A stretch of DNA of 64,000 bases, from assembly GCF_037042905.1 (NCBI RefSeq), contig NC_087254.1, forward strand, positions 10,044,001-10,108,000. Reading direction: 5' to 3'. Positions within the stretch are counted from its first letter, which is position 1. Every line of letters starts with the position of its first letter. A model generated the notes under the pieces. The model made no database searches and had not been told where the DNA came from. It saw only the letters and a list, made by a program, of their open reading frames with translations. The stretch comes from Lytechinus pictus. Taxonomy: Eukaryota. The position numbers and the translations under genes are program-made. This document shows positions 1-64,000 of the stretch, in pieces.

Positions 1-483
1 ACTTTTATGGTAATATTCCTGTTATTTTGTGCAATAAACCCTAAAAGATAAGTTTCTTTTATTGCACTGTTTGTCTGGTTTTCTTTCCCATTTCCTTTCG
101 AGGCCTCCATCAATTTCGAGCTATATATAAGATGGAAGTGTCCCACATTTCAAAATGTATGATGTCGATATATCAGGTATAATTATATTTCAATTAAAAT
201 GTATGCATATAATTATGCATAATGCATGCCATTTGCTTATTAGGTGCCGCGGAAGCGGGGGGGGGGGGCTTCAACTCCCACTTTTTTTCTAAAACCGTGT
301 ACAAAAACGTAAAAATGACCATAGGATTGTGATTTGTTGCATGGTCAGCCCCCCCCCCCACTTTGAAAACCTTTCCGCGGCCCCTAGCGCTGCTTATTGT
401 TATGTTATGCTGAGAAAAAAATTACACTTGTATTACTTAATTTTGTTATTGGAATGTGGAAATAAATAAATCAAATCAATTAT

Positions 484-839
484 GGAAGAGCCGTGGTGTA
501 GTGGTTCTGACTCTCGCCTTGTAAACAGAGGGTCGTGTGTTCGAATCCCACCGCGGCCTAGCGTCCTTTGGCAAGGCGTTAATCCACACTTTGCCACTCT
601 CGACCCAGGTGCTAAATGGGTAACCGGTAGGATGCGAAAGATATTGTATGTTTGAATTTGCCAGCGCCATAATGAAGCTGCGATTAATGCAAGGAATGCT
701 CCCCAGGGAGTGGAAATTGTGCACTTTTCGTGCGGGATTGAAATGAATCCAATGACCGGGGTAATAATAAGCTGTAACGCGCTTTGAGCCATTCTGGGAA
801 AAGCGCTATATAAAAATTGGCTATTATTATTATTATTAT
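484..839 (+). mobile_element. tRNA-derived SINE, apparently full length
   Basis: Pol III A box TGGTGTAGTGG (~494), B box GTTCGAATCC (~539), central CGACCCAGGTG..AATGGGTA block shared with the SINE at 46176, 3' stem GCGCTTTGAG..GAAAAGCGC and a (TAT)n tail. Confidence 0.85.
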
Positions 840-979
840 GCGGTTTTACGTTTGCAATTCGATATCCGAATTAAAAAAAAAAAAATTTATAGTAAGATAC
901 ACATCCTGTTCACGATTACAAAAAAAGTACTCATATGAGGAATTTAAGCTCGCGTTATGCGTGCGACTTTTTTAAAACT

Positions 980-1146
980 GGGCGTTGTGGCGTACGCCTG
1001 TTAAGCTGTGGGGAAGTTACAAATTGATGAAGAGGTTCGAGCCCTGGTCACGTCTTTCGGACGGTGACGTTAAAGGTCGGTCCCAGACGTAAATAATCAT
1101 ATCTGATTGATACACGACTGACAAAACTCAAATACACACACACACA
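980..1146 (+). mobile_element. Degenerate SINE with (CA)n tail; related fragments at ~6331-6425 and ~7710-7950
   Basis: B-box-like GGTTCGAGCCC, then GTCTTTCGGACGGTGACGTTAAAGGTCGGTCCC (resembles the Deu-SINE domain, from recall), then a CA repeat. The same motifs recur at the other sites. Confidence 0.6.
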
Positions 1147-1685
1147 CCGTCGGACTTTTTTTTTGCGAAATAAGTATTCTCTTCCGTGAATTCCCACATT
1201 CATTCCTTGAAATATCCCCCTTTTCAGGACAATAGATCTATATATCAATATTTTCTATGCTTTAATTTTATGCGCATTATAAGATTGTTTCGTTAGATAT
1301 GATCTTAATCGCCGGGGAAAAAATATCCTCTTCATAATGTACCTACATGTTTAACATTTATGCCTCCTTTCTGGTCAGTATATATTAACAATAATTCAGC
1401 TTGTGCTTTATGCATGCATTGATTATTTATTGAGATGCACATCTTGTTCTAAAAAAAAAACGTGCTTAAAATGGTTCGTGCCATGCACATCGGGTTGTCG
1501 GTTCGGACAATCGCATAATACCCGACTATTCTGTTACAATTTTCACAAAACATCGGGTAAACCGGACCTGACGGTTTCGGGAATCGAGGATGCCCTTTTC
1601 TCGAATGGTCGGGTAAACTGATCGAACCCGAGGTCTTCGGAAATTTAGGGGGTCTTTTTCTCAAATGGTCGGATCTCGCACAGTA

Positions 1686-3260
1686 CAGTGGCAGCATCAA
1701 GATTTTTAAACTAGAAAGGCAATTGGGGCAAATGGACAATTTTTTTTTTTTTTTTGGGGGGGGGGCAAATTAAGGCGGACACAAATTTTTTGCCCGTTTC
1801 ACAAAATCGAGCGCGAAACGCGAGCTAAAAAATTTAATACAGGCCCTACTGACTTGAAAAAGAGACCTGATACTATTTGCAGTGACTTGTGAAAATGATA
1901 TCTCACCTATAATGCGAGGGCGAAGCGCGAGCTGAAAGTTTTGTTTATATCCTGAGGTAATATCTGGACGTTCTCAGCACTTTTTGTAACCATGAACGGG
2001 ATCGATTGTCTAAACAATTGAAGCGAGCTTGAAGCGAAAGTTCCAAAATTTGAATAGTGAAAATGCTGTTTTTGAGCCCTTTTGCAGCTTGAGTAGGGTG
2101 CTTGCATTTACTATACATTTTTTTTCAGTTTAAAAAAATTCTTTTGGGGCAATAATGCCACCTGGTATATACCGCTCAGAAAAAATGATAAACTGTCGAG
2201 CACACGGGGCTGTTGAACTTTGTCGGTAAATGTCAATTTAACTGTACACTTTTATCGGTAAATTGTGACTTTTACGCAATGCGACTTTTAGAGCTCTCTG
2301 AACATGGACTGGGCTGACCAGGGACAGGAAAAAGATAGAGAACAACTTTTAGGTAATACAATTAGGCCTATAACAAAAAAAAATTCGCTCGCGCTACGCG
2401 CTCGCATCAATTTTTTTAGTTGGGTAGTACTGGGTACCTAAGATAAATGTTTAGTTTTCAGGTTGAAATATCAAAAATTTTCAGCTCGCACTTCGCGCTC
2501 GCGTCAATTAATAATTTAGAAACCAATTTGTTCATTGTTACTAAAGTGCTTAGAATATCCAGTTCTTAAGTCAGAATATCAAAAGTTTTAGCTCGCGCTT
2601 AGCGCCCGCACGACTGTTTAGATACCCATCTTATAAAACTGCTTAGAATGTCTCGTGTCCAGTTAGGAATATCAACATTTTTAGCTCGCGCTTCGCGCTC
2701 GCATAATTTATTAAGGAAGATACCCATCCTATTCTTAGTTAAGTGCACAAAATGTATCGTTTTAGGTCTAAATTTTTAGAAAATTTCAGCTCGCGCTTCG
2801 CGCTCGCATCAATTAATTATTCAGTTAGAAACCAATTTGTTCATGGTTACTAAAAGTGCTTAGAATATCCAGATCTTAAGTTGGAATATCAAAAGTTTTA
2901 GCTCGCGCTTTGCGCCCGCACGACTCTTTAGATACCCATCTTATAAAACTGCTTAGAATGTCTAGTGTCCAGTTAGGAATATCAAAATTTTTAGCTCGCG
3001 CTTCGCGCTCGCATAATTTATTAAGGAAGATACCCATCCTATTCATAGTTAAGTGCATAAAAATGTATCGTTTTAGGTCTAGATTTTTAAAAAATTTCAG
3101 CTCGCGCTTTGCGCTCGCAATTATTATTTTTAATATAATTTTAGTGTAAATTGTTAGGCACGTGCAATTGAAAGTGAAGACTTTTTGGGGGTGCATGGGG
3201 CTTGTCAAATTTTTGTAAACAAAATGTCCCCCTTGAAAATCCTGAATCTGCCCCTGGGTT
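1686..3260. repeat. Interspersed repeat rich in GCTCGCGCTTCGCGCTCGC motifs with an internal ~310-bp tandem duplication
   Basis: ~2517-2826 is repeated at ~2826-3120. The motif recurs at 5880-6060, 6960-7320 and 9990-11000. Confidence 0.7.
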
Positions 3261-4367
3261 GGATATAGATGAGAACTGTTCGTCGGACGTCAGTAATCGG
3301 TACTGATATCTGTCGGGTAAAGGCCTAGCTATACCCCTGCTTACACATTCCTCTGGCTATTACCGTCCCCCCTTTCTATCCTATGTACCTGATCCCTTCG
3401 TCCGCCTATCTATCTTTACAAATTTCAATTCCCTCAACCTTCTGACATTCCTGCCAGTGAGTGAGTGATTTTCCCCATATCTAGTGATATATCATGTTAC
3501 TGTCGCATATATTTTCACGTTCATATTTATTTTTTTTATGAGTGAATGGATGCATTTATTTTTGTTTTAACTGTGTATATGGAAATAAAACAAATGCAAA
3601 TCAATACATGAATACAACTGATTTCAATGTCAAATACCTCTTTTATAACGTCTCCGAATGAGCAGGATTGGGAACATAATGTAAACACATTCAAAGAGGA
3701 ATAAAAGAAGTATTTTAATATAAACATTGCAATTACCACTTGATTAGAAATATATCGATCACGATCCAATACATTTCGTTTCTGGAATAATATACAAAAA
3801 AATAATAATTTCGACAATAAAGTGCAATCGCCCGATAGCAAATATCAGTATAGTAGCAAGATCCCAACTGTTTTATTGGGCATCCGCTGGGTAACCTTTC
3901 CCACCTTCAGTGCCACTTCCAGACCTACACATCCAAACGTGTAGGGGGGGGGGTTGCAAAATGCAGGGCAACGAGGACTACGAGGTGCCCAAATATCCTC
4001 GTGTATTGGTAAGATGACCGTATGTATAATTTCTGCAAGTTTCATATCATGTAAAAAGGCTAAATAATAATTAAAAAAAATGTTCGCTCGCTTCGCTCGC
4101 TCGAAAATTAAAAACTGTGAAGTTGATATTTGGGCAATGATTATCAGCCCCCCCTTGAAAAATTGTGCCTATTCGTCCATGCCTACTACCCCCCCCCCCG
4201 CCCCAACTTGCTCAGCATTTTTGTCGCTTGCCCCCCCCCCCCCCCTGACGAAATATGCCAGGTACGCCACTGCCCCGTTCAGGTCTAAATCGCATAAAAC
4301 TTAACCGCAGGCTTCGCGCTCGTATAGTGTTTATTTTGACATGTCCGGAATTCTGGTAGGAATGTCA

Positions 4368-4408
<41 letters not shown>

Positions 4409-4599
4409 TTGCGCTAATTCACGCACGCATCATGCAGTTGAATTAACTATACAAATACCCACCCTGATCATTGTTACAAAATAATGCTGAGAAAGTCAAG
4501 TTTTCCAGGTCGGAATATTAAAAAAAATAAACTCGATCGCCCTTCGGGCCTGCATTATTTGATTCATGAGATATGCCTACAAACAGTCCTCACCAACGG

Positions 4600-5795
4600 T
4601 TACACTCAAAGCCCCTGTATGGCATCACAGGTGATACGCTCAACTGGATCATGTCATTCCTTACCAACAGATGACAAGCTGTGGTAGTTAATGGAACCAT
4701 GTCACAATGGAACAGTGTCACTTCTGGAGTGCCGCAAGGCTCTGTGATCGGCCCGACTCTCTTTCTATTATTCATAAATGACATCCAAGATCAGATAAGG
4801 TCAAGTATGATGCTATTTGCTGATGACTGTGTTATTTATAGAGAGATTTCCAAAAGTACGGATCATCACAATCTTCGATCAACAGGATCTCCAGCAACTA
4901 TATCCAATTGGTATTCAACTTGGTTGATGAATTCAATGTGAAGAAGTATGCAGTTCTATCAATAACTCGAAAACGTGCATGTGCCTGGCTTCTATAATTA
5001 CTCTCTCTGCAATCGATCTTATACCAAGAGTAAGTGGATACAAATACCTAGGTGTGACGATCACTGCTGATTTACGTTGGAATAAGCCTTGGCAGAACAT
5101 CAGACTCAAAGCAAATCGTACTTTAGGACTAGAAGGACACTGCATGTCACCATGTATGAAAGAGGTGAAAGCCACAGCCTACACCGGAGCCTACATTGGT
5201 CCGTCCACAATTGGAATATGCATCAGAGGCATGGAACCCGCATACAGCTACAATAATATTGTTAGCTCAATTGAAAAAGAGTGTAAAGATCAGCCTCTCG
5301 CTTTGTACACGGTGACTAGCTACAGGTCCTCAACATCTTCCTCAGTCCTTGTGTCTGCACTCGGATGGGATAGTCTCTATACACGCCGTCTAAGCTTCTT
5401 GCTCAGTGTACCCTTTTCCATAAAATTCATCATCTTATCTAGTTGTTGTACCTTTTCCTCCTACCATCGGTCCTGCCACATACATCGGACGACATGATCA
5501 CAGCCTTAAATATGCTATACCGAAAGCAACCACTGATGCATACAAGTTCTCTTTCTTCCCACGTACTGTCAAAATTTGGAATCACCTATATACCAGGACC
5601 TGTTGTAATAGGAACAAACCCAGCTGTATTTAGAGAGAATGCACTGCCATTCATCCGCGCGATGCAGCCTCCTGTTGGGTCTCTTATGCTGTAACCCAAG
5701 AGGCAGTTTTTACTTGCACGGTGCACATTCACTTTTAATGTATATAAGTGAAATGTCAAATTACCTCACCATGGCACCCCGCAGTCGATACACAG
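4600..5795 (+). mobile_element. 5'-truncated, frameshifted non-LTR retrotransposon (CR1/L2-group RT fragment)
   Basis: YGITGDTLNWIMSFL, SGVPQGSVIGPTLFLLFINDI, LFADDCVIYREI and YKYLGVTI in shifting frames with stops. Confidence 0.9.
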
Positions 5796-7346
5796 AATGT
5801 TCTCGTCCCGGGATAGCTTTCAAGCTGTTGAAAGGGATTACTCTTCAAGGTTCAAGTCCCAACAGCCACCTTTTCAGGTCAGTGTATTAAGAATTTCAGC
5901 TTGCGCTTCGCGCGCGCTCACAATAATTGTTCCGTTGGATACGCATCTTGATCATAATTACAATGTTGCTCAGAATGTTCACTTTTCAGGTCTGAATATA
6001 TGAAATATCCAAATAGTTGACCTCACACTTCGCGCTCGCATCATATAGGTTTAATTAGATATCTTATCTTGTTTTAAAAATGAAGTTAAGATGTACTTAA
6101 AACTTCAGTGTTAAGTTAATACGAACCCACCAAAATACCAACAAAAGTCAGCTATAGCGGCCGATCGGGGAAAATGTGGATAAAAATATTTTTTTCGACC
6201 TCATCCCAACCATATTGGCACAAACTGCATGGATCAACCCTGAATATCATGGAAGTTATTGCCATTTTTTTTAAATTCATATGACTATTCACATGAATCG
6301 TTTGGACGGACGAAACACAAGAGATATTACTAGGCGCTGTGGTGTGCGCATGCAATCTGCATGCTGTACACGCCGGGGAATTAAGTTACGAACTGATACA
6401 GAGGTTCGCGGTTCGAGCCCCGGTTATGTATTTTGTTTGTTTGTTTTATTTATTTTAATACGGTTAAAAAACTTGCTATCAGCCGACAACTAGGCCGCGT
6501 TTTTCAGCAAGTCCGTAAAAACAAATGTTACAAAATATACAAAACAACAAAACAAATTTATACATTTTTTTAATAATAGCATTAATAATAATAATAATAA
6601 TTAATTACACGCACATATACACATAAACACACACACCACGCAATACATACGCAAGAAATGCGGCATCTCAATGTGCTTAAAACACCATGGGAAATACGTC
6701 AGGGGAGTGTTTCATCAACATTTTCATCCGACAAGTTGTCAGATCTGACATCTTTCTCTGATGTTGATTGGCTGAGAGGGGGGGGCAGGGGGGGCGATTG
6801 CCCCACCAATGAAAATATTGGGGGGGGGCAAACATATCCTTTTGCCCCCCCAATAATTCCGGATATGCATTAAAAAAAAAATTGTAATGTTCAGCAAGCG
6901 AGATTGAGATACACAACTCGTTCTTTATTTAAAATCGTGCTCAAAATGTCCGCTTTTCAGATTGGAATATAAAAATTTTCAGCTCGCGCTTCGCGCTCGC
7001 ATCATTTCTGTAGCAAAAACCCATACTTTTCATGATTAAATTGGTGAATGTAAATGTCCCATTTTCAGTTCTAAGCCTCAAAAGAACTGCTTCAATTTGC
7101 AATCATCTTTTCTTGGATATATAGCTTGTTCTTTATCAAAAACGTCCAGTAAACTGTCATTTTTTCAGATCGAAATATCAAAATTTTCAGCTCGCGCTTC
7201 GCGCTCGCATCTATTCTCTTTTAGATACAAATCTTAATCATTGGTACCAAAAATGCTTAGAATATCAAGTTTTCAGCTCAGAATATAAAGAAATTTGAGC
7301 TCACTCTCGGCACTCGTACTATCTGTGTAGTGAGATACGTGTCTGT

Positions 7347-7497
7347 NNNNNNNNNNNNNNNNNNNNNNNNNNNNNNNNNNNNNNNNNNNNNNNNNNNNNN
7401 NNNNNNNNNNNNNNNNNNNNNNNNNNNNNNNNNNNNNNNNNNNNNNNNNNNNNNNNNNNNNNNNNNNNNNNNNNNNNNNNNNNNNNNNNNNNNNNNN
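7347..7497. other. Assembly gap (N run)
   Basis: Run of N. Confidence 1.
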
Positions 7498-7954
7498 CCT
7501 TTGGAACGTTAATGATTTCGCCCCCCAATCTGAAAAATGGATCGACGCCCCTGCTGAGAGGTACTGTTTCTATGGTAACTGTCGGATAAAATGGGACTTG
7601 TCACTTGTCGGATAAAATGTCCGACAAGTCCTTTCATGAAACGCCCCCCTGATATGCCTCTAATACTTCATTCCCTAGTCAGTTAAGGAAGTACATTAAA
7701 AATCGGATTATGACGTAAAATGTCGGTCCCAGACGCGTAAATAATCATATCTGATTGATACACGTATGTAAAAACTCCAATACACCAACAAACACACACA
7801 CCCTCGTTGTGGTAGTGTGCGCCTGTAGGCCTACTCCAAGCTACACTGGGAAATTACGAACTGATGCAGAGGTTGGAGCTTTGAGCCCCGCGGTAATACG
7901 TACTTCGGGTCGGTCCAGACGTAAATATGATCGTATCTGATTGATACGGCTTAA

Positions 7955-8529
7955 AGGTCAAGTCCACCCCAGGAAAATGTTGACTTGAAAAATCAAACTA
8001 GCATATAACGCTGAAAATTTCATCAAAATTGGATGTAAAATAAGAAAGTTATGATATTTTAAAGTTTCGCTTATTTTTCACAAAAAAACAGTGATATGCA
8101 CAAATCTGTGACATGCAAATGAGACAGTCAATGATGTCCCTCATTCACTTTTTCTTTTGTTTTTTATTGTTTGAATTATACAATATTTCATTTGTTACAG
8201 ATTTGACAATAAGGACCAACTTGACTGAACCATATAGTATTAAACAATACTAATTCCACATGTTCATGGAGGAATTAATCGCTGTTTCACTTGACAATGA
8301 AGAGAAAATAAGAATATTTAATATTTCTCACAATAAAATACAAAAGAAATAGTGAGTGGATGACGTCATCAGTCTCCTCATTTGCATACCGACCAGGATG
8401 TGCATATAATTGTTTTGTGAATTTAAGCAAAACTTTAAAATGCCATAACTTTCTTATTTTACATCCTTGATGCTTGATGTTTTTTTTTCTTTTATTCAAA
8501 TCAACTTTTTGTTTGGGTGGACTTGTCCT
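7955..8529. mobile_element. Non-autonomous DNA transposon with TTAA TSD (Kolobok-like); second copy at 23492-24048
   Basis: ttaa|AGGTCAAGTCCACCC ... GGGTGGACTTGTCCT|ttaa. It separates a SINE body from its (CA)n tail. Confidence 0.8.
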
Positions 8530-9307
8530 TTAAATACACACACACCCACCCACATACATACATACACACGCGCGCTATTTTCAAATTTACAAAGTACGAT
8601 GTATTCTAAATGTTGGACAATAGTGATGTAACGCTTCTTCCGCAAAATTATTTCATCATTCGTCGATCGGGCGTCTGCTTGTAATTTTTGAAAACGGAAT
8701 CAATAATGCTTCCAAATTATAGACGCAGAAAGGTCTATAATCTTCTCGATCTTTATCGAATTTCTCCATCATGTCCATAGCACAGAAAGCAGCATTGAAT
8801 AATTAAGTATCAACTAAGCTAGAACGGGTTTTTCCACAGATCCAAAGCAAATTTAATTTCCCAAAACTGAATCTCGAATTTCCTGAAATACATACACAAC
8901 ACGGGCCTGGAATTTTCAAATTGTATTTATTAACGAAAATGTGACAATAACAAAGCGAGCCCACACTTGGCCCAAGTGACCAAAATAAAGGATTTCCCGG
9001 AATTCGGGAAAATTTCTGTCAAAATTGAAACACTGGCAAGATGACACGTAACAAGTTTATTGACAAAAACCAAAGCTTTACTGCCTTGAAAAGGAGAACC
9101 CCCTCCCCCGTTCTTCTAGGCCTACCGTATTCATGCGCGTATGTGGGCCCCCTGGATAGGTAAAAGGTGGGCGTCAAAAGGAAGAAGGAAAGAGAGGAAA
9201 AGAAAAAGGGGTCGGAGAAAAAAAAAGGAGGAAAAGAAGAAGAGAAAGAGAAAAAACAAAGGGCCGGGAAAGAAAGAGAGAAGGAAAAAGGATTAGGGAA
9301 GGAGAGG

Positions 9308-9825
9308 ACCGAATTGATGTTCGACCTAAAGGGGCGCCGAATTGATGTTCGACATAGGGGGCGCCGAGTTGATGTTCGAACTAGGGGTGCCGTATTGATG
9401 TTCGACATTGATATCCGACCTAGGGGCGCCGAATTGATGTTCGACGTAAGGGCGCCGAATCGATTTTCGATCTAGGGAGCGCCGCAAATTGATGTTCGAA
9501 CTAGGATTTGATGTTCGACATAGGGCGCGCCGAATTGATGTTCGACCTACTAGCTAGCTAGGAGCGCCGAACTGATGTTCGACCTAGGGGGCGCCGAATC
9601 GACCTGAAATGAGTGGGCACCAAATTGAAGCGGGTGGGGGTGCAAAATTGATGTTCGACCTTTTGAGCGCCAATTTGATGTTTGAGCGAGGGCGACAAAT
9701 TTATCATGATCATGTTTTTAGGGGAGGGGTTGCGCCAAATTTATGTTCGACCGAGGGCGCCAAATTGACCATAAACTTAGGGTATCGCCATGCAATTTCA
9801 TATTCGACCGGGGGCGCCAAATTAC
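9308..9825. repeat. Minisatellite, ~27-bp unit GAATTGATGTTCGACCTAGGGGGCGCC
   Basis: More than a dozen degenerate head-to-tail units. Confidence 0.9.
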
Positions 9826-11789
9826 TCGTATTGCCTGGTTAAAGTGAGATACGTGTCCTGCCCAAAAAGATTAAATGCGGGTGAAATAAAATATCCCGTT
9901 TTACGATAAACAGTGTGCTCACGATTCAAGTCTGTTTAGTGAGATAGGTATCCTGTTCAGGATTACAATTAAGAAAAAAGGTGCTGAATATAAAATTCAG
10001 CTCGTGCTATACGCGCTCGCAATATTTGATTAGTCACTTACGTTTCCTCTCCAAAGATCCCACGTATATAAGTCCTTAAAATGTTAGTTTTTCAGGTCAG
10101 TATACATAGGCGGATCCTGGGGCAAAGCGCCCCCTTCATCCGATGGAGGTGCAAAGAAAAAGGGGAACGAAAAAGAGTAAAACGATTAGAAGAGGTATCA
10201 GAGCTTAAAAGAGTCCTTCTTAAGTCAGTATATAAAACAATTCTGCTCGCGCTCGCATTTATCAGTTGTGTTTTTTTTGGGGGGTTACACATTGTTTTCT
10301 TTATTAAAAAGACGATAAAATTGTCAATATTTCAGATCGGAATATCGCGCTCGCGTCATTTATTTAGTGAAGATACCCTCTCCTTTCCATTGTTACAAAA
10401 TGTGCATAGAATGTCCCATTATGAGGTAAAAATCTATTTATAAAAAAGTGCTACAATTTCGTAAAGTCAGAAAATCTAAAATTTTCAGCTCGCGCAATAT
10501 TGAGATACCTATTCTCTTCGTTGTTACCAAAAGTGCACACAAAAAAGTGCAGTTTAAAAGTCGGAAAATAAAAATAATTGCGCTCGCATAAACTGTTTAG
10601 TTAGACAATGTCTATCCTCTTAATGATTACGGAAAGTAAATTTCCAGTTTTCTGGTCGGAAAATGAAAATTGTTAGCTTTCGCTTCGCGTTCGCAGCAAT
10701 ATTGTTTGCTTAGATACCTATTCTGTTCATGTTTACAAAAAGTGCTTACAGTCTATACTGCTCGCCCTTCGCGCTCGCATTATACGATTGGTGAGATATG
10801 TATCCTTTTCATGAGTCACTGGAAACCGCCACTAACAGTTCGCTTTTCAGGTCAGTGTATTAGAATTTTTAGCTCGCGCTCGCATTAATTATTTAGTTAC
10901 ATACGTATCTTGTTCATAATCATAAACAACTGCTTAGAATATCAAATTTTATATCATAATACATAAAATAAGAAAAAACTGCTCGCGCTTCGCGCTCGCA
11001 TTAATTCTTTAATGAAGTGGTACTACATATATTCATGGATTTTTTTTCATGAACACATGATCATTTAGAAAAATGTGGTCTTCAATTGCTTTTTTGTCAT
11101 GTGACTATGAAATAAGATTATTCAACATGAATTTGAGGCGGGGAGGGGCGCCATTTTTCGAAAAGTACACTGGGGAGCAAAAATCAGGTCGGGCCCCGGG
11201 GTGCAAAATACTGGAAACGTGCATGCCTGCTATTATTATCTAGTTAAGCGCTTTGTTGATTCAAAGTCTTGCCTTCGATGCTCCCATGGAATACACAGTA
11301 TGACACTGCTGCGAAATTTGACGTCGAAAGATGCGGATTTGTAATTTCTTGAAATTTATAGGGTTGATGACCCTGGGATATTCAATGCATGATATTTGTT
11401 TTCTTGTAATCATGACTACTGCCCCAAAAATACAGGTTGCTAGGATTCCGAACCAAAATTTGCTGCAAAAAATGTGGGAAACGTTATATCAATTGTTAAA
11501 TATTGTCGCCATAAATCACATTTTTTTCCATTTTCAAAAGGACAAAAATAATTTTTTGTTCACCCACTTTGCTCGCTTGCAAATTGTTAGATATGCCCCA
11601 CACGTGCCAGATTTAGCCCCTTGAATATTTTTGGCTTATATTCCGCCAGTGCTTTGAATGGCGTCACTCGTGTTTAAAATGCTTTATTGAACCGTAACTA
11701 AATATTTACACAAGTCACTTTTGATTAATAATTAACTCGTCGAGAGTACAAGATAGACAGAGCGAGAGTACCCATCATGTGCTCAGTCT

Positions 11790-11900
11790 CAAATTATGCA
11801 CATCTTTTTGGAAAGACGCATGCGCAAACCTCTCCACCATTAAGAATCCAGCCTTGGTCGTGATGTGGAAAAGGGTGTGGAAAGCGTAGTCTATAAGTGG
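11790..11900 (+). promoter_or_regulatory. Putative promoter of Ig receptor copy 1 with NRF1/P3A2-type site
   Basis: ACGCATGCGCA at 11816-11826. The block TTTTGGAAAG-CGCATGCGCAAAC..AATCCAGCCTTGGT is conserved at 42822-42872 upstream of copy 2. Confidence 0.55.
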
Positions 11901-12281
11901 TATTCATCTAGACTTGTTTTAGTGAGAACCTTCTGTAGACAACTGGGAAACATATATAAAAATAAGTTTGTAACGAACAATGAAAACTTCACCATTATTT
12001 TTTCACATGAAGTTATTCTTATTCTTCCGTTTTATATTGTTATTAAACCATTTCCAATAATGTATGTTACATGAATTACCTCTAAAACGTCTCCTGCTGG
12101 AGACTACGAAAAATCTATTCTAAGAAACTAAGTTTTATTACTCTCGTTTCCGTGGAATATTGTTTTATCCATAATTATCAGTTTTAACGTACTTGAAAGT
12201 ATCTTGCGTTTTAATATAGATGAAGCCAGGCGATCACGGTAGACGTAGATTTTCGACGTTCCAGTGTTCTCACAATCTTGA

Positions 12282-14489
12282 ATGATGGATGCTAAGACAA
12301 AATTTTTTTTAATTATTCTAATCACATCATATATCCAGAATGCCAGATGTGATCTCTTTTTGGAATACAGTGGTAGCACCAGAGCCGAGGTTAGCATTGG
12401 TACCGTTGCAGCGTTTGAATGTTCCTCGTCATCACGAATCTCTGAAGGCAAATTGCGAACCGGTCGGATTGAATGGGGCAGAAACACAAGATACTCGGTA
12501 TCTACTCAAGTCATTGCACGGTGGACAAATGAGAATGGAATTGAGATCTTAGTCGATAACTCCGATGAACGATACAATATTGAAGGTGGAATCTTATCAA
12601 ATGGACGTTTCAGACAATATCTGACTATTCGAAAAGTTCAACGGATTGACCAGACCGATAGTACTGGGTATTACTGTGCTTTATTCAATTCTTCAGAGAG
12701 TATGTTGGTTAAATCTGGATACGCTCCATTGACTGTCAAATATCCTCCTGCAGAACATTACCCTCTTTGTACCGCGACACCAAATGACATCACCAGAGAA
12801 GTAATGCTTGAGTGTGCATCTGAGAAAACTACTCCAGATGTAACTGTACAATGGTATAAGGACGGTGAGAAGGTGTCAGATGCCCATCCAAGTGGTTACA
12901 AAATGAAATCGACCTATGAGGCCCGTGAAGATGAATTACACGGCGAATTCGAATGCCGACTATATTACGAAGACGGAGCTGATGTTGAGGTTCGTCGATC
13001 CTGTACATTCAGTAAACCTCGAGTGGCTATTTTAAGGATGGGAGGGGAAACTCTAAATGCAGAAAGTATATATCATGCATTTTCTGTATCTAATCCACCT
13101 CTCACATCCGACATCAATTGCACACTGGAAGCATCTTCAGACACTTCTCAACGTTTCGATAAAGAGTTTCCTGGTTATGGGGTGGCAGCCGTTGGACCTG
13201 TAGCTCCAACCGATAATGGTAGCACACTGGTGTGTCAGGCCAAAAATGTTTTCGGAACTGAAGATGCCAGGATGAGAGTATACAGTCCAAGCGATAACCA
13301 GGATGGAGAAACTACTATCCCGTCCGTTGTAACCAGTTATATGCCAGGCGGTCAAGTTCTCCAAGCCACAATTTGGCCCAAAGTACTAGAAATAATTCCT
13401 GGAGAGAACGCGACGTTTGTGTGTAGCTACAGCCTTACCATCCACTCGCATGTTACGGCACAAGTAGAGATCAAATGGGAACATGACGGCACCATTACTA
13501 CTGAGACAGAAGAGAATGTCCTTTTCATAACCAATGCAGAGTATGAAGATTTCAAAGAGACATTGATAACTTGCGTTGCTTCTGTAATTACCGATGACCC
13601 AATGATCAATACGGTTCCTGAACGTAGTTCTGCAACAGTTCGAGTCGGCAAAGCGAGTCCTTGCGACCCCAAACTATTATCTTCAAGTTCGAGGCAAGGA
13701 CAGTCCCAGACCAATATGAAATCATATTATATCGCCGGCATAATCGTTTTGGCCGGATTAGTTTTCATATTGATAATCGCTTTAATGTTTGTGGTGGTTA
13801 GAAAACAGAAACATCAGAAGAAACCTCGCTCTGACTCTGAACAATCTTCCAGCTCTCAAGTCACCTACCGTGCTGATTCTGCCTCTGCAGAAGAAAGACC
13901 TGACAATAGAATCGTCCGTCAAGCATCCATCCAGCGAGCATTACCGGCCGAACCAAATGAACCCGCACCAACCACGACACTCCGATCCGTTGTGACATCA
14001 CCTTCTCCAGCCACTTTGACATTAATCAATGATCCTGACAGACACATGCTGGAATCCATCTCCAGTTGCAACACCTTTAATACAACCACTACGGATCTTC
14101 CATACCAGGAGATGGTGGGCGATACTGGCATCAGCAAGAGCCGCCACGGAAGTGTCTCGAGCAACGTCAATTTCCAACGCCACGTCCCTCTTGTCCGCAG
14201 TCTCTCCATTCCTGCATCGATGATCCCTGTTCCAAATGGAGGCTTCTTGCCTTCAATTGCTGGTGACCATCCTGGTATCCAACGTACGGTGAGCGAAGGT
14301 GCTGATGACGACCCTTACGAAGATCCCGATGCTATTCGAGAGCGTCGTCGGACGAACCGAGCTCCGAACAACGATTACCAGTCGACAACCAGTGGCTTAA
14401 CGATAATGTCCATGGCAATTCAGAATAAGAAACTAGCGTCCCAGTATGTCAACTCATCGCTTACGGATGATTCTGTTTTCCTTGTTTGA
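12282..14489 (+). CDS. Intronless type I membrane IgSF receptor, copy 1 (SP, 4 Ig-like domains, TM, Tyr-motif tail), 735 aa
   Basis: Hydrophobic N-terminus. V-type FEC..IEW..YLTI..GYYC; LEC..QWYKDG..FEC; SNPP..DNGSTLVCQAKN; GENATFVC..IKW..LFI..ITC. TM YYIAGIIVLAGLVFILIIALMFVVV (13725-13799) followed by RKQKHQKK. Open frame kept in the paralog. Confidence 0.93.
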   Translation: MMDAKTKFFLIILITSYIQNARCDLFLEYSGSTRAEVSIGTVAAFECSSSSRISEGKLRTGRIEWGRNTRYSVSTQVIARWTNENGIEILVDNSDERYNIEGGILSNGRFRQYLTIRKVQRIDQTDSTGYYCALFNSSESMLVKSGYAPLTVKYPPAEHYPLCTATPNDITREVMLECASEKTTPDVTVQWYKDGEKVSDAHPSGYKMKSTYEAREDELHGEFECRLYYEDGADVEVRRSCTFSKPRVAILRMGGETLNAESIYHAFSVSNPPLTSDINCTLEASSDTSQRFDKEFPGYGVAAVGPVAPTDNGSTLVCQAKNVFGTEDARMRVYSPSDNQDGETTIPSVVTSYMPGGQVLQATIWPKVLEIIPGENATFVCSYSLTIHSHVTAQVEIKWEHDGTITTETEENVLFITNAEYEDFKETLITCVASVITDDPMINTVPERSSATVRVGKASPCDPKLLSSSSRQGQSQTNMKSYYIAGIIVLAGLVFILIIALMFVVVRKQKHQKKPRSDSEQSSSSQVTYRADSASAEERPDNRIVRQASIQRALPAEPNEPAPTTTLRSVVTSPSPATLTLINDPDRHMLESISSCNTFNTTTTDLPYQEMVGDTGISKSRHGSVSSNVNFQRHVPLVRSLSIPASMIPVPNGGFLPSIAGDHPGIQRTVSEGADDDPYEDPDAIRERRRTNRAPNNDYQSTTSGLTIMSMAIQNKKLASQYVNSSLTDDSVFLV

Positions 14490-15661
14490 GAGAGTGACGA
14501 CTTCAACATTCATCTTTTTTTCACCTCGTTAAAATACCATGATTATCGGAGATTTCTTACATTCCAGGAGGATATCAATAGCAACGAAGCATATACATTG
14601 TGAGAAATTCTGTTTTCTCGAAATATTATTATGCTGATATTATTGTTATGGCATTAAATGTGTAATAGCACCAAAATTATCATTATCGAAAGTTGATTTT
14701 GCCAGAGCAATAACAAAGATGATGACAGAGGTGGTGACGACAAAGATGGCGGTGGTTTTGATAAGGATGGTGATCATAGCAACGAAGAAGAATCGGAGTG
14801 ATGCATTCATTATAATGACAGTGACGACGACAGTCTTACGATGACGAAAGTGATAACGATAATGGTGATGGCGACGACTATAATGATTGTGAGAACTATA
14901 TCAGAAGAATAAGTAAGAAGAAGTTAAAATAATTTTTTGAGGACAGAATAGACATCGAAAAAAGACTTTGTTGTAAGTCATATTAATTTCCCTAAACATG
15001 TTTGGGAATTAAGATCGTTCTCTAATCTTTGTGATTTCTTATTAAACATTATACTATAAAGGCGAACATTTTTAGAACTTAAGACCAGTTGTAACTTATA
15101 TAGGCCTACCAGTTAGGTGCTTGTTTCTTCGAACATGACTAATTTCTTCTTTCAAAAATGTATACTTATATGCATAGTTGTGAAATAATGCTATGTATGT
15201 TCTTCTTGATGTAAAAGAGTGAGTAAGAGACAGTGCTTACCTCTTCGTAATATAATTTAGTTTACATATTTTTATATGTAATGACAAGTTTTAGAGCTGT
15301 TTGGAGAATACATATACATTTTTTTTTATGTCTATTATTTCTTCTTCTAAAGAGATATGTTTAATCAACCACATATGCAGGAGACCTTACAATTCAAACT
15401 CAGATTGATCTTATGTTGTGTATTTATCCGATATATCAAAATATGATCGATCGCGATTTCAATTTCAGTTTGATTCAAATTTATCTCAAATCTTAGACGA
15501 GTCCTTGAGGTCAATGCTAGGATTGGGTCAGATTTGACTTTATTGCAACTCTTAGACGGGTCCCTGAAACAGTTCGATTCGAATTCAGAGCAGCTCTTAA
15601 ATCATCAGCCTGGTCTCTGATCTTCAGAGTAGGTGGATGCATCGATGAGAGAAATAGTTAA

Positions 15662-16147
15662 AGGGATGGTCCAGGCTGGAGATATTTCTATCTCAATAAA
15701 TAGAGTAAAATTCACACAGCAAAATGCTGAAAATTTCATCAAAATCGGATAACAAAGTTATTGAATTTTAAAAATTTGCATTATTCCGGTGTAACAGTTC
15801 TAGTCATGTCTTTTTGAATATTCATTAGGTGGGCTGATGATGTCATATCCCAACTTGTTCTTTTGTATTTTATTATATGAAATAAGGTTTATTCAACACT
15901 TTTCTACCAAGAACTTAAACAATTTGATTAGGTACATTAGTTATTTATTGCCGCAACCTATTTCATCATAACGGAGACACACCATTTACACATTTATGAA
16001 AAAATGAAACAAAATATTGATAAACTTTAAAGTTCAATAACTTTGTTATTTGTTATCTGATTTTGATGAAATTTTCAGCATTTTGCTCTGTGAAATTTAC
16101 CGTATTTATTTAAATATAAATATTTTCAGCCCGGACGTACCATGCCT
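15662..16147. mobile_element. TTAA-flanked non-autonomous DNA transposon (Kolobok-like)
   Basis: ttaa|AGGGATGGTCCAGGCTG ... CAGCCCGGACGTACCATGCCT|ttaa with long imperfect TIRs. Absent from the paralogous flank. Confidence 0.75.
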
Positions 16148-17299
16148 TTAAAGACAGAAACCAATAATCATTATCATTAATGCATTTCCGCGACTGCTAT
16201 TAGGGGCGCTGTTAAGATCCATTGTAGATAGAAGTTTCATTCGGTGAAGGACTATAATAAGGTGTGAATTATACTATTAGTAATGGAAGAATAATCACCG
16301 CAAAGCTCTTCGTGCAGTTTTGATAACCAAACTATACTGGTACTTTATTTCAACAGTAAAATAATTGATGTTTAAACAATAATCAGTTAATTTCTGCAGT
16401 AACGAATGAAGAACTTAAATAATAAATCAAAAATATATTATTTTATAATATTTCATTGTGAATTTCAGTGATGGCAGGGCAAAACAAATGGGATCTCTCA
16501 TATCGGTTTCAATCACTTGTTCTCACACCTAGAATGTTATATATAGGCTTACATTACCGTACTAATTACGGAATATTTTTTTTCAGGTGATGACTATCAT
16601 GGTGCCGAAGGGGGATTACGAATTAATAGCCTGATACATTTGTTCAGTAATTGTGTGTCGATTTTCTTTCATTTATTGAATTAAAAAGGTAAAATGTAGG
16701 GGGTATAGAATATTTTAAAAGGTTCGTTCTATAATATGAATTTACCTTTTTTATGTTTGTAGAGGGGGCAATACAGAAATAAAATAATGAAAAAAGTATA
16801 TATTTTAGATATTAATAAAATGTCAGAAATTATTTAATTTAGAAGGTTACAGAATAGTTCAATTTGAATTAATCTAGATATTTTAAGAACTAGTGGTCAC
16901 ACTTCCTCTGTCTTGCATTTAGATAGTGTGACTGTTGACATATTTCAGCACTCACAATCGACAAAAGAGGAATGTTTACATATTATATGAATATTGAACG
17001 GCAACAATAAATGTACATACACAATGTTGAATGTTTGTTGGACAAGACACAGACCAATGTGAATATTATAATAAATTTAGAATGATGTGTTTACTCTTTA
17101 TATTATTCTCATATCATTAATAGAGCACTTTGCTGTTACAACGTGCTTTAATTATTTTCACTCTATTAATTCAACGATTAATATAAAGGTTTTTTTAATT
17201 TCATTTTAAAAAAAATGAAGATTGAAATATGCACTTAAAGATCGTGTTGCGAAATCGTAGGTCTTCTATCAAGCAATTAATGTTTGTTAAAATGAAAAG

Positions 17300-17590
17300 T
17301 ATGATAATAATAATTATAATAATACTCGGTTCTTTTATAGCGCATCACACATAGCAGATTGCATGTCTGTATGCACTAAAAGTATAGGACAAGCAAAAAG
17401 TGAAAAAATAAGGAACATGTACATACAATTCAATTCACTGGAAAATGATAATAAGTGTTAAAAAGGTATCTCTTAAGAGAAACTTCGAATTTATCTAAGT
17501 TATTTTGGCATTTCATGGAATCAGGAAGTACATTCCACAGTAGCGGAGGTGTGTGAAAAGGAACGTTCACCGTATGATTGTGCCTATGTT
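17300..17590 (-). mobile_element. 3' end fragment of an L2/CR1-type LINE
   Basis: Minus-strand LLWNVLPDSMKCQNNLDKFEVSLKRYLF (typical ORF2 C-terminus), followed by GCGCTATAAAAG and a (TAT)n tail. Confidence 0.75.
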
Positions 17591-17907
17591 GAGATGGAAG
17601 GAAGAAAGATATGACATCCGTGCACATAGAATGTCTAATCAATTGTTTGTATTAAAAAAATAGTTACACTTTATTTGTAGAACAAGAATTGTCAAGATAC
17701 ATTAATGACTCTGGCAGTGTTACAGATACACACTGCATGTATTTAGTGCACTTATCTGTCTGAGTAATAATAATCAAAGCAATTTGATTCTATTTTGTAT
17801 AGAGGTTTGCGTTCCACGCACTCTAAAAATACTGAGTGAAATTATACCAAATGTTGAGTAGAAAGGGAACATGCATGTTTGCTGCCCTTTGCTGGGTTTT
17901 TTTTTCC

Positions 17908-18465
17908 CGCATACATTCGTAATTCCGAAGGTTCGGATATTCCGAAGGTTCGTTATTCCGAAGGTTCGTATTTCCGAATGTTCGTAATTCCGACGGTTCG
18001 TTAGTCCGAAAACGAAATGGGGTTCTTAATTCCGAAGGTTCGTTAGTCCGAAAACGAAGTGGGGTTCGTAATTCCAAAGGTTCGTTAATCCGAAAACGAA
18101 ATGAGATTCGTAATTCCGAAGGTTCGTTAGTCCGAAAACGAAATGATTAACGAACCTTATTTCGTTTTCGGACTAACTAACCTTCGGAACAACGAACCTT
18201 ATTTCGTTTTCGGATTAACGAACCTTCGGAACAACGAACCTTATTTCGTTTTCGGATTAACGAACCTTCGGAACATCGAACCTTATTTCGTTTTCGGATT
18301 ATCGAACCTTCGGAATAACACCACAAATGTTCGGATTAACGAACCCTTTTACGTTTTCGGATTAACGAACATCGAGGTATAGGCAATTTACGTGTTTCGG
18401 AATTACGAACCTTCGGAATAAAGAACCTTCGGAATAAAGAACCTTCGGAATTACGAAGTGTAACC
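17908..18465. mobile_element. Foldback-type element made of two inverted arrays of ~16-bp and ~39-bp subrepeats
   Basis: Left arm (ATTCCGAAGGTTCGTTAGTCCGAAAACGAA)n, right arm its reverse complement. Termini TTCGTAATTCCGAAGG / CCTTCGGAATTACGAA. Confidence 0.8.
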
Positions 18466-20362
18466 ATTTTTTTTACCCCATATCGGGCTATTTCAACGCA
18501 ATATTGCGTAAAATTTTACGTTCCCATTTTACCAATTATTTGGTAAACCCTTTTAAGAGTGCGACGCACGACGGAATCGACAACGTAGTAAATATATTGT
18601 CAAATACCCTTCATGACAGAGAGCAACCAAGAAGTCTTTGTCGAAAATTGGTGAATAAAATTATCATTTCCGTCCTGTGGACTCTGGACGAACGACATAT
18701 TTGCCTTTTCGTTAGCACGGAAATTTAGGACCAGATTGCCATTCCAGCTTCCCAACAATTATTTACAAAGACCTCCCAGCTGTCGATCCTTTGTAATTTG
18801 ACGGTTTTTTTTTTTCAATACTTTAACTGTGCTCTCGAATCTTTCGCCGAGCAAAAAATCCCTGATAGCAGATACCCAAACCTCAACTGAGACATTTTCT
18901 TACCTCCAAACACAGAGCAAACGATTTGGGCACTTTCATTCATTCATTTCATGGTTTATTCATTTCCAGTAAAACAATCATACACATACTGCAGCTAAAA
19001 AGCTGAAATGTAGGTATTTGCAAAGGTATAACAATTGCACATGTAGCATAAAACAATACTGTAATAATGATAAAACTAATGGTACATTAAGAAAATTCCA
19101 GTATACAAAATGAAATTATAATGAAAATATGCACTTCACGAGTTATTAAGGAGATTGATACAATACGGTATTGCACTGTGTTTAAAACGGGAGGTCCTGC
19201 ATTTGTATTGCATAATTATACTTTTGTTTATTGCGTAAAGTCATGCCAACGGAGAGAAAGCTTAGCTACAAATTGTATGATATGATAGAGTCTTACGATC
19301 GATTGATTGTTCTTATCAAAGCAATTTCTTATCAAAGCAATTTATCGAGAAAGAAAGAAAACAGTCCCAGTGTTGATCATTAGGCTATGGTGTATACAGG
19401 GATCTATATTGCACAAAATAATAATGATGCTCTTGCCTGTGTAATATCTTTACCTCATCCATACATCTTGTCATTTAAATATACGTCCTATAATAGGTCC
19501 GTATACATACCCATTTCCAACGATACATGACATAATTATACATAACAAATATAAACTATTTCAAAATTGTATTGAAAGTTAAAAACAAATTGGGACGTAT
19601 AATCATGTCATTCTAAGTAAGAATTTATAAAACCTAAATGACGTTTGATTGACGAGGTTATATACTTCTAAGTTAGGGGCCCTATATATTACTAGTAGGA
19701 GGAACATACATGTACACCGGGGGGGGGGGGGGCAAAAGTGATAATTGTAACGCAAGTAACAGAGAGGGGAAGGGATTGCAAAATGGTATCCAAGCGGTTC
19801 CACGACATTTGCACTGGCGACAATTGCACAGATAGAAACTCTGCACGTAAAGTCAAATATAAAATCTAACCTCCAAAACTAAATGAACTCTAATCCTCAC
19901 TTTAACATACTTTTGAACCAAAAACACTTTACAATCCTAACTCTAACCCCATGCCCTCTGAGATATTGAGACGGGATCAAATGACGCAGGAGCATATGCC
20001 GTGTCACCCTCCAAGCAGGAGATATAAAGCGGCAAAGGTATACTACTGTCACCCCCAACAAAATAGACTCCTGCAGGGCCCGTTGCAGAAAGAGTTGCGT
20101 TTAAACGCAAGCCAAAAAATCAATCACAAGTCCCAAATGCGCGCTGTTGATTGGTTGAAAATCAAGTTGCGCATGATTTGTAGAGTTGCGATTGATTGCA
20201 ACTATTCCTGCACCGGGCCTGACCTATCAATGATATGCCATTCGAAATGACGTTGTTGTGACTTTAATTTAAGAATCTCCGATTATAGTCAAGAGGATTA
20301 CCCAATACCCATTAAAGTCGTCCGTTTCTGCACAAAATGTTGTATTTTACATTCAATGAAGC

Positions 20363-20368
20363 ATTAAA
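20363..20368 (+). terminator. Candidate polyadenylation signal of copy 1 (ATTAAA plus downstream GT-rich tract)
   Basis: Lies in a conserved block GCACAAAAT.TTGTATTTTA..CATTAAACA matched at 48870-48960 after copy 2. Confidence 0.4.
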
Positions 20369-22147
20369 CATGTGCAAACTATGAAATACTGATAGTTGTC
20401 TGTGTTGTTTTTGTCATTCGTATGTTGAGAATGTTTCGTGTGTGTGTTTTTTTTTAGTTATTATATAAAGTAACAAAGATATCTAAGCCTAAATAGGGCC
20501 TGTGCTCATGGCCCTGGGATTCGGGGGTGCCCGAGATTTTTCAGGGGGTGCTGCGTATATTATTGACGATAGGCAGCATTCCCTGGAATTCAGGTTGACA
20601 TACAAACTAACCATGCTAACAAAAAAAAAGGTAGACGAAAAATTATATGGGGAGCAATACCTATTTTTAGCCTGGCGATTTTGTTACCATACCAAAATCC
20701 CCCTTCATCTTGGATTGAAACTTTTTTTGCTTGAAATTTTTTTCCTGAACAAACCTCAGCACCCCTGTTTAAAAATCATTCCCAGGTCCCAGCCTGTGCT
20801 AAAAAAGGAAATATAAAAACAAGTTGGTGACAGTTCATACAAAATCGGGAAAAATTAGGAAAGTTGTGTTTACAAAGATCGACGACTATTATTTCTATTG
20901 TTATAGAAACATCAAATCGGTAAATTGGTCATGAGCATCATGACTCTAAAAAAGTTCATTCTCATTGGGAACATATTAGGGAAGAATTTCATCAAAAGGG
21001 GAGTTTGGATAATATGTTAAAAACTCACAACCTTTTCAACACACTTTATCTGTTTACCAGCCTTTGTACAAACTCCTTTGAAATATTTTTTTTTCAAATT
21101 CTTGTTACGAAATTTATAAGGGGGTTGGAAATAACTAGACCACTATCATGTAAATTCGCTCGGATCTCACTGATTTCACAAACTTCGTTTTTCTCCTCTC
21201 AAAAGTTCTCACTTCAGTTCTTAATTTACCTCTCTCCGACCAAATTCTCTTCACGCCAAGAATGTGAATCAATGATATCTGTACATGCGTCTATATTCTC
21301 TCACAGATATAGAACAGCAAATTAAAATAAGCAGAGCAGACTTTAAGGTTAGACTTGTCCATTTATTAATAAGAGTAGACATTCGAAGAATAGATCCAAT
21401 CCAACTACACTCGATTGAAATGAACTCCAAGACATGCCCCGAGAAACTCCCCTCAAATGCGAATAACCACCCCTTTTATAGAGAGCTAAATCGAGCAAAG
21501 CATCCTTGAGCTACTTTCTATCCTCCCAAGAACAACATTCGTCCTCGGCATAGATGGACTGCACGCCGGACTGCACGCGACTGCCAGTCGGTCCTTGGCG
21601 TTGCATAATAAGGGCAGACTCTGTTTACGAGTGAGGCCCGGACTTATGCAAAACGGGGCCCTGTCTTACAACGAGTTACGATTGATCCAATCAATCGTAA
21701 CTCTATGGAAATCCATCAGTGGCATAATTTTCTATACAGGAAATTTCCACAATGTCGTTTGTAAACAAAGAGAAGCACAGTGAATTTTGAAGAAAACAAT
21801 GAATGCATGAATATACATCTTAGTCAGAAAATATTTTGAACAAACATGATTAATTAATGTTGATGTTGCTGACCGTCCATAGTTACAATTGGTCGGATCG
21901 ATCGCAACTCTTTGTAAAGGCCCGTTTACACCGCATCCGGCACGGCGACCGTGCACGGCATTCCGGCACGGCATACGGCACGCCGTGCTGTTTTCCAGTT
22001 TCCACTGCCCCACGGCACGGCAATAAAGCCGTGCACGGATCCCGTCTAGCAGGCAAAAACCGTCCAATGTACCCATGAAAACCCAAGGCAAAGAAGCCTG
22101 CTTCAGGCGTGGCAAGAAGTAATTTTTAAGGGTTTTCGTGTATCTAA

Positions 22148-23039
22148 AGGGCCGTCTGCACCATCCCGAAGTTTCAAATTAGCGCGCTATTTCTGATCCG
22201 GCAAACTAACCCGATCTGAAAAATCTCGAGATAGTTGGCGGTGCAGACGCTATTATCGCGCTAGTTCGTAGGATTAATCTCGAGATTGCAATCCCAAGTC
22301 AACTCGGGTTTATTTGCAAAATAGCGCGCTATTTTGCGAATTATCCCGCTAATTCGTCGGTGCAGACACACTCGAGATTGGACTCGGGGTAATTTATTCA
22401 TGACGTCAGTCCATAATGCAATTCGCGTTCCACTTCCGCCTTGGTCAAAACAAACACGTGCGTAAGTCAACTTTATACATGCGAATAGCGTTCATAAGCA
22501 ACGATGGTGTCCCCACCAGTGAATGGATTTTGGGAGAGACCCCGGGAGAGACCAGACCGAAGGGGGAGCTGGAGGCGCTCATCGCATCGACGATGGTCAT
22601 ATTCAATAACAACACTGACAGCAGTGTTGTCTTATTCCTTCGCAAAATGTGAGCAAATAGCATTTCTTTCCTCCTTCTCCCTCTCTCTCTCTCTCTCTCT
22701 GTCGTTGCCTCCTACTCCGCCATCATATTTCACGAAGAATACAACACTTCTTCACTCGCTGAGCTGAAAGGATTGTTGCATAACACCGGTTGAATTCGGC
22801 GAAAGTACTAGTGAAAGGAGTTCATCGCTTGCATATCGCGGGAAGTTATTCAAAAGCGCGGGCCGTTGAAACTCGAAGATCCGATAGTGCGCATGCCCGG
22901 AAATAGCGGGTTTGTTGCCGGAATCGCTCTCGTTGGATGGTGCAGACGGGGTTTCGCCAATCTCGAGATTAATCGCGAAGAGGGCTGATCGGGCTAAAAT
23001 CTCGAGATTGAGCAAACTCGGGATGGTGCAGCACCGCCT
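22148..23039 (-). mobile_element. Nested Harbinger-type deletion derivative
   Basis: TAA TSD. TIR core CTGCACCATCCCGA..GTTT. Minus-strand PSVWSLP..KSIHWW(DTIV after a 1-nt shift) resembles a Harbinger transposase N-terminus. Confidence 0.7.
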
Positions 23040-23491
23040 TAATTAATCTTGTCTTGAATTCCACCAAGAAGCATCAATCTGACGGACTGCTCATTGGACA
23101 GACACAAATATTCTTTGTTATTCACTCATATCTATACGGGAATGGATCGTTCTATTTAAATGTAATTGAATTTTGTCATGATTAATCTTTTTATTTTACA
23201 CTTTGCTTTCCATACTTCACTTCCCATTTCTATGCCATTGTCACCTGTTCATCTCATTCCTTAGTTTATATATCAGATTCTATTGCCATTACAACTCCAC
23301 ATGTTTCTATTGTCTTCTCATTTATATTCAGAACATTCTTCTTCATTCATGACCTCGTGCTCATTGGTTTACCTTTCACCCTTAGTTCTTCCACTTTTCT
23401 TGATTCTTCTATTCTCTCTGTTTCTATTAGTTAAATTGGTTATACGAAATTATTTCTGAACATATTTGAATACGGTATATTATTTGTTTAA

Positions 23492-24048
23492 AGGTCAAAT
23501 CCACCCAAGAAAACTGTTGATTTGAATAAATAGAAAAAAGACAAACTAGCATAATTCATGCAGAATCGGATGTAAAATAAGAAAGTTATGACATTTTAAA
23601 GTTTCGCTTATTTTCACAAAAGAGTGATATGCACACCTCAGTGATATGTAAATGAGACAGTTGATGTCCCTTACTATTTCCTTTTTTTATTGTTTGAAAA
23701 ATACAATATTTCATTTATTTGACAATAATGACCAACTTGACTAAACCAATGCTAATTCTACATGTTCAGGGAGGAATTAATTGTTTCTCTTGACAATGAG
23801 AAGAAAATTACATTTCATATTTCATATAATAAAATACAAAATAAATAGTGAGCGAATGACGTTATCAGTCTCCTCATTTGCATACCGATCAGGATGTGTA
23901 TATAACTGTTTTGTGAAAATTAAGCGAAACTTTAAAATGTCATAACTTTCTTATTTTACATCCGAATTTGATGATATTTTCAGTGTTATGCTTGTTGGAT
24001 ATTTCTCTTTTATTAAAATCAACTTTTTTGTTGGGGTGGACTTGTTCT
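23492..24048. mobile_element. Kolobok-like TTAA element (same family as 7955-8529)
   Basis: ttaa|AGGTCAAATCCACCC ... GGGGTGGACTTGTTCT|ttaa; interior aligns with 7955-8529. Confidence 0.8.
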
Positions 24049-25294
24049 TTAAAAGCAATGCCAAGTGAGGTCTGGCCCAAGAAATAAGAGCAACACTGGA
24101 CTTCATTTTGTCGACATCTTTATTTTGAGTTTAGTTCAGCTCCAAATATATTTTAGGTTCTTCAGCAGCAATCTACATTATATTTGTTGTTGAAAAAAAA
24201 GTGATGCTCATTAATTTATTACAGAAAAAAATAATACGAGATATATAAACAACAAAAAATGCATGGGGCGTCAAAAAATTTCTTGAAGATGAATGTATTC
24301 TTTTTATTTCACAATCAACTTTCTTTTGTCAGTATTTTTCATGTCCAGGGGCCCATTTCAAAAGTACTTTAACATTATGGCAACTACCATGGAAACCACA
24401 ATTATAATTGGATGTTGCGCCATATTAAAGACAAATTAAGTTATGATAGTTGTACCTCTTTATGAAACAGGCCACAGGAGTGTCATTGCCATTCTGTTTA
24501 GAGATGAAATTTTGTTTCTAACATTTTGTCAGATTTCAAACAATCCTAGATCTCTGTTTCCAAAATAAAACATTAGTCCAGAAACGTTCCGTCCAGTACC
24601 CATCATTTTTATTTTCACAGTAACTGGTTTCATGTATTGATATTTGATAGTGCATTACTAGTGATAATGTTAATACATGTATTTGCATGAACCAAATTTC
24701 TGTGATGTGCAAAATGCTCAACTTCTCTTATCTGTGAACAAATCCTGAATTTAAATTCAAGTATAATTTAAGAAATAAATATATTTTTAATAAATGGTGA
24801 ACATGCTCAGACGATATTTTCCAGATCTACAAAAGAGGAAGATCATAATCCTTCACAATCGTAATTTCTGCAAATTGAGACTGACTTGCAACTGTAACAA
24901 TGGGAGATGTACATTGGCGGTGGAAGCCAGAAAATAAAAAAAAGGTTATCAACTAAAAATTTAGGGGGGGGGCCGTCCCCCACCTCAAATTTAGGGGGGA
25001 CCTGTCCCCGCTTCCGCCGCCTATGGAGATGTCAAAGTGAAAAATTCAAGTGGAAATTAGAATAACACATTTAATGGTGTCGTTGTTTATAATACGATAT
25101 CAGTCATTAAAGTTGTAGATTTCCTGCAAATGATTTATTTCATATGGATTTATCATAAGTAATTCAGATGTAATCATATATACACCGCTTTTAATTTGTT
25201 GGTGATGCTGCATGTCTGACATTGCATCTTTTATGTTGAGACTGTTAACAGGTTGTTAGCTCTGGCAAACTACAAACCACTGTCCCTTTGTTAG

Positions 25295-27352
25295 CTAACA
25301 ATCGGATGAGTATTGAGTGATGTCAGAGCATAGAGCTATTAGCTTCATGGTCAGAGGGAATAAGATATCAGCTCTCTTTTTAGCGGTGGAGCATAGCAAG
25401 TTAGAGCATTTTCCGGTTAACTTTTTTTTTAATCTACGAAACATATTTGGATTCTTAAATTGTGAGATGTTTATAACATCAATAAGAATCGACTTGGAGT
25501 TAGATGACACAAAACCTTTAATTCCTATAGTAGTATGTTCAATGTTCAGACGACCGAAATTTAACCTCATAGCAATGGAGCTGGCATTGAGGTAACTTTT
25601 ACAGTGTGGGACAATGGGGGACAAGCTGGAGAAAAATTTATCTACAGTTATGTTGTCACCATGACTATCAGTGCTTTGAAAATACTGCAACATTGTGTCC
25701 TCGATTTGAAGTGAAGTTGGGACTTGAAGACTGGACTGATGTTGCGGACGTGCCTGAAGATGATGACGAGGAAGACTGACCCACGTTGTGGACAGATGTC
25801 ACCCACCATTCTCCCGCTCAGTTTCTTCCTGCTTGGTACAGGCTTCTCCTGGTGTGTCCACATCAAACACAGGATCCAAGATTGAACTTGTTCTGCTGAC
25901 AGAAAAATCATATGTTCAAATTTATTTCATATGTTTTACTCGTAATAATGAATACTAAAAAAAGACTCTCATGTACCAAGTCGATACAGTTTGTCTGTTC
26001 TTTAATTCATTAATATTCGAAACATCTTTAGTTTTATTTTATTATATTATATTTTTTAAGGGTAATTTTCTGAAGGCAAATGGCTCTCACTTCAAGGAAA
26101 TGCAACACCCATTAACCTGTACTATTTTACACAGGTAGTCAAGTACAAATATGATAAATCATATTGAATGAAAATGTGGATGTATAATTACAGGAAACGG
26201 GTTAATGTAAACATGAGAGAATGAGCCAATCATCAATGTATAATTCAAAATGATTTGTATAGTTTGTATGAGATCGCTCACATCCACCCTGCAGAGTGCA
26301 CAAAGTGCAAATTAATACCATAGCTGTTGCCCGACCGTTTCCTGTTGCAAGGAATTCCTGTCAGAACCCAGAAACTAAACCTGGGTTAAGTGCAGCACAA
26401 TATCAGAATTCATATTTATAAAATACATTTCTTTGCATGAATTCAAATTGATATACACATATTCTCTCTTCCCTGGGATAAGAAAACAAAATATTGAATA
26501 TCTTACTCTCGATTATGTATGTGGGGAAGTAGGAATTCCAGTGCCTCAGTGTACTTGTATTTACGTGCTGCATTTGAGGGAGCTCCGTCACCACTCTTCC
26601 TCTCCATTTCTGTCGTTTTTTAGGAAGTTGTCCCTCAACTCGCTACATCACCTTAAAATAATGAAAAAACAACACGAAATCTAATTCCTATAACCTCTGA
26701 AAATTTTCATTTCTGTTTATGACTCATTTCAAGCCCTACCCACTCCCCCCCCCCCCGAAATATTTCAATGTGAAATTGGACAACATGCTTTTGATAGTAA
26801 AGAATTTTGCCTCCATTTTTTTTTGCTTGTAAAAGTGACGTGATATTTATATTACGTATTTGAGAGGTGGGGTTGGTATACAGTTTTTAGTCCACATCAC
26901 AAAGCAAGGTCTCTTTCTGCATTTACATACCCTTGCTCTTGTGTCTCATTTAATTTGTTATTTTTTTTTTAAACACTAGACTATTTTACACATGTGCAAA
27001 CAATTTAAAAAATGGCCATAATGACCAAAACTTACCATTGGTATTCATTGAATTACAACAACCAGAAGTTAGCTACAGTTGTTAGATTGTGAACTTGATT
27101 TGCTTTCAAACATCCACATACAAATATAACTCTTTTACATTGTTCAATATTTTTCTTCAAATTGATAGTGAAAAAATCGTGAAGTTTGAAAAAAATTAAT
27201 ATGACGTAAAATGATACCAACCTGAGATTACAAGCTGACGCCCAATGTCATGTCATACATCATTGTTTTACTTCTGTATCCTTGAACATCTCCAATCTCT
27301 TGTCATACAGGATTGGATTTTCCTACACTTCTAGGATAAGGGCTTCCTCCAT
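25295..27352 (-). pseudogene. Spliced MADF (Myb/SANT-like) DNA-binding protein gene of the Harbinger element, decayed
   Basis: Exon 27361-27222: MEEALILEV*ENPILYDKRLEMFKDTEVK. Exon 26651-26507: LRDNFLKTTEMERKSGDGAPSNAARKYKYTEALEFLLPHIHNR. Exon from ~25895: TSSILDP..., later a BESS-like DKFFSSLSP. AG/GT junctions present; stops and frameshifts present. Confidence 0.8.
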
Positions 27353-28871
27353 GTTGGTTATCTGTCATGCAACACATTCCATATAAATTTTGTTAGCAAA
27401 TAATAATAATAAAGGTTTAAAGAATTGCAAAAGCGATTAGTGAAAGGCCAGTGCCCAATCAGCAATTTCTTACATTTACATTGTAACTGGCAGGCTTGCT
27501 GATCAGGGTCCAATTTTTATAATGCACAAATAGAAATTCTCCTAATTGAAATGATTTTGCTTAGTTGTAGAGAAAAGTGATCGTCTAGAAATTCCTTCAA
27601 GAGCTTGAAATAATAATTTTTTATCATTTGAAAAGTACATGTAAACATAGGGTCATGTTAAGAAAAAAAAAGATAGAGGCACAATTTTTTGCTTCCATGA
27701 GAGCCTATAAGCTAAGCCATATAATCTTTTTTTAGGGATGAAATGTTTGTTGAATAAAATGTCAGCAAATTATGTCTTCTCTGTATGATATACGTACCCA
27801 ATCACTTCAGCCCCCCCCCCAAAAAAAAAAAAATATTAATAATAATACTAAATAAAAAATAAACCAATGAAAAAAGAATGAAATTACACAAATAAAGCAA
27901 TCAAATTTTGGAACAGAAATGTGCAGATTTATGCCAGCACACAAAGGACATATTTCATATTGAAAAAGGGTCACTTTTGTTCTGGGGGATTTCTATTTCG
28001 GGCAAGCCAGTGCCAACCCAAACCCCTTCCCATCGCCCCACGATTGAGCTGCCCCTGGATAAAGGAAAGTGCGCTCATTTTAAAATCCTTTACATAATAA
28101 CAGACTGACAATTTTTGACAAACTAGAAACAATAACTGTTTTTAATGCAAGTTCTCTCCAAAATTATAGTAGCCTAAATTTAGTGACTAGGCCTAGACTC
28201 TATATTTCAATGAAAACAAGTTAATTAGCTAAGCCTATGACGTCATATGGGGAGGATTTAGAGTCTAGGTTTTTACATTATTTATTCGTAGGCCTAGTCT
28301 TTTCCAGAGAGTTTGTGGGAAATAACTAAGTTAGCCTTACTCCTTAGCCTAGGACTCCAAAATTCCTACTAGGGTCTAGATCTACTTTCCACCATTTGTT
28401 TCGATCTAGAACAGATCGACCAGAGGGTCCCACAAAAATATGGCCAAACTGAGCAATCGGTCTAACTTCTTTCAGTTCAGGCTACCCAAGTTTCACCACT
28501 CCAGATCCCCTCTTATTAATTCCTTGCCACCCTCCTATCTGCCACTCTTGCTGCTGACAAAACGACTCAGTGCCTAGCTCTCATCTATTATAGACCCTAC
28601 TACTAAAACTAAAGTACTAGGCTAGGCTAGTCTATATCTTAATAATTCATCCCGGAATTCATCATATTCGTTCAGAGGTCTAACTTACATGTACTAGTGT
28701 TACTAACGTTGGACCTATGTGTAGACTCTAGACTACCGAGGCCTAACGTTAGACCAACAACAGGTCTAACTTTTGTTAACGTTACTTATATAGGTCTACC
28801 TAACGTTAGATCTAACTATAACTATAAGTAACGTTAGGCCTAATGTTACTGTTAGTTAGACTCTAAGTTAA

Positions 28872-29298
28872 AGATAAATGACAGTTGTGGTAACGATTTC
28901 AAAATGAGTTCGTACAGTCTACAGAATCCAACGAAATTACCACCAAAGTGTCTGTTTGTATATATAAAAAATATGTGCCAAAGGATTCCGGAAGAAATTG
29001 TGTAATTGCTGAGAAATTAGCAAATAAGCACGGGATTTGGGTCAAGGCAAGTGTCGGGCCGACATTCAAAGCAATAATTTTTAATAGTACACTGTCCCAC
29101 GTGCGCTTATCTGTGTTGGTGATCTTCAGTATGAACATTTTTCAGCGTAGATTTCAAGATTTCACAAAGTTCAGTTCATGTAACTGTACCATTATACCAG
29201 ATCTAGATCCTCGATAATATAGTGACAATTAAGCTCGGTTTTACACACTTTCTCGTGAAATCAGTGTTTCCTGCAACTAGGCCTACTTTCATTTATCT
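28872..29298. mobile_element. TTAA-type non-autonomous element (inverted relative to the copy at 61211-61605)
   Basis: Aligns end to end with the reverse complement of 61211-61605; ttaa on the left, tcaa on the right. Confidence 0.85.
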
Positions 29299-29667
29299 TC
29301 AAGTCTAACTTTCTTTATTTAGTAATTACGTTAGGCCAGTCTAATTGATTATCGAGTCTAACATTAGGTCTAAGTAACGTTAGATCTAACTTTAGATGTA
29401 ACTTAGACTAGGATATTAACATCTAAGTTAGCCTATCTAAATTAGATACGTCTTGTTAGACCAAGTCTATATAAGACTAAGCTAACTTAAGTTACGTTAG
29501 ATCTTCGTTAGATCATAACGTTAAAGTCGTTAGGCCCTAGCCTAGGGCTAGGCCCTATCCCAGATTATTATTTCCGGCCTTATATTATTTGGCCTTATTT
29601 TCTTGTGCTCTACTTTCTGGGGCTCGGTTCTACAGTATGCGAAATGACACTTGTTCTTAATTAGTTG

Positions 29668-29880
29668 CTTACCAGACCAAGAATTGCAAGATCAAGTCCT
29701 CCTTCAGTCACCTCTCTTCAGGAGTTCAGCAGGTAATACACGTAGACCTACGTGTATGTGCGATTTTGCATTTAACACGTAAACTCCCATAGACTATCAC
29801 CGCAGGCGATTTGTCGCTTGATCAGAAAATATGTAGGCAATGACGTAATTTATCTGGACTGTGATTGGCCAGAAGTGAAA
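29668..29880 (-). promoter_or_regulatory. Putative promoter and non-coding first exon of the MADF gene
   Basis: Minus-strand donor G|GTAAG at 29673-29668, TGACGT (29841) and CCAAT (minus strand, ~29864-29868), next to the right TIR. Confidence 0.4.
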
Positions 29881-30406
29881 AAACCGTGTGCCGTGCTCTG
29901 AAAATGGCTTGCTGATCGATCTGCAAATCCGGCAAATTACGCCGTGTTGTACAATACGGCACGGCACCGTTGAAGTGGAAACAGTTTCATAGGATTTAGT
30001 GGGGATCGATTTTTTTTGCCGTGCCGGATTGCCGTGGTGCCGTGCACGGTCGCCGTGCCGGATGCGGTGTAAACGGGCCTTAAGACGGGGCCCTGATCTG
30101 TCCTCAGCGTGAGGTCAGGCGAGGTCGCACTCGACTGAGATCTGTCATCGCTGGGCCTGAGCGAGGCCGCACGCGACTGCCACGAAAGACTTTCCTTGTC
30201 GTTACGTAAGCGAAGCTAAGGATGGTCGCTCTTGAGGAGCGAAAGTCTGACCTCAGCTGGAAATGTTGGAAGGACGCTCAGGCAGAACGAGATGTAAACA
30301 TCCCGCAAACTATGCCAATTAAGGACTATGCGATTTATTAACAAGCTCGGAAAGGCTTTGCTCTCACTGAATACTGAGAATGTTACTGCAAATACAAATT
30401 CGTGAC

Positions 30407-30547
30407 TGTAGTATCGAACTATCGATACAGAGTGTGTTGATCGATAATCAGCAGAGAGATCGAGAGGTGATTAAAGAAACGGAACAATCAAAGTCAGATC
30501 AGCTGTTCATGTAATTTTGTTGATGGTGAACTTAATCAGTTATTATA
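30407..30547 (+). repeat. 5' LTR (141 bp)
   Basis: Direct repeat of 41124-41264, starts TGTAG, followed by the PBS. Confidence 0.95.
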
Positions 30548-32708
30548 TTGGCGACGAGGAGAAAATAAACCTACCACAATTTGAGAGATTTTCTGTACAC
30601 GATGAACCAACTACAGTTGGTTCAAGATCCCTTCAAGATGGACCATATACGTGAAAAGACTGGACAATTTATTCACAGCTTTCGCTATTACCGACGCGAA
30701 GCAGCAGCGGGCACTCCTCCTTCACTACGCCGGGCCGGAGGTGTGCGATATCTTCGAGTCTCTGCCGGACACAGGTGAGTCGTACGAGACAGCAAAGAGT
30801 GCTCTGGAGAAACATTTCTGTCCTCAAGTGAATGTTGAGTATGAACGATTCGCCTTTAGACAGTGCAAACAAAACGAGAGTGAGACAGTTGACCAATATT
30901 GTCGTCGCTTACAGCAGTTATCTTCATCTTGTGATTTTGTAAACAGGGATGCTGAAATCAAATCCCAGATCATTCTTGGTTGTCACTCTCAGGAACTTCG
31001 TCGTCATGCGCTGAGAGAACCACATCTGCCTTGGAGAAGCTCCTAGGTGCGGCTCGCGCTTTCGAGCAAGCCGATCGCCATGCCTCCATTATTGAAGGCA
31101 CAACGTCCGTCCAAGCGATTAACATTCGCTCTTCTAAGGTCTATCAGCGACAACAACAGTCGCCCTCCCAACATCAGTCTTCTAACACTACACGTCGCAA
31201 CTGTGGAGGTATCTTTCCGCATAGAAAGTAGCCTTGTCCAGCAAAAGGACAAACATGCCATTCATGTGGTAAACTGAATCATTTTGCGAAATACTGTCGC
31301 AGAAGGAAGGGTAAAACCACAGGTGATAAGCAACATGTTCAAGCTACCACGACGCACAGTGATCACCAACCTCAGAAGTCAGACCCTGTCCCTGACCTTC
31401 AACAGCAAAGTGAACATTACCTGTTTCATATTCAGGATAAATCAGTACCTGCTATGCCTAAACCAACTGTTACAGTACATGTTAATGGAACTCCCATTAA
31501 GGGAGTTATTGACACCAGGGCATCAGTCATGGTGATGGCCCAGAAAACCTACATTCAGCTCAAGCCACAACCACATCTGGTTGCATTATGTTCCTGTCTA
31601 TGGCTACGGTAGTAAAACACCACTTGATATTAAAGGTATTTTTTCAGCAACGGTTTGCTACAAGTCTACTTCTGTCAACACTACAGTTTATGTTACCTCC
31701 CATGATGATGACACGCTTCTGAACTTAGCGACAGCCACTGCGCTTGGTCTTATTGAGTTTACATACGCAACATCGTCAGCGTCCCCTGAATCGGTCTATC
31801 CAGATCGCTTTACCGGGATAGGAAAGTTAAACACTTATTGCTATCACATCCAAGCTGATCCATCGGTAACTCCAGTAGCTGTCCCACATCGACGTATACC
31901 GTTCCAAATGCGCGATAAGTGGTCAAGGAACTTGATCGCTTAGCTAGAGAGTGATATCATCGAGAAGAACACGCCTACGCCATGGGTTTCGCCCATCACT
32001 GTTGTACCGAAGCGTAATAGCGAAGCCATTTGCATCTGTGTTGATATGCGCAACGTCAACACTGCAGTCAAGCGAGAACGTCACATCATACCTACAGTTG
32101 ATGATCTTATTGCTACACTCAATGGCGCTACAACGTTCAGTACGTTAGATTTGAACTCGGATTATCATCAGATAGAACTCGATGAGTCCTCCCGCCAGTA
32201 TACCGTATTCTCTACACACGTAGGACTATTTAGGTACAAACGCCTAAATTTGGGATTATCTTCAGCAGCTGAAGTGTTTCAGCATGTGATCCAGATGACA
32301 TTTCAAGACCTACCAGGCGTTGTGAACATCAGCGATGATCTACTTGTTTTGGACCGGAACAAAGCAGAACATGACACACGACTTCATGAAGTCTAAGTGT
32401 GTCTTTAACACTGATCGCGTTGTATACTTTGGCCATGTCTTCACCGCCAATGGTATTAGCCCTGATCCTCGAAAGGTGGAAGCGATCCATGCAGTTGCGG
32501 AGCCACAGAACGTCTCAGAGATACGCAGTTTTCTGGGCATGGTAACTTACTGTGCTCGTTTCATTCCAGATCTCGCGTCAATATCTGCTCCTCTCAGAGA
32601 ACTCACACGAGCTGATGTGCCGTGGTCATGGGGACCGCCCCAAGCAGCAGCATTTCAGCGTATCAAGGACCTTGTTCTAAGCACTGTACCATGGGATACT
32701 TCAACCCA

Positions 32709-35700
32709 GCATACTCTTATGTCCAGATGTAATAACATTAAATTGCATTATACAACATATCCCCCCAAGTATATCTGTTTGGTTCAGTTCAATATCCAAT
32801 TTTAAACGCAATAGGTTTTGATGTGTTACCAGTTCATGCAATCAGCTTTAAGTCAGCTTGTTTGTATTTACTAGTCTATCTTCATATTACATGGTCAATT
32901 GGATGGGCTGTTTCACAAGTCTTCCTGAACGGGTGCGATATCCCTGCGTATTGTTAGGGTAGTGACCTACGTCGCAATGTTCCTCGGGAGGTGGAGAATT
33001 GGGACGCGCCTCAGGATAATTGGTGTTGTCATCATCAAGAGGGATAGAGGAGCGCAGTTGGCGGGTGATCACCCGACCATGTCGGGCTTGGTCTCGGATC
33101 CACACTCCGTCACCTTGCTGGAGTGTTGGTAGGATACGGGCTCTATGTCGTTGGTTGTAGTGCTTGGTCTGGTTCAAGCAGCACCTTTCTTCTTTCTCTC
33201 TCACATTCTCCAAGTCTTGTGCACTGACTTGTGGCATCAGAGTTTGGGGTATAGTGGGAAGGAGGGTCCGTAGTCTCCATCCCATAAGCAATTCACATGG
33301 TGCTAAGCCGTTCTGGAGGGGCGTAGAACGGTAACGCAGCAAGGCAAGGTCAATGTCATCGTTCTTCTTCAGCATGGACTTCACTGTTCTGACACCCCGC
33401 TCTGCTTCCCCATTGGCCTGAGGATATCTTGGTGAACTAGTGGTGTGGACAAATCTCTACTCCTCTGTGAATCGACGGAATGTCTCATTTGCGAATTGTG
33501 GACCATTGTCTGAAATCACAAGATCAGGTATACCATGTAAATACCATGCAAATATCTCTTTCAGAGACTTGATCACCGCCTCTGAAGTGTGTCCATGTAG
33601 CCGTTTTTACCTCGATCCAACGTGAATAGTAGTCCACCACAATCAGGAACACCTTTCCCTGATATTCAAAGAGGTCCATCCCTAGCTTCTCCCAAGGGCG
33701 AACTGGGAATGAGGATGTCATCAGTGGTTCTTTAGTCTCCTGACTATGGATGGCACACCTAGTACATCTAGAGATCATCTTCTCCACTGACTTTCAGAGG
33801 CCTGGCCACCAGACCGATTGTCGAGCCCTGGCTCTGCACTTTGTGATGCCTTGATTACCTTGATGTAAACGCTCTAGGATGTCCAATCTCAGAGCCCTTG
33901 GGAATGACTAGTCGTTCATCAAACAGGAGCAAGCCATCGACCACACTGAGGTGTCCTCTCTGTTCAAAGTACTGTTTGATGAGAGGGTTCTGGGGCATAT
34001 AGTCAGGCCAACCTTTCTCACAATATTCACTGATCAATGCACATTCCTCATCAAGCCTTTGTGCCTTTCTAATCTCTTCCAGTCTCTGGTCCGTTGCAGG
34101 TAAGTTGTGGGTAGAAGAGGATACAAATACTTCAGTCAGTTCATTAAGCTCAATGTCCTCAGCCTGTGGGAATGCTACTGGGGCTCTTGATAAAGTGTCT
34201 GATGTGACTTGTTGTTTTCCAGGCACATATTCTGTGGTTGCATTATACCTCATTAGCCTTAGTCGAAACCTCAGTACCCTCGGGGGCAGTTTTGATAGTT
34301 TCTTCGTGTTGAGTAATGCCATCAATGGCTTGTGGTCTGTTTCGATCTTGAAGGTCATGCCAAGAACGAAGTCATTGAAATTTTCACATGCCCAAGTAGC
34401 TGATAGAGCCTCCTTCTCTATGACTGCGTACCGCTGCTCTGTCTCTGTCACTACCGAGACGCATAACACACCGGTCTTCGGCGACCATCCTTCTGAGTTT
34501 GGAGTAGAATTGCTCCCATTCCGGTTGACGATGCATCAGTGGCGATTGTTGTAGGCAATGATGGATCATAGTGGGCCAGAACTCAGTGGAATCTGTCAGT
34601 ATTGCCTTTATTCCCTCAAAAGCTTGCTGTTGTGGTCTATCCTAGCACCATCCATTATCCTTCCTCAAGAGTGCACGTAGTGGCTCATTCATTGTGGAAA
34701 AGTTGGGTAGGAATTTTCCAACTTGGTTGACCATACCCATGAACCTCTGAAGTTCTGTGATGGTCCTCTGTGGTGGAAATTCTCGGATGGCTCTGGTTTT
34801 CTATGGATCAATCTGCACTCCTGTCGAATCCACAATGTGCCCAAGGAACTTCAATTTCTCTTGTGAAAATTCACACTTGTTGTTGAGCGTCAGTCCAGCC
34901 TTCACAAATTGCTGCAATACTGCCCTCACTCGAGAGTCATGTTCTGCCTTCGTAGCTCCATGAATCAAAACATCATCCACGTGGCAGATGACTCCATCCA
35001 ACCCCTCTATGATACCAGACATCGTGCGTTGGAATATCTCAGGGGCAGACGTGATTCCGAATGGTAGTCTATTGAAGCAAAACCTACCAAACGGCGTGAT
35101 GAAGGTTGTCAAGAGCTTTGAGTAATCGTCCAAAGGCAGCTGCCAAAACCCGCTGTTTGCATCCAATTTGGTAAAGATAGTTCCTCTACCTAGTTTGGCT
35201 AGGCTTTCGTCAACTGATGCCATTGGATGGACTTCACGCTCGACCGATTTGTTGAGTTGTGTAAGATCTACACAAATCCTGATTGCCCCGCTAGTTACCA
35301 TACCAGAACACCACTTGGTAGGCTCAGTGACCGGAGAAATTACCCCATGTTCTAACATTAAGTCAATTTCTTTCTTCACTTTGGGCAAAAGGGGATGGGG
35401 TACCCTCCGTGGTGTGTAGAGACATACTGGTTTTGCTCCTGGAGACAGTGTAATGTGATACTCCTGTTCTAGTTTCCCCAGTCCACTGAACAGTTGTGGA
35501 AATTCAGCTCTGAAATCCACCTTTCCTTCCTTTTCCTGTTCAAGTGTCTCCACCTTTGTCAACAGATTCAGCTATTCACATGCTCTCTTGCTAAGCAATG
35601 AACAATCTTGATTCCTGACTATGTAAACAGTTTCTGACACTTCTCTGCTTTTGTTTTGGAGAATTACTTCCATCTCTCCCAAAACATTTAGTGTAGTTTT

Positions 35701-36733
35701 CCCTGGTCCACATAGCTTTCGCCTTGCTGGTTTCAACCTTCTTCCATGAAGCCATTGGCGCTCATCTGACAGTACAGTCATCGCAGCACCACTGTCCAGT
35801 TTGAAGTGGGTTGTGTTTTCATCGACATCAACGTCTGCACTCCAATAATTCTTTCTGTTGTCTTGAACCTCTCCCAAGAAAACAGTTTCCACATCAAGAG
35901 AATCCTCTAATTCATGTACCGTGGTCCTTACTCCACTTCGGCAAACTGAGCGAAAGTGACCAGATTTTCCGCACTTGTGACATGTTGCATCTCGAGCAGG
36001 GCACTTGGCACGATCATGCCTAGATCGGCCACAAAACATGCAGCTCCCCTGTGTTTGATTTGCGAACTTCTCCTGGCTGCGTATTGGTCTGTCAGCTACA
36101 GTTCTTTGTCTTACTTGTTCTACTTGGGCAACATCCTGCATGCTTGATGGCTCACGATCACCTCGAACAACTGGTCTGTTCGCCTTGCGAGCCTCTGCCT
36201 GTCTGCTTACTTGGACAGCTTTCTCCAATATCAGGTCGTCCTTTGCCTGTAACTGATCCGACAAGCTATCATCTAGTACCCCCACAACAATACGGTCACT
36301 GATCAATTCATCTTTAGGTCATTGAACTCTTGGGCCAAGCCATATAAATCATTGATGAAAGCATCAATGCTTTCTCCCGGCTGTTGGCTACGTCTATTAA
36401 ACTTTGCCCGAGCAACAATTGTGTTCTTTCTGATGTTGAAGTGAGTTTCAAATGCTGCGACAACACTAGCGTACGTTGCCGTGTTTTCATCTATTCCCCG
36501 TGTCAGTATAATATCATCCGCGCAATCACCCATTGCATACAAAAACGTACTGACCTGTTCACCCTCCGGCTTCGCTGCGAGCCCCGATGCCGTCCGGTAT
36601 CGCTTGAATCTCGGTACCATTTCGGCCAAGCTTCGGCTTGATTTAGGCCAGCAACCTTCTCAAAAGACTCCGGCAATGGCAGTGATTTATCCATGATTCA
36701 CCTTTTTACCGCTGCCACCATATACAATTGGGT
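32709..36733 (-). mobile_element. Second Gypsy (Mag-like) inserted in reverse orientation into the host pol; LTRs mostly lost
   Basis: Minus-strand PBS TGGTGGCAGCGG (36720-36709), gag ATG at 36694, twin zinc knuckles CMFCG..H....C / CHKCGKSGHFRSVC, protease LDSGA, RT HVDD, RNase H, integrase, PPT TTGGGGGGATA (~32768-32758). Host ..GYFNP|KRQSEVIV.. rejoins across it. Confidence 0.92.
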
Positions 36734-37453
36734 AAACGTCAGTCAGAGGTTATTGTTCATGCAGGCCCACTTGGCCTCGGAGCGATTCTGGTTCAGCATG
36801 ACTCTTGTACGCAGTCAGTTATCCCAATCGCGTTAACTAGTCGCTCATTGACACCCGTAGAACAACGCTACTCGCAAACGGAGAGAGAGGCACTTGCCAT
36901 CACTTGGGCTGTTAGACATTTTCACATTTATCTGTATGGAGTATCATTCGTTGTGACAACAGATCACAAGCCTCTGTTTTCCATGTTCAACGATGCCAAC
37001 TCAAAGCCGCCAATCCGCATTGAACGTTGGTTACTTCGGCTGCAAGCGTACAATGTCAGGGTCCAGTACCACCCTGGAAAATTGAATCCAGCCGACTATA
37101 TGTCACGGCACCCGCGTCCTGCCCACAGTGAGGGATCATCAGCCGAAGAAGAAATCACAGAACACCATGTTTCGTTTATCGCAGCACACGCAATTCCAAA
37201 GACAGTCACGCATAAGGATATCATATCCGCAACAAGCACTGATGAAGCTCTTCAGAACTGTATGCGCGCTATCCAGGATGACAGCTGGGGTGATCTTCTA
37301 GCGTCTGCAGATGCAGCATTGCAGAGTGAGTACATGAAGCCTACATGAAATACGTGATCAACTTACCATAGCAGAAAATGGTAGCATTCTCTTACGTGAT
37401 CATCGCATCGTCATTCCACGCTCACTTAGACAAAGGCTCTCTTGCGTGAGAAG

Positions 37454-38920
37454 CACATTCAGCAATCATCAAACCTTTTTTGAAGAAATCAGGGTTGGAT
37501 GTAAATGACATCAGTAATTATAGACCGGTCTCAAACTTAACATTTCTAGGTAAACTCATCGACAAGGCGGCATGTACTCAACTAGCTGATCATATTGAAT
37601 CTAATAATATTTTTGATCCTGTCCAATCTGCCTATAGGCCAGGTCACAGCACCGAGTCAGCTCTGATCAAAGTAAAAAATGACATCATGTTTTCTCTCGA
37701 CTCAAATAATGTAGTTTTTATGGTGCTGTTAGATTTATCTGCCGCGTTTGAAACAATAGATCATAACATTTTCATATCTCGGTTATTCAATAGAATAGGC
37801 ATTAGGTCCACAGTCTTATCCTGGTTCCAATCATACCTGTCTGGATGGCCTTCGCAAGTTGATATTGATGGCACATTGTCAAATCCCATAACTCTAGAAT
37901 TTGGACTCCCTCAGGGGTCAATAGTCGGACCCATAGGCTACTCAATATATACTCTTCCAGTTGGTGATATCATCCGAAATCACTGTATCAATTATCATTT
38001 TTATGCTGACGACATACAATTATATGTTTCTTTTGATCCGAAGACTCCTGGAGCTCTCAATAATGCACTGGTTAAACTCCAGAATTGTATATCAGATATA
38101 AGACAGTGGATGATAGTGAATAAGCTAAAACTAAATGACAAAAAAAATGAATTTTTTGTAGCGGCCTCTACTTATAACTTGCGCAATCTTCCAAATGTTC
38201 AACTTGATGTTGATGGTACACTCATTAGACCATCAGAAAAAATACGAAACCTCGGTGTCATATTTGATTCCCGCATGTCAATGTCGTACCATATCTCTCA
38301 TATATGTAGCACAGTCACTTTTTATTTAAGGAACATTTCTAGAATCAGAAGGTTCATTGACCAGTCTGCCTGTCACAATGCTGTTCGTTCATTTATTGCA
38401 ATGGGCTCCTTTCTACAATTCCCTCTAATCAATTAATCCGTATTCAACGACTACAAACTTGGGCAGCACGATTAATTTTACAGGTTTCCCGATATCATCC
38501 TTCCCAACCACTCTTTAATTCTCTTCACTGGCTTCCTTTTGAACAGAGAATTACGTTCATATTACTCTTGATTGCCTACAAAACACTGAATAAACAGGCT
38601 CCACAGTATTTAAGTAACTGCTTGAATCTGTAAACACCAACTAGAGCACTTAGGTCGGCCAGTGATCACCTTCGCCTCACATATTCATTAACTCGTACAT
38701 TAGCTGGTGACAGAACTTTAACGGTGTCGGCTTCAAAATCCTGGAACGACCTGCCACTAATAATTAGACAGTCTCCAACATTCGCAATTTTCAAAAAGTA
38801 ATTAAAAACTCATCTCTTTCGTACTTTGTAGTTTTTAAAATATTACATTTAATTAATTCATTGTAAGCGCTTTGGGCCTAATGGGAAAGTGCAGTACAAA
38901 CAATAAGTAATAATAATAAT
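37454..38920 (+). mobile_element. 5'-truncated L2-clade LINE inserted in the host Gypsy integrase
   Basis: RT motifs NYRPVSNL, LDLSAAF, GLPQGS, FYADD, NLGVIFD. 3' (TAA)n tail. AAG on both sides. Host ALLREK|VWFPSID rejoins across it. Confidence 0.93.
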
Positions 38921-41123
38921 AAGGTGTGGTTTCCTTCTATTGATCGTATGACTGACCACACGATTCGCGATTGTTTATCTTGTCAGATGAACACTGTTGA
39001 CCATGCAAAAGAACCACTTCGAATGACTGAGCTTCCACAACAGCCATGGACCGAAGTTAGCGTAGACTTTGCCGATCATCCGAATGGTGATCACATGTTG
39101 GTAGTCATCGACGATTACTCACGTTTCGTAGAAGTAGAAATAGTTTCATCTACAGCAGCGAGTCAGGTCATCCCCAAGCTTGACCGAATCTTCTCAAGCT
39201 TTGGCGTTCTTTCTGTAGTCCGTACTGACAATGGCCCACCATGCATTCAACGGCGCAGAATTCAATCAGTTTGCTAACTACTTAGGATTCAACCACAGGA
39301 GAGTTACTCCGCGTTGGCCTCAAGCTAATGGTGAGGTCGAAATATTCATGCGAACTCTTAAGAAAGTCTACCGCTGTGCAATCGCAGAGCACAAGTGTTG
39401 GAAGCAGGAAGTATACAGGTTCTTGCGTAACTATCGCGCAACACCACACTCTACTACTGGTGGTCCTCCTGCGACTCTTCTCTTTGGAAGGCCATTGCGT
39501 GCACATCTTCCAGACGTAGTATCTCCGCAGATCCAACATGATCTACATTCTTCAGTTCGCAATCGCGATGAAGCCAAGAAACAACACATGAAAGCATACG
39601 ATGATGGTCGCGGAAAAACTCAGACATCGAGAATCGCAGTTGGTGATATGGTGCTTGTTCGCAGAGATGGAATGGTTCCAAAGCACCAGTCGCCATACCT
39701 CGCGCAACCATACAAAGTTGTGAGAAAGCGTGGATCTCGCATTACCGTCCGTTGTGCCAATCATTACATCACACGCAATTGTTCGCGATTCAAGTTGTAT
39801 GGTGGTCCAGCTCCACCATTTAGTCATGATGATGATGATGACATTGAACCTTGTAACATTCAAGATGCACAAAATGATCCAATGCCAGCGGGAAATCCGC
39901 AACCTGCTGTACCACGTCGCAATCCGCCTCGTGAGCGACGTCCCCCATTACGTTTTCGTGATTTTGTGCCTAACTAACTCGTAACTAATTGGTCACTTGA
40001 TTATGAATGCCATTATTTTACTAGATAATATGAAAGGTGGTTATTACACAGAAGTGTAGTTTGATGCATATTTTACTTACTTAAGGTTTCCTTAAATTTA
40101 CAACTGTTATAATTTTTAAATTGGTCAATGTTTAAAGGCACTTAAAGCTTACTTTGATTTTTCATGCAACATTTTCGTGTATATTTACAGTTTTATGCAT
40201 TATTTTGGATATCAGTAAATCAATTAGAAAACTCTTTGTATTAAACAACCATGAAAATAAATACACACACAAAAAAAATGAAATACCCCAAAGTATCTGT
40301 TATTTTGGAACACTGCTAAAGCAAGTATTTGTTTGATTTTAAGAAAAATCATAATAATTGTACTTTTCAGATTCTCATGTTGCAAACTCAATGTCATGCC
40401 TAATTGTGCATGAGCAGGAATGGTTGGAATTATTTGTGTTATTATTATGTGTCACACAGTTGGATTTATATGGACATACACTATGTTTTACATGGTCTAA
40501 TATTTGTATTTGTTTTCCACACGTTTTGAGCAGACCTTTGAGCAAACAAAGGTACACAGGTTTGATACTTATTGTTGTTTTAGATGTAACAAAGGAAAGT
40601 TTTTGAGGTATTACTTTGTTTTCACACTATCCAAAAAAAAGGAGGAAAAGGAAAAGAACAGGAAATGCAAGAAGTTTATTTTTTAGCTTAGTTTTAATTG
40701 TTATATTAATCACATCTTTTGGTATGCAAACTAAAATTACAAAAAAGCAAATTATGTTACAGTATATTATGTGTTTGAAATTTTGAAAGATACAATAGTA
40801 CTTTCTATGCAGCCACTTGCATCTAGTTTAATCTGTTTTATATTTTGCTTGTAAAATTTATTTCGAAGAAAACACAGCTCCCTGCATGCAGAGCAGAACA
40901 AAATAATTATAAATAAATGAATAATCCACACAAGAACAAAATTAATGTGTTGAATAATAAGCTTTATTCTTTATAGCTATTTGGTTATAAACAAAGAGAA
41001 TGATGTTAAATCAAAAGTACTTTGATAATTGCATTAATTTGATTTTTTTTTACAAGTTTAGAAGTTTTGAAGGTTACTCAGTTCATTTGACAGGTTTTAC
41101 ATTCTATCCAAGGTGAAGAGGAA

Positions 41124-41264
41124 TGTAGTATCGAACTATCGATACAGAGTGTGTTGATCGATAATCAGCAGAGAGATCGAGAGGTGATTAAAGAAATGGA
41201 ACAATCAAAGTCAGATCAGCTGTCCATGTAATTTTGTTGATCGTGAACTTAATCAGTTATTATA
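41124..41264 (+). repeat. 3' LTR (141 bp)
   Basis: Preceded by the PPT; direct repeat of 30407-30547. Confidence 0.95.
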
Positions 41265-41406
41265 GTAACATTATCGTGATCTAGCGGTATGATTCTCCTT
41301 AAATTTATGGGGGTGGCATGGGCGATGAGGTGATGGTGCCGGGCCAGAGTGTCCGAGGTTCGACCCCCACCCATGCCCTTCCCCCTTATCTTGCCATTCT
41401 GAGTAA

Positions 41407-41815
41407 AGGCGACCGCACACCTTACGATTGGTCTGCGACCCGATTTCAGAATAATATGTGATATAATTTGATGCTAATATTGAGACTTGGATTATCTTAC
41501 TGTGTAATGTTCTAAATCATCGTATGAATGTTCAAATCTGTGACTATGCTCTCATCCTTATTAGAATAAAAGCGAATTTAATATCTAGTCGTAATGACGT
41601 CATAGCAGTCGTACGATTGGCTACGATTTGAAAATAATTTGGCCTTTACTCCAAAATAAAGGCTTGCAATCTTTCAAAATGGTTATATTAGTATTCTTTC
41701 AATTAATTTTAACCTCAAATAAAATGATATGTTCTATTCAAATTTTCAGAAAATGAGCAAAATGCGATATGTTCCGAAATCGGATCGCGAACAGTCGTAA
41801 GGTGTGCGATGACCT
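41407..41815. mobile_element. Harbinger-type MITE
   Basis: taa|AGGCGACCGCACACCTTACGA ... TCGTAAGGTGTGCGATGACCT|taa. Confidence 0.8.
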
Positions 41816-41956
41816 TAAGGCAATTAAAAACGAATGTTGCATAGGATAGCATAAACAACAGCTCAGTAGCATAAATAAAATAATATACTACACCAAGTAA
41901 AAAGGTAAATACTATAAACACAGCACAATATCAGCAAGACAATCGTGGAAAGACCG

Positions 41957-42155
41957 GACATGGTGGCCCAGTGGTAGAGCGTAGGCCTCATGAACGGANN
42001 NNNNNNNNNNNNNNNNNNNNNNNNNNNNNNNNNNNNNNNNNNNNNNNNNNNNNNNNNNNNNNNNNNNNNNNNNNNNNNNNNNNNNNNNNNNNNNNNNNNN
42101 NNNNNNNNNNNNNNNNNNNNNNNNNNNNNTTATCTATCATCATTATTATTATTAT
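41957..42155 (+). mobile_element. tRNA-derived SINE interrupted by an assembly gap (N at 41999-42128)
   Basis: A box TGGCCCAGTGG followed by AGAGCG before the gap; (TAT)n tail after it. Confidence 0.55.
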
Positions 42156-42804
42156 CAAAAAGTAAAAAAAACATTTGAAATTGAAAAGGTGGACAGTAAA
42201 CCTGTCAAATACGATCAGAGAACCTTTAAGGTGATAAGTATAATTGCAGCACAATATACACTAATGGATTGTCATGACAAAAAATATATCCGATTCGATT
42301 GAAAATGACAGGGACGAAAACTGATAAAGTATATAACATATTGAATGTAAATTATAGAAAAAGTAAAACACTTAGGCTTGCAACAAAGTTTATTGAATCA
42401 TGATTATTAAGAATAGAATAAGTTAGAATAAGACGAAAACAAAACAATAACATCGGAAAACAAAACAAGAAGAGGAAAGAAACCATTAAAAACGTGCTTT
42501 TAAACACGTATCAAAGCGTTGACGTAACGTGAGTCATTTACTTCAAAGCGAGGGAATTGAAAAGCTTGTAAATGAAACTAATTCTCCTTTTAAACTCTCA
42601 TTTTGGTTTTGATGAGATTAAGAATTATAAAGTTAGTTATTTCCTAACTGGACTGCAGTGCTGATTGCACTGGTTCCCAACCACTAGATATTGATGCACA
42701 AATTATAGTTGTTATTTTTTCTATATGTAAGCATTACTTTGAATGGCGTTAAAGGGACATGAATATTTTTTCCACCTCACGACGATGATAGACAATATCA
42801 TATG

Positions 42805-42900
42805 TATAATGCAAATCTTTCTTTTGGAAAGGCGCATGCGCAAACTTTAACCAATAACAATCCAGCCTTGGTTGTTGGTAATTGATGTGGAAAGAATAGT
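42805..42900 (+). promoter_or_regulatory. Putative promoter of Ig receptor copy 2
   Basis: Perfect palindrome GCGCATGCGC at 42832-42841 and CCAAT at 42851; homologous to 11790-11880. Confidence 0.55.
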
Positions 42901-43307
42901 CTAAGCGGGATTGATCTAGAGTTACTTTATTGAAGATTTTCTGAAAACACTTTAAATAGGTAGGGGAATTTGTGCCAAACAAAGACAATCAAATTTATGC
43001 AGGTCAGTTGAAATGCATTTTTTTAACATGAACTTATTATTCTTCTTTAAGTAATCATATTATATTATAGAAGAATGATACGTTTAATTTTAAGTAATAT
43101 CGTAAACGATTCCCCCATACACGCATGTTTTAATGATACATCTGTGACATGTCTCCTGATGCAGACTACGACCAATATGTACTTCCTTGTTTCAATGGGA
43201 TATTGTTTTACCGACATAATCAACACAAGTCTTACACTATTATAAAGGATGCAACTTATTCAAAGCAGGCGCAGATTTCAGACATACAGGTGTTCTCACA
43301 ATCTCAA

Positions 43308-45509
43308 ATGATGGATGCTAAAAGAAAGTTATGTTTGTTTATTTTCATCACATCATATATCGGATATGCCAAATCCAGCCTTTATATGGCCTATAGCGGG
43401 AACACTGCTGAGGTTAGCCTTGGCACCCGTGCAGTGTTTGAATGTTCCTCGTCATCGCAAATCTCTCAAGACAAATTGCGATCCGGTCGGATTGAATGGG
43501 GCAGAAACACGAGATACTCGGTGTCTGCTCAAGTCATAGCACGGTGGACAAATGAGAATGGAATTGAGATCTTAGTCGATAACCCCGATGACCGATACAA
43601 TATTGAAGGTGGAATCTTATCCAACGGACGTTTCAGACAATATCTGACTATTCAAAAAGTTCAACGGATTGACCAGACTGATAATACTGGGTATTACTGT
43701 GCTTTATTCAATTCTTCAGCGAGTATGTTGGTTAAATCTGGATATGCTCCATTGACTGTCAAATATCCCCCTGCAGAACATTATCCTCTTTGCACAGCGA
43801 CACCAAATGACATCACCAGAGAAGTAACACTTGTGTGTACATCAGAGAAAACTACTCCAGATGTAACTGTACAATGGTATAAGGACGGACAGAAGGTGTC
43901 AGATGCACATCCGACTGGTTACAAAATGAAATCGACCTATGAGGCCCTTGAAGATGAATTTCGAAGCGAATTCGAATGCCGACTACATTACGTGGACGGA
44001 ATTGATGTTGAGGTTCGTCGATCCTGTACATTTAGTAAACCGCGAGTGGCTATTTTAAGAATTGGAGGAGAATCTCCAAATGAAGAAAGTACATATCATG
44101 CATTTGCTGTATCTAATCCCCCTCTCACATCCGACATCAACTGCACGCTGGAAGAATCTTCAGACACTTCCCAACGTTTCGATAAAGAGTTTCCTGGATA
44201 TGGGGTGGCAGCCGTAGGACCTGTAGCTCCAACTGATAATGGTAGCACACTGGTGTGTCAGGCCAAAAATGTCTTCGGAACTGAGGATGCCAGGATGACA
44301 GTATACAGTCCAAGCGATAACCAGGATGGAGAAACTACTATCTCATCCGTTGTGACCAGTTATATGCCAGGCGGTCAAGTTCTCCAGGCCACAATTTGGC
44401 CCACAGAACAAGAGATAATTCCTGGAGAGAATGCGACGTTTGTGTGTAGCTACAGCCTTACCATCCACTCGCACGTTCCGGCAAAAGTAGAGATCAAATG
44501 GGAACATGATGATACTGTTACCACCGAGACAGAAGATAATATCCTTTTCATTACTAATGCAGATTATGAAGATTTCACAGAGACATCGGTAACCTGCATT
44601 GCTTCTGTAATTACCGATGACCCAATGATCAATACGGTTCCTGAACGCAGTTCTGCAACAGTTCGAATCGGCAAAGCGAGTCCTTGCGACCCAAAACTAT
44701 TATCCTCAAGTTCGACGCAAGGACAGTCCCACACCAATATGAAACCCTATTATATCGCCGGCATATTCGTTTTGGCCGGATTGGTTCTCATATTGATTAT
44801 CGCTCTAATGTTTGTAATGGTGAGAAAACAGAAACATCAGAAGAAATCTCGCTCTGACTGGGAACAATCTTCCAGATCTCAAGTTACCTACCGTGCTGAT
44901 TCTGTCTCTTCAGGAGAAAGACCTGACAACAGAATCGTCCGTCAATCATCCATCCAGCGAGCATTACCGGCCGAACCAAATCAACCCGCACCAACCACGA
45001 CACTCCGATCCGTTGTGACCTCACCTTCTCCAGCCACTTTGATAATCAATGATTCTGGCAGACACAGGCTGGAATCCATCTCCAGTTGCACCACGTGTAA
45101 TACAACCACTACGGATCTTCCATACCAGGAGATGGTGGGCGATACTGGTATCAACAAAAGCCGCCACGGAAGTGTCTCGAGCAACGTCAATTTCAAACGC
45201 CACGTCCCTCTTATCCGAAGCCACTCTGTATCGGCAACAATGATACCTGTTCCGAATGGAGGCTTCTTGCCTTCAACTGCAAATGACCATCCTGGTTTCC
45301 AACGTACGGTGAGCGAAGGTGCTGGTGAAGACTGCTACGAAGATCCTGATGCTATTCGAGAGCGTCGTCGGGCGAACCGAGCTCCTAGCAACGATTACCA
45401 GTCGACAGACAATGGCTCATCTATAATGTCAATGACAATGCAGAATAAGCAGCTAGCATCCCAGTATGCCAACTCATCGCTTACGGATGATTCTGTTTTC
45501 CTTGTCTGA
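43308..45509 (+). CDS. Intronless type I membrane IgSF receptor, copy 2, 733 aa
   Basis: Colinear paralog of 12282-14489 with two 1-codon indels. Start set at MMDAK (43308) because it aligns with copy 1 and precedes the signal peptide. Confidence 0.93.
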   Translation: MMDAKRKLCLFIFITSYIGYAKSSLYMAYSGNTAEVSLGTRAVFECSSSSQISQDKLRSGRIEWGRNTRYSVSAQVIARWTNENGIEILVDNPDDRYNIEGGILSNGRFRQYLTIQKVQRIDQTDNTGYYCALFNSSASMLVKSGYAPLTVKYPPAEHYPLCTATPNDITREVTLVCTSEKTTPDVTVQWYKDGQKVSDAHPTGYKMKSTYEALEDEFRSEFECRLHYVDGIDVEVRRSCTFSKPRVAILRIGGESPNEESTYHAFAVSNPPLTSDINCTLEESSDTSQRFDKEFPGYGVAAVGPVAPTDNGSTLVCQAKNVFGTEDARMTVYSPSDNQDGETTISSVVTSYMPGGQVLQATIWPTEQEIIPGENATFVCSYSLTIHSHVPAKVEIKWEHDDTVTTETEDNILFITNADYEDFTETSVTCIASVITDDPMINTVPERSSATVRIGKASPCDPKLLSSSSTQGQSHTNMKPYYIAGIFVLAGLVLILIIALMFVMVRKQKHQKKSRSDWEQSSRSQVTYRADSVSSGERPDNRIVRQSSIQRALPAEPNQPAPTTTLRSVVTSPSPATLIINDSGRHRLESISSCTTCNTTTTDLPYQEMVGDTGINKSRHGSVSSNVNFKRHVPLIRSHSVSATMIPVPNGGFLPSTANDHPGFQRTVSEGAGEDCYEDPDAIRERRRANRAPSNDYQSTDNGSSIMSMTMQNKQLASQYANSSLTDDSVFLV

Positions 45510-46175
45510 AATGGTGACGACCTCAGCATTCATCTTCTTGCATCTTTTCAAAACACCACTATTGTGGATTTCTTACATTCCAATGGGTATGTTAATTATC
45601 AATACCAACGAAGCATATCCATGTACATTGTAAGAAGTTTTGTTGTCTGAAAAGATTATTATGCTGACATCGTTGTCGATAGATTATGGCAAAATATGTG
45701 TAATAGCACCAAATTATCATTATCGAAGCTTGATAGTAATCATACCAAAGCATTAATGAAGATGACGAAGATGGTGGTGAAGACGAAGATGATTGTGGTT
45801 TTGGTAAGGATGACGATAGCCTGAGCGACGAAGAAGAAGTTGATCAGGCTGGTGGTTTATCATTATGATGACTATGACGACGAGATTTACCATAGGATTA
45901 GGAGACTGTTGATGGCGATGATGATGACGACGACGATGTTGCATGTGGGGATTGCCTGATAACGACAAGAAGGGAGGATTAAACAAGTTAAACAAAAATG
46001 CAAAGAAATTGTCGGGGATAGAATAGAAAAGCCTGCGCGAGTCACCTCAATGTGCCTCAACATGTATGAGAATTAAGATTGTTCTCGAATTTCTGTGCTT
46101 ATGAATATTTAGGCCCTGTTTGAAAATGATGAACATTTTATCAAGGCGAGTTGTAAACTTAATATACTGACAAGT

Positions 46176-46490
46176 GGAACGTTGTGGCCTAGTGGATTAG
46201 TCTCCGGACTTTGAAACACAGGGTCGTGGGTTCAAATCCCAGCAATGGCGTAATTTCCTCCAGCAAGGAATTCGTCAACTGTGTGCTGCACTCGACCCAG
46301 GTGATGTGAATGGGTACCGGCAGGAAGTAATTCCTCAAAAAACCGTATGTGCCTTAATCGGTTGCCTATATAGCTTAGTCGGGGTAATAATAATCATGTA
46401 ATAGCAGGGCCTTTTTTAAGGGCCATTAGCACCGAAAGGTGGACCTGTGCGCTATATAAGTAGTCACCATTACTATTATCATTATTATTA
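46176..46490 (+). mobile_element. tRNA-derived SINE in the 3' flank of copy 2
   Basis: A box TGGCCTAGTGG, B box GGTTCAAATCC, CGACCCAGGTG core, GCGCTATATAA and (TAT)n tail. Absent from the copy 1 flank. Confidence 0.85.
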
Positions 46491-48902
46491 ATTGTTATTT
46501 TCTTCGATCACAATTAAATTCTTCTGTCAAACTGTATACTTAATTGATATTTAACTTGTTAATTTAAGTAGTAACGAATGAACAGTTAAAAACAATGAAT
46601 CAAAATGAATTATTTTATGTTATTCCATTGTAAATAACAAAGATCGCAGAGCAAATAGTGGGAGCTCTCACGTCCATTTTAATCACTTATTTCCGCACTT
46701 AAATATAATATAATCGGCCTATTTTAATCTATCGTACGATTTACGTCATATTTTTAAATGATTCTCTGATATATTTCTGTAGAGTGTCGATTTTTTTCTT
46801 TTATTTATTGAATTGAAAATGCAAAATGTAGTGGGTTATCGATTACTAAACGAATATTATTTTGAAGGGAACATTCTATCATCCGGATGTACATATTTTA
46901 TGTTGACATGTTGACTTAAGTTTGTTGATATATTTTAAAATGTGATTATTAAGGTTCGTGGTATAATGTTCAATTATTCAGATGTTAATGTTCTGGTGTT
47001 ACGACTTCTCACAGTCATGGTTATTAAATGTGAACATGTAGCTAAAAAGAATATTCAGATATGAATATGCAACGGACGCAATATTAACATAATTTTGTGT
47101 ATCTATACACAATGTTCAAAGTTTGATGGATAAGATGCATGCTGATTGGAGTATTAGAAAATATTTAGAATGATGTGTTTATTTTTTTTTATTATTCTGA
47201 TATCCTCATATCATGAATCGAGCACTTTATTATTCAGTATGACCACCAGCTTTATGGAGTTATTTTCACCCTTATTCAACAGTAAAATGTAAAGGTGTAT
47301 GTTTAAATCCTTTGTAACCAAAATGATGTTTAAAAAGAAGAGAATATGCACTTAAATATAAAAAATATGGTATGAGATCCCTGCATATAGAATGTTTGAT
47401 TGATAGTTTATATCAAATATATAGTTACACTGCATTTTGTTGAACGGGAATTTTCAAGACTTGTTATTAACCACAGTAGTGTAACAGATACAAGTTTTAT
47501 GTTTTTAGTATACGCTTACGTCTGTCCGATTGATAATAATGAAAGCACTGCAAGGTGAAACGTTTCCTGATATACAAAGTAATATACAAAAACATTTTAA
47601 AGAAAGCTTTATTTGGACTGGAATATGAATTGATGTGATTCCATTTTGTATAAATTTAGCGGAGATTCAAATCTCAACTGAGAGATTGTCAAACCTCCAA
47701 ACATAGCTGTAGAAACAATGTGGGGCCCCTGGGAGAAAAGCTTAGCTATTATTGTACATAATTTAATTATAAAAGGCCTATGATAACGTCTTACGATCGA
47801 CTGATAAAAATTCTCAATTCAATCAATGGAGAGAGAAAAAAAATCAGTCCTACGGCTTTGTTGCAACAGGGTATAGATTGCACAAATAATTAAGGTTTAT
47901 AAATTTCGTAATATGAGTCACTTTTCATCACGTTGTGTTGGTAACATCAGGGTTCCGTTTTGAAAACAATAACAAATGCATAATTTCAATAACAAATTGG
48001 CTATCAGCCAATTAGATTAAAGGATTTCAGTGGCTTTTAACTGTTACTGTATATTATTTTGTTATTATAACAAGTTTTATGAAACGGACCCCAGGTCCAA
48101 AACATTAAGTAAACACACAAATAGGAGAACTGATACTCTCGCCACTACAATATTTTTGCGTCATCCGTACATCTTTTAATTTACATATATTCTGTATATA
48201 GGCCTATACACAGTGGCGTACAGATGGGGGTGGCTTGGGGGCTCTTGCCCCCCACAAATTTTCACGACAAGAAAAAAAAAGAGAAAATGGAATAAAAAGA
48301 AAGAGAGAAGGGTGAAATATTACATTATTTTTTTAATATTAGGTAAAAACTATTACAAAACAGGATTTTAGTTGTAATAAAAATGTCGTAATTTCGCTCG
48401 CTCGCTTTGCCCCCTCGCAACTTTTTAAAATAATTTTTTACTAGATACGCAGTATGCTGCCCCTAAATTTTTTTGGCTCATTACGTCACTGGCTATACGT
48501 ACATATTCTATTTCAACGATAGATATGCATCGATTATAAATGACAAATATGACCGATTTGAGATGTGTTTTGAACGTTTGAAAATGGACGCAATCATGTT
48601 AAACTCTTATCCTAATTGAGGTTTGATTGATGAATTGAAGAATATTTCATAATCATTGTCGTATTACAAAACGATGAAGTATATCGCAAGTGAGAGCCAC
48701 ACAGTAAAGTCATAATTAGACTTTTGAATGCAAGTGAGACTGAGGAAGGGGAAGGGATATTGAAATGGCCTTAAAACGTGCCAAACAGGAGATATTAAGA
48801 GGGAATGTTATGCTACAATCAAATCAACAATATGTCTGCTCAATGTCTGATATAACATCGTCTTTTGTTGCACAAAATATTGTATTTTATATGCATTTTA
48901 CC

Positions 48903-48908
48903 ATTAAA
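48903..48908 (+). terminator. Candidate polyadenylation signal of copy 2
   Basis: ATTAAA in the block homologous to 20330-20420, followed by a TG-rich tract. Confidence 0.4.
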
Positions 48909-49625
48909 CAATGTGTAAACTATTAATTACTGTGTGTGTCTGTGATATTGCTGTGTTTTTTTCACTGACAAGGAAATCAAGGTCTGAACATGCTGGAAGT
49001 AAAAACGAAAATCTGAAAAAATACAGGTTGGTGCTGATAGATCGGATAAATAAGAAAAGATTTGAGCGTTGACAAAGTTAAATGACTATTAATTAAATAG
49101 GAACATCAAATCGATTGATCATTGTTACTCGAATTCTGACACTCTTTATACCAAAATATATCATGACACAGATTTAAATTAATTTGAATGTAATAAAAAG
49201 TTCAAAATTCTTGCCCCTTACGTCATGTCTGACCCCTAATTTTTTTTTGAGGGGGGGGGTGGTCATTTCGCTTTGGATAGTGGGATTTATCTATTATTGA
49301 GGGAGATCGGAGAGGGTGCTTATCTAGGTCTGTGTATTTAGGGCAGAGCTGGTCGGGGGGGGGGGGGCTGACAACACATGAAAGTCCGAGGTTGGACCCC
49401 CAACCATGGCACCCGCCAATTTTGAGCAAGGCATAATGTTTCTTTTTCCAACGTATAAATAAATAGAAACGTTTAATGCGAGCGCTTGTTTTACATTGAA
49501 TATACTTTTTTTATTGGTGTGTGTGGGTTATGAGAGTGTGTGTGTTCACGCGGACGAAGAGGGGGAGAGCGAGAGAAGGGCTTGTAAGTGTGTCTGCGCG
49601 CCCGCTGAGCTGAGAGGAGTGTGTG

Positions 49626-51200
49626 CAGCGGCGTAACAGGGGTCGGTGGCCAGGGGGGGCAAGAGCCAAACATTTCCCGGTCATATCATGGAACAGGCAA
49701 TGGCGTCATAAGGCAAAAATTTTGAGGGGGCGATATGGCGTATCGGGCAAATATATATATATATAAATATAAGCGAGCGAGCGAAGCGAGCGAGCAAAAA
49801 TTTTTGACATTTTTATTGCAAAAATCAAATTCAGTGTGATAGATTTTGACATAATGTTAAAAAGATGATATCATATTTCACCCTCCTCTCCTTTTTTCTC
49901 TCTTTTTAGTACGCCACCGTGAACAGGATTTTTGTTATGATTGTGAGCATCAGGGCGAAGCTCTATATGCTCGAGGGGGCCGAGTATGGCGCTTCTGGCA
50001 AGAAGTAGCATAATATAGGTCCCGAGCGAGCGAAGCGAGCGAGATAAAAAATCACCTTTTCATGAGAATCTAACATGACGATAGATTTAAACATGATATG
50101 CAGAAAAATATAATACACTTTCCTTTCTTTCCTCATTTTTTTGTTTGGTTGTAGAACTTTTGGGGGCCATGGTCCAAACTCATCCATATAACAGTGCTTT
50201 ATGGGTGGGGTCCAGGGCAGAGCCCCGGAACCTCTTGATATCAAAGCCATTTTAAACCTTACAGATGGCCACTTATTTTAATCAAATTGCGTGTATATTT
50301 ATATAGCTTTAACACAACACATAAATTCAATACAGTTGTGTATCGTAATCATCCAAATATTGTGAGGGGCACACCATAGCAAATGTGGGAAAATTTGTAA
50401 AAAGTCGCCAGCGAGCGAAGCGAGCCAGAAAAAAAAATGGCCTGTTAAAATGAAATTCTAATTATGTGATAGATTTTTACATCATTATAGCAAATATCAT
50501 GTCATATATTTTTTGTCATTCATCTCATTTCGCTGCCTCCTTTATTTTCTTTTATTTCCCCTTGGCTGTGGAACCACCCCGCGGTACGCCAGTGCTTCAA
50601 CGTAAAGCTTAATGCAGGAAGGGTCCATATAGGGGCCCGTTATAGAACCCATTAAAGGTTACAGATGAAGAGCCGCGGTCTTGACTCTTGGACAGAGCCT
50701 TTGGAGATTTAGCAAGTTTATGATAGACTTTAATACGACATTATGATATATACCATCCATTTTTCTTCCCGCTCGTTATCTCAATCCTCGGCAGCCCGGT
50801 AGCTAGTGTACGTTATCTTGTCCCTATTCTTTATTTTCCAATTTAGATTTTGGATAATTCCATTCTGCCTTTATTTCCCGCTTTTGTTTGCCTTTTTTTC
50901 ATCTTTAATTTATTTCCCTGTCTTATTAATCATGCTAATGTATTTGAATATCGGGGCGAATTGTTCTTTCTCACTTGTTCTTTTTTCCTTCCTTTTCCGT
51001 TATCTTTCCGTTTTCCCTTTTTTATGTTTTTTCTTAGTTTTCTTTTCCCTTTTCCTTTCCCTTTCCCATTTTTTCTTCCCTTTCCCTTTCCCTTCCCTCC
51101 CCCCTTTTTTTTCTTTTTCCCGTTTTTTTTTTATTTTCCCGGTGAGCTCCGCCAGGGGGGGCAGCTTGCCCCCCCTGCCCCCCCGCCTGTTACGCCACTG
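49626..51200. mobile_element. Non-autonomous hAT-like element
   Basis: TIR CAGCGGCGTAACAGG / CCTGTTACGCCACTG; 8-bp TSD AGTGTGTG. Confidence 0.85.
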
Positions 51201-53805
51201 AGTGTGTGGGGTGGGTGGATGAAAGAGAGAGAAAGGGAGACAGGCGCATAAAAAGGGAAAAGGAGAGAGAGAGAAAAGAAGAAAAAGAAAAACGAAGGAA
51301 GAAAAGGAGGAAGAGAAACAAAGAGAAAAATAAACAAGAGTAGATTGACTTTTAAGTTTAAATTGAGAGGATAAAATGTACGTTTAAAAGTATATTGGAA
51401 ATACAAGGGATGAATGATGAATCCGGGAAATAGAGAAAGTGAAACCGGAAATAATCATGCATGGATTCTGATCGCTGTGATAGCGCCCTCAATTAAATAA
51501 TGTTATTGATACTCTATCATAAACATATTATTTTTAGATTATTCAGCATTATAAAGCTTTTGGTCTCTGCTTTTATCTCATATCATATATATAAATATAT
51601 ATATATAATAAAGGAGAGGAAAATCACTCCCTATTTTGTTATCAATCAGTGGGGGGGGGGGAGAAAAGGAAGAAAATACTTGAATCATAAAAGATTACTC
51701 AAAAGTTACAGTGTAATTCTATATTTGGGCATTTTAGCAATAACTTCGCAGACGCTTTCTATAACACTGATAATCTTTTGTAAAAACACCTTTATAAGAA
51801 AACAACCTTTGTCGAAAACTGATAAATTAAAACAGTGGTGTCGTCATGGATCTGGATAAACTACTTTTTAAAAAAAATCGTCTGGTCCGAATCTTAAGAC
51901 GATGTGCTGTCCCGGTCCATTAACTTTCGACAGTGACCTCTAATCTGTCCATTGTGACTTGACGGGCATTTTCAATAGATTCTCAATGTTTCAAAAAGCG
52001 TCTTCGAAGTGGGTGCTTGAATACGCTAGTTGCCATGTTAATGAATTTAGACACAAGTAATGGTCGTTGTTTCCTACAAAATGGCTGGCACCAGGGATGG
52101 ATCTAGGAGTTTCCAAAAGGGGTGGGGGCATTTTTGTTCAAGAAAATTTGACAAGCAAAAAAAATAAAATGAAAAAAAAACATCAACAAAAAATTGTTTT
52201 CACTCCAAAATGGAGGTAATTTTGTTCCAGGAAAATTTTAACAAGCAAAAAAAGAAAAAAAGTCCTCACTTGCTTAATCACGTGAAGCGGGAATTGGCAT
52301 TTTCAATTGTCATCAGAGCTCCTTTTCACAGGAAAAAATTGACTGTTAACATTACGGGTTACCCCGTGCACTCTAAGAACATATATAGGGCGAAATGGGT
52401 GGATAAGGGTCGAGGACTGACCGCCTTTTCCATATAAAAAATGCAGTTGCTTCTTTCTTTCGAAATCAGTGTTTTACTGCAACTACTGTAATTTAGCTTT
52501 AATGGGTGATATCGTTTCCATGCACCCATGGACCTACATAATGAATCCTTTCATGGAAATATGAATGTGAGTAAATTCTTATAACTTGTATGAATTTTAT
52601 TCTTTTGATGATTCGAATTTGATAGGCCTTTCTTGCATAATTCATCCTTTTCTATTTATCGAACGGAGAATCCAACTTGCTATTTATGTATACATATTCA
52701 TAATTTCGGTTTAGAAAATAAACAAAAAATTCAATGTCTCTATGAGACAAAAATATATTTAAGAATATTTGCATTTTCGGTATTTAATATTTGTCAAAAA
52801 ATATTTCGTAATTCTTATTTAGAGAATTACTCTCCTGTGTTGGATCAGAAAAAAAAGAATACGTGCCAGTCGGAATTTTTTTAATATCTTTTTTTGTTGT
52901 TAATAAGCAAATTCGCAAGTGCTATATACTTTATGCCTATAAAATTTGTTGTTGGGGTATACGGTACTTGGCCTTTAACCATCATGCGATTATTTCAGAA
53001 TAGACTTCCTACTTTTTGAAACAGTATATCTTGATCAAATTAATTGACATACAACACCTGAAAATGAAGATGAGAAAGTCTATAGCATGCCTGGGGACTG
53101 TGCAATTATTATTAATAACAGGAAATTGCTTTGGATAAGAAGGAAGCACACTTTCAAAAATCTTTTCATAAAACTAAACCAAATGTCGATGATGGGGAAA
53201 AGAGGGGAAATTCTAAAAAGCTTTCAACTTTAACCGAGAGAGAAATTCTCTTGTTTTAATGTATTCTTTGTGAATAAGTCGCTACTCGAAAGTACAGGAA
53301 AGGAAACTTGATGATAATAATGTCATATTGAACAGACATTAAAAACACAGAGTGGGGCAATTTTCTTCTCAAAATGCTGACCTAGGATTCGACCCAAACC
53401 TTGAATTATTTTATTTTCTTCTTTCTTCATCTTATTTTCTTCTTCTCCTTCTTCTTCTTCTCCCCCTTGATCTTCTATATGCGGATCGATCCCGTTTTTG
53501 TTATCATACGTGCTCAAATAAACCCCCCGTTTTCAGGTATGAATGTCAAAAACATTCAGCTCGTACTTTGTACTCACGTTAATTTGGGGAAGAGCGCAGT
53601 ATAATAATAATGATAATGATGATGAAGATGATAATAATAAACATGATATAAATATTAATTTTTAAGTGAAATTATTCCTTGCCTTCATGAGTCTTAGCCT
53701 ATCTATTGCTAGGTTAATTATATTAAAATTCTTGTTTAAAAAATGTTCTTTGAGCGGCCAAGCGGGAAAATGTGGATGAAACCCCCTCCCTGGAATACCC
53801 CTAGC

Positions 53806-54839
53806 CAGCGGCGTAACAGGGGTCGGTGGCCAGGGGGGCAAGAACCAGAAATTTCCCGGTCATATCATGGTATGAACAGGCGTAATGGTGTAATTTTGCG
53901 ACTATTTTGAGAGGGCCAGATATTGCCTTTCGGGCAGAATTTATCTTTAAAAAAAATTGCGAGCGAGCGAAGCGAGCGAGCAAAAATTTTGACCTTTTTA
54001 ATACAAAAATCCAATTTTGTGATAGATTTTGACATGATATCCAGAGAATGATATATTTAACTCTTCTCTCTTTCCATTCCTTTTTTTGTGGTCTGTACGC
54101 CACTGTGAACAGGATTCTTTGCGGCAGTAGCGTGAAGAGCAAACAAAACGAGGGGTGCATTATGGCACATGTGCAAAAATGCTGCTTAATAGAAGCCCCG
54201 ACGCCCCCGAGCGATCTAACTTTGAGATATTTTTTGACATTATATTCAGTAAATAAAATCATATCCTACACCTTTCCTTTGCTTTTCTTTCCTCCTTTTT
54301 GTTGTTCTTGTTTGTAGAACTTTTGGGGGCCATGGCCCAACCCTTCCATACTCATATACGGCAGTGCTGTGCGGTTGGGTCCGGGGCGAAGCCCCCGGAA
54401 CTTCTTGAAAGCAAAGCCATTTAAACCTCGCAGATTGCCGCTATTTTAATCAAATCGCGGGTATATACAGAATATAGCTTTTGCACAACACATATTTTAT
54501 TCAACCCATGCACAGTTGCGTATAATTAATCAAATTTATTTCCCATCATGCTATTGCATTACATAGTCCTATTTCGGAATGATTTGTTCTTTTTGAAATG
54601 TTCTACAGTACATTTTCCCGCTTTCCTTCCTTTTCCATTAAAAAAAATATTTTTCTTAGTTTTCTTTTCACTTTCCCCTTTCCTTTTCCTCCTTTCCTTT
54701 CTCCCTTTTCTTCCCCTTTCTTTCTTTCTTTCTGTCTTTCTCCCTCCCTTTTTTCTTTTTCCCGTTTTTTTTTATTTTCCCGGTGAAATCCGCCAGGGGG
54801 GCACGTTGCCCCCCCCCCCCCCCGCCTGTTACGCCACTG
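53806..54839. mobile_element. Non-autonomous hAT-like element, same family as 49626-51200
   Basis: Same TIRs; 8-bp TSD CCCCTAGC. Confidence 0.85.
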
Positions 54840-55327
54840 CCCCTAGCTTGCCCCTGCCCCCCTATCCAATTTTGAAAACATGTCTGAAACCGAAAAGTTC
54901 TCGATCTCGGATCGGAGCTCCGCACCGGACTTCGTAGCATGGCAACCAAAGCACCCGGATGTTAAATAAGCTGACAAAATGGACGCCTGCGAGACTCAGT
55001 TGGGAACTGCGAAACGAGAAGGGGATTGAAACAAATGTGAATCAGATTTTGTTCCCGTCGAAAGGAAAAACACGGAATTTCCCAAAATTCACCTAGAGTC
55101 ACAGCTTTAACTTTGACGATATTTTTAAATCTAGTATAGACTTATTTATGCATGATTTAGCTGATGATTGAGTCGACTCGCACTGCATGCAGACACATTC
55201 GACCGAGTCTGCACAAACCCAGGCCGGCGGACACGGCTAATTTGAGGATGTAAAGTGACCTCTATCGAACTGAGCCGATCATCGCATTGTCATTTGAAAA
55301 TTAGACCACTGTTTCCCATCCAACAAA

Positions 55328-55375
55328 ATGGATATCAATAGATCTGGTAATGCTACAGTTGCTGAGAGGTTTAGG
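55328..55375 (+). CDS. Candidate first coding exon of an unidentified gene (MDINRSGNATVAERFR)
   Basis: CAAAATGG start context, 16 open codons, donor AGG|GTAAGC, CpG-containing non-repetitive upstream region with an X-box-like site at 54934. Confidence 0.4.
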
Positions 55376-55483
55376 GTAAGCATTAGATTTAGTCGGCATT
55401 ATCGTGAAATTGGGAACCAGTTCCTAGTATTATTAGGCCTAATTTCCAAAGGACACTTTTTCACGACAAGACATGAGTGACCT

Positions 55484-55939
55484 TAGACAGCTGGCAGCCG
55501 TCTGTTTCGAGGAGTTTTTTAACATTTTTTTATTTTTTTAATTTCTCCTCATATACACAGACGGCTCGCTATCGTGCAGCCACCATTAGGGGACTTGCAA
55601 TGCAAAATCCCCCCGTCGGGGCTCTTCAATTTTTGTCTTTAATAAATAAAATTTTTGAAAATTAACGCGACCAAAATGCAAATTAATATTCCCTCTTGGC
55701 ATTAATTGCCAAAAAACAGAGAAAAATCAAGTTAAAAGAAACAAAAACAGTGACTTACCTCGGCTGTCGCGCAAATTCACTTCCCCGTTTTATCCGCTCT
55801 TAAGTACATAAACATATGGCCATTGGCATTGAGTCCCCTGTACAGATCGCGCTAGAACTTCGGTCTCTGTATTTGGTGAGTGAAGCCAACGGAGTTCAGC
55901 TGAACAACCAACATAACAGAGACTGAAGCTTTTGGTCTA
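55484..55939. mobile_element. ~450-bp non-autonomous DNA transposon, TAGAC..GTCTA termini, 9-bp TSD (Academ/AcademH- or Mutator-like)
   Basis: TSD GAGTGACCT at 55475-55483 and 55940-55948. Confidence 0.8.
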
Positions 55940-56003
55940 GAGTGACCTATGGTAGTGGATCGTATTACCGAACACTTTTCATGAATTTGATCATATCAAA
56001 CAC

Positions 56004-56448
56004 TAGACAGCTGGCAGCCGTCTGTTTCGAGGAGTTTTTTAACTTTTTTTTTTTTTAATTTCTCCTCGTACACAGACGGCTCGCTAGCGTGCAGCCACCA
56101 TTAGGGGACTTGCAATGCAAAATCCCCCCGTCGGGGCTCTTCAATTTTTGTTTTTAATGAATAAAAATTTTGAAAATTAAAGTGACCAAAATGCAAATTG
56201 ATATTCCCTCTTGTCATTAATTGCCAAAAAACAGAGAAAAATCAAGTTAAAAGGAACAAAAACAGTGACTTACCTCGGCTGTCGCGCAAATTCACTTCCC
56301 CGTTTTATCCGATCTTAAGTACATAAACATATTGCCATTGAGTCCCCTGTACAGATCGCGCTAGAACTTCGGTCTCTGTATTTGGTGAGTGAAGCCAACG
56401 GAGTTCAGCTGAACAACCAACATAACAGAGACCGAAGCTTTTGGTCTA
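56004..56448. mobile_element. Second copy of the TAGAC..GTCTA element
   Basis: TSD ATCAAACAC at 55995-56003 and 56449-56457. Sits inside another TIR element (~55951-56883, GATCGTATTACCGA / TCGGTAATACGATC). Confidence 0.85.
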
Positions 56449-56990
56449 ATCAAACACATGATTCCAATAAAATTCACCAAACTTTCACCATAAATACACA
56501 ATTACCTACAAAATATAAATATGCAGAAATTTTGCCGAAATTGTATTTCATTTTTACGACATCAGCTTCCAATCGGACCTCTCTTCGCAAGTGAAATATT
56601 TTGGTCACTTGAAAAAGGTATCGTATTACCGAACGTGTGTTTTCTATGGGAAAAGTTGGGAAAACAACAAAGTCACTGATGAGCTATTTTAACCATATTT
56701 TATTGTTTTGAGGATTTAAAGACTTCGAAATTGTGTTTTTTATCATTTTTCATCATTTTTGTATTCAAGTTCCCTTTGGAAGGATGTTGCAAAGGTTTGA
56801 TCGTATTTGATTATTTTCAGACGCATATGATGTGCACGTTCGGTAATACAAGGCCGGTCGGTAATACGATCACTCACTATACCTACCTTTTCGAGGGTGT
56901 TCACTGCTTCACCGCAGCTGGCGCGCTGATTCTAGATAAAGTAATCCTTCAAAGAGCTTAGATCAGAAAGATTGATTTCGTCGCCGTCTT

Positions 56991-57905
56991 TTCTCTACTC
57001 GCTAAAATGGGAACCAGCGTGGAAAACTCCCCATTTTAGAGTTGTACACACTGGTTCCCATTTTAGCGAGTAGAGTAAACTAGTTTACTCTACTCGCTGA
57101 AATGGGAACCAGCGTGTACAACTTTATTGAGAATTTTCCATAGAGTTGTACGCGCTGGTTCCCATTTCAGCGAGTAGATAAAGACAGATTACTAGTGATA
57201 TTTATTTCGTTAGTGATGATTCTCTGACGAAATAAAGCTTATTAATAAACCGTCTTCCCATTTTGAAGAGTAGATATAGAGAGAGAGAATGCCAATGAGA
57301 TTTATTTCGTCAGTGATGATTCTGACGAAATAAATCTAAATCTAACAAATTGTCTTTATCTACTCGTGAAAATGGGAACCAACATGTATAATTCATGAGA
57401 TTTAATAAACTAGTTTACTCTACTCGCCAAAATGGGAACCAGTGCGTACAACTCTATGGAAAACTCCACATAGAGTTGTACACGCAGGTTCCCATTTCAG
57501 CGAGTAGAGTAAACTAGTTTAATCTACTCTCCAAAATGGGAACCAGCGTGGAAAATTCTCAATAGAGTTGTACACGCCGGTTCCCATTTCAGCGAGTAGA
57601 TAAAGACAGATTACTAGTAATATTTATTTCGTTAGTGATGATTCTCTGACGAAATAAATCTGATTAATAAACTGTCTTTATCTACTCGTGAAAATGGGAA
57701 CCAGCATTTATAATTCAGGAGAATTTTTTTAGATGGTTCCCATTTTGAAGAGTAGATATAGAGAGAGATTGCCAATGAGATTTATTTCGTCAGTGATGAC
57801 TCTGACGAAATAAATTTCACTAGTAAACTGTCTTTATCTACTCGTGAAAATGGGAACCAGCTATGCTGGTTCCCATTTTCACGAGTAGATAATACAGTTT
57901 ACTAA
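56991..57905. repeat. Array of alternating inverted repeats (CTACTCG..AAATGGGAACCAG / CTGGTTCCCATTT..CGAGTAG)
   Basis: Repeated hairpin-forming modules plus a second palindrome TTTATTTCGT.AG..CTGACGAAATAAA. Confidence 0.85.
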
Positions 57906-58317
57906 AGTGATTCATCCCAGATATATCTTGTTTGTGATTTATTTAGTGAATCAATTTTGTAATATAAGTTTTTGTCAACATTGTGAAAGTGGCAGAGTGG
58001 TCTTGAAGAGCAGGGAAATGCGGGGTAGATGGATAATTACAAAAATTATAATTCCGCGGAATCTTCGAGGTCATCTGAAAACTTGTCCACCCGTGGCAAA
58101 CTGAGCCCGTTAAACATCACATGAGGAAAGAGGTAACCAGTTGTGTGAAGAGCTTCGCATCGTAAACAAAGCCTCTCGCATCAATTCTTTTCAAAATCGC
58201 CGAAGCGAAGATTCTTTACATATCGTGGTGAAAGGAGGTACAAGTTCAATTTGGCTACCAGTTCCCAAAAGCACGGAATGGCCATTTAGTCTAACTTTTC
58301 CACTGTCTCTGTCTGAG

Positions 58318-59006
58318 TAGGGTGTCTGGAGAAAAAAAATATTTTTCTTATTTCAACTTTTCAAGAAAATATCACATTTTCTTTGTAAATTTGAAGAGAA
58401 ATGACCTTCAGACTGACAGAAATGTAACATTTTTGAAAAAAATCCAATTATTGGCTGCAAAAAAGAAGAATGAAATTAGGTAAATTTTCAGCATTTCTCT
58501 GCCATAGACTGTGTAGTTAAGAAATGGACACACACAAATCCAAATTTTTAGCTTCCGAGAGCTGTTATAAATTTATTATTAATGCCAAAAACTTGTCCAT
58601 AAAGAGTCCAATAGGATTTTTTATGCTCTATCTGATGGTATGATTTTTATAAAGATTTGGAAACCAGATCACAATGAAAAATTGCGACAAAGTGAAAAAA
58701 ATTGTGCAAAACAGAAATTTCATTTTCCCATAGAAAACGCATGGAGAAATGGCAATCTCAACACACACAAAAATAAAGGTTTGCAATTTATCTCTAAATC
58801 CTTATTTAAAATGATCATATAAACTTGTCCTTACTGTCAAAAGAAGCCCCTGAATTTTCTCTTTCCATACATGCCAAACACAAGTTAATAATCAATTCAG
58901 ATCACATTTTTCTATAGCCTGAACTTCCCCGAAAAAATGTGCCATATTTTCCCCTAAATTAGCCTGTTTTATGCTGACACTTTTCAGTGTGGCTTCATAC
59001 ACCCTA
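58318..59006. mobile_element. Non-autonomous DNA transposon with TAGGGTGT TIR (hAT- or P-like)
   Basis: GTCTGAG duplicated at 58311-58317 and 59007-59013. Confidence 0.7.
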
Positions 59007-59303
59007 GTCTGAGTCTCAGTCGAAAAACATGATATTGATATTTTAATGTGAGGAAAAACCAGTAGGATGGGGGGTCGGGTGTCCGGACACTTTATATTTT
59101 TGAAGCCTTCTTTTTTGTCTTTGGATTACACAAAAAAATATGAATTCCATAGTTGTAATCATCTTCTATTTTGTTCTCTATAATATTTCCTAACATTTTG
59201 TACTAAAAATTGATGAAACTTAACTTGTAAATTCTTCCAAATTACTTTCTAAAATTGATCGTCCGGACACACAACCTGTCTGGACACACAACAACTGGGT
59301 ATA

Positions 59304-59751
59304 CAGTAGAGGCGCACGGCCAATATTGGAGACTGTCTCCAATGTGGGAGATTATCTCCAATATCAGAGACTTTTGTAAAGAATTTGGGTATCCAATTTC
59401 AGAGACAGTCTCCAGTTTTGGAGACCAATTTCCTTTGTTTACATTTGCTGCAAAAGGATTACCTTGGCGGCAAATAAAAATGTGATAAGGAGATTCCTCA
59501 TGAAAAATTACCCCTTTTCACCGTCTACTTTAAAAATTCACCTGTCTACTTTTGTTTTGATAAGGATTTTTGTTGTCAATCACACACAAAACAAATGGGC
59601 TTCTGACCTCAGTGAGACAAAAATTTTTGGGGAAAAAATCATTCTTTTGTTGGTGTTGTTTCTTTTGTCCTTTTGCAAAGCAAGTCTCCAATGTGGGAGA
59701 TTGTCTCCCCTATTGGAGAGAGTCTCCCATATTGGCCGTGCGCCTCTACTG
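59304..59751. mobile_element. Tc1/mariner-like MITE
   Basis: TIR CAGTAGAGGCGCACGGCCAATAT / ATATTGGCCGTGCGCCTCTACTG; TA on the left, AA on the right. Confidence 0.75.
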
Positions 59752-60334
59752 AAAACAAGTCGTGTCTTTTACACAAGTTTTTTTTCTTCTTCAAACTCAG
59801 TTCAATTCCACTCACACTAATGGAGCTCAAAACTTTTTAGCTCCATTGTCTCCAACTAGTTGAATGGTACTGTGAAGCAGAAAAAAACAGGTAAAAAAAG
59901 TTAGAATTTGCCTTTTGATTGGGTTGGCCGTGGCGTGGGTGAACTTAGCCAGGATAGACTAGTCTTGAGGACTCAATGAGTCCATCATGATGATGTTTTT
60001 TTAATATTTTGATGTATACTTCTTCATCATGGAGTCTTGAACCGTCGGCCATACAGCGTTCTCGCCAGGATTTTTCTTATGCGTGTCGGAAATCCGTCGA
60101 TTCGGCGGTGGCCAAATTTGCACGTGATGTTTTGATTTTCACATGCGCTGCGCTTTGATCCGATCCAAAGTCAAGTTTCATTGCCAATCCGCGAAGTTTA
60201 ATAGATGATGTAATGCTGTTTTAATCGGCGGCGGACACCAACCTAAAACTGATATCGGCGAAAATATTGGAATGTTAAGTTGTTGTTTATCTAAAAATTT
60301 AGGGGTCTTTTTTGTCTGGATATGTTTTAAACTG

Positions 60335-63300
60335 TTTTTAGGTGTTAATGAGTTAAAATATATTTCATATACCTTTCGTTATGGGCTCCCGGTCTCCGAG
60401 AAGAAATATAAATCATGCATTATTCCTAAATTTCTTACAACGGCGGAAAAGAAAATAAAACAAAATGGAAGTCACAAACATCTCAGATTAATGAGCGATC
60501 GATTTGGGAATGTTTTAAAATTGTTTTTGAGGTCCTAACGAGTTGAAATATATTTATATACCTTTCGCTATGAACTATCTAAGAAATGCACTATTGCGAC
60601 AACGGTCATGACGGTGGAAAGGATTATAAAACTGAATAGAAGTCACAAACATCTCAGATTAATTGACGATCTATCAGGACATTTTTAACATTGTTTTGAG
60701 GTGTTAATGAGTTAAAATATATTTGATATACCTTTCGTTGCGGACTCCCGTTCTCCGAGAAGAAATATAAATCCCGCATTATTCCTAAATTTCTTACAAC
60801 GGCGGAAAAGAAAATAAAACAAAATAGAAATCACAAACATCTCAGATTAATGAACGATCGATTTGGGAATGTTTTATAATTTTTTTTGAGGTCCTAACGA
60901 GTTGAAATATATTTATATACCTTTCGCTATATGAACTCTCTAAGAAATGCACTATTGTGACAACAGTCGTGATGGTGGAAAGGATTATAAAACAGAATAG
61001 AAGTCACAAACATCTCAGATTAATTGACGATCTATCAGGACATTTTTAACATTGTTTTGAGGTGTTAATGAGTTTAAATATATTTGATATACCTTTCGTT
61101 GCGGACTCCCGTTCTCCGAGAAGACTATAAATCACGCATTATTCCTAAATTTCTTACAACGGCGGAAAAGAAAATAAAACAAAATAGAAGTTACAAACAT
61201 CTCAGATTAAAGAGAAATTCCAGTAGTTGCAGTAAACACTGATTTCATGAGAAAGTCTGTAAAACCAGGCTTAATTGTCAGTATATCATCCAGGATCTAG
61301 ATCTGGTACAGTTACATAAACTGAACTTTGTGAAATCTTGAAATCTACGCTGAATAATGTTCAGACTGAACTTCCCCAACACAGATAAGCGCACGTGGGA
61401 CAGTGTATAATTATTGCTTTGAGCGTCGGGCCCGACGCTCTACCCGAAACCTGTACTTATTTGCTGATTTCTCAGCAATTACACAATTTCTTCCAGAATC
61501 CTTTGGCACATGCGTTTCATTTATACAAACAGACACTTTGGTGGTCATTTCATTGGATTCTGTACGAACTCATTTTGATATCGTTACCAAAACTAGCATT
61601 TACCTTTAATGAGCGATCAATTTGGGAATGTTTTAAAATTGTTTTTGAGGTCCTAATGAGTTGAAATATATTTATATACCTTTCGCTGTGAACTCTCTAT
61701 AAGAAATGCACTATTGTGACAACGGTCATGACGGTGGAAAGGATTATAAAACAGAATAGAAGTCACAAACATCTCGGATTAATAAACGATCTTAATTAAC
61801 GATCAGGACATTTTTAACATTGTTTTGACTGTGAGTTAAAATATATTTGATATACCTTTCGTTACGGACTCCCGTTCTCCGAGAAGAAATTTAAATCACC
61901 CATTATTAAATTTCTTACAACGGCGTAAAAGAAATTAAAACAAAATAGAAGTCACAAACATCTCAGATTAATGAACGATTGATTTAGGAATGTTTTAAAA
62001 TTGTTTTTGAGGTCCTAACGAGTTGAAATATATTTATATACCTTTCGCTATGAACTCTCTAAGATATATTAATGATGCACTATTCTGACAACGGCGGGAA
62101 GGATTATAAAACAGAATAGAAGTCACAAACATCTCAGATTAAATAACGATCTATCAGGACATTTGTTAATTGTTTTGAGGTGTTAATGAGTTAAAAATAT
62201 ATTTGATATACCTTTCGTTACGGACTCCCGTTCTCCGAGAAGAAATATAAATCACCCATTATTATTAAATTTCTTACAACGGCGTAAAAGAAATTAAAAC
62301 AAAATAGAAGTCACAAACATCTCAGATTAATGAACGATTGATTTAGGAATGTTTTAAAATTGTTTTTGAGGTCCTAACGAGTTGAAATATATTTATATAC
62401 CTTTCGCTATGAACTCTCTAAGATATATTAATGATGCACTATTCTGACAACGGCGGGAAGGATTATAAAACAGAATAGAAGTCACAAACATCTCAGATTA
62501 AATAACGATCTATCAGGACATTTGTTAATTGTTTTGAGGTGTTAATGAGTTAAAAATATATTTGATATACCTTTCGTTACGGACTCCCGTTCTCCGAGAA
62601 GAAATATAAATCACCCATTATTATTAAATTTCTTACAACGGCGTAAAAGAAATTAAAACAAAATAGAAGTCACAAACATCTCAGATTAATGAACGATTGA
62701 TTTAGGAATGTTTTAAAATTGTTTTTGAGGTCCTAACGAGTTGAAATATATTTATATACCTTTCGCTATGAACTCTCTAAGATATATTAATGATGCACTA
62801 TTCTGACAACGGCGGGAAGGATTATAAAACAGAATAGAAGTCACAAACATCTCAGATTAATTAACGATCTATCAGGACATTTGTTAATTGTTTTGAGGTG
62901 TTAATGAGTTGAAAATATATTTGATATACCTTTCGTTACGGACTCCCGTTCTCCGAGAAGAAATATAAATCACGCATTATTCTTAAATTTCTTACAACGG
63001 CGGAAAAGAAAATAAAACAAAATAGAAGTCACAAACATCTCAGATTAATGAACGATCGATTTGGGAATGTTTTAAAATTGTTTTTGAGGTCCTAACGAGT
63101 TGAAATATATTTATATACCTTTCGCTATGAACTCTCTAAGAAATGCACTCTTCTGACAACGGTGGAAAGGATTATAAAACAGAATAGAAGTCACAAACAT
63201 CTCAGATTAATGAACGATCGATCTGGGAATGTTTTAAAATTGATTTTGAGGTCCTAACAAGTTAAAATATATTTATATACCTTTCGCTATATGAACTCTC

Positions 63301-63365
63301 TAAGAAATATAAATGACACATTTATTCTGACAACAGCGGAAATGTAAATAAAATAGAACAGAATT
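60335..63365. repeat. Satellite with a 360-bp dimeric unit (~171 + ~189 bp related monomers)
   Basis: CACAAACATCTCAGATTAA recurs at alternating ~171/189-bp spacing; exact 360-bp period across ~61950-62900. Confidence 0.95.
61211..61605. mobile_element. TTAA-targeting element (Kolobok-like) inserted into the satellite
   Basis: Satellite CTCAGATTAA|insert|TTAATGAGCGATC gives a clean TTAA duplication. Confidence 0.9.
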
Positions 63366-64000
63366 CACAAACGTATCACTAATTAAACAGATCACTTGGA
63401 TTGTGAGGCGTCTCGGCTTGATAGGGAGGTATAAACCGGGATATAAATGATAGTCTTTAATAAAATTGTTGAAGATTCATAATATATTTGTAAAAAGTTT
63501 TGATGTGATATCGACATGATTTATGATATAAAATCATTCTTCGAAAACCAAATGAAGCTCACAGCCAAAGCATGGAGCTATTAATAGCTCTATGGCCAAA
63601 GCAAGTGATACCTCCTTCGACATAAGGTTTATTACGTAATACCTTGGGTGACCCAGCTGGGCCAAGTCTGTCATCAAGACACTCGACAACAAATCGAGAT
63701 AATCTGTCGAGATTTGCTGAACCATTAAATCAGGTAAACATGAGATAAAAATCGTTTCTCTTGGGACTCATTTGGGCAGCCACTGAGGTGATTTTAAAAC
63801 ATGAGCCACGCGAGCAATTGCCTTGGGTGGTGATGGACATTTCATTGATTTCTTTTTTGATCAGCGACTTTACAAATAAAAAATAATAATACATATTCTA
63901 ATAACTTTTTAAATCTTTGATGGATTTTCCTCAAACTTTCACAAATATTTATCATTATTTTTTCTCCTATCTTTACAATAAACTTTTTGTCAGGGTAAAC

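Follow-up and report, generated by a model that had tools for sequence, protein, structure and literature searches.

Tandem intronless genes for four-Ig receptor-like proteins in Lytechinus pictus, and the echinoderm family to which they belong

Two uninterrupted genes on one strand

The window, a 64,000-nucleotide stretch of the Lytechinus pictus genome, contains two long open reading frames on the same strand, with starts 31,023 bp apart (Table 1). They are the coding sequences of LOC129269816 (copy 1) and LOC129269817 (copy 2). A database record identical to the copy 1 protein exists, as does a 99% allele that carries the LOC129269816 name. An earlier note on this DNA had described two intact same-strand frames about 31 kb apart and, by hand count, about 108 differences over 735 amino acids. 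The ORF listing agrees with the first statement, and BLASTP (627/735 identities, 2 gap positions) gives exactly 108. RefSeq labels both products "uncharacterized protein", and we found no papers citing either identifier in the searchable literature. We likewise found no described orthologue, in keeping with the earlier failure to assign one.

Table 1. Features of the locus, in window coordinates.
Feature	Position	Strand	Basis or remark
Duplication unit, copy 1 (CDS, ~490 bp upstream, ~3.3 kb downstream)	11793..17781	+	blastn HSPs
Copy 1, single-exon CDS of LOC129269816	12282..14489	+	735 aa plus stop; ORF list
Signal peptide, aa 1-23	12282..12350	+	hydrophobic core FFLIILITSYI; read from sequence
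D1, V-set Ig domain, aa 24-152, Cys47-Cys132	12351..12737	+	Pfam V-set; AF2 pLDDT about 90
D2, C2-type Ig domain, four invariant Cys (163, 178, 225, 241)	12738..13016	+	Pfam Ig_3/Ig_2/C2-set_2
D3, Ig-like domain, aa 246-335, Cys280-Cys318	13017..13286	+	F-strand motif LVCQAKNVFG; AF2 beta-sandwich
D4, Ig domain, aa 363-456, Cys381-Cys431	13368..13649	+	Pfam ig; AF2 pLDDT 60-80
Stalk, with nearly invariant unpaired Cys461	13650..13730	+	conservation
Transmembrane segment, aa ~484-507	13731..13802	+	hydropathy maximum, basic stop-transfer after
Cytoplasmic tail, aa 508-735 (~228 aa)	13803..14486	+	conservation across echinoids including Diadema
Very high-copy repeat in 3' flank, copy 1 only	15575..16147	.	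depth 10^4 in contig runs
Nested retrotransposon debris between the copies	33855..39977	.	RVT_1 and RT_RNaseH domains, both strands
Assembly gap (N run), intergenic	41999..42129	.	outside both frames and the detectable duplicated block
Duplication unit, copy 2	42806..47547	+	collinear blastn HSPs to 11793..17781
In-frame upstream extension of the copy 2 frame, probably noncoding	43149..43304	+	without counterpart in copy 1 or any homologue
Copy 2, single-exon CDS of LOC129269817	43305..45509	+	734 aa from MMDAK; RefSeq model 733 aa

The longest frame of copy 2 spans 43149-45509 (+), with homology beginning only at the MMDAK methionine (43305). Database models begin at MMDAK or MDAK. The assembly gap lies upstream of all of this: about 680 bp before the first detectable duplicated DNA, about 1.0 kb before the extended frame (43149) and about 1.2 kb before the homologous start (43305). 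Because it sits outside both frames, neither is interrupted; its effect is that the 31-kb spacing becomes an estimate.

The two units are 85% identical by blastn over the CDS plus 3' sequence, and 69-74% identical in the flanks. Because the flanking non-coding sequence is homologous too, the pair must have come from a tandem duplication of about 5-6 kb at the DNA level. The repeat inserted 3' of copy 1 is represented by hundreds of raw reads and has many opposite-strand joints; at copy 2 the distance between the flanking HSPs is about 900 bp shorter. Retrotransposons have enlarged the spacer and pushed the copies apart to 31 kb.

The expression signal was low. Transcript-like contigs from run X1, whose RNA nature is a guess, were colinear with copy 1 from 12291 to 14931 without internal joints, and did not cover the ~1 kb upstream of it. 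Of two confirmed RNA runs, one had a handful of reads and the other had none; the few raw RNA reads in the CDS were mostly oriented as expected for plus-strand RNA. Words from copy 2 were present in run X2.

Architecture of the encoded proteins

The earlier note had read a signal peptide, a V-type Ig domain, three further Ig domains, a transmembrane segment and a tail in each frame, and this layout was confirmed. The two are tandem paralogues with an intronless CDS and encode type I receptors of the Ig superfamily (IgSF). Pfam and AlphaFold2 (AF2) indicate the Ig fold, and the Cys pairs of the canonical B-F disulfide and the Trp are invariant. The type I topology was read from a hydrophobic N-terminus and from one hydropathy peak, where the Kyte-Doolittle mean reaches 3.3 at aa 486, with the basic stretch RKQKHQKK after it.

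The AF2 model has four beta-sandwich domains with a mean pLDDT of 77; D1-D2 alone reached 91. The Pfam V-set match (aa 35-150) was found in copy 1 only and barely passed its threshold (26.3 bits; cut-off 26). In structural comparison, the modeled D1 matched antibody, TCR and CD8 V domains with VIA Z of 14-15.7 and rmsd of 2.0-2.3 Å over about 115 residues, and we take the predicted fold to be that of a true V-set domain. The other Pfam matches were Ig_3/Ig_2/C2-set_2 (aa 165-236) and ig (aa 370-428). D3 had no Pfam match, yet its pLDDT was 85-91. D2 is preceded by the family signature VKYPPAEHYPLC, which forms invariant columns in the alignments. Cys461 of the stalk may contribute to covalent dimerisation.

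Four tyrosines in the cytoplasmic tail are nearly invariant: Y608 (YQEM), Y679 (YEDP), Y699 (NDYQ) and Y722 (YVN). The tail also bears an NGGF block and a C-terminal -VFLV. The tyrosines and their flanks are nearly invariant across echinoids, although overall identity is only 35-40%. Two tail blocks persist in asteroids, where the YQDL...NEYQ block is kept. The C-terminal -FLV occurs only in the Lytechinus clade and those nearest to it; elsewhere the family ends in -HYANS or the like. The tail has no catalytic domain and looks disordered. Our searches found no homologue of it outside the four-Ig family and no ITIM/ITAM pairs in either gene. Being short, the tyrosine motifs could have other roles, for example in endocytic sorting.

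Family, duplication history and selection

Family members were detected in Diadema, Strongylocentrotus, Asterias, Acanthaster and Apostichopus, that is, in echinoids, asteroids and one holothurian. The L. pictus paralogue LOC129269093 has an intronless CDS, as do the Diadema member (2163 nt for 720 aa) and four Acanthaster genes in tandem. The tandem Acanthaster copies arose independently of the Lytechinus pair. Because the intronless CDS is common to Diadema and Acanthaster, any retroposition would be ancient, older than the echinoid/asteroid split. A search for a spliced parent or relative, which the earlier note had proposed, found none at the loci of the three lineages examined (L. pictus, Diadema and Acanthaster). 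Its proposal of a possibly retroposed and then duplicated family therefore holds for the local duplication and is not supported for recent retroposition: the genes are intronless across classes, no spliced parent was found, and the homology between copies runs well beyond the CDS on both sides. Similarly, the family it had called lineage-specific is echinoderm-wide; what is specific to Lytechinus, and shared by L. variegatus, is the duplication that gave rise to the pair.

Each gene has a 1:1 orthologue in L. variegatus, with 7% divergence compared to 14-15% for the cross-pairs; the orthologue of copy 2 is LOC121423186 (7% amino acid divergence). In the tree, the split between the copies falls after the divergence of S. 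purpuratus. The duplication thus occurred after the split from Strongylocentrotus and before that between L. pictus and L. variegatus.

Between the two copies, dS was 0.21 and dN was 0.07 (omega of 0.35), and omega was below 1 in every domain. It was 0.29 for the ectodomain, 0.34 for D1 and 0.19 for D3, the lowest of the Ig domains. The signal peptide is the most diverged segment (9/23), and it and the tail are relatively relaxed. These values indicate that both copies have been kept under purifying selection since the duplication. Between orthologues, D1 divergence is 9-10% vs 7% overall, and D1 and D4 have evolved slightly faster than the rest of the ectodomain. Divergence is otherwise spread evenly, without concentration in D1, and the V domain is not hypervariable.

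The four-Ig family has four members in the L. pictus genome, one of them frameshifted. About 20 further intronless IgSF loci are only distantly related. A tailless paralogue lies 870 kb from the pair, and tailless paralogues that end in a short hydrophobic stretch are found in L. pictus, L. variegatus and S. purpuratus. In this assembly, insertions of 13 nt and 4 nt shift the frame of the L. pictus copy, which also carries a TAG and for these reasons may be a pseudogene. Nucleotide divergence between copy 2 and the tailless locus is 2-3% over aa 51-200 (D1 and the start of D2), 7-11% in D3-D4 and 38% in the stalk and transmembrane segment. Such a mosaic points to gene conversion at the binding end. 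A staggered duplication history would explain it equally well.

Described receptors and the likely function

Kirrel/Neph and nephrin (the IRM proteins, including SYG-1/SYG-2, Roughest/Kirre and Sns/Hibris) resemble the four-Ig family in being multi-Ig type I proteins with tyrosine-based docking tails. Nephrin and Neph1 recruit Nck, p85 and Grb2. Kirrel has five Ig domains, and nephrin has eight plus FN3, whereas this family has four and no FN3; IRM genes are multi-exon in other animals. Kirrel3, Kirrel1/2 and SYG-1 were among the best matches in a fold search with the whole ectodomain (E about 1e-12, 14-17% identity), SYG-2 was a PDB sequence match, and a starfish family member is auto-named "nephrin-like". 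Fold searches cannot tell IgSF subfamilies apart, and Kirrel3, BCAM, MCAM, nectin-1 and antibody chains all fell at E of 1e-12 to 1e-14 with 13-19% identity. Because these score equally, the matches do not set IRM orthology apart from generic IgSF similarity.

Nectin and CADM share the V-C2-C2 start of the ectodomain, the single transmembrane segment and a hydrophobic C-terminus with the potential to bind PDZ domains, and nectin-1 D1-D3 aligns to D1-D3 of the family at 17-19% identity. Nectin/Necl proteins have three Ig domains and end in a motif that binds afadin or 4.1/PDZ proteins, whereas this family adds a fourth and a 228-aa tail with other motifs. The nectin afadin motif (E/A-x-Y-V) is absent from the tail, and the C-terminal -SVFLV occurs only in the Lytechinus clade.

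LOC129269816 and LOC129269817 are tandem paralogues within an echinoderm-wide family of type I IgSF receptors, and we consider it fairly probable that they serve in adhesion and signalling, with tail tyrosines that dock SH2 adaptors. Adhesion and signalling through such adaptors on the four conserved tyrosines is the likely function. The ectodomain, chiefly its membrane-distal V domain, would bind a partner, either on another cell or in the matrix, and Src-family kinases would phosphorylate the four tyrosines. Textbook SH2 preferences include pYxxM, pYxxP and pYxN, and the phosphotyrosines could accordingly recruit adaptors of the PI3K p85, Crk/Nck and Grb2 types, respectively. In this way the proteins would link cell contact with actin and PI3K/Ras signalling, as nephrin/Kirrel-type receptors do.

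KirrelL is a cell-fusion gene that acts in skeletogenic (primary mesenchyme) cells, or PMCs. The closest described relatives of the family, though distant, are KirrelL, Kirrel2L and Hypp1164, Ig-domain proteins specific to the PMCs of echinoderms (Ettensohn & Dey 2017; Khor & Ettensohn, eLife 2022, PMC8903837). Their CDS is intronless in every species examined, and for KirrelL this state has already been published, with retrotransposition as the explanation (PMC8903837). Both groups are echinoderm-restricted type I IgSF proteins with an intronless CDS and a V-type D1 followed by a C2-type D2; they have in common the D1/D2 junction L-T-V-x-x-P-P-x-x-x-Y/F-P-x-C (containing PPxxxYPxC) and four cysteines in D2. 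A D1-D2 profile of the four-Ig family retrieved the L. pictus KirrelL and Kirrel2L loci in a genome search. These likenesses, with the "nephrin-like" name in starfish, are what one would expect if the pair encoded KirrelL-like effectors of filopodial contact and of fusion or tight adhesion in syncytial or epithelial cells. We think this unlikely. BLASTP similarity extends over only 96 aa for KirrelL (28%) and 109 aa for Kirrel2L (27%), and Hypp1164 gave no match. Members of the KirrelL group align with each other over 258-391 aa, whereas colinearity with the four-Ig family does not extend over the whole ectodomain. KirrelL appears, read by eye, to have three Ig domains rather than four. The tail and junction motifs KYPPA, NGGF, YQEMVG, NDYQ, YANS and YEDPD (0/6) are absent from the published KirrelL, Kirrel2L and Hypp1164 sequences, so the tails are unrelated. 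The pair is on chromosome C10, and the KirrelL group is on C5 and C4.

A wider reading, which we regard as more doubtful still, starts from a large radiation of intronless V-C2 receptors, specific to echinoderms, of which the four-Ig genes would be the conserved core. Tailed and tailless members, sharing a gene-converted binding end, would then work in cell-cell recognition or fusion as pairs of a signalling receptor and a decoy. If true, the tailed/tailless pairing would parallel, in an invertebrate, the paired Ig receptors of vertebrates. This reading counts at least 25 intronless V-C2 loci in L. pictus, with KirrelL the sole studied member.

Diversified innate-immune or allorecognition receptors, evolving fast toward variable ligands as intronless tandem copies, are an improbable account of the pair. 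The arrangement recalls that of sea-urchin TLR-type arrays, with their intronless coding exons in tandem, and the independent expansion in Acanthaster, the V-set D1, the slightly faster D1 and D4, and the relaxed signal peptide and tail fit such a family. However, TLR-type arrays have hundreds of copies compared to four, with a different fold and tail. Purifying selection, a V domain that is not hypervariable, and only four genome members argue against a diversified immune family, as do strict 1:1 orthology, the lack of ITIM/ITAM pairs and the strong conservation of the tail among echinoids, a pattern typical of signalling roles that are fixed. In the sequences compared we see no sign of a fast-evolving immune family in this pair, and the expanded innate-receptor-like array that the earlier note had suspected is not borne out.

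Similarly improbable is that the pair forms one arm of a paired-receptor or decoy system, in which the tail-bearing genes signal and a tailless, possibly GPI-anchored paralogue displays almost identical binding domains without signalling. Tailless paralogues in three species and the possible gene conversion of the binding end are consistent with it; the disrupted frame of the L. pictus copy and the alternative duplication history of the mosaic weigh against it.

The intronless CDS, the abundant retrotransposons between the copies and the low expression signal could also come from recently retroposed, functionless copies with frames open by chance, but this is extremely improbable given two intact 2.2-kb frames with purifying selection, intact L. 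variegatus orthologues, an intronless state that is ancestral across classes, and a duplicated block that reaches into the non-coding flanks.

Two receptor genes and an echinoderm-wide family

Both genes of the Lytechinus pictus pair, LOC129269816 (ORF1, copy 1) and LOC129269817 (ORF2, copy 2), have intact reading frames, and the exact 735-aa and 733-aa products are present in the RefSeq/cluster record as 'uncharacterized protein'. By BLASTP, 627 of 735 positions were identical with two gap positions. This gives exactly 108 differences, in agreement with an earlier note that had described two intact same-strand ORFs with about that number. Because of an N run between the genes, the spacing between copies is approximate. 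A tRNA scan of the window found none; a tRNA-like string adjoins the gap.

Features at the two loci, in their surroundings and at related loci (window positions unless a contig of the L. pictus assembly, G000, is named)
Feature	Position	Strand	Description
ORF1	12282-14489	+	735 aa, intact frame
ORF2	43149-45509 (long ORF); homologous start at 43305 (MMDAK methionine)	+	734 aa, intact
N run	41999-42129		Intergenic; ~1.0 kb upstream of extended ORF2 frame, ~1.2 kb upstream of homologous start; upstream of first duplicated DNA; neither ORF affected
Very high-copy repeat	15575-16147		3' flank of copy 1, absent from copy 2
Nested retroelement fragments	33855-39977	-	gag-like zinc-knuckle ORF, RVT_1, RNase H
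Nested retroelement fragments	33855-39977	+	Second RNase H, LINE-type RVT_1, integrase-like C-terminal ORF without Pfam match
413-bp stretch, two places	28868-29279 and 61224-61609	inverted	84.5% identity; presumably two copies of one dispersed repeat
Tailless family member	G000:C10:10916774-10918245 (loci L004-L006)		Ends in short hydrophobic stretch
Intronless V-set receptor (L008)	G000:C4:5620820-5624362, ORF 1258-2913		551 aa

The predicted proteins have four Ig domains (D1-D4), as the earlier note had proposed. Pfam matched V-set (aa 35-150), Ig_3/Ig_2/C2-set_2 (aa 165-236) and ig (aa 370-428), and an AlphaFold2 model of the ectodomain, based on a 13-sequence alignment, had four beta-sandwich domains (mean pLDDT 77), including D3, which had no Pfam match. 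When D1-D2 was modelled separately, pLDDT rose to 91, and D1 superposed on V domains of antibodies, TCR and CD8 over ~115 residues (Z 14-15.7, ~2.2 Å rmsd). The segment at aa ~484-507 is strongly hydrophobic; a basic cluster comes next, then a 228-aa tail.

We found four family members in the L. pictus genome, all on contig C10: the pair, a tailless copy ~870 kb away, and, ~10 kb further, LOC129269093, a 36-41% identical paralogue that is 100% identical to a locus of the window's own assembly. An exhaustive profile search recovered full-length relatives in Diadema and Strongylocentrotus; more remote members that keep this layout came from Apostichopus japonicus, Acanthaster planci ('roundabout homolog 3-like') and Asterias ('nephrin-like'). 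All members share the D1/D2 junction V-(K/Q/E)-Y-P-P-x-x-x-(Y/F)-P-x-C, a D2 with four cysteines, and the tail block Y-(E/Q)-D-x-(D/E)...R...N-(D/E)-Y-Q. These results define an echinoderm-wide conserved IgSF receptor family with a distinctive, putatively signalling tail, whose members have inconsistent database names ('uncharacterized', 'nephrin-like', 'roundabout homolog 3-like').

In Diadema antillarum one uninterrupted stretch of 2163 nt encodes 720 aa and the stop, and the coding sequence of LOC129269093 is likewise a single block. In Acanthaster planci, four intact intronless paralogues of 572-576 aa, 58-77% identical to each other, form a ~19-kb tandem array (DF978544.1, 5541-24620). 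The intronless condition is therefore older than the split between echinoids and asteroids, and among the L. pictus, Diadema and Acanthaster loci we found no spliced parent. The Acanthaster paralogues group together in the tree, indicating that the expansion there was independent. The public Acanthaster gene model apparently spans several of the four as one 'gene'. Two S. purpuratus members of the ORF1/ORF2 clade (LOC105437568 and LOC105447289) are annotated as proteins of 421-445 aa with a hydrophobic end and without D4 and the tail; either the long form was lost or the gene models are incomplete.

Origin of the pair and selection on it

DNA similarity between the copies is collinear (11793-17781 versus 42806-47547), with 85% identity over the coding sequence and the ~550 bp 3' of it; in the flanks on either side the value is 69-74%. 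Because homology continues through non-coding flanks, the pair arose by tandem duplication of ~5-6 kb of DNA, not by two retropositions. Between the copies, nested retrotransposon fragments fill the 31-kb spacer, with RVT_1 and RNase H domains encoded on either strand. In contig runs, the high-copy repeat in the 3' flank of copy 1 reached a depth of ~10^4, and raw RNA reads from both strands matched it by the hundreds; its numerous opposite-strand joints are suggestive of a hairpin or a MITE-like element.

Each copy has its own orthologue in L. variegatus (LOC121423026 and LOC121423186), with 7% protein divergence per orthologue pair compared to 14-15% for cross-pairs. In a maximum-likelihood tree, the ORF1/ORF2 split postdates the divergence of S. 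purpuratus. Together, these results place the duplication within Lytechinus, yet before the split of L. pictus and L. variegatus.

Of the interpretation in the earlier note, the undescribed, intronless, tandem and receptor-like character of the pair stands. The family is older than the lineage-specific one envisaged, since relatives occur across echinoids, asteroids and Apostichopus, and 'retroposed then duplicated' does not describe the local duplication, in which non-coding flanks were copied along with the coding sequence. Recent retroposition was rejected on the same grounds, and because the intronless state is common to several classes.

Both copies are under purifying selection. Nei-Gojobori estimates for ORF1 versus ORF2 were dS 0.207, dN 0.071 and omega 0.345. 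By region, omega was 0.34 (D1), 0.32 (D2), 0.19 (D3), 0.33 (D4) and 0.52 (tail), with no region above 1.

Kinship with KirrelL and other receptors

KirrelL is an Ig-domain transmembrane gene needed for skeletogenic cell fusion; it has no introns in all echinoderms examined, and retrotransposition was proposed as its origin (PMC8903837, Khor & Ettensohn, eLife 2022). The supplementary sequences of KirrelL, Kirrel2L and Hypp1164 (the KirrelL group) have the same D1/D2 junction and four-Cys D2 as the family; none of the family's tail motifs was present in these published sequences. ORF1 matched KirrelL and Kirrel2L with 27-28% identity over only ~100 residues (BLASTP), whereas alignments within the KirrelL group exceed 300 residues, so the pair does not belong to that group in the strict sense. 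The four-Ig family is plausibly a sister branch of it.

The L. pictus orthologues of the KirrelL group, located by short peptides, were all in long open frames, on contigs C5 and C4. A D1-D2 profile retrieved at least 20 further L. pictus loci, KirrelL and Kirrel2L included (contigs C2, C3, C4, C5, C6, C11 and C14), and at each the match spans the D1/D2 boundary within one open frame of 320-1100 aa. Judging from open frames in the genome, V-C2 IgSF genes without introns appear to form a broad set, to which KirrelL and Kirrel2L belong. The intronless state described for KirrelL holds for far more echinoderm Ig receptors, and these repeatedly expand in tandem. One further receptor of this kind, at L008, has LVYADL and IEYASI in its tail, two ITIM-like motifs that recall the VYADL...YAKL tails of published Kirrel2L/Hypp1164.

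Comparisons with known structures were generic. The whole ectodomain matched BCAM, Kirrel1-3, MCAM, nectin-1, SIRP-alpha and antibody chains at 13-19% identity, with none standing out, and because these and the D1-D2 fold matches were generic and antibody-dominated, no family could be assigned. A PDB profile search gave only generic IgSF matches, at the D1/D2 junction, and a search with the tail alone detected no homologue outside the family. Six LOC identifiers of the genes were cited in no paper of the searchable literature, and on intronless sea-urchin immunoglobulin superfamily genes the literature yielded the KirrelL paper and, apart from it, only an unrelated one on Sp185/333. The pair is a new uncharacterised subfamily in a known kind of gene. 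IgSF receptor families confined to a single lineage are common, and this one leaves current concepts unchanged.

Possible function and expression

Four tail tyrosines are deeply conserved in fixed contexts, Y608 (YQEM), Y679 (YED(P/L)), Y699 (NDYQ) and Y722 (Y(A/V)N), where identity overall is no more than 35-40%. SH2 domains are known to prefer pYxxM (p85-type), pYxxP (Crk/Nck-type) and pYxN (Grb2-type). We propose, by analogy with nephrin/Neph1, that D1 would bind a partner at the membrane-distal end and that phosphorylated tail tyrosines would recruit adaptors of these three types. The stalk has a conserved cysteine without a partner (Cys461), through which covalent dimers may form.

In one of several less probable readings, the tail-bearing and tailless members would act as paired receptors that share a binding end. 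Consistent with this, ORF2 and the tailless locus differ by 2-3% of nucleotides at aa 51-200 (D1 plus the beginning of D2) compared to 7-11% in D3-D4, a mosaic that suggests gene conversion. Against it, the tailless copy in the assembly has two frameshifting insertions (13 nt and 4 nt), so that it must be read in three frames, and one TAG. Intact forms are a 492-aa protein of L. variegatus and, for L. pictus, RefSeq XP_054763529.1; the hydrophobic end is possibly a GPI signal. The pair may instead work in fusion or adhesion as KirrelL does, a role suggested only by distant kinship. The immune or allorecognition role suggested by the earlier note, with its analogy to expanded innate receptor arrays, is disfavoured and probably does not hold, given the low copy number (four members, one of them tailless), an omega that stays below 1 throughout the domains, divergence that is evenly distributed, and strict 1:1 orthology. 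Because L. pictus is genetically tractable, the pair offers a practical entry point to roles in development, adhesion or immunity.

Contigs of run X1, presumed to be RNA, covered copy 1 colinearly from 12291 to ~15500 and again at 16147-16477, and none covered the ~1 kb upstream. The pieces matched the RefSeq allele, with at most 4 base differences each, one in-frame 3-nt indel and no joints, a pattern resembling that of a transcript without splicing. Of two confirmed ribo-depleted RNA runs (~6% sampled), one had a few CDS reads and the other none. Words of copy 2 occurred in run X2 (0.52) and in X15 (0.97), a run of unspecified kind. Among the rows listed, reads aligned to copy 1 at 88% likeness had no copy-2-type letters, so the copy 2 signal consists of k-mer shares only. 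Taken together, the X1 coverage, the sparse confirmed RNA reads and the copy 2 words indicate that transcription is likely, at a low level in the sampled runs.

What the first reader, a model, noticed from the sequence alone, without database searches (positions are those of the whole stretch)
13800..14489. Cytoplasmic tail is a dense docking platform without a catalytic domain
Seen in both copies: RALPAEP (13935-13955), YQEM (14103), acidic YEDP (14316), YVN/YAN (14445), RxxS sites (RQAS/RQSS, RHGS, RTVS) and an invariant C-terminus NSSLTDDSVFLV. Known consensus matches: RxLPxxP class I SH3 ligand, YxxM for PI3K p85, YxxP for Nck/Crk, YxN for Grb2, hydrophobic-x-hydrophobic PDZ class II end. 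These cores survive although the tail has ~38 differences. RSLSIP (14-3-3 mode 1 consensus, 14196-14213) becomes RSHSVS in copy 2. Inference: an activating, actin-linked receptor with nephrin- or DSCAM-like logic, with paralog-specific rewiring.
Basis: partly seen in the sequence, partly recalled or inferred. Interest (0 to 1): 0.7.

Follow-up and report, generated by a model that had tools for sequence, protein, structure and literature searches.

The report
Sea-urchin Ig receptor's motif-rich disordered tail

Summary
Window 13800-14489 encodes the 229-residue cytoplasmic tail of Lytechinus pictus LOC129269816. This is a receptor with a signal peptide, four Ig domains and one transmembrane helix. 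A paralogue 85% identical lies at 43308-45509.

- **Observation:** The two tails differ at 37 substitutions plus one gap. Pfam, PDB and a profile search of 1.84 billion proteins find no domain in the tail, and AlphaFold2 gives pLDDT of about 30.
- **Two-copy argument:** it is weak. Ten core positions escape change by chance with P=0.16.
- **Distant homologues:** eight echinoid homologues at 35-41% identity, including Diadema, settle the question. The tail averages 32% identity, but the cores of RxLPxxP, YxxM, YE[DE]xD and YxN average 93%. Four of the five tail tyrosines are invariant.
- **Not above background:** the RxxS sites, the 14-3-3-like RSLSIP and the "invariant" C-terminus. Clade-B proteins end at YANS, so the PDZ-type end is known only in Lytechinus.
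extended YQEMVGDTG[IV]xK[ST]R, PxPNGGF, and RAxxNDYQ, which resembles the APS-type Cbl site.

Best reading: a non-catalytic receptor that docks SH3 and SH2 proteins after tyrosine phosphorylation, in a small family found so far only in echinoids. "Activating", "actin-linked" and "nephrin/DSCAM-like" remain untested analogies, and the partners are inferred only.

The parts
12282..14489 (+). Copy 1 coding sequence in one exon (735 aa + stop): signal peptide, 4 Ig-like domains, transmembrane helix, tail. It is Lytechinus pictus LOC129269816.
   Evidence: The ORF is. P0001 is 99% identical. Pfam Ig_3, Ig_2, ig, V-set and C2-set_2 all pass their cut-offs. AlphaFold2 shows beta-sandwich domains at 25-153, 162-243, 247-332 and 348-455.
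12240..12266 (+). Splice-acceptor-like pyrimidine tract plus CAG shortly before the ATG. Similarity between the two copies begins here.
   Evidence: Alignment of the two upstream regions. The self-BLAST block starts at 12264. Contigs of runs X1 and X2 cover 12291-15685 and nothing in 11182-12290.
13725..13808 (+). Transmembrane helix, residues 482-509, with no charged residue in its core.
   Evidence: AlphaFold2 helix H482-509; translation.
13800..14489 (+). Cytoplasmic tail, residues 507-735 plus stop. It is predicted disordered and has no domain.
   Evidence: pLDDT is about 25-47 throughout. No Pfam domain. No PDB match. The tail profile finds only family members among 1.84e9 representatives.
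13857..13874 (+). Conserved island near the membrane, Q-V-T-[YF]-R-A (Q526-A531). The tyrosine is not conserved here (F in most homologues).
   Evidence: R530 is invariant. At Y529 the homologues read FFFLFYYF. Alignment.
13935..13955 (+). RALPAEP: R-x-L-P-x-x-P, a class I SH3-ligand consensus and the best conserved tail element.
   Evidence: R552, L554, P555 and P558 are invariant in all 10 aligned tails. The very divergent P0013 keeps it as RPLPPLP. The slid-pattern test gives 0.004.
14103..14144 (+). YQEMVGDTGISKSR: the YxxM core inside a 14-residue conserved block.
   Evidence: Y608, M611, V612, T615, G616 and R621 are invariant. The +1 and +2 positions vary (YQEM, YQPM, YESM) while Y and M are kept.
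14196..14213 (+). RSLSIP, a 14-3-3 mode-1-like site. It is weakly conserved and absent from copy 2.
   Evidence: RS.[ST].P occurs only in copy 1, P0006 and P0010. Conservation is 0.59, and 19% of slid patterns do as well.
14220..14252 (+). MIPVPNGGFLP: a conserved PxPxGGF island with no partner assigned.
   Evidence: P649, P651, G654 and F655 are invariant. Present in 10 of 10 tails.
14316..14330 (+). YEDPD: an acidic tyrosine site followed by a weakly predicted basic helix (residues 682-691).
   Evidence: Y679, E680 and D683 are invariant. The +3 residue is P in the six tails outside clade B and L in the four clade-B tails. Helix H682-691 has pLDDT of about 47.
14358..14381 (+). RAPNNDYQ: a conserved RAxxNDYQ island around Y699.
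   Evidence: N697, D698 and Y699 are invariant. RA..N.Y is present in 8 of 10 tails and in 0.14% of shuffles. Its register matches the APS-type Cbl TKB motif quoted in PMC2943896.
14445..14456 (+). YVNS: YxN, the Grb2-SH2-type consensus.
   Evidence: Y.N is present in 9 of 10 tails; the tenth, P0014, ends before this point. Four clade-B proteins end exactly at YANS.
14451..14486 (+). C-terminal NSSLTDDSVFLV. It is identical in the two window copies but not conserved in the family.
   Evidence: Conservation is 0.28 against a tail mean of 0.32. The other termini are listed.
43308..45509 (+). Copy 2 coding sequence (733 aa + stop), 85% identical to copy 1. The in-frame ATG at 43149 lies upstream of where similarity begins.
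   Evidence: dN/dS against copy 1 is 0.28 in the ectodomain and 0.52 in the tail, with dS about 0.2.
44823..45509 (+). Copy 2 cytoplasmic tail (228 aa + stop). It has the same conserved islands, with RSHSVS in place of RSLSIP.

Best explanation
The stretch encodes the intrinsically disordered cytoplasmic tail of a receptor with four Ig domains and one transmembrane helix. The receptor belongs to a small family found so far only in echinoids.

The tail has no enzymatic domain. It is a string of short linear motifs held by purifying selection while the spacers between them drift.

The most likely mechanism is inferred, not shown. When the ectodomain engages a ligand and receptors cluster, a Src-type kinase phosphorylates the four invariant tyrosines (Y608, Y679, Y699, Y722). 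That kinase may already be docked through its SH3 domain on the invariant R-x-L-P-x-x-P.

The phosphorylated tyrosines would then recruit SH2-type proteins:
- a p85-type partner at YxxM;
- a Grb2-type partner at YxN;
- an Nck-, Crk- or RasGAP-type partner at YEDP;
- possibly a Cbl-TKB-type partner at RAxxNDY.

On this reading the protein is a non-catalytic, tyrosine-phosphorylated docking receptor.
For: **Shown here:**
- Architecture and lack of a tail domain.
- The tail is predicted disordered, with pLDDT of about 30.
- In 8 homologues at 35-41% identity, including Diadema, the tail averages 0.32 identity to copy 1. The 10 core positions of RxLPxxP, YxxM, YxxP and YxN average 0.93. No random set of 10 positions reached this in 1e5 draws.
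- 21 tail positions are invariant, and they cluster in six islands.
- Four of five tyrosines are invariant, while Y529 is freely replaced by F or L.
- Within YxxM and YxN the defining residues are kept while the x positions vary, as expected for SH2 sites.
- RxLPxxP is present in all 11 family tails, including P0013, which has lost every other island.
- The tail is under purifying selection between the two window copies, with dN/dS 0.52.
- The gene is transcribed. Transcriptome-like contigs cover 12291-15685, and raw RNA-seq reads of run X21 lie in the orientation expected for a plus-strand RNA.
- The genome encodes p85-type iSH2 and Cbl TKB domains.

**From established knowledge:** the consensus rules for class I SH3 ligands, p85 SH2 (pYxxM) and Grb2 SH2 (pYxN). 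The Cbl TKB rules are quoted from PMC2943896.
Against: - There is no direct evidence of phosphorylation or of any partner.
- The conserved islands are longer than minimal SH2 or SH3 motifs (YQEMVGDTG..KSR, PxPNGGF), so they may bind other partners or additional ones.
- The second hydrophobic position of the ideal class I ligand is E, Q, H or K here.
- YQEM also fits the YxxPhi endocytic signal.
- The proline of YEDP is replaced by L in clade B.
- RAxxNDYQ lacks the S/T at +1 and the P at +4 of the general Cbl motif.
- The eight 'distant' homologues come from few species and two or three old paralogue clades, so the counts are not independent.
- RNA evidence is thin: depth is at most 1.3 in one raw run and zero in the other.
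Confidence: 0.6

Rival explanations
1. The conserved tyrosine islands are mainly sorting signals, not SH2 docking sites. They would act as unphosphorylated YxxPhi motifs recognised by the AP-2 mu2 subunit and control endocytosis and surface level of an adhesion receptor.
For: YQEM fits YxxPhi in all 10 tails, and clade B adds YE[DE]L. A candidate Cbl-type site also points to down-regulation.
Against: YxN, NDYQ and YEDP do not fit YxxPhi, yet their tyrosines are just as invariant. The acidic surroundings of Y679 are typical of tyrosine-kinase substrates (established knowledge). The invariant SH3-ligand consensus has no role in AP-2 sorting. This rival does not exclude the main explanation.
Confidence: 0.15
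2. The islands bind partners that are not SH2 or SH3 proteins, such as lineage-specific cytoskeletal or scaffold proteins. They would fold on binding, and the matches to textbook consensus motifs would be coincidental.
For: Conserved blocks extend well beyond the minimal motifs (MVGDTG..K[ST]R after YxxM; PxPNGGF[LIV]P). A weak helix is predicted at 682-691. Short consensus patterns are common by chance: single-motif P is 0.1-0.35 in shuffles.
Against: Within YxxM and YxN it is exactly the SH2-defining positions that stay fixed while the x positions vary. Four of five tyrosines are invariant, against a tail mean of 0.32. RxLPxxP is rare by chance (P=0.006) and universal in the family.
Confidence: 0.2
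3. The motifs are chance matches in a drifting low-complexity tail. They look conserved only because the two copies are recent duplicates.
For: Between the two copies, survival of the 10 core positions has P=0.16, and identical runs of 12 residues are common.
Against: Homologues at 35-41% identity keep these positions at 0.93 against 0.32 for the tail. The tail dN/dS is 0.52, below 1.
Confidence: 0.03

Closest known systems
Non-catalytic tyrosine-phosphorylated IgSF receptors with YxxM/YxN tails (CD28 YMNM plus proline motifs; DAP10 YINM)
   Same: An Ig ectodomain, one transmembrane helix and no kinase domain. The tail carries p85-type YxxM, Grb2-type YxN and a proline-rich SH3 ligand (sequence level).
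   Different: No detectable sequence relationship. This protein has four Ig domains rather than one. The tail is 229 residues long, with the motifs separate rather than overlapping. Binding is untested.
Nephrin / Kirre (SYG-2 / SYG-1) adhesion receptors
   Same: Multi-Ig adhesion-type ectodomain and a disordered tail with several tyrosine sites. YEDP resembles Nck-type acidic pY sites, and Kirre-type proteins bind Grb2 (from knowledge). The profile hits SYG-2 and Kirrel1 Ig domains weakly.
   Different: Nephrin has 8 Ig domains plus FN3 and Kirre has 5 Ig domains; this protein has 4 Ig domains and no FN3. The PDB hits are no better than those to titin, Robo, IgLON or DIP. A PDZ-type end is not conserved.
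Nectin / Necl (CADM) family
   Same: A V-set domain followed by C2-type Ig domains. Nectin-1 and Necl-4 ectodomains are among the Foldseek hits with the highest sequence identity, 17-18%. CADMs end in a class II PDZ ligand, as the two window copies appear to.
   Different: These proteins have three Ig domains and short tails with FERM- and PDZ-binding sites. This protein has four Ig domains, a long tyrosine-motif tail, and a hydrophobic end seen only in Lytechinus.
APS/SH2B-type Cbl TKB docking motif RA(V/I)xNQpY(S/T)
   Same: RAxxNDY keeps R(-6), A(-5), N(-2) and Y(0) in the same register in 8 of 10 tails. According to PMC2943896, Asn at pY-2 and the pTyr are the essential elements. The genome has a Cbl TKB domain.
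   Different: Position -4 is not V or I, position -1 is D rather than Q, and position +1 is Q rather than S or T. This is a resemblance only, and it was found post hoc.

Membership tests
Immunoglobulin-superfamily type I membrane receptor (generic) | Signal peptide, Ig-fold domains, a single transmembrane helix and a cytoplasmic tail | tested here: met
   Pfam Ig_3 scores 34.1 (cut-off 30), Ig_2 31.7 (27), ig 31.1 (21.8), V-set 26.3 (26) and C2-set_2 26 (21). AlphaFold2 shows four beta-sandwich domains, an N-terminal helix at 4-19 and a transmembrane helix at 482-509.
Nephrin / Kirre (IRM) family | 8 Ig + FN3 (nephrin) or 5 Ig (Kirre) ectodomain | tested here: not met
   4 Ig-like domains and no FN3 hit.
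Nephrin / Kirre (IRM) family | Specific sequence relationship to family members above generic Ig similarity | tested here: not met
   SYG-2 (5.9e-9) and Kirrel1 (3.7e-4) rank below titin, Robo, DSCAM, IgLON and DIP. All family-level hits are echinoid proteins.
DSCAM | 10 Ig + 6 FN3 ectodomain | tested here: not met
   4 Ig domains and no FN3.
ITAM-bearing activating immunoreceptors | YxxL/I-x(6-8)-YxxL/I in the tail, or a charged transmembrane residue for pairing with an ITAM adaptor | tested here: not met
   There is no YxxL/I/V in either window tail. The transmembrane segment has no charged residue.
ITIM-bearing inhibitory immunoreceptors | [ILVS]xYxx[ILV] | tested here: not met
   Absent from both window copies. 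Present only in two clade-B homologues, as INYEDL and LNYEDL.
Class I SH3 ligand | [RK]xxPxxP sequence in a disordered region, conserved | tested here: met
   RALPAEP at 552-558. R.LP..P is present in 10 of 10 aligned tails and in P0013. The region is disordered.
Class I SH3 ligand | Physical binding to an SH3 domain | not testable with these tools
   No candidate SH3 partner was defined, and no binding assay is available.
p85 SH2 site (pYxxM) | Y and M at +3, conserved | tested here: met
   YQEM, YQPM or YESM in 10 of 10 tails.
p85 SH2 site (pYxxM) | Tyrosine phosphorylation and p85 binding | not testable with these tools
   Only the presence of a p85-type iSH2 domain in the genome was shown.
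Grb2 SH2 site (pYxN) | Y and N at +2, conserved | tested here: met
   YVN or YAN in 9 of 10 tails; the tenth protein ends before this point.
Crk/Nck-type pYxxP site | Y with P at +3, conserved | tested here: inconclusive
   YEDPD is present in the six tails outside clade B. Clade B has YE[DE]LD in 4 of 4 tails.
Cbl TKB site | (D/N)XpY(S/T)XXP, or APS-type RA(V/I)xNQpY(S/T) | tested here: inconclusive
   N(-2) and Y are invariant, and R(-6) and A(-5) are kept in 8 of 10 tails. S/T at +1 and P at +4 are absent.
14-3-3 mode 1 site | RSx[ST]xP, conserved | tested here: not met
   Present in copy 1, P0006 and P0010 only. It is not above background.
PDZ class II C-terminal ligand | Hydrophobic-x-hydrophobic at the very C-terminus, conserved | tested here: not met
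   FLV is found only in the two window copies. The other termini read ANS, EQE, GAV or IFG.

The most novel reading that the evidence does not exclude
The family could be an echinoid-specific paired-receptor system invented independently of vertebrate immunoreceptors. Its members share a four-Ig ectodomain and most tail islands but differ in three ways. One old lineage carries YEDP, a Crk/Nck-type 'go' site. A second carries [IL]xYEDL, an ITIM-like 'stop' site. Tailless copies (P0003, P0004) would act as decoys or GPI-linked forms. A shared Cbl-type NDY site would serve for down-regulation.
Probability: 0.12. Interest if true: 0.6.

Novelty: new member of a known kind. Interest (0 to 1): 0.35.

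Why it matters
Echinoderms sit close to chordates, yet they have few characterised cell-surface signalling receptors apart from receptor kinases and innate immune families. This work defines a small lineage-restricted Ig receptor family with a clear and testable set of tail sites: four invariant tyrosines, one invariant SH3 ligand and two unassigned islands. L. pictus is a species in which knock-outs are feasible. The result also shows that motif conservation between two 85%-identical paralogues proves little, and that only deeper homologues separate real sites from chance matches.

Tried and rejected
- **Relatives outside echinoids.** A tail-profile search of 1.84e9 representatives found only family members plus three repetitive, unrelated proteins at E of about 1e-4. 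A word-indexed search with the tail region and one with the full-length profile returned the same 13 echinoid proteins or a subset of them. These libraries may lack some echinoderm classes, so 'found only in echinoids' is provisional.
- **Protein atlas.** The best feature hit for the tail was Orthopox A36R at 0.76. That protein is an Nck/Grb2-recruiting viral protein, but the score is below the level shuffled proteins often reach. Structure hits had TM of 0.23 or less. Rejected as evidence.
- **PDB.** The ectodomain gives only generic multi-Ig matches: antibodies, titin, nectin-1, SIRP-alpha, Robo and Dscam. No specific family could be assigned.
- **Homologue DNA.** The DNA of homologues P0006, P0007 and P0009 could not be fetched because the sample file was too large. 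All three come from one ENA assembly of unknown species and were called as uninterrupted ORFs.
- **Literature.** No paper names any of the five LOC identifiers. A general search on sea-urchin IgSF tails found nothing specific.
- **RNA.** No splice joint into 12264 was recovered, so the 5' exon is undefined. Copy 2 could not be checked.
- **Complex prediction.** No job was sent, because no specific partner protein is claimed.
Full report
**What is there.** The window comes from Lytechinus pictus: the 735-residue product of ORF 12282-14489 is 99% identical to 'uncharacterized protein LOC129269816'. A second ORF, with its likely start at 43308 and its end at 45509, encodes a 733-residue paralogue that is 85% identical.

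Pfam finds Ig-type domains above their cut-offs in the N-terminal two thirds and nothing meaningful after the membrane segment. An AlphaFold2 model built on ten family members shows:
- an N-terminal signal-like helix;
- four beta-sandwich domains at 25-153, 162-243, 247-332 and 348-455;
- a transmembrane helix at 482-509;
- a tail from 510 to 735 with pLDDT of about 25-47 and no structure apart from a weak helix at 682-691.

The stretch under review, 13800-14489, is exactly this tail, R507 to V735 plus the stop codon.

**Checking the observation.** The tails differ by 37 substitutions and one gap over 229 positions. RSLSIP in copy 1 reads RSHSVS in copy 2.

The absence of a catalytic domain holds on three counts: Pfam, a tail profile against all PDB sequences with no hit at E<=10, and the same profile against 1.84 billion representative proteins, which returned only family members.

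With 38 of 229 positions changed, ten chosen positions escape change 16% of the time. The identical 12-residue C-terminus is one of six identical runs of 12 or more residues.

Motif presence is also unremarkable one motif at a time in shuffles of the tail, with P between 0.10 and 0.35. RxLPxxP is the exception at 0.006. All four headline motifs together occur in 0.1% of shuffles, but that joint test is post hoc.

**The decisive test: distant homologues.** Searches recovered a small family:
- Diadema antillarum and D. setosum proteins;
- a third L. pictus gene (P0008, LOC129269093);
- several proteins from unlabelled ENA and Logan assemblies;
- tailless forms in L. pictus and L. variegatus;
- a Strongylocentrotus purpuratus fragment.

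A maximum-likelihood tree gives a well supported clade B (P0007, P0008, P0011, P0012) and a clade that holds the window copies, the S. purpuratus fragment and the tailless forms. The Diadema pair P0010/P0014 and the pair P0006/P0009 lie outside both.

Across eight tail-bearing homologues at 35-41% overall identity, the tail averages 0.32 identity to copy 1. The ten defining positions of RxLPxxP, YxxM, YxxP and YxN average 0.93. No random set of ten positions reached that value in 100,000 draws. Sliding each pattern along the tail gives 0.004, 0.027, 0.10 and 0.07 respectively.

Twenty-one tail positions are invariant, and they cluster in six islands. Four of the five tyrosines (608, 679, 699, 722) are invariant, whereas Y529 is F or L in most homologues. 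Within YxxM (YQEM, YQPM, YESM) and YxN (YVN, YAN) the defining residues are fixed while the x positions vary. R-x-L-P-x-x-P is present in every tail. That includes P0013, a very divergent member whose tail has otherwise become a tyrosine-free proline-rich sequence and reads RPLPPLP at this site.

**What does not hold up.**
- The three RxxS sites score 0.31, 0.69 and 0.38. RSLSIP scores 0.59 and the C-terminal twelve residues 0.28. None exceeds the slid-pattern background.
- RS.[ST].P is present in only three of ten tails.
- The 'invariant C-terminus' is specific to Lytechinus. All four clade-B proteins stop right after YANS, and the others end in SVEQE, PGAV or TIFG. A PDZ class II end is therefore not a family feature.
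- The proline of YEDP is kept in the six tails outside clade B. Clade B has YE[DE]L, and two of its members have a full ITIM-like [IL]xYxxL.

- The YxxM core sits inside a 14-residue conserved block, YQEMVGDTG[IV]xK[ST]R.
- M[IV]PxPNGGF[LIV]P is an equally conserved island with no obvious partner.
- Q-V-T-[YF]-R-A near the membrane is conserved.
- RAxxNDYQ around the invariant Y699 is conserved in 8 of 10 tails, and the pattern occurs in 0.14% of shuffles.

The last island matches, in register, four positions of the APS-type Cbl TKB motif RA(V/I)xNQpY(S/T). PMC2943896 states that Asn at pY-2 and the phosphotyrosine are the essential elements of that motif. It lacks the S/T at +1, and the resemblance was noticed after the fact, so this is a lead and not an assignment. 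The genome does encode a Cbl TKB domain and a p85-type iSH2 domain.

**Selection and expression.** Between the two window copies dS is about 0.2. dN/dS is 0.28 for the ectodomain and 0.52 for the tail, so both are constrained and the tail less so.

Similarity between the copies is confined to 12264-14792 against 43290-45838. It begins at a splice-acceptor-like CAG 16-18 bases before the ATG.

Contigs of two runs, which are probably transcriptomes, cover 12291-15685 continuously and nothing in 11182-12290. That gap holds no N. A sampled raw RNA-seq run shows a few reads over the coding region with the first mate on the minus strand, the orientation expected for a plus-strand RNA. A second raw run shows none. 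The gene is therefore transcribed, at a low level in those samples, as one long terminal exon.

**Mechanism.** Three steps are shown: the architecture, the predicted disorder, and selective conservation of the SH3- and SH2-type cores and of the tyrosines.

The rest is inferred. Clustering of the receptor would lead a Src-type kinase, perhaps docked on RxLPxxP, to phosphorylate Y608, Y679, Y699 and Y722. These would then recruit a p85-type, an Nck/Crk-type, possibly a Cbl-type, and a Grb2-type protein.

I put 0.6 on this general phosphotyrosine-plus-SH3 docking model, and much less on any single partner. The rivals are endocytic YxxPhi signals, non-SH2/SH3 partners for the longer islands, and pure chance. 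The last is contradicted for the conserved islands but stands for the RxxS, 14-3-3-like and C-terminal claims.

**Comparison with known systems.** Functionally the tail resembles non-catalytic tyrosine-phosphorylated Ig receptors such as CD28 and DAP10 (YxxM/YxN) or nephrin and Kirre. None of these memberships holds:
- no sequence relationship is detectable for the tail;
- the ectodomain gives only generic multi-Ig matches;
- the nephrin, Kirre, DSCAM and nectin domain counts are not met;
- there is no ITAM, no ITIM in the window copies, and no charged transmembrane residue.

'Activating' and 'actin-linked' therefore remain analogies.

**Verdict.** The general reading, a docking tail without an enzyme, is supported by a real conservation test. 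Several specific claims fail, and several conserved sites were overlooked. This is a new, uncharacterised member of a well known kind of receptor, of moderate interest.

Noticed in passing
G000:C10:10916819-10918197 (loci L006, L008, L009), about 870 kb from the window: A tailless paralogue, modelled in RefSeq as P0003/LOC129270152 (494 aa), ends in a hydrophobic segment with no cytoplasmic tail. In this assembly it is split over three reading frames with one TAG and lacks the N-terminal Met. The L. variegatus counterpart P0004 (492 aa) looks intact. It lies about 10 kb upstream of the clade-B gene LOC129269093. It may be a decoy or GPI-linked form, or a pseudogene in this haplotype.
   Followed up: partly
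window 12264-14792 vs 43290-45838: Similarity between the two copies (88% nucleotide identity) is limited to the coding exon plus about 300 bases of 3' UTR, although dS is only about 0.2. The flanks do not align. This could reflect exon-only duplication, gene conversion, or fast decay of the flanks.
   Followed up: partly
window 14021: Contigs of runs X1 and X2 lack 3 bases here. This is an in-frame one-codon indel at the same place where copy 2 has its one-residue gap, and RefSeq P0001 is 734 aa long. It is probably a length polymorphism in a non-conserved spacer of the tail.
   Followed up: no
window 43149-43307: Copy 2 has an in-frame ATG 159 bases upstream, giving a 786-aa ORF. Similarity to copy 1 and the acceptor-like CAG begin only at about 43290, so MMDAK at 43308 is the likely start.
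   Followed up: partly
window 15516-15900: Depth in the RNA contigs and raw RNA reads jumps to thousands here, with many variants and loose ends. This is a high-copy repeat just after the apparent 3' end of the transcript (AATAAA at 15695).
   Followed up: no
window 60315-63372: A large tandem array shows many self-matches at offsets of about 180 and 360 bases with 74-94% identity. Smaller tandem duplications lie at 55484-56448 and 2445-3119.
   Followed up: no
window 7951-8534 vs 23488-24053; 28868-29279 vs 61609-61224 (inverted): Dispersed repeat copies at 80-85% identity, probably transposon fragments.
   Followed up: no
P0013 (ENA assembly), tail: This divergent family member has a tail with no tyrosine motifs at all. 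The tail has become proline-rich but still carries RPLPPLP at the position of RALPAEP.
   Followed up: partly
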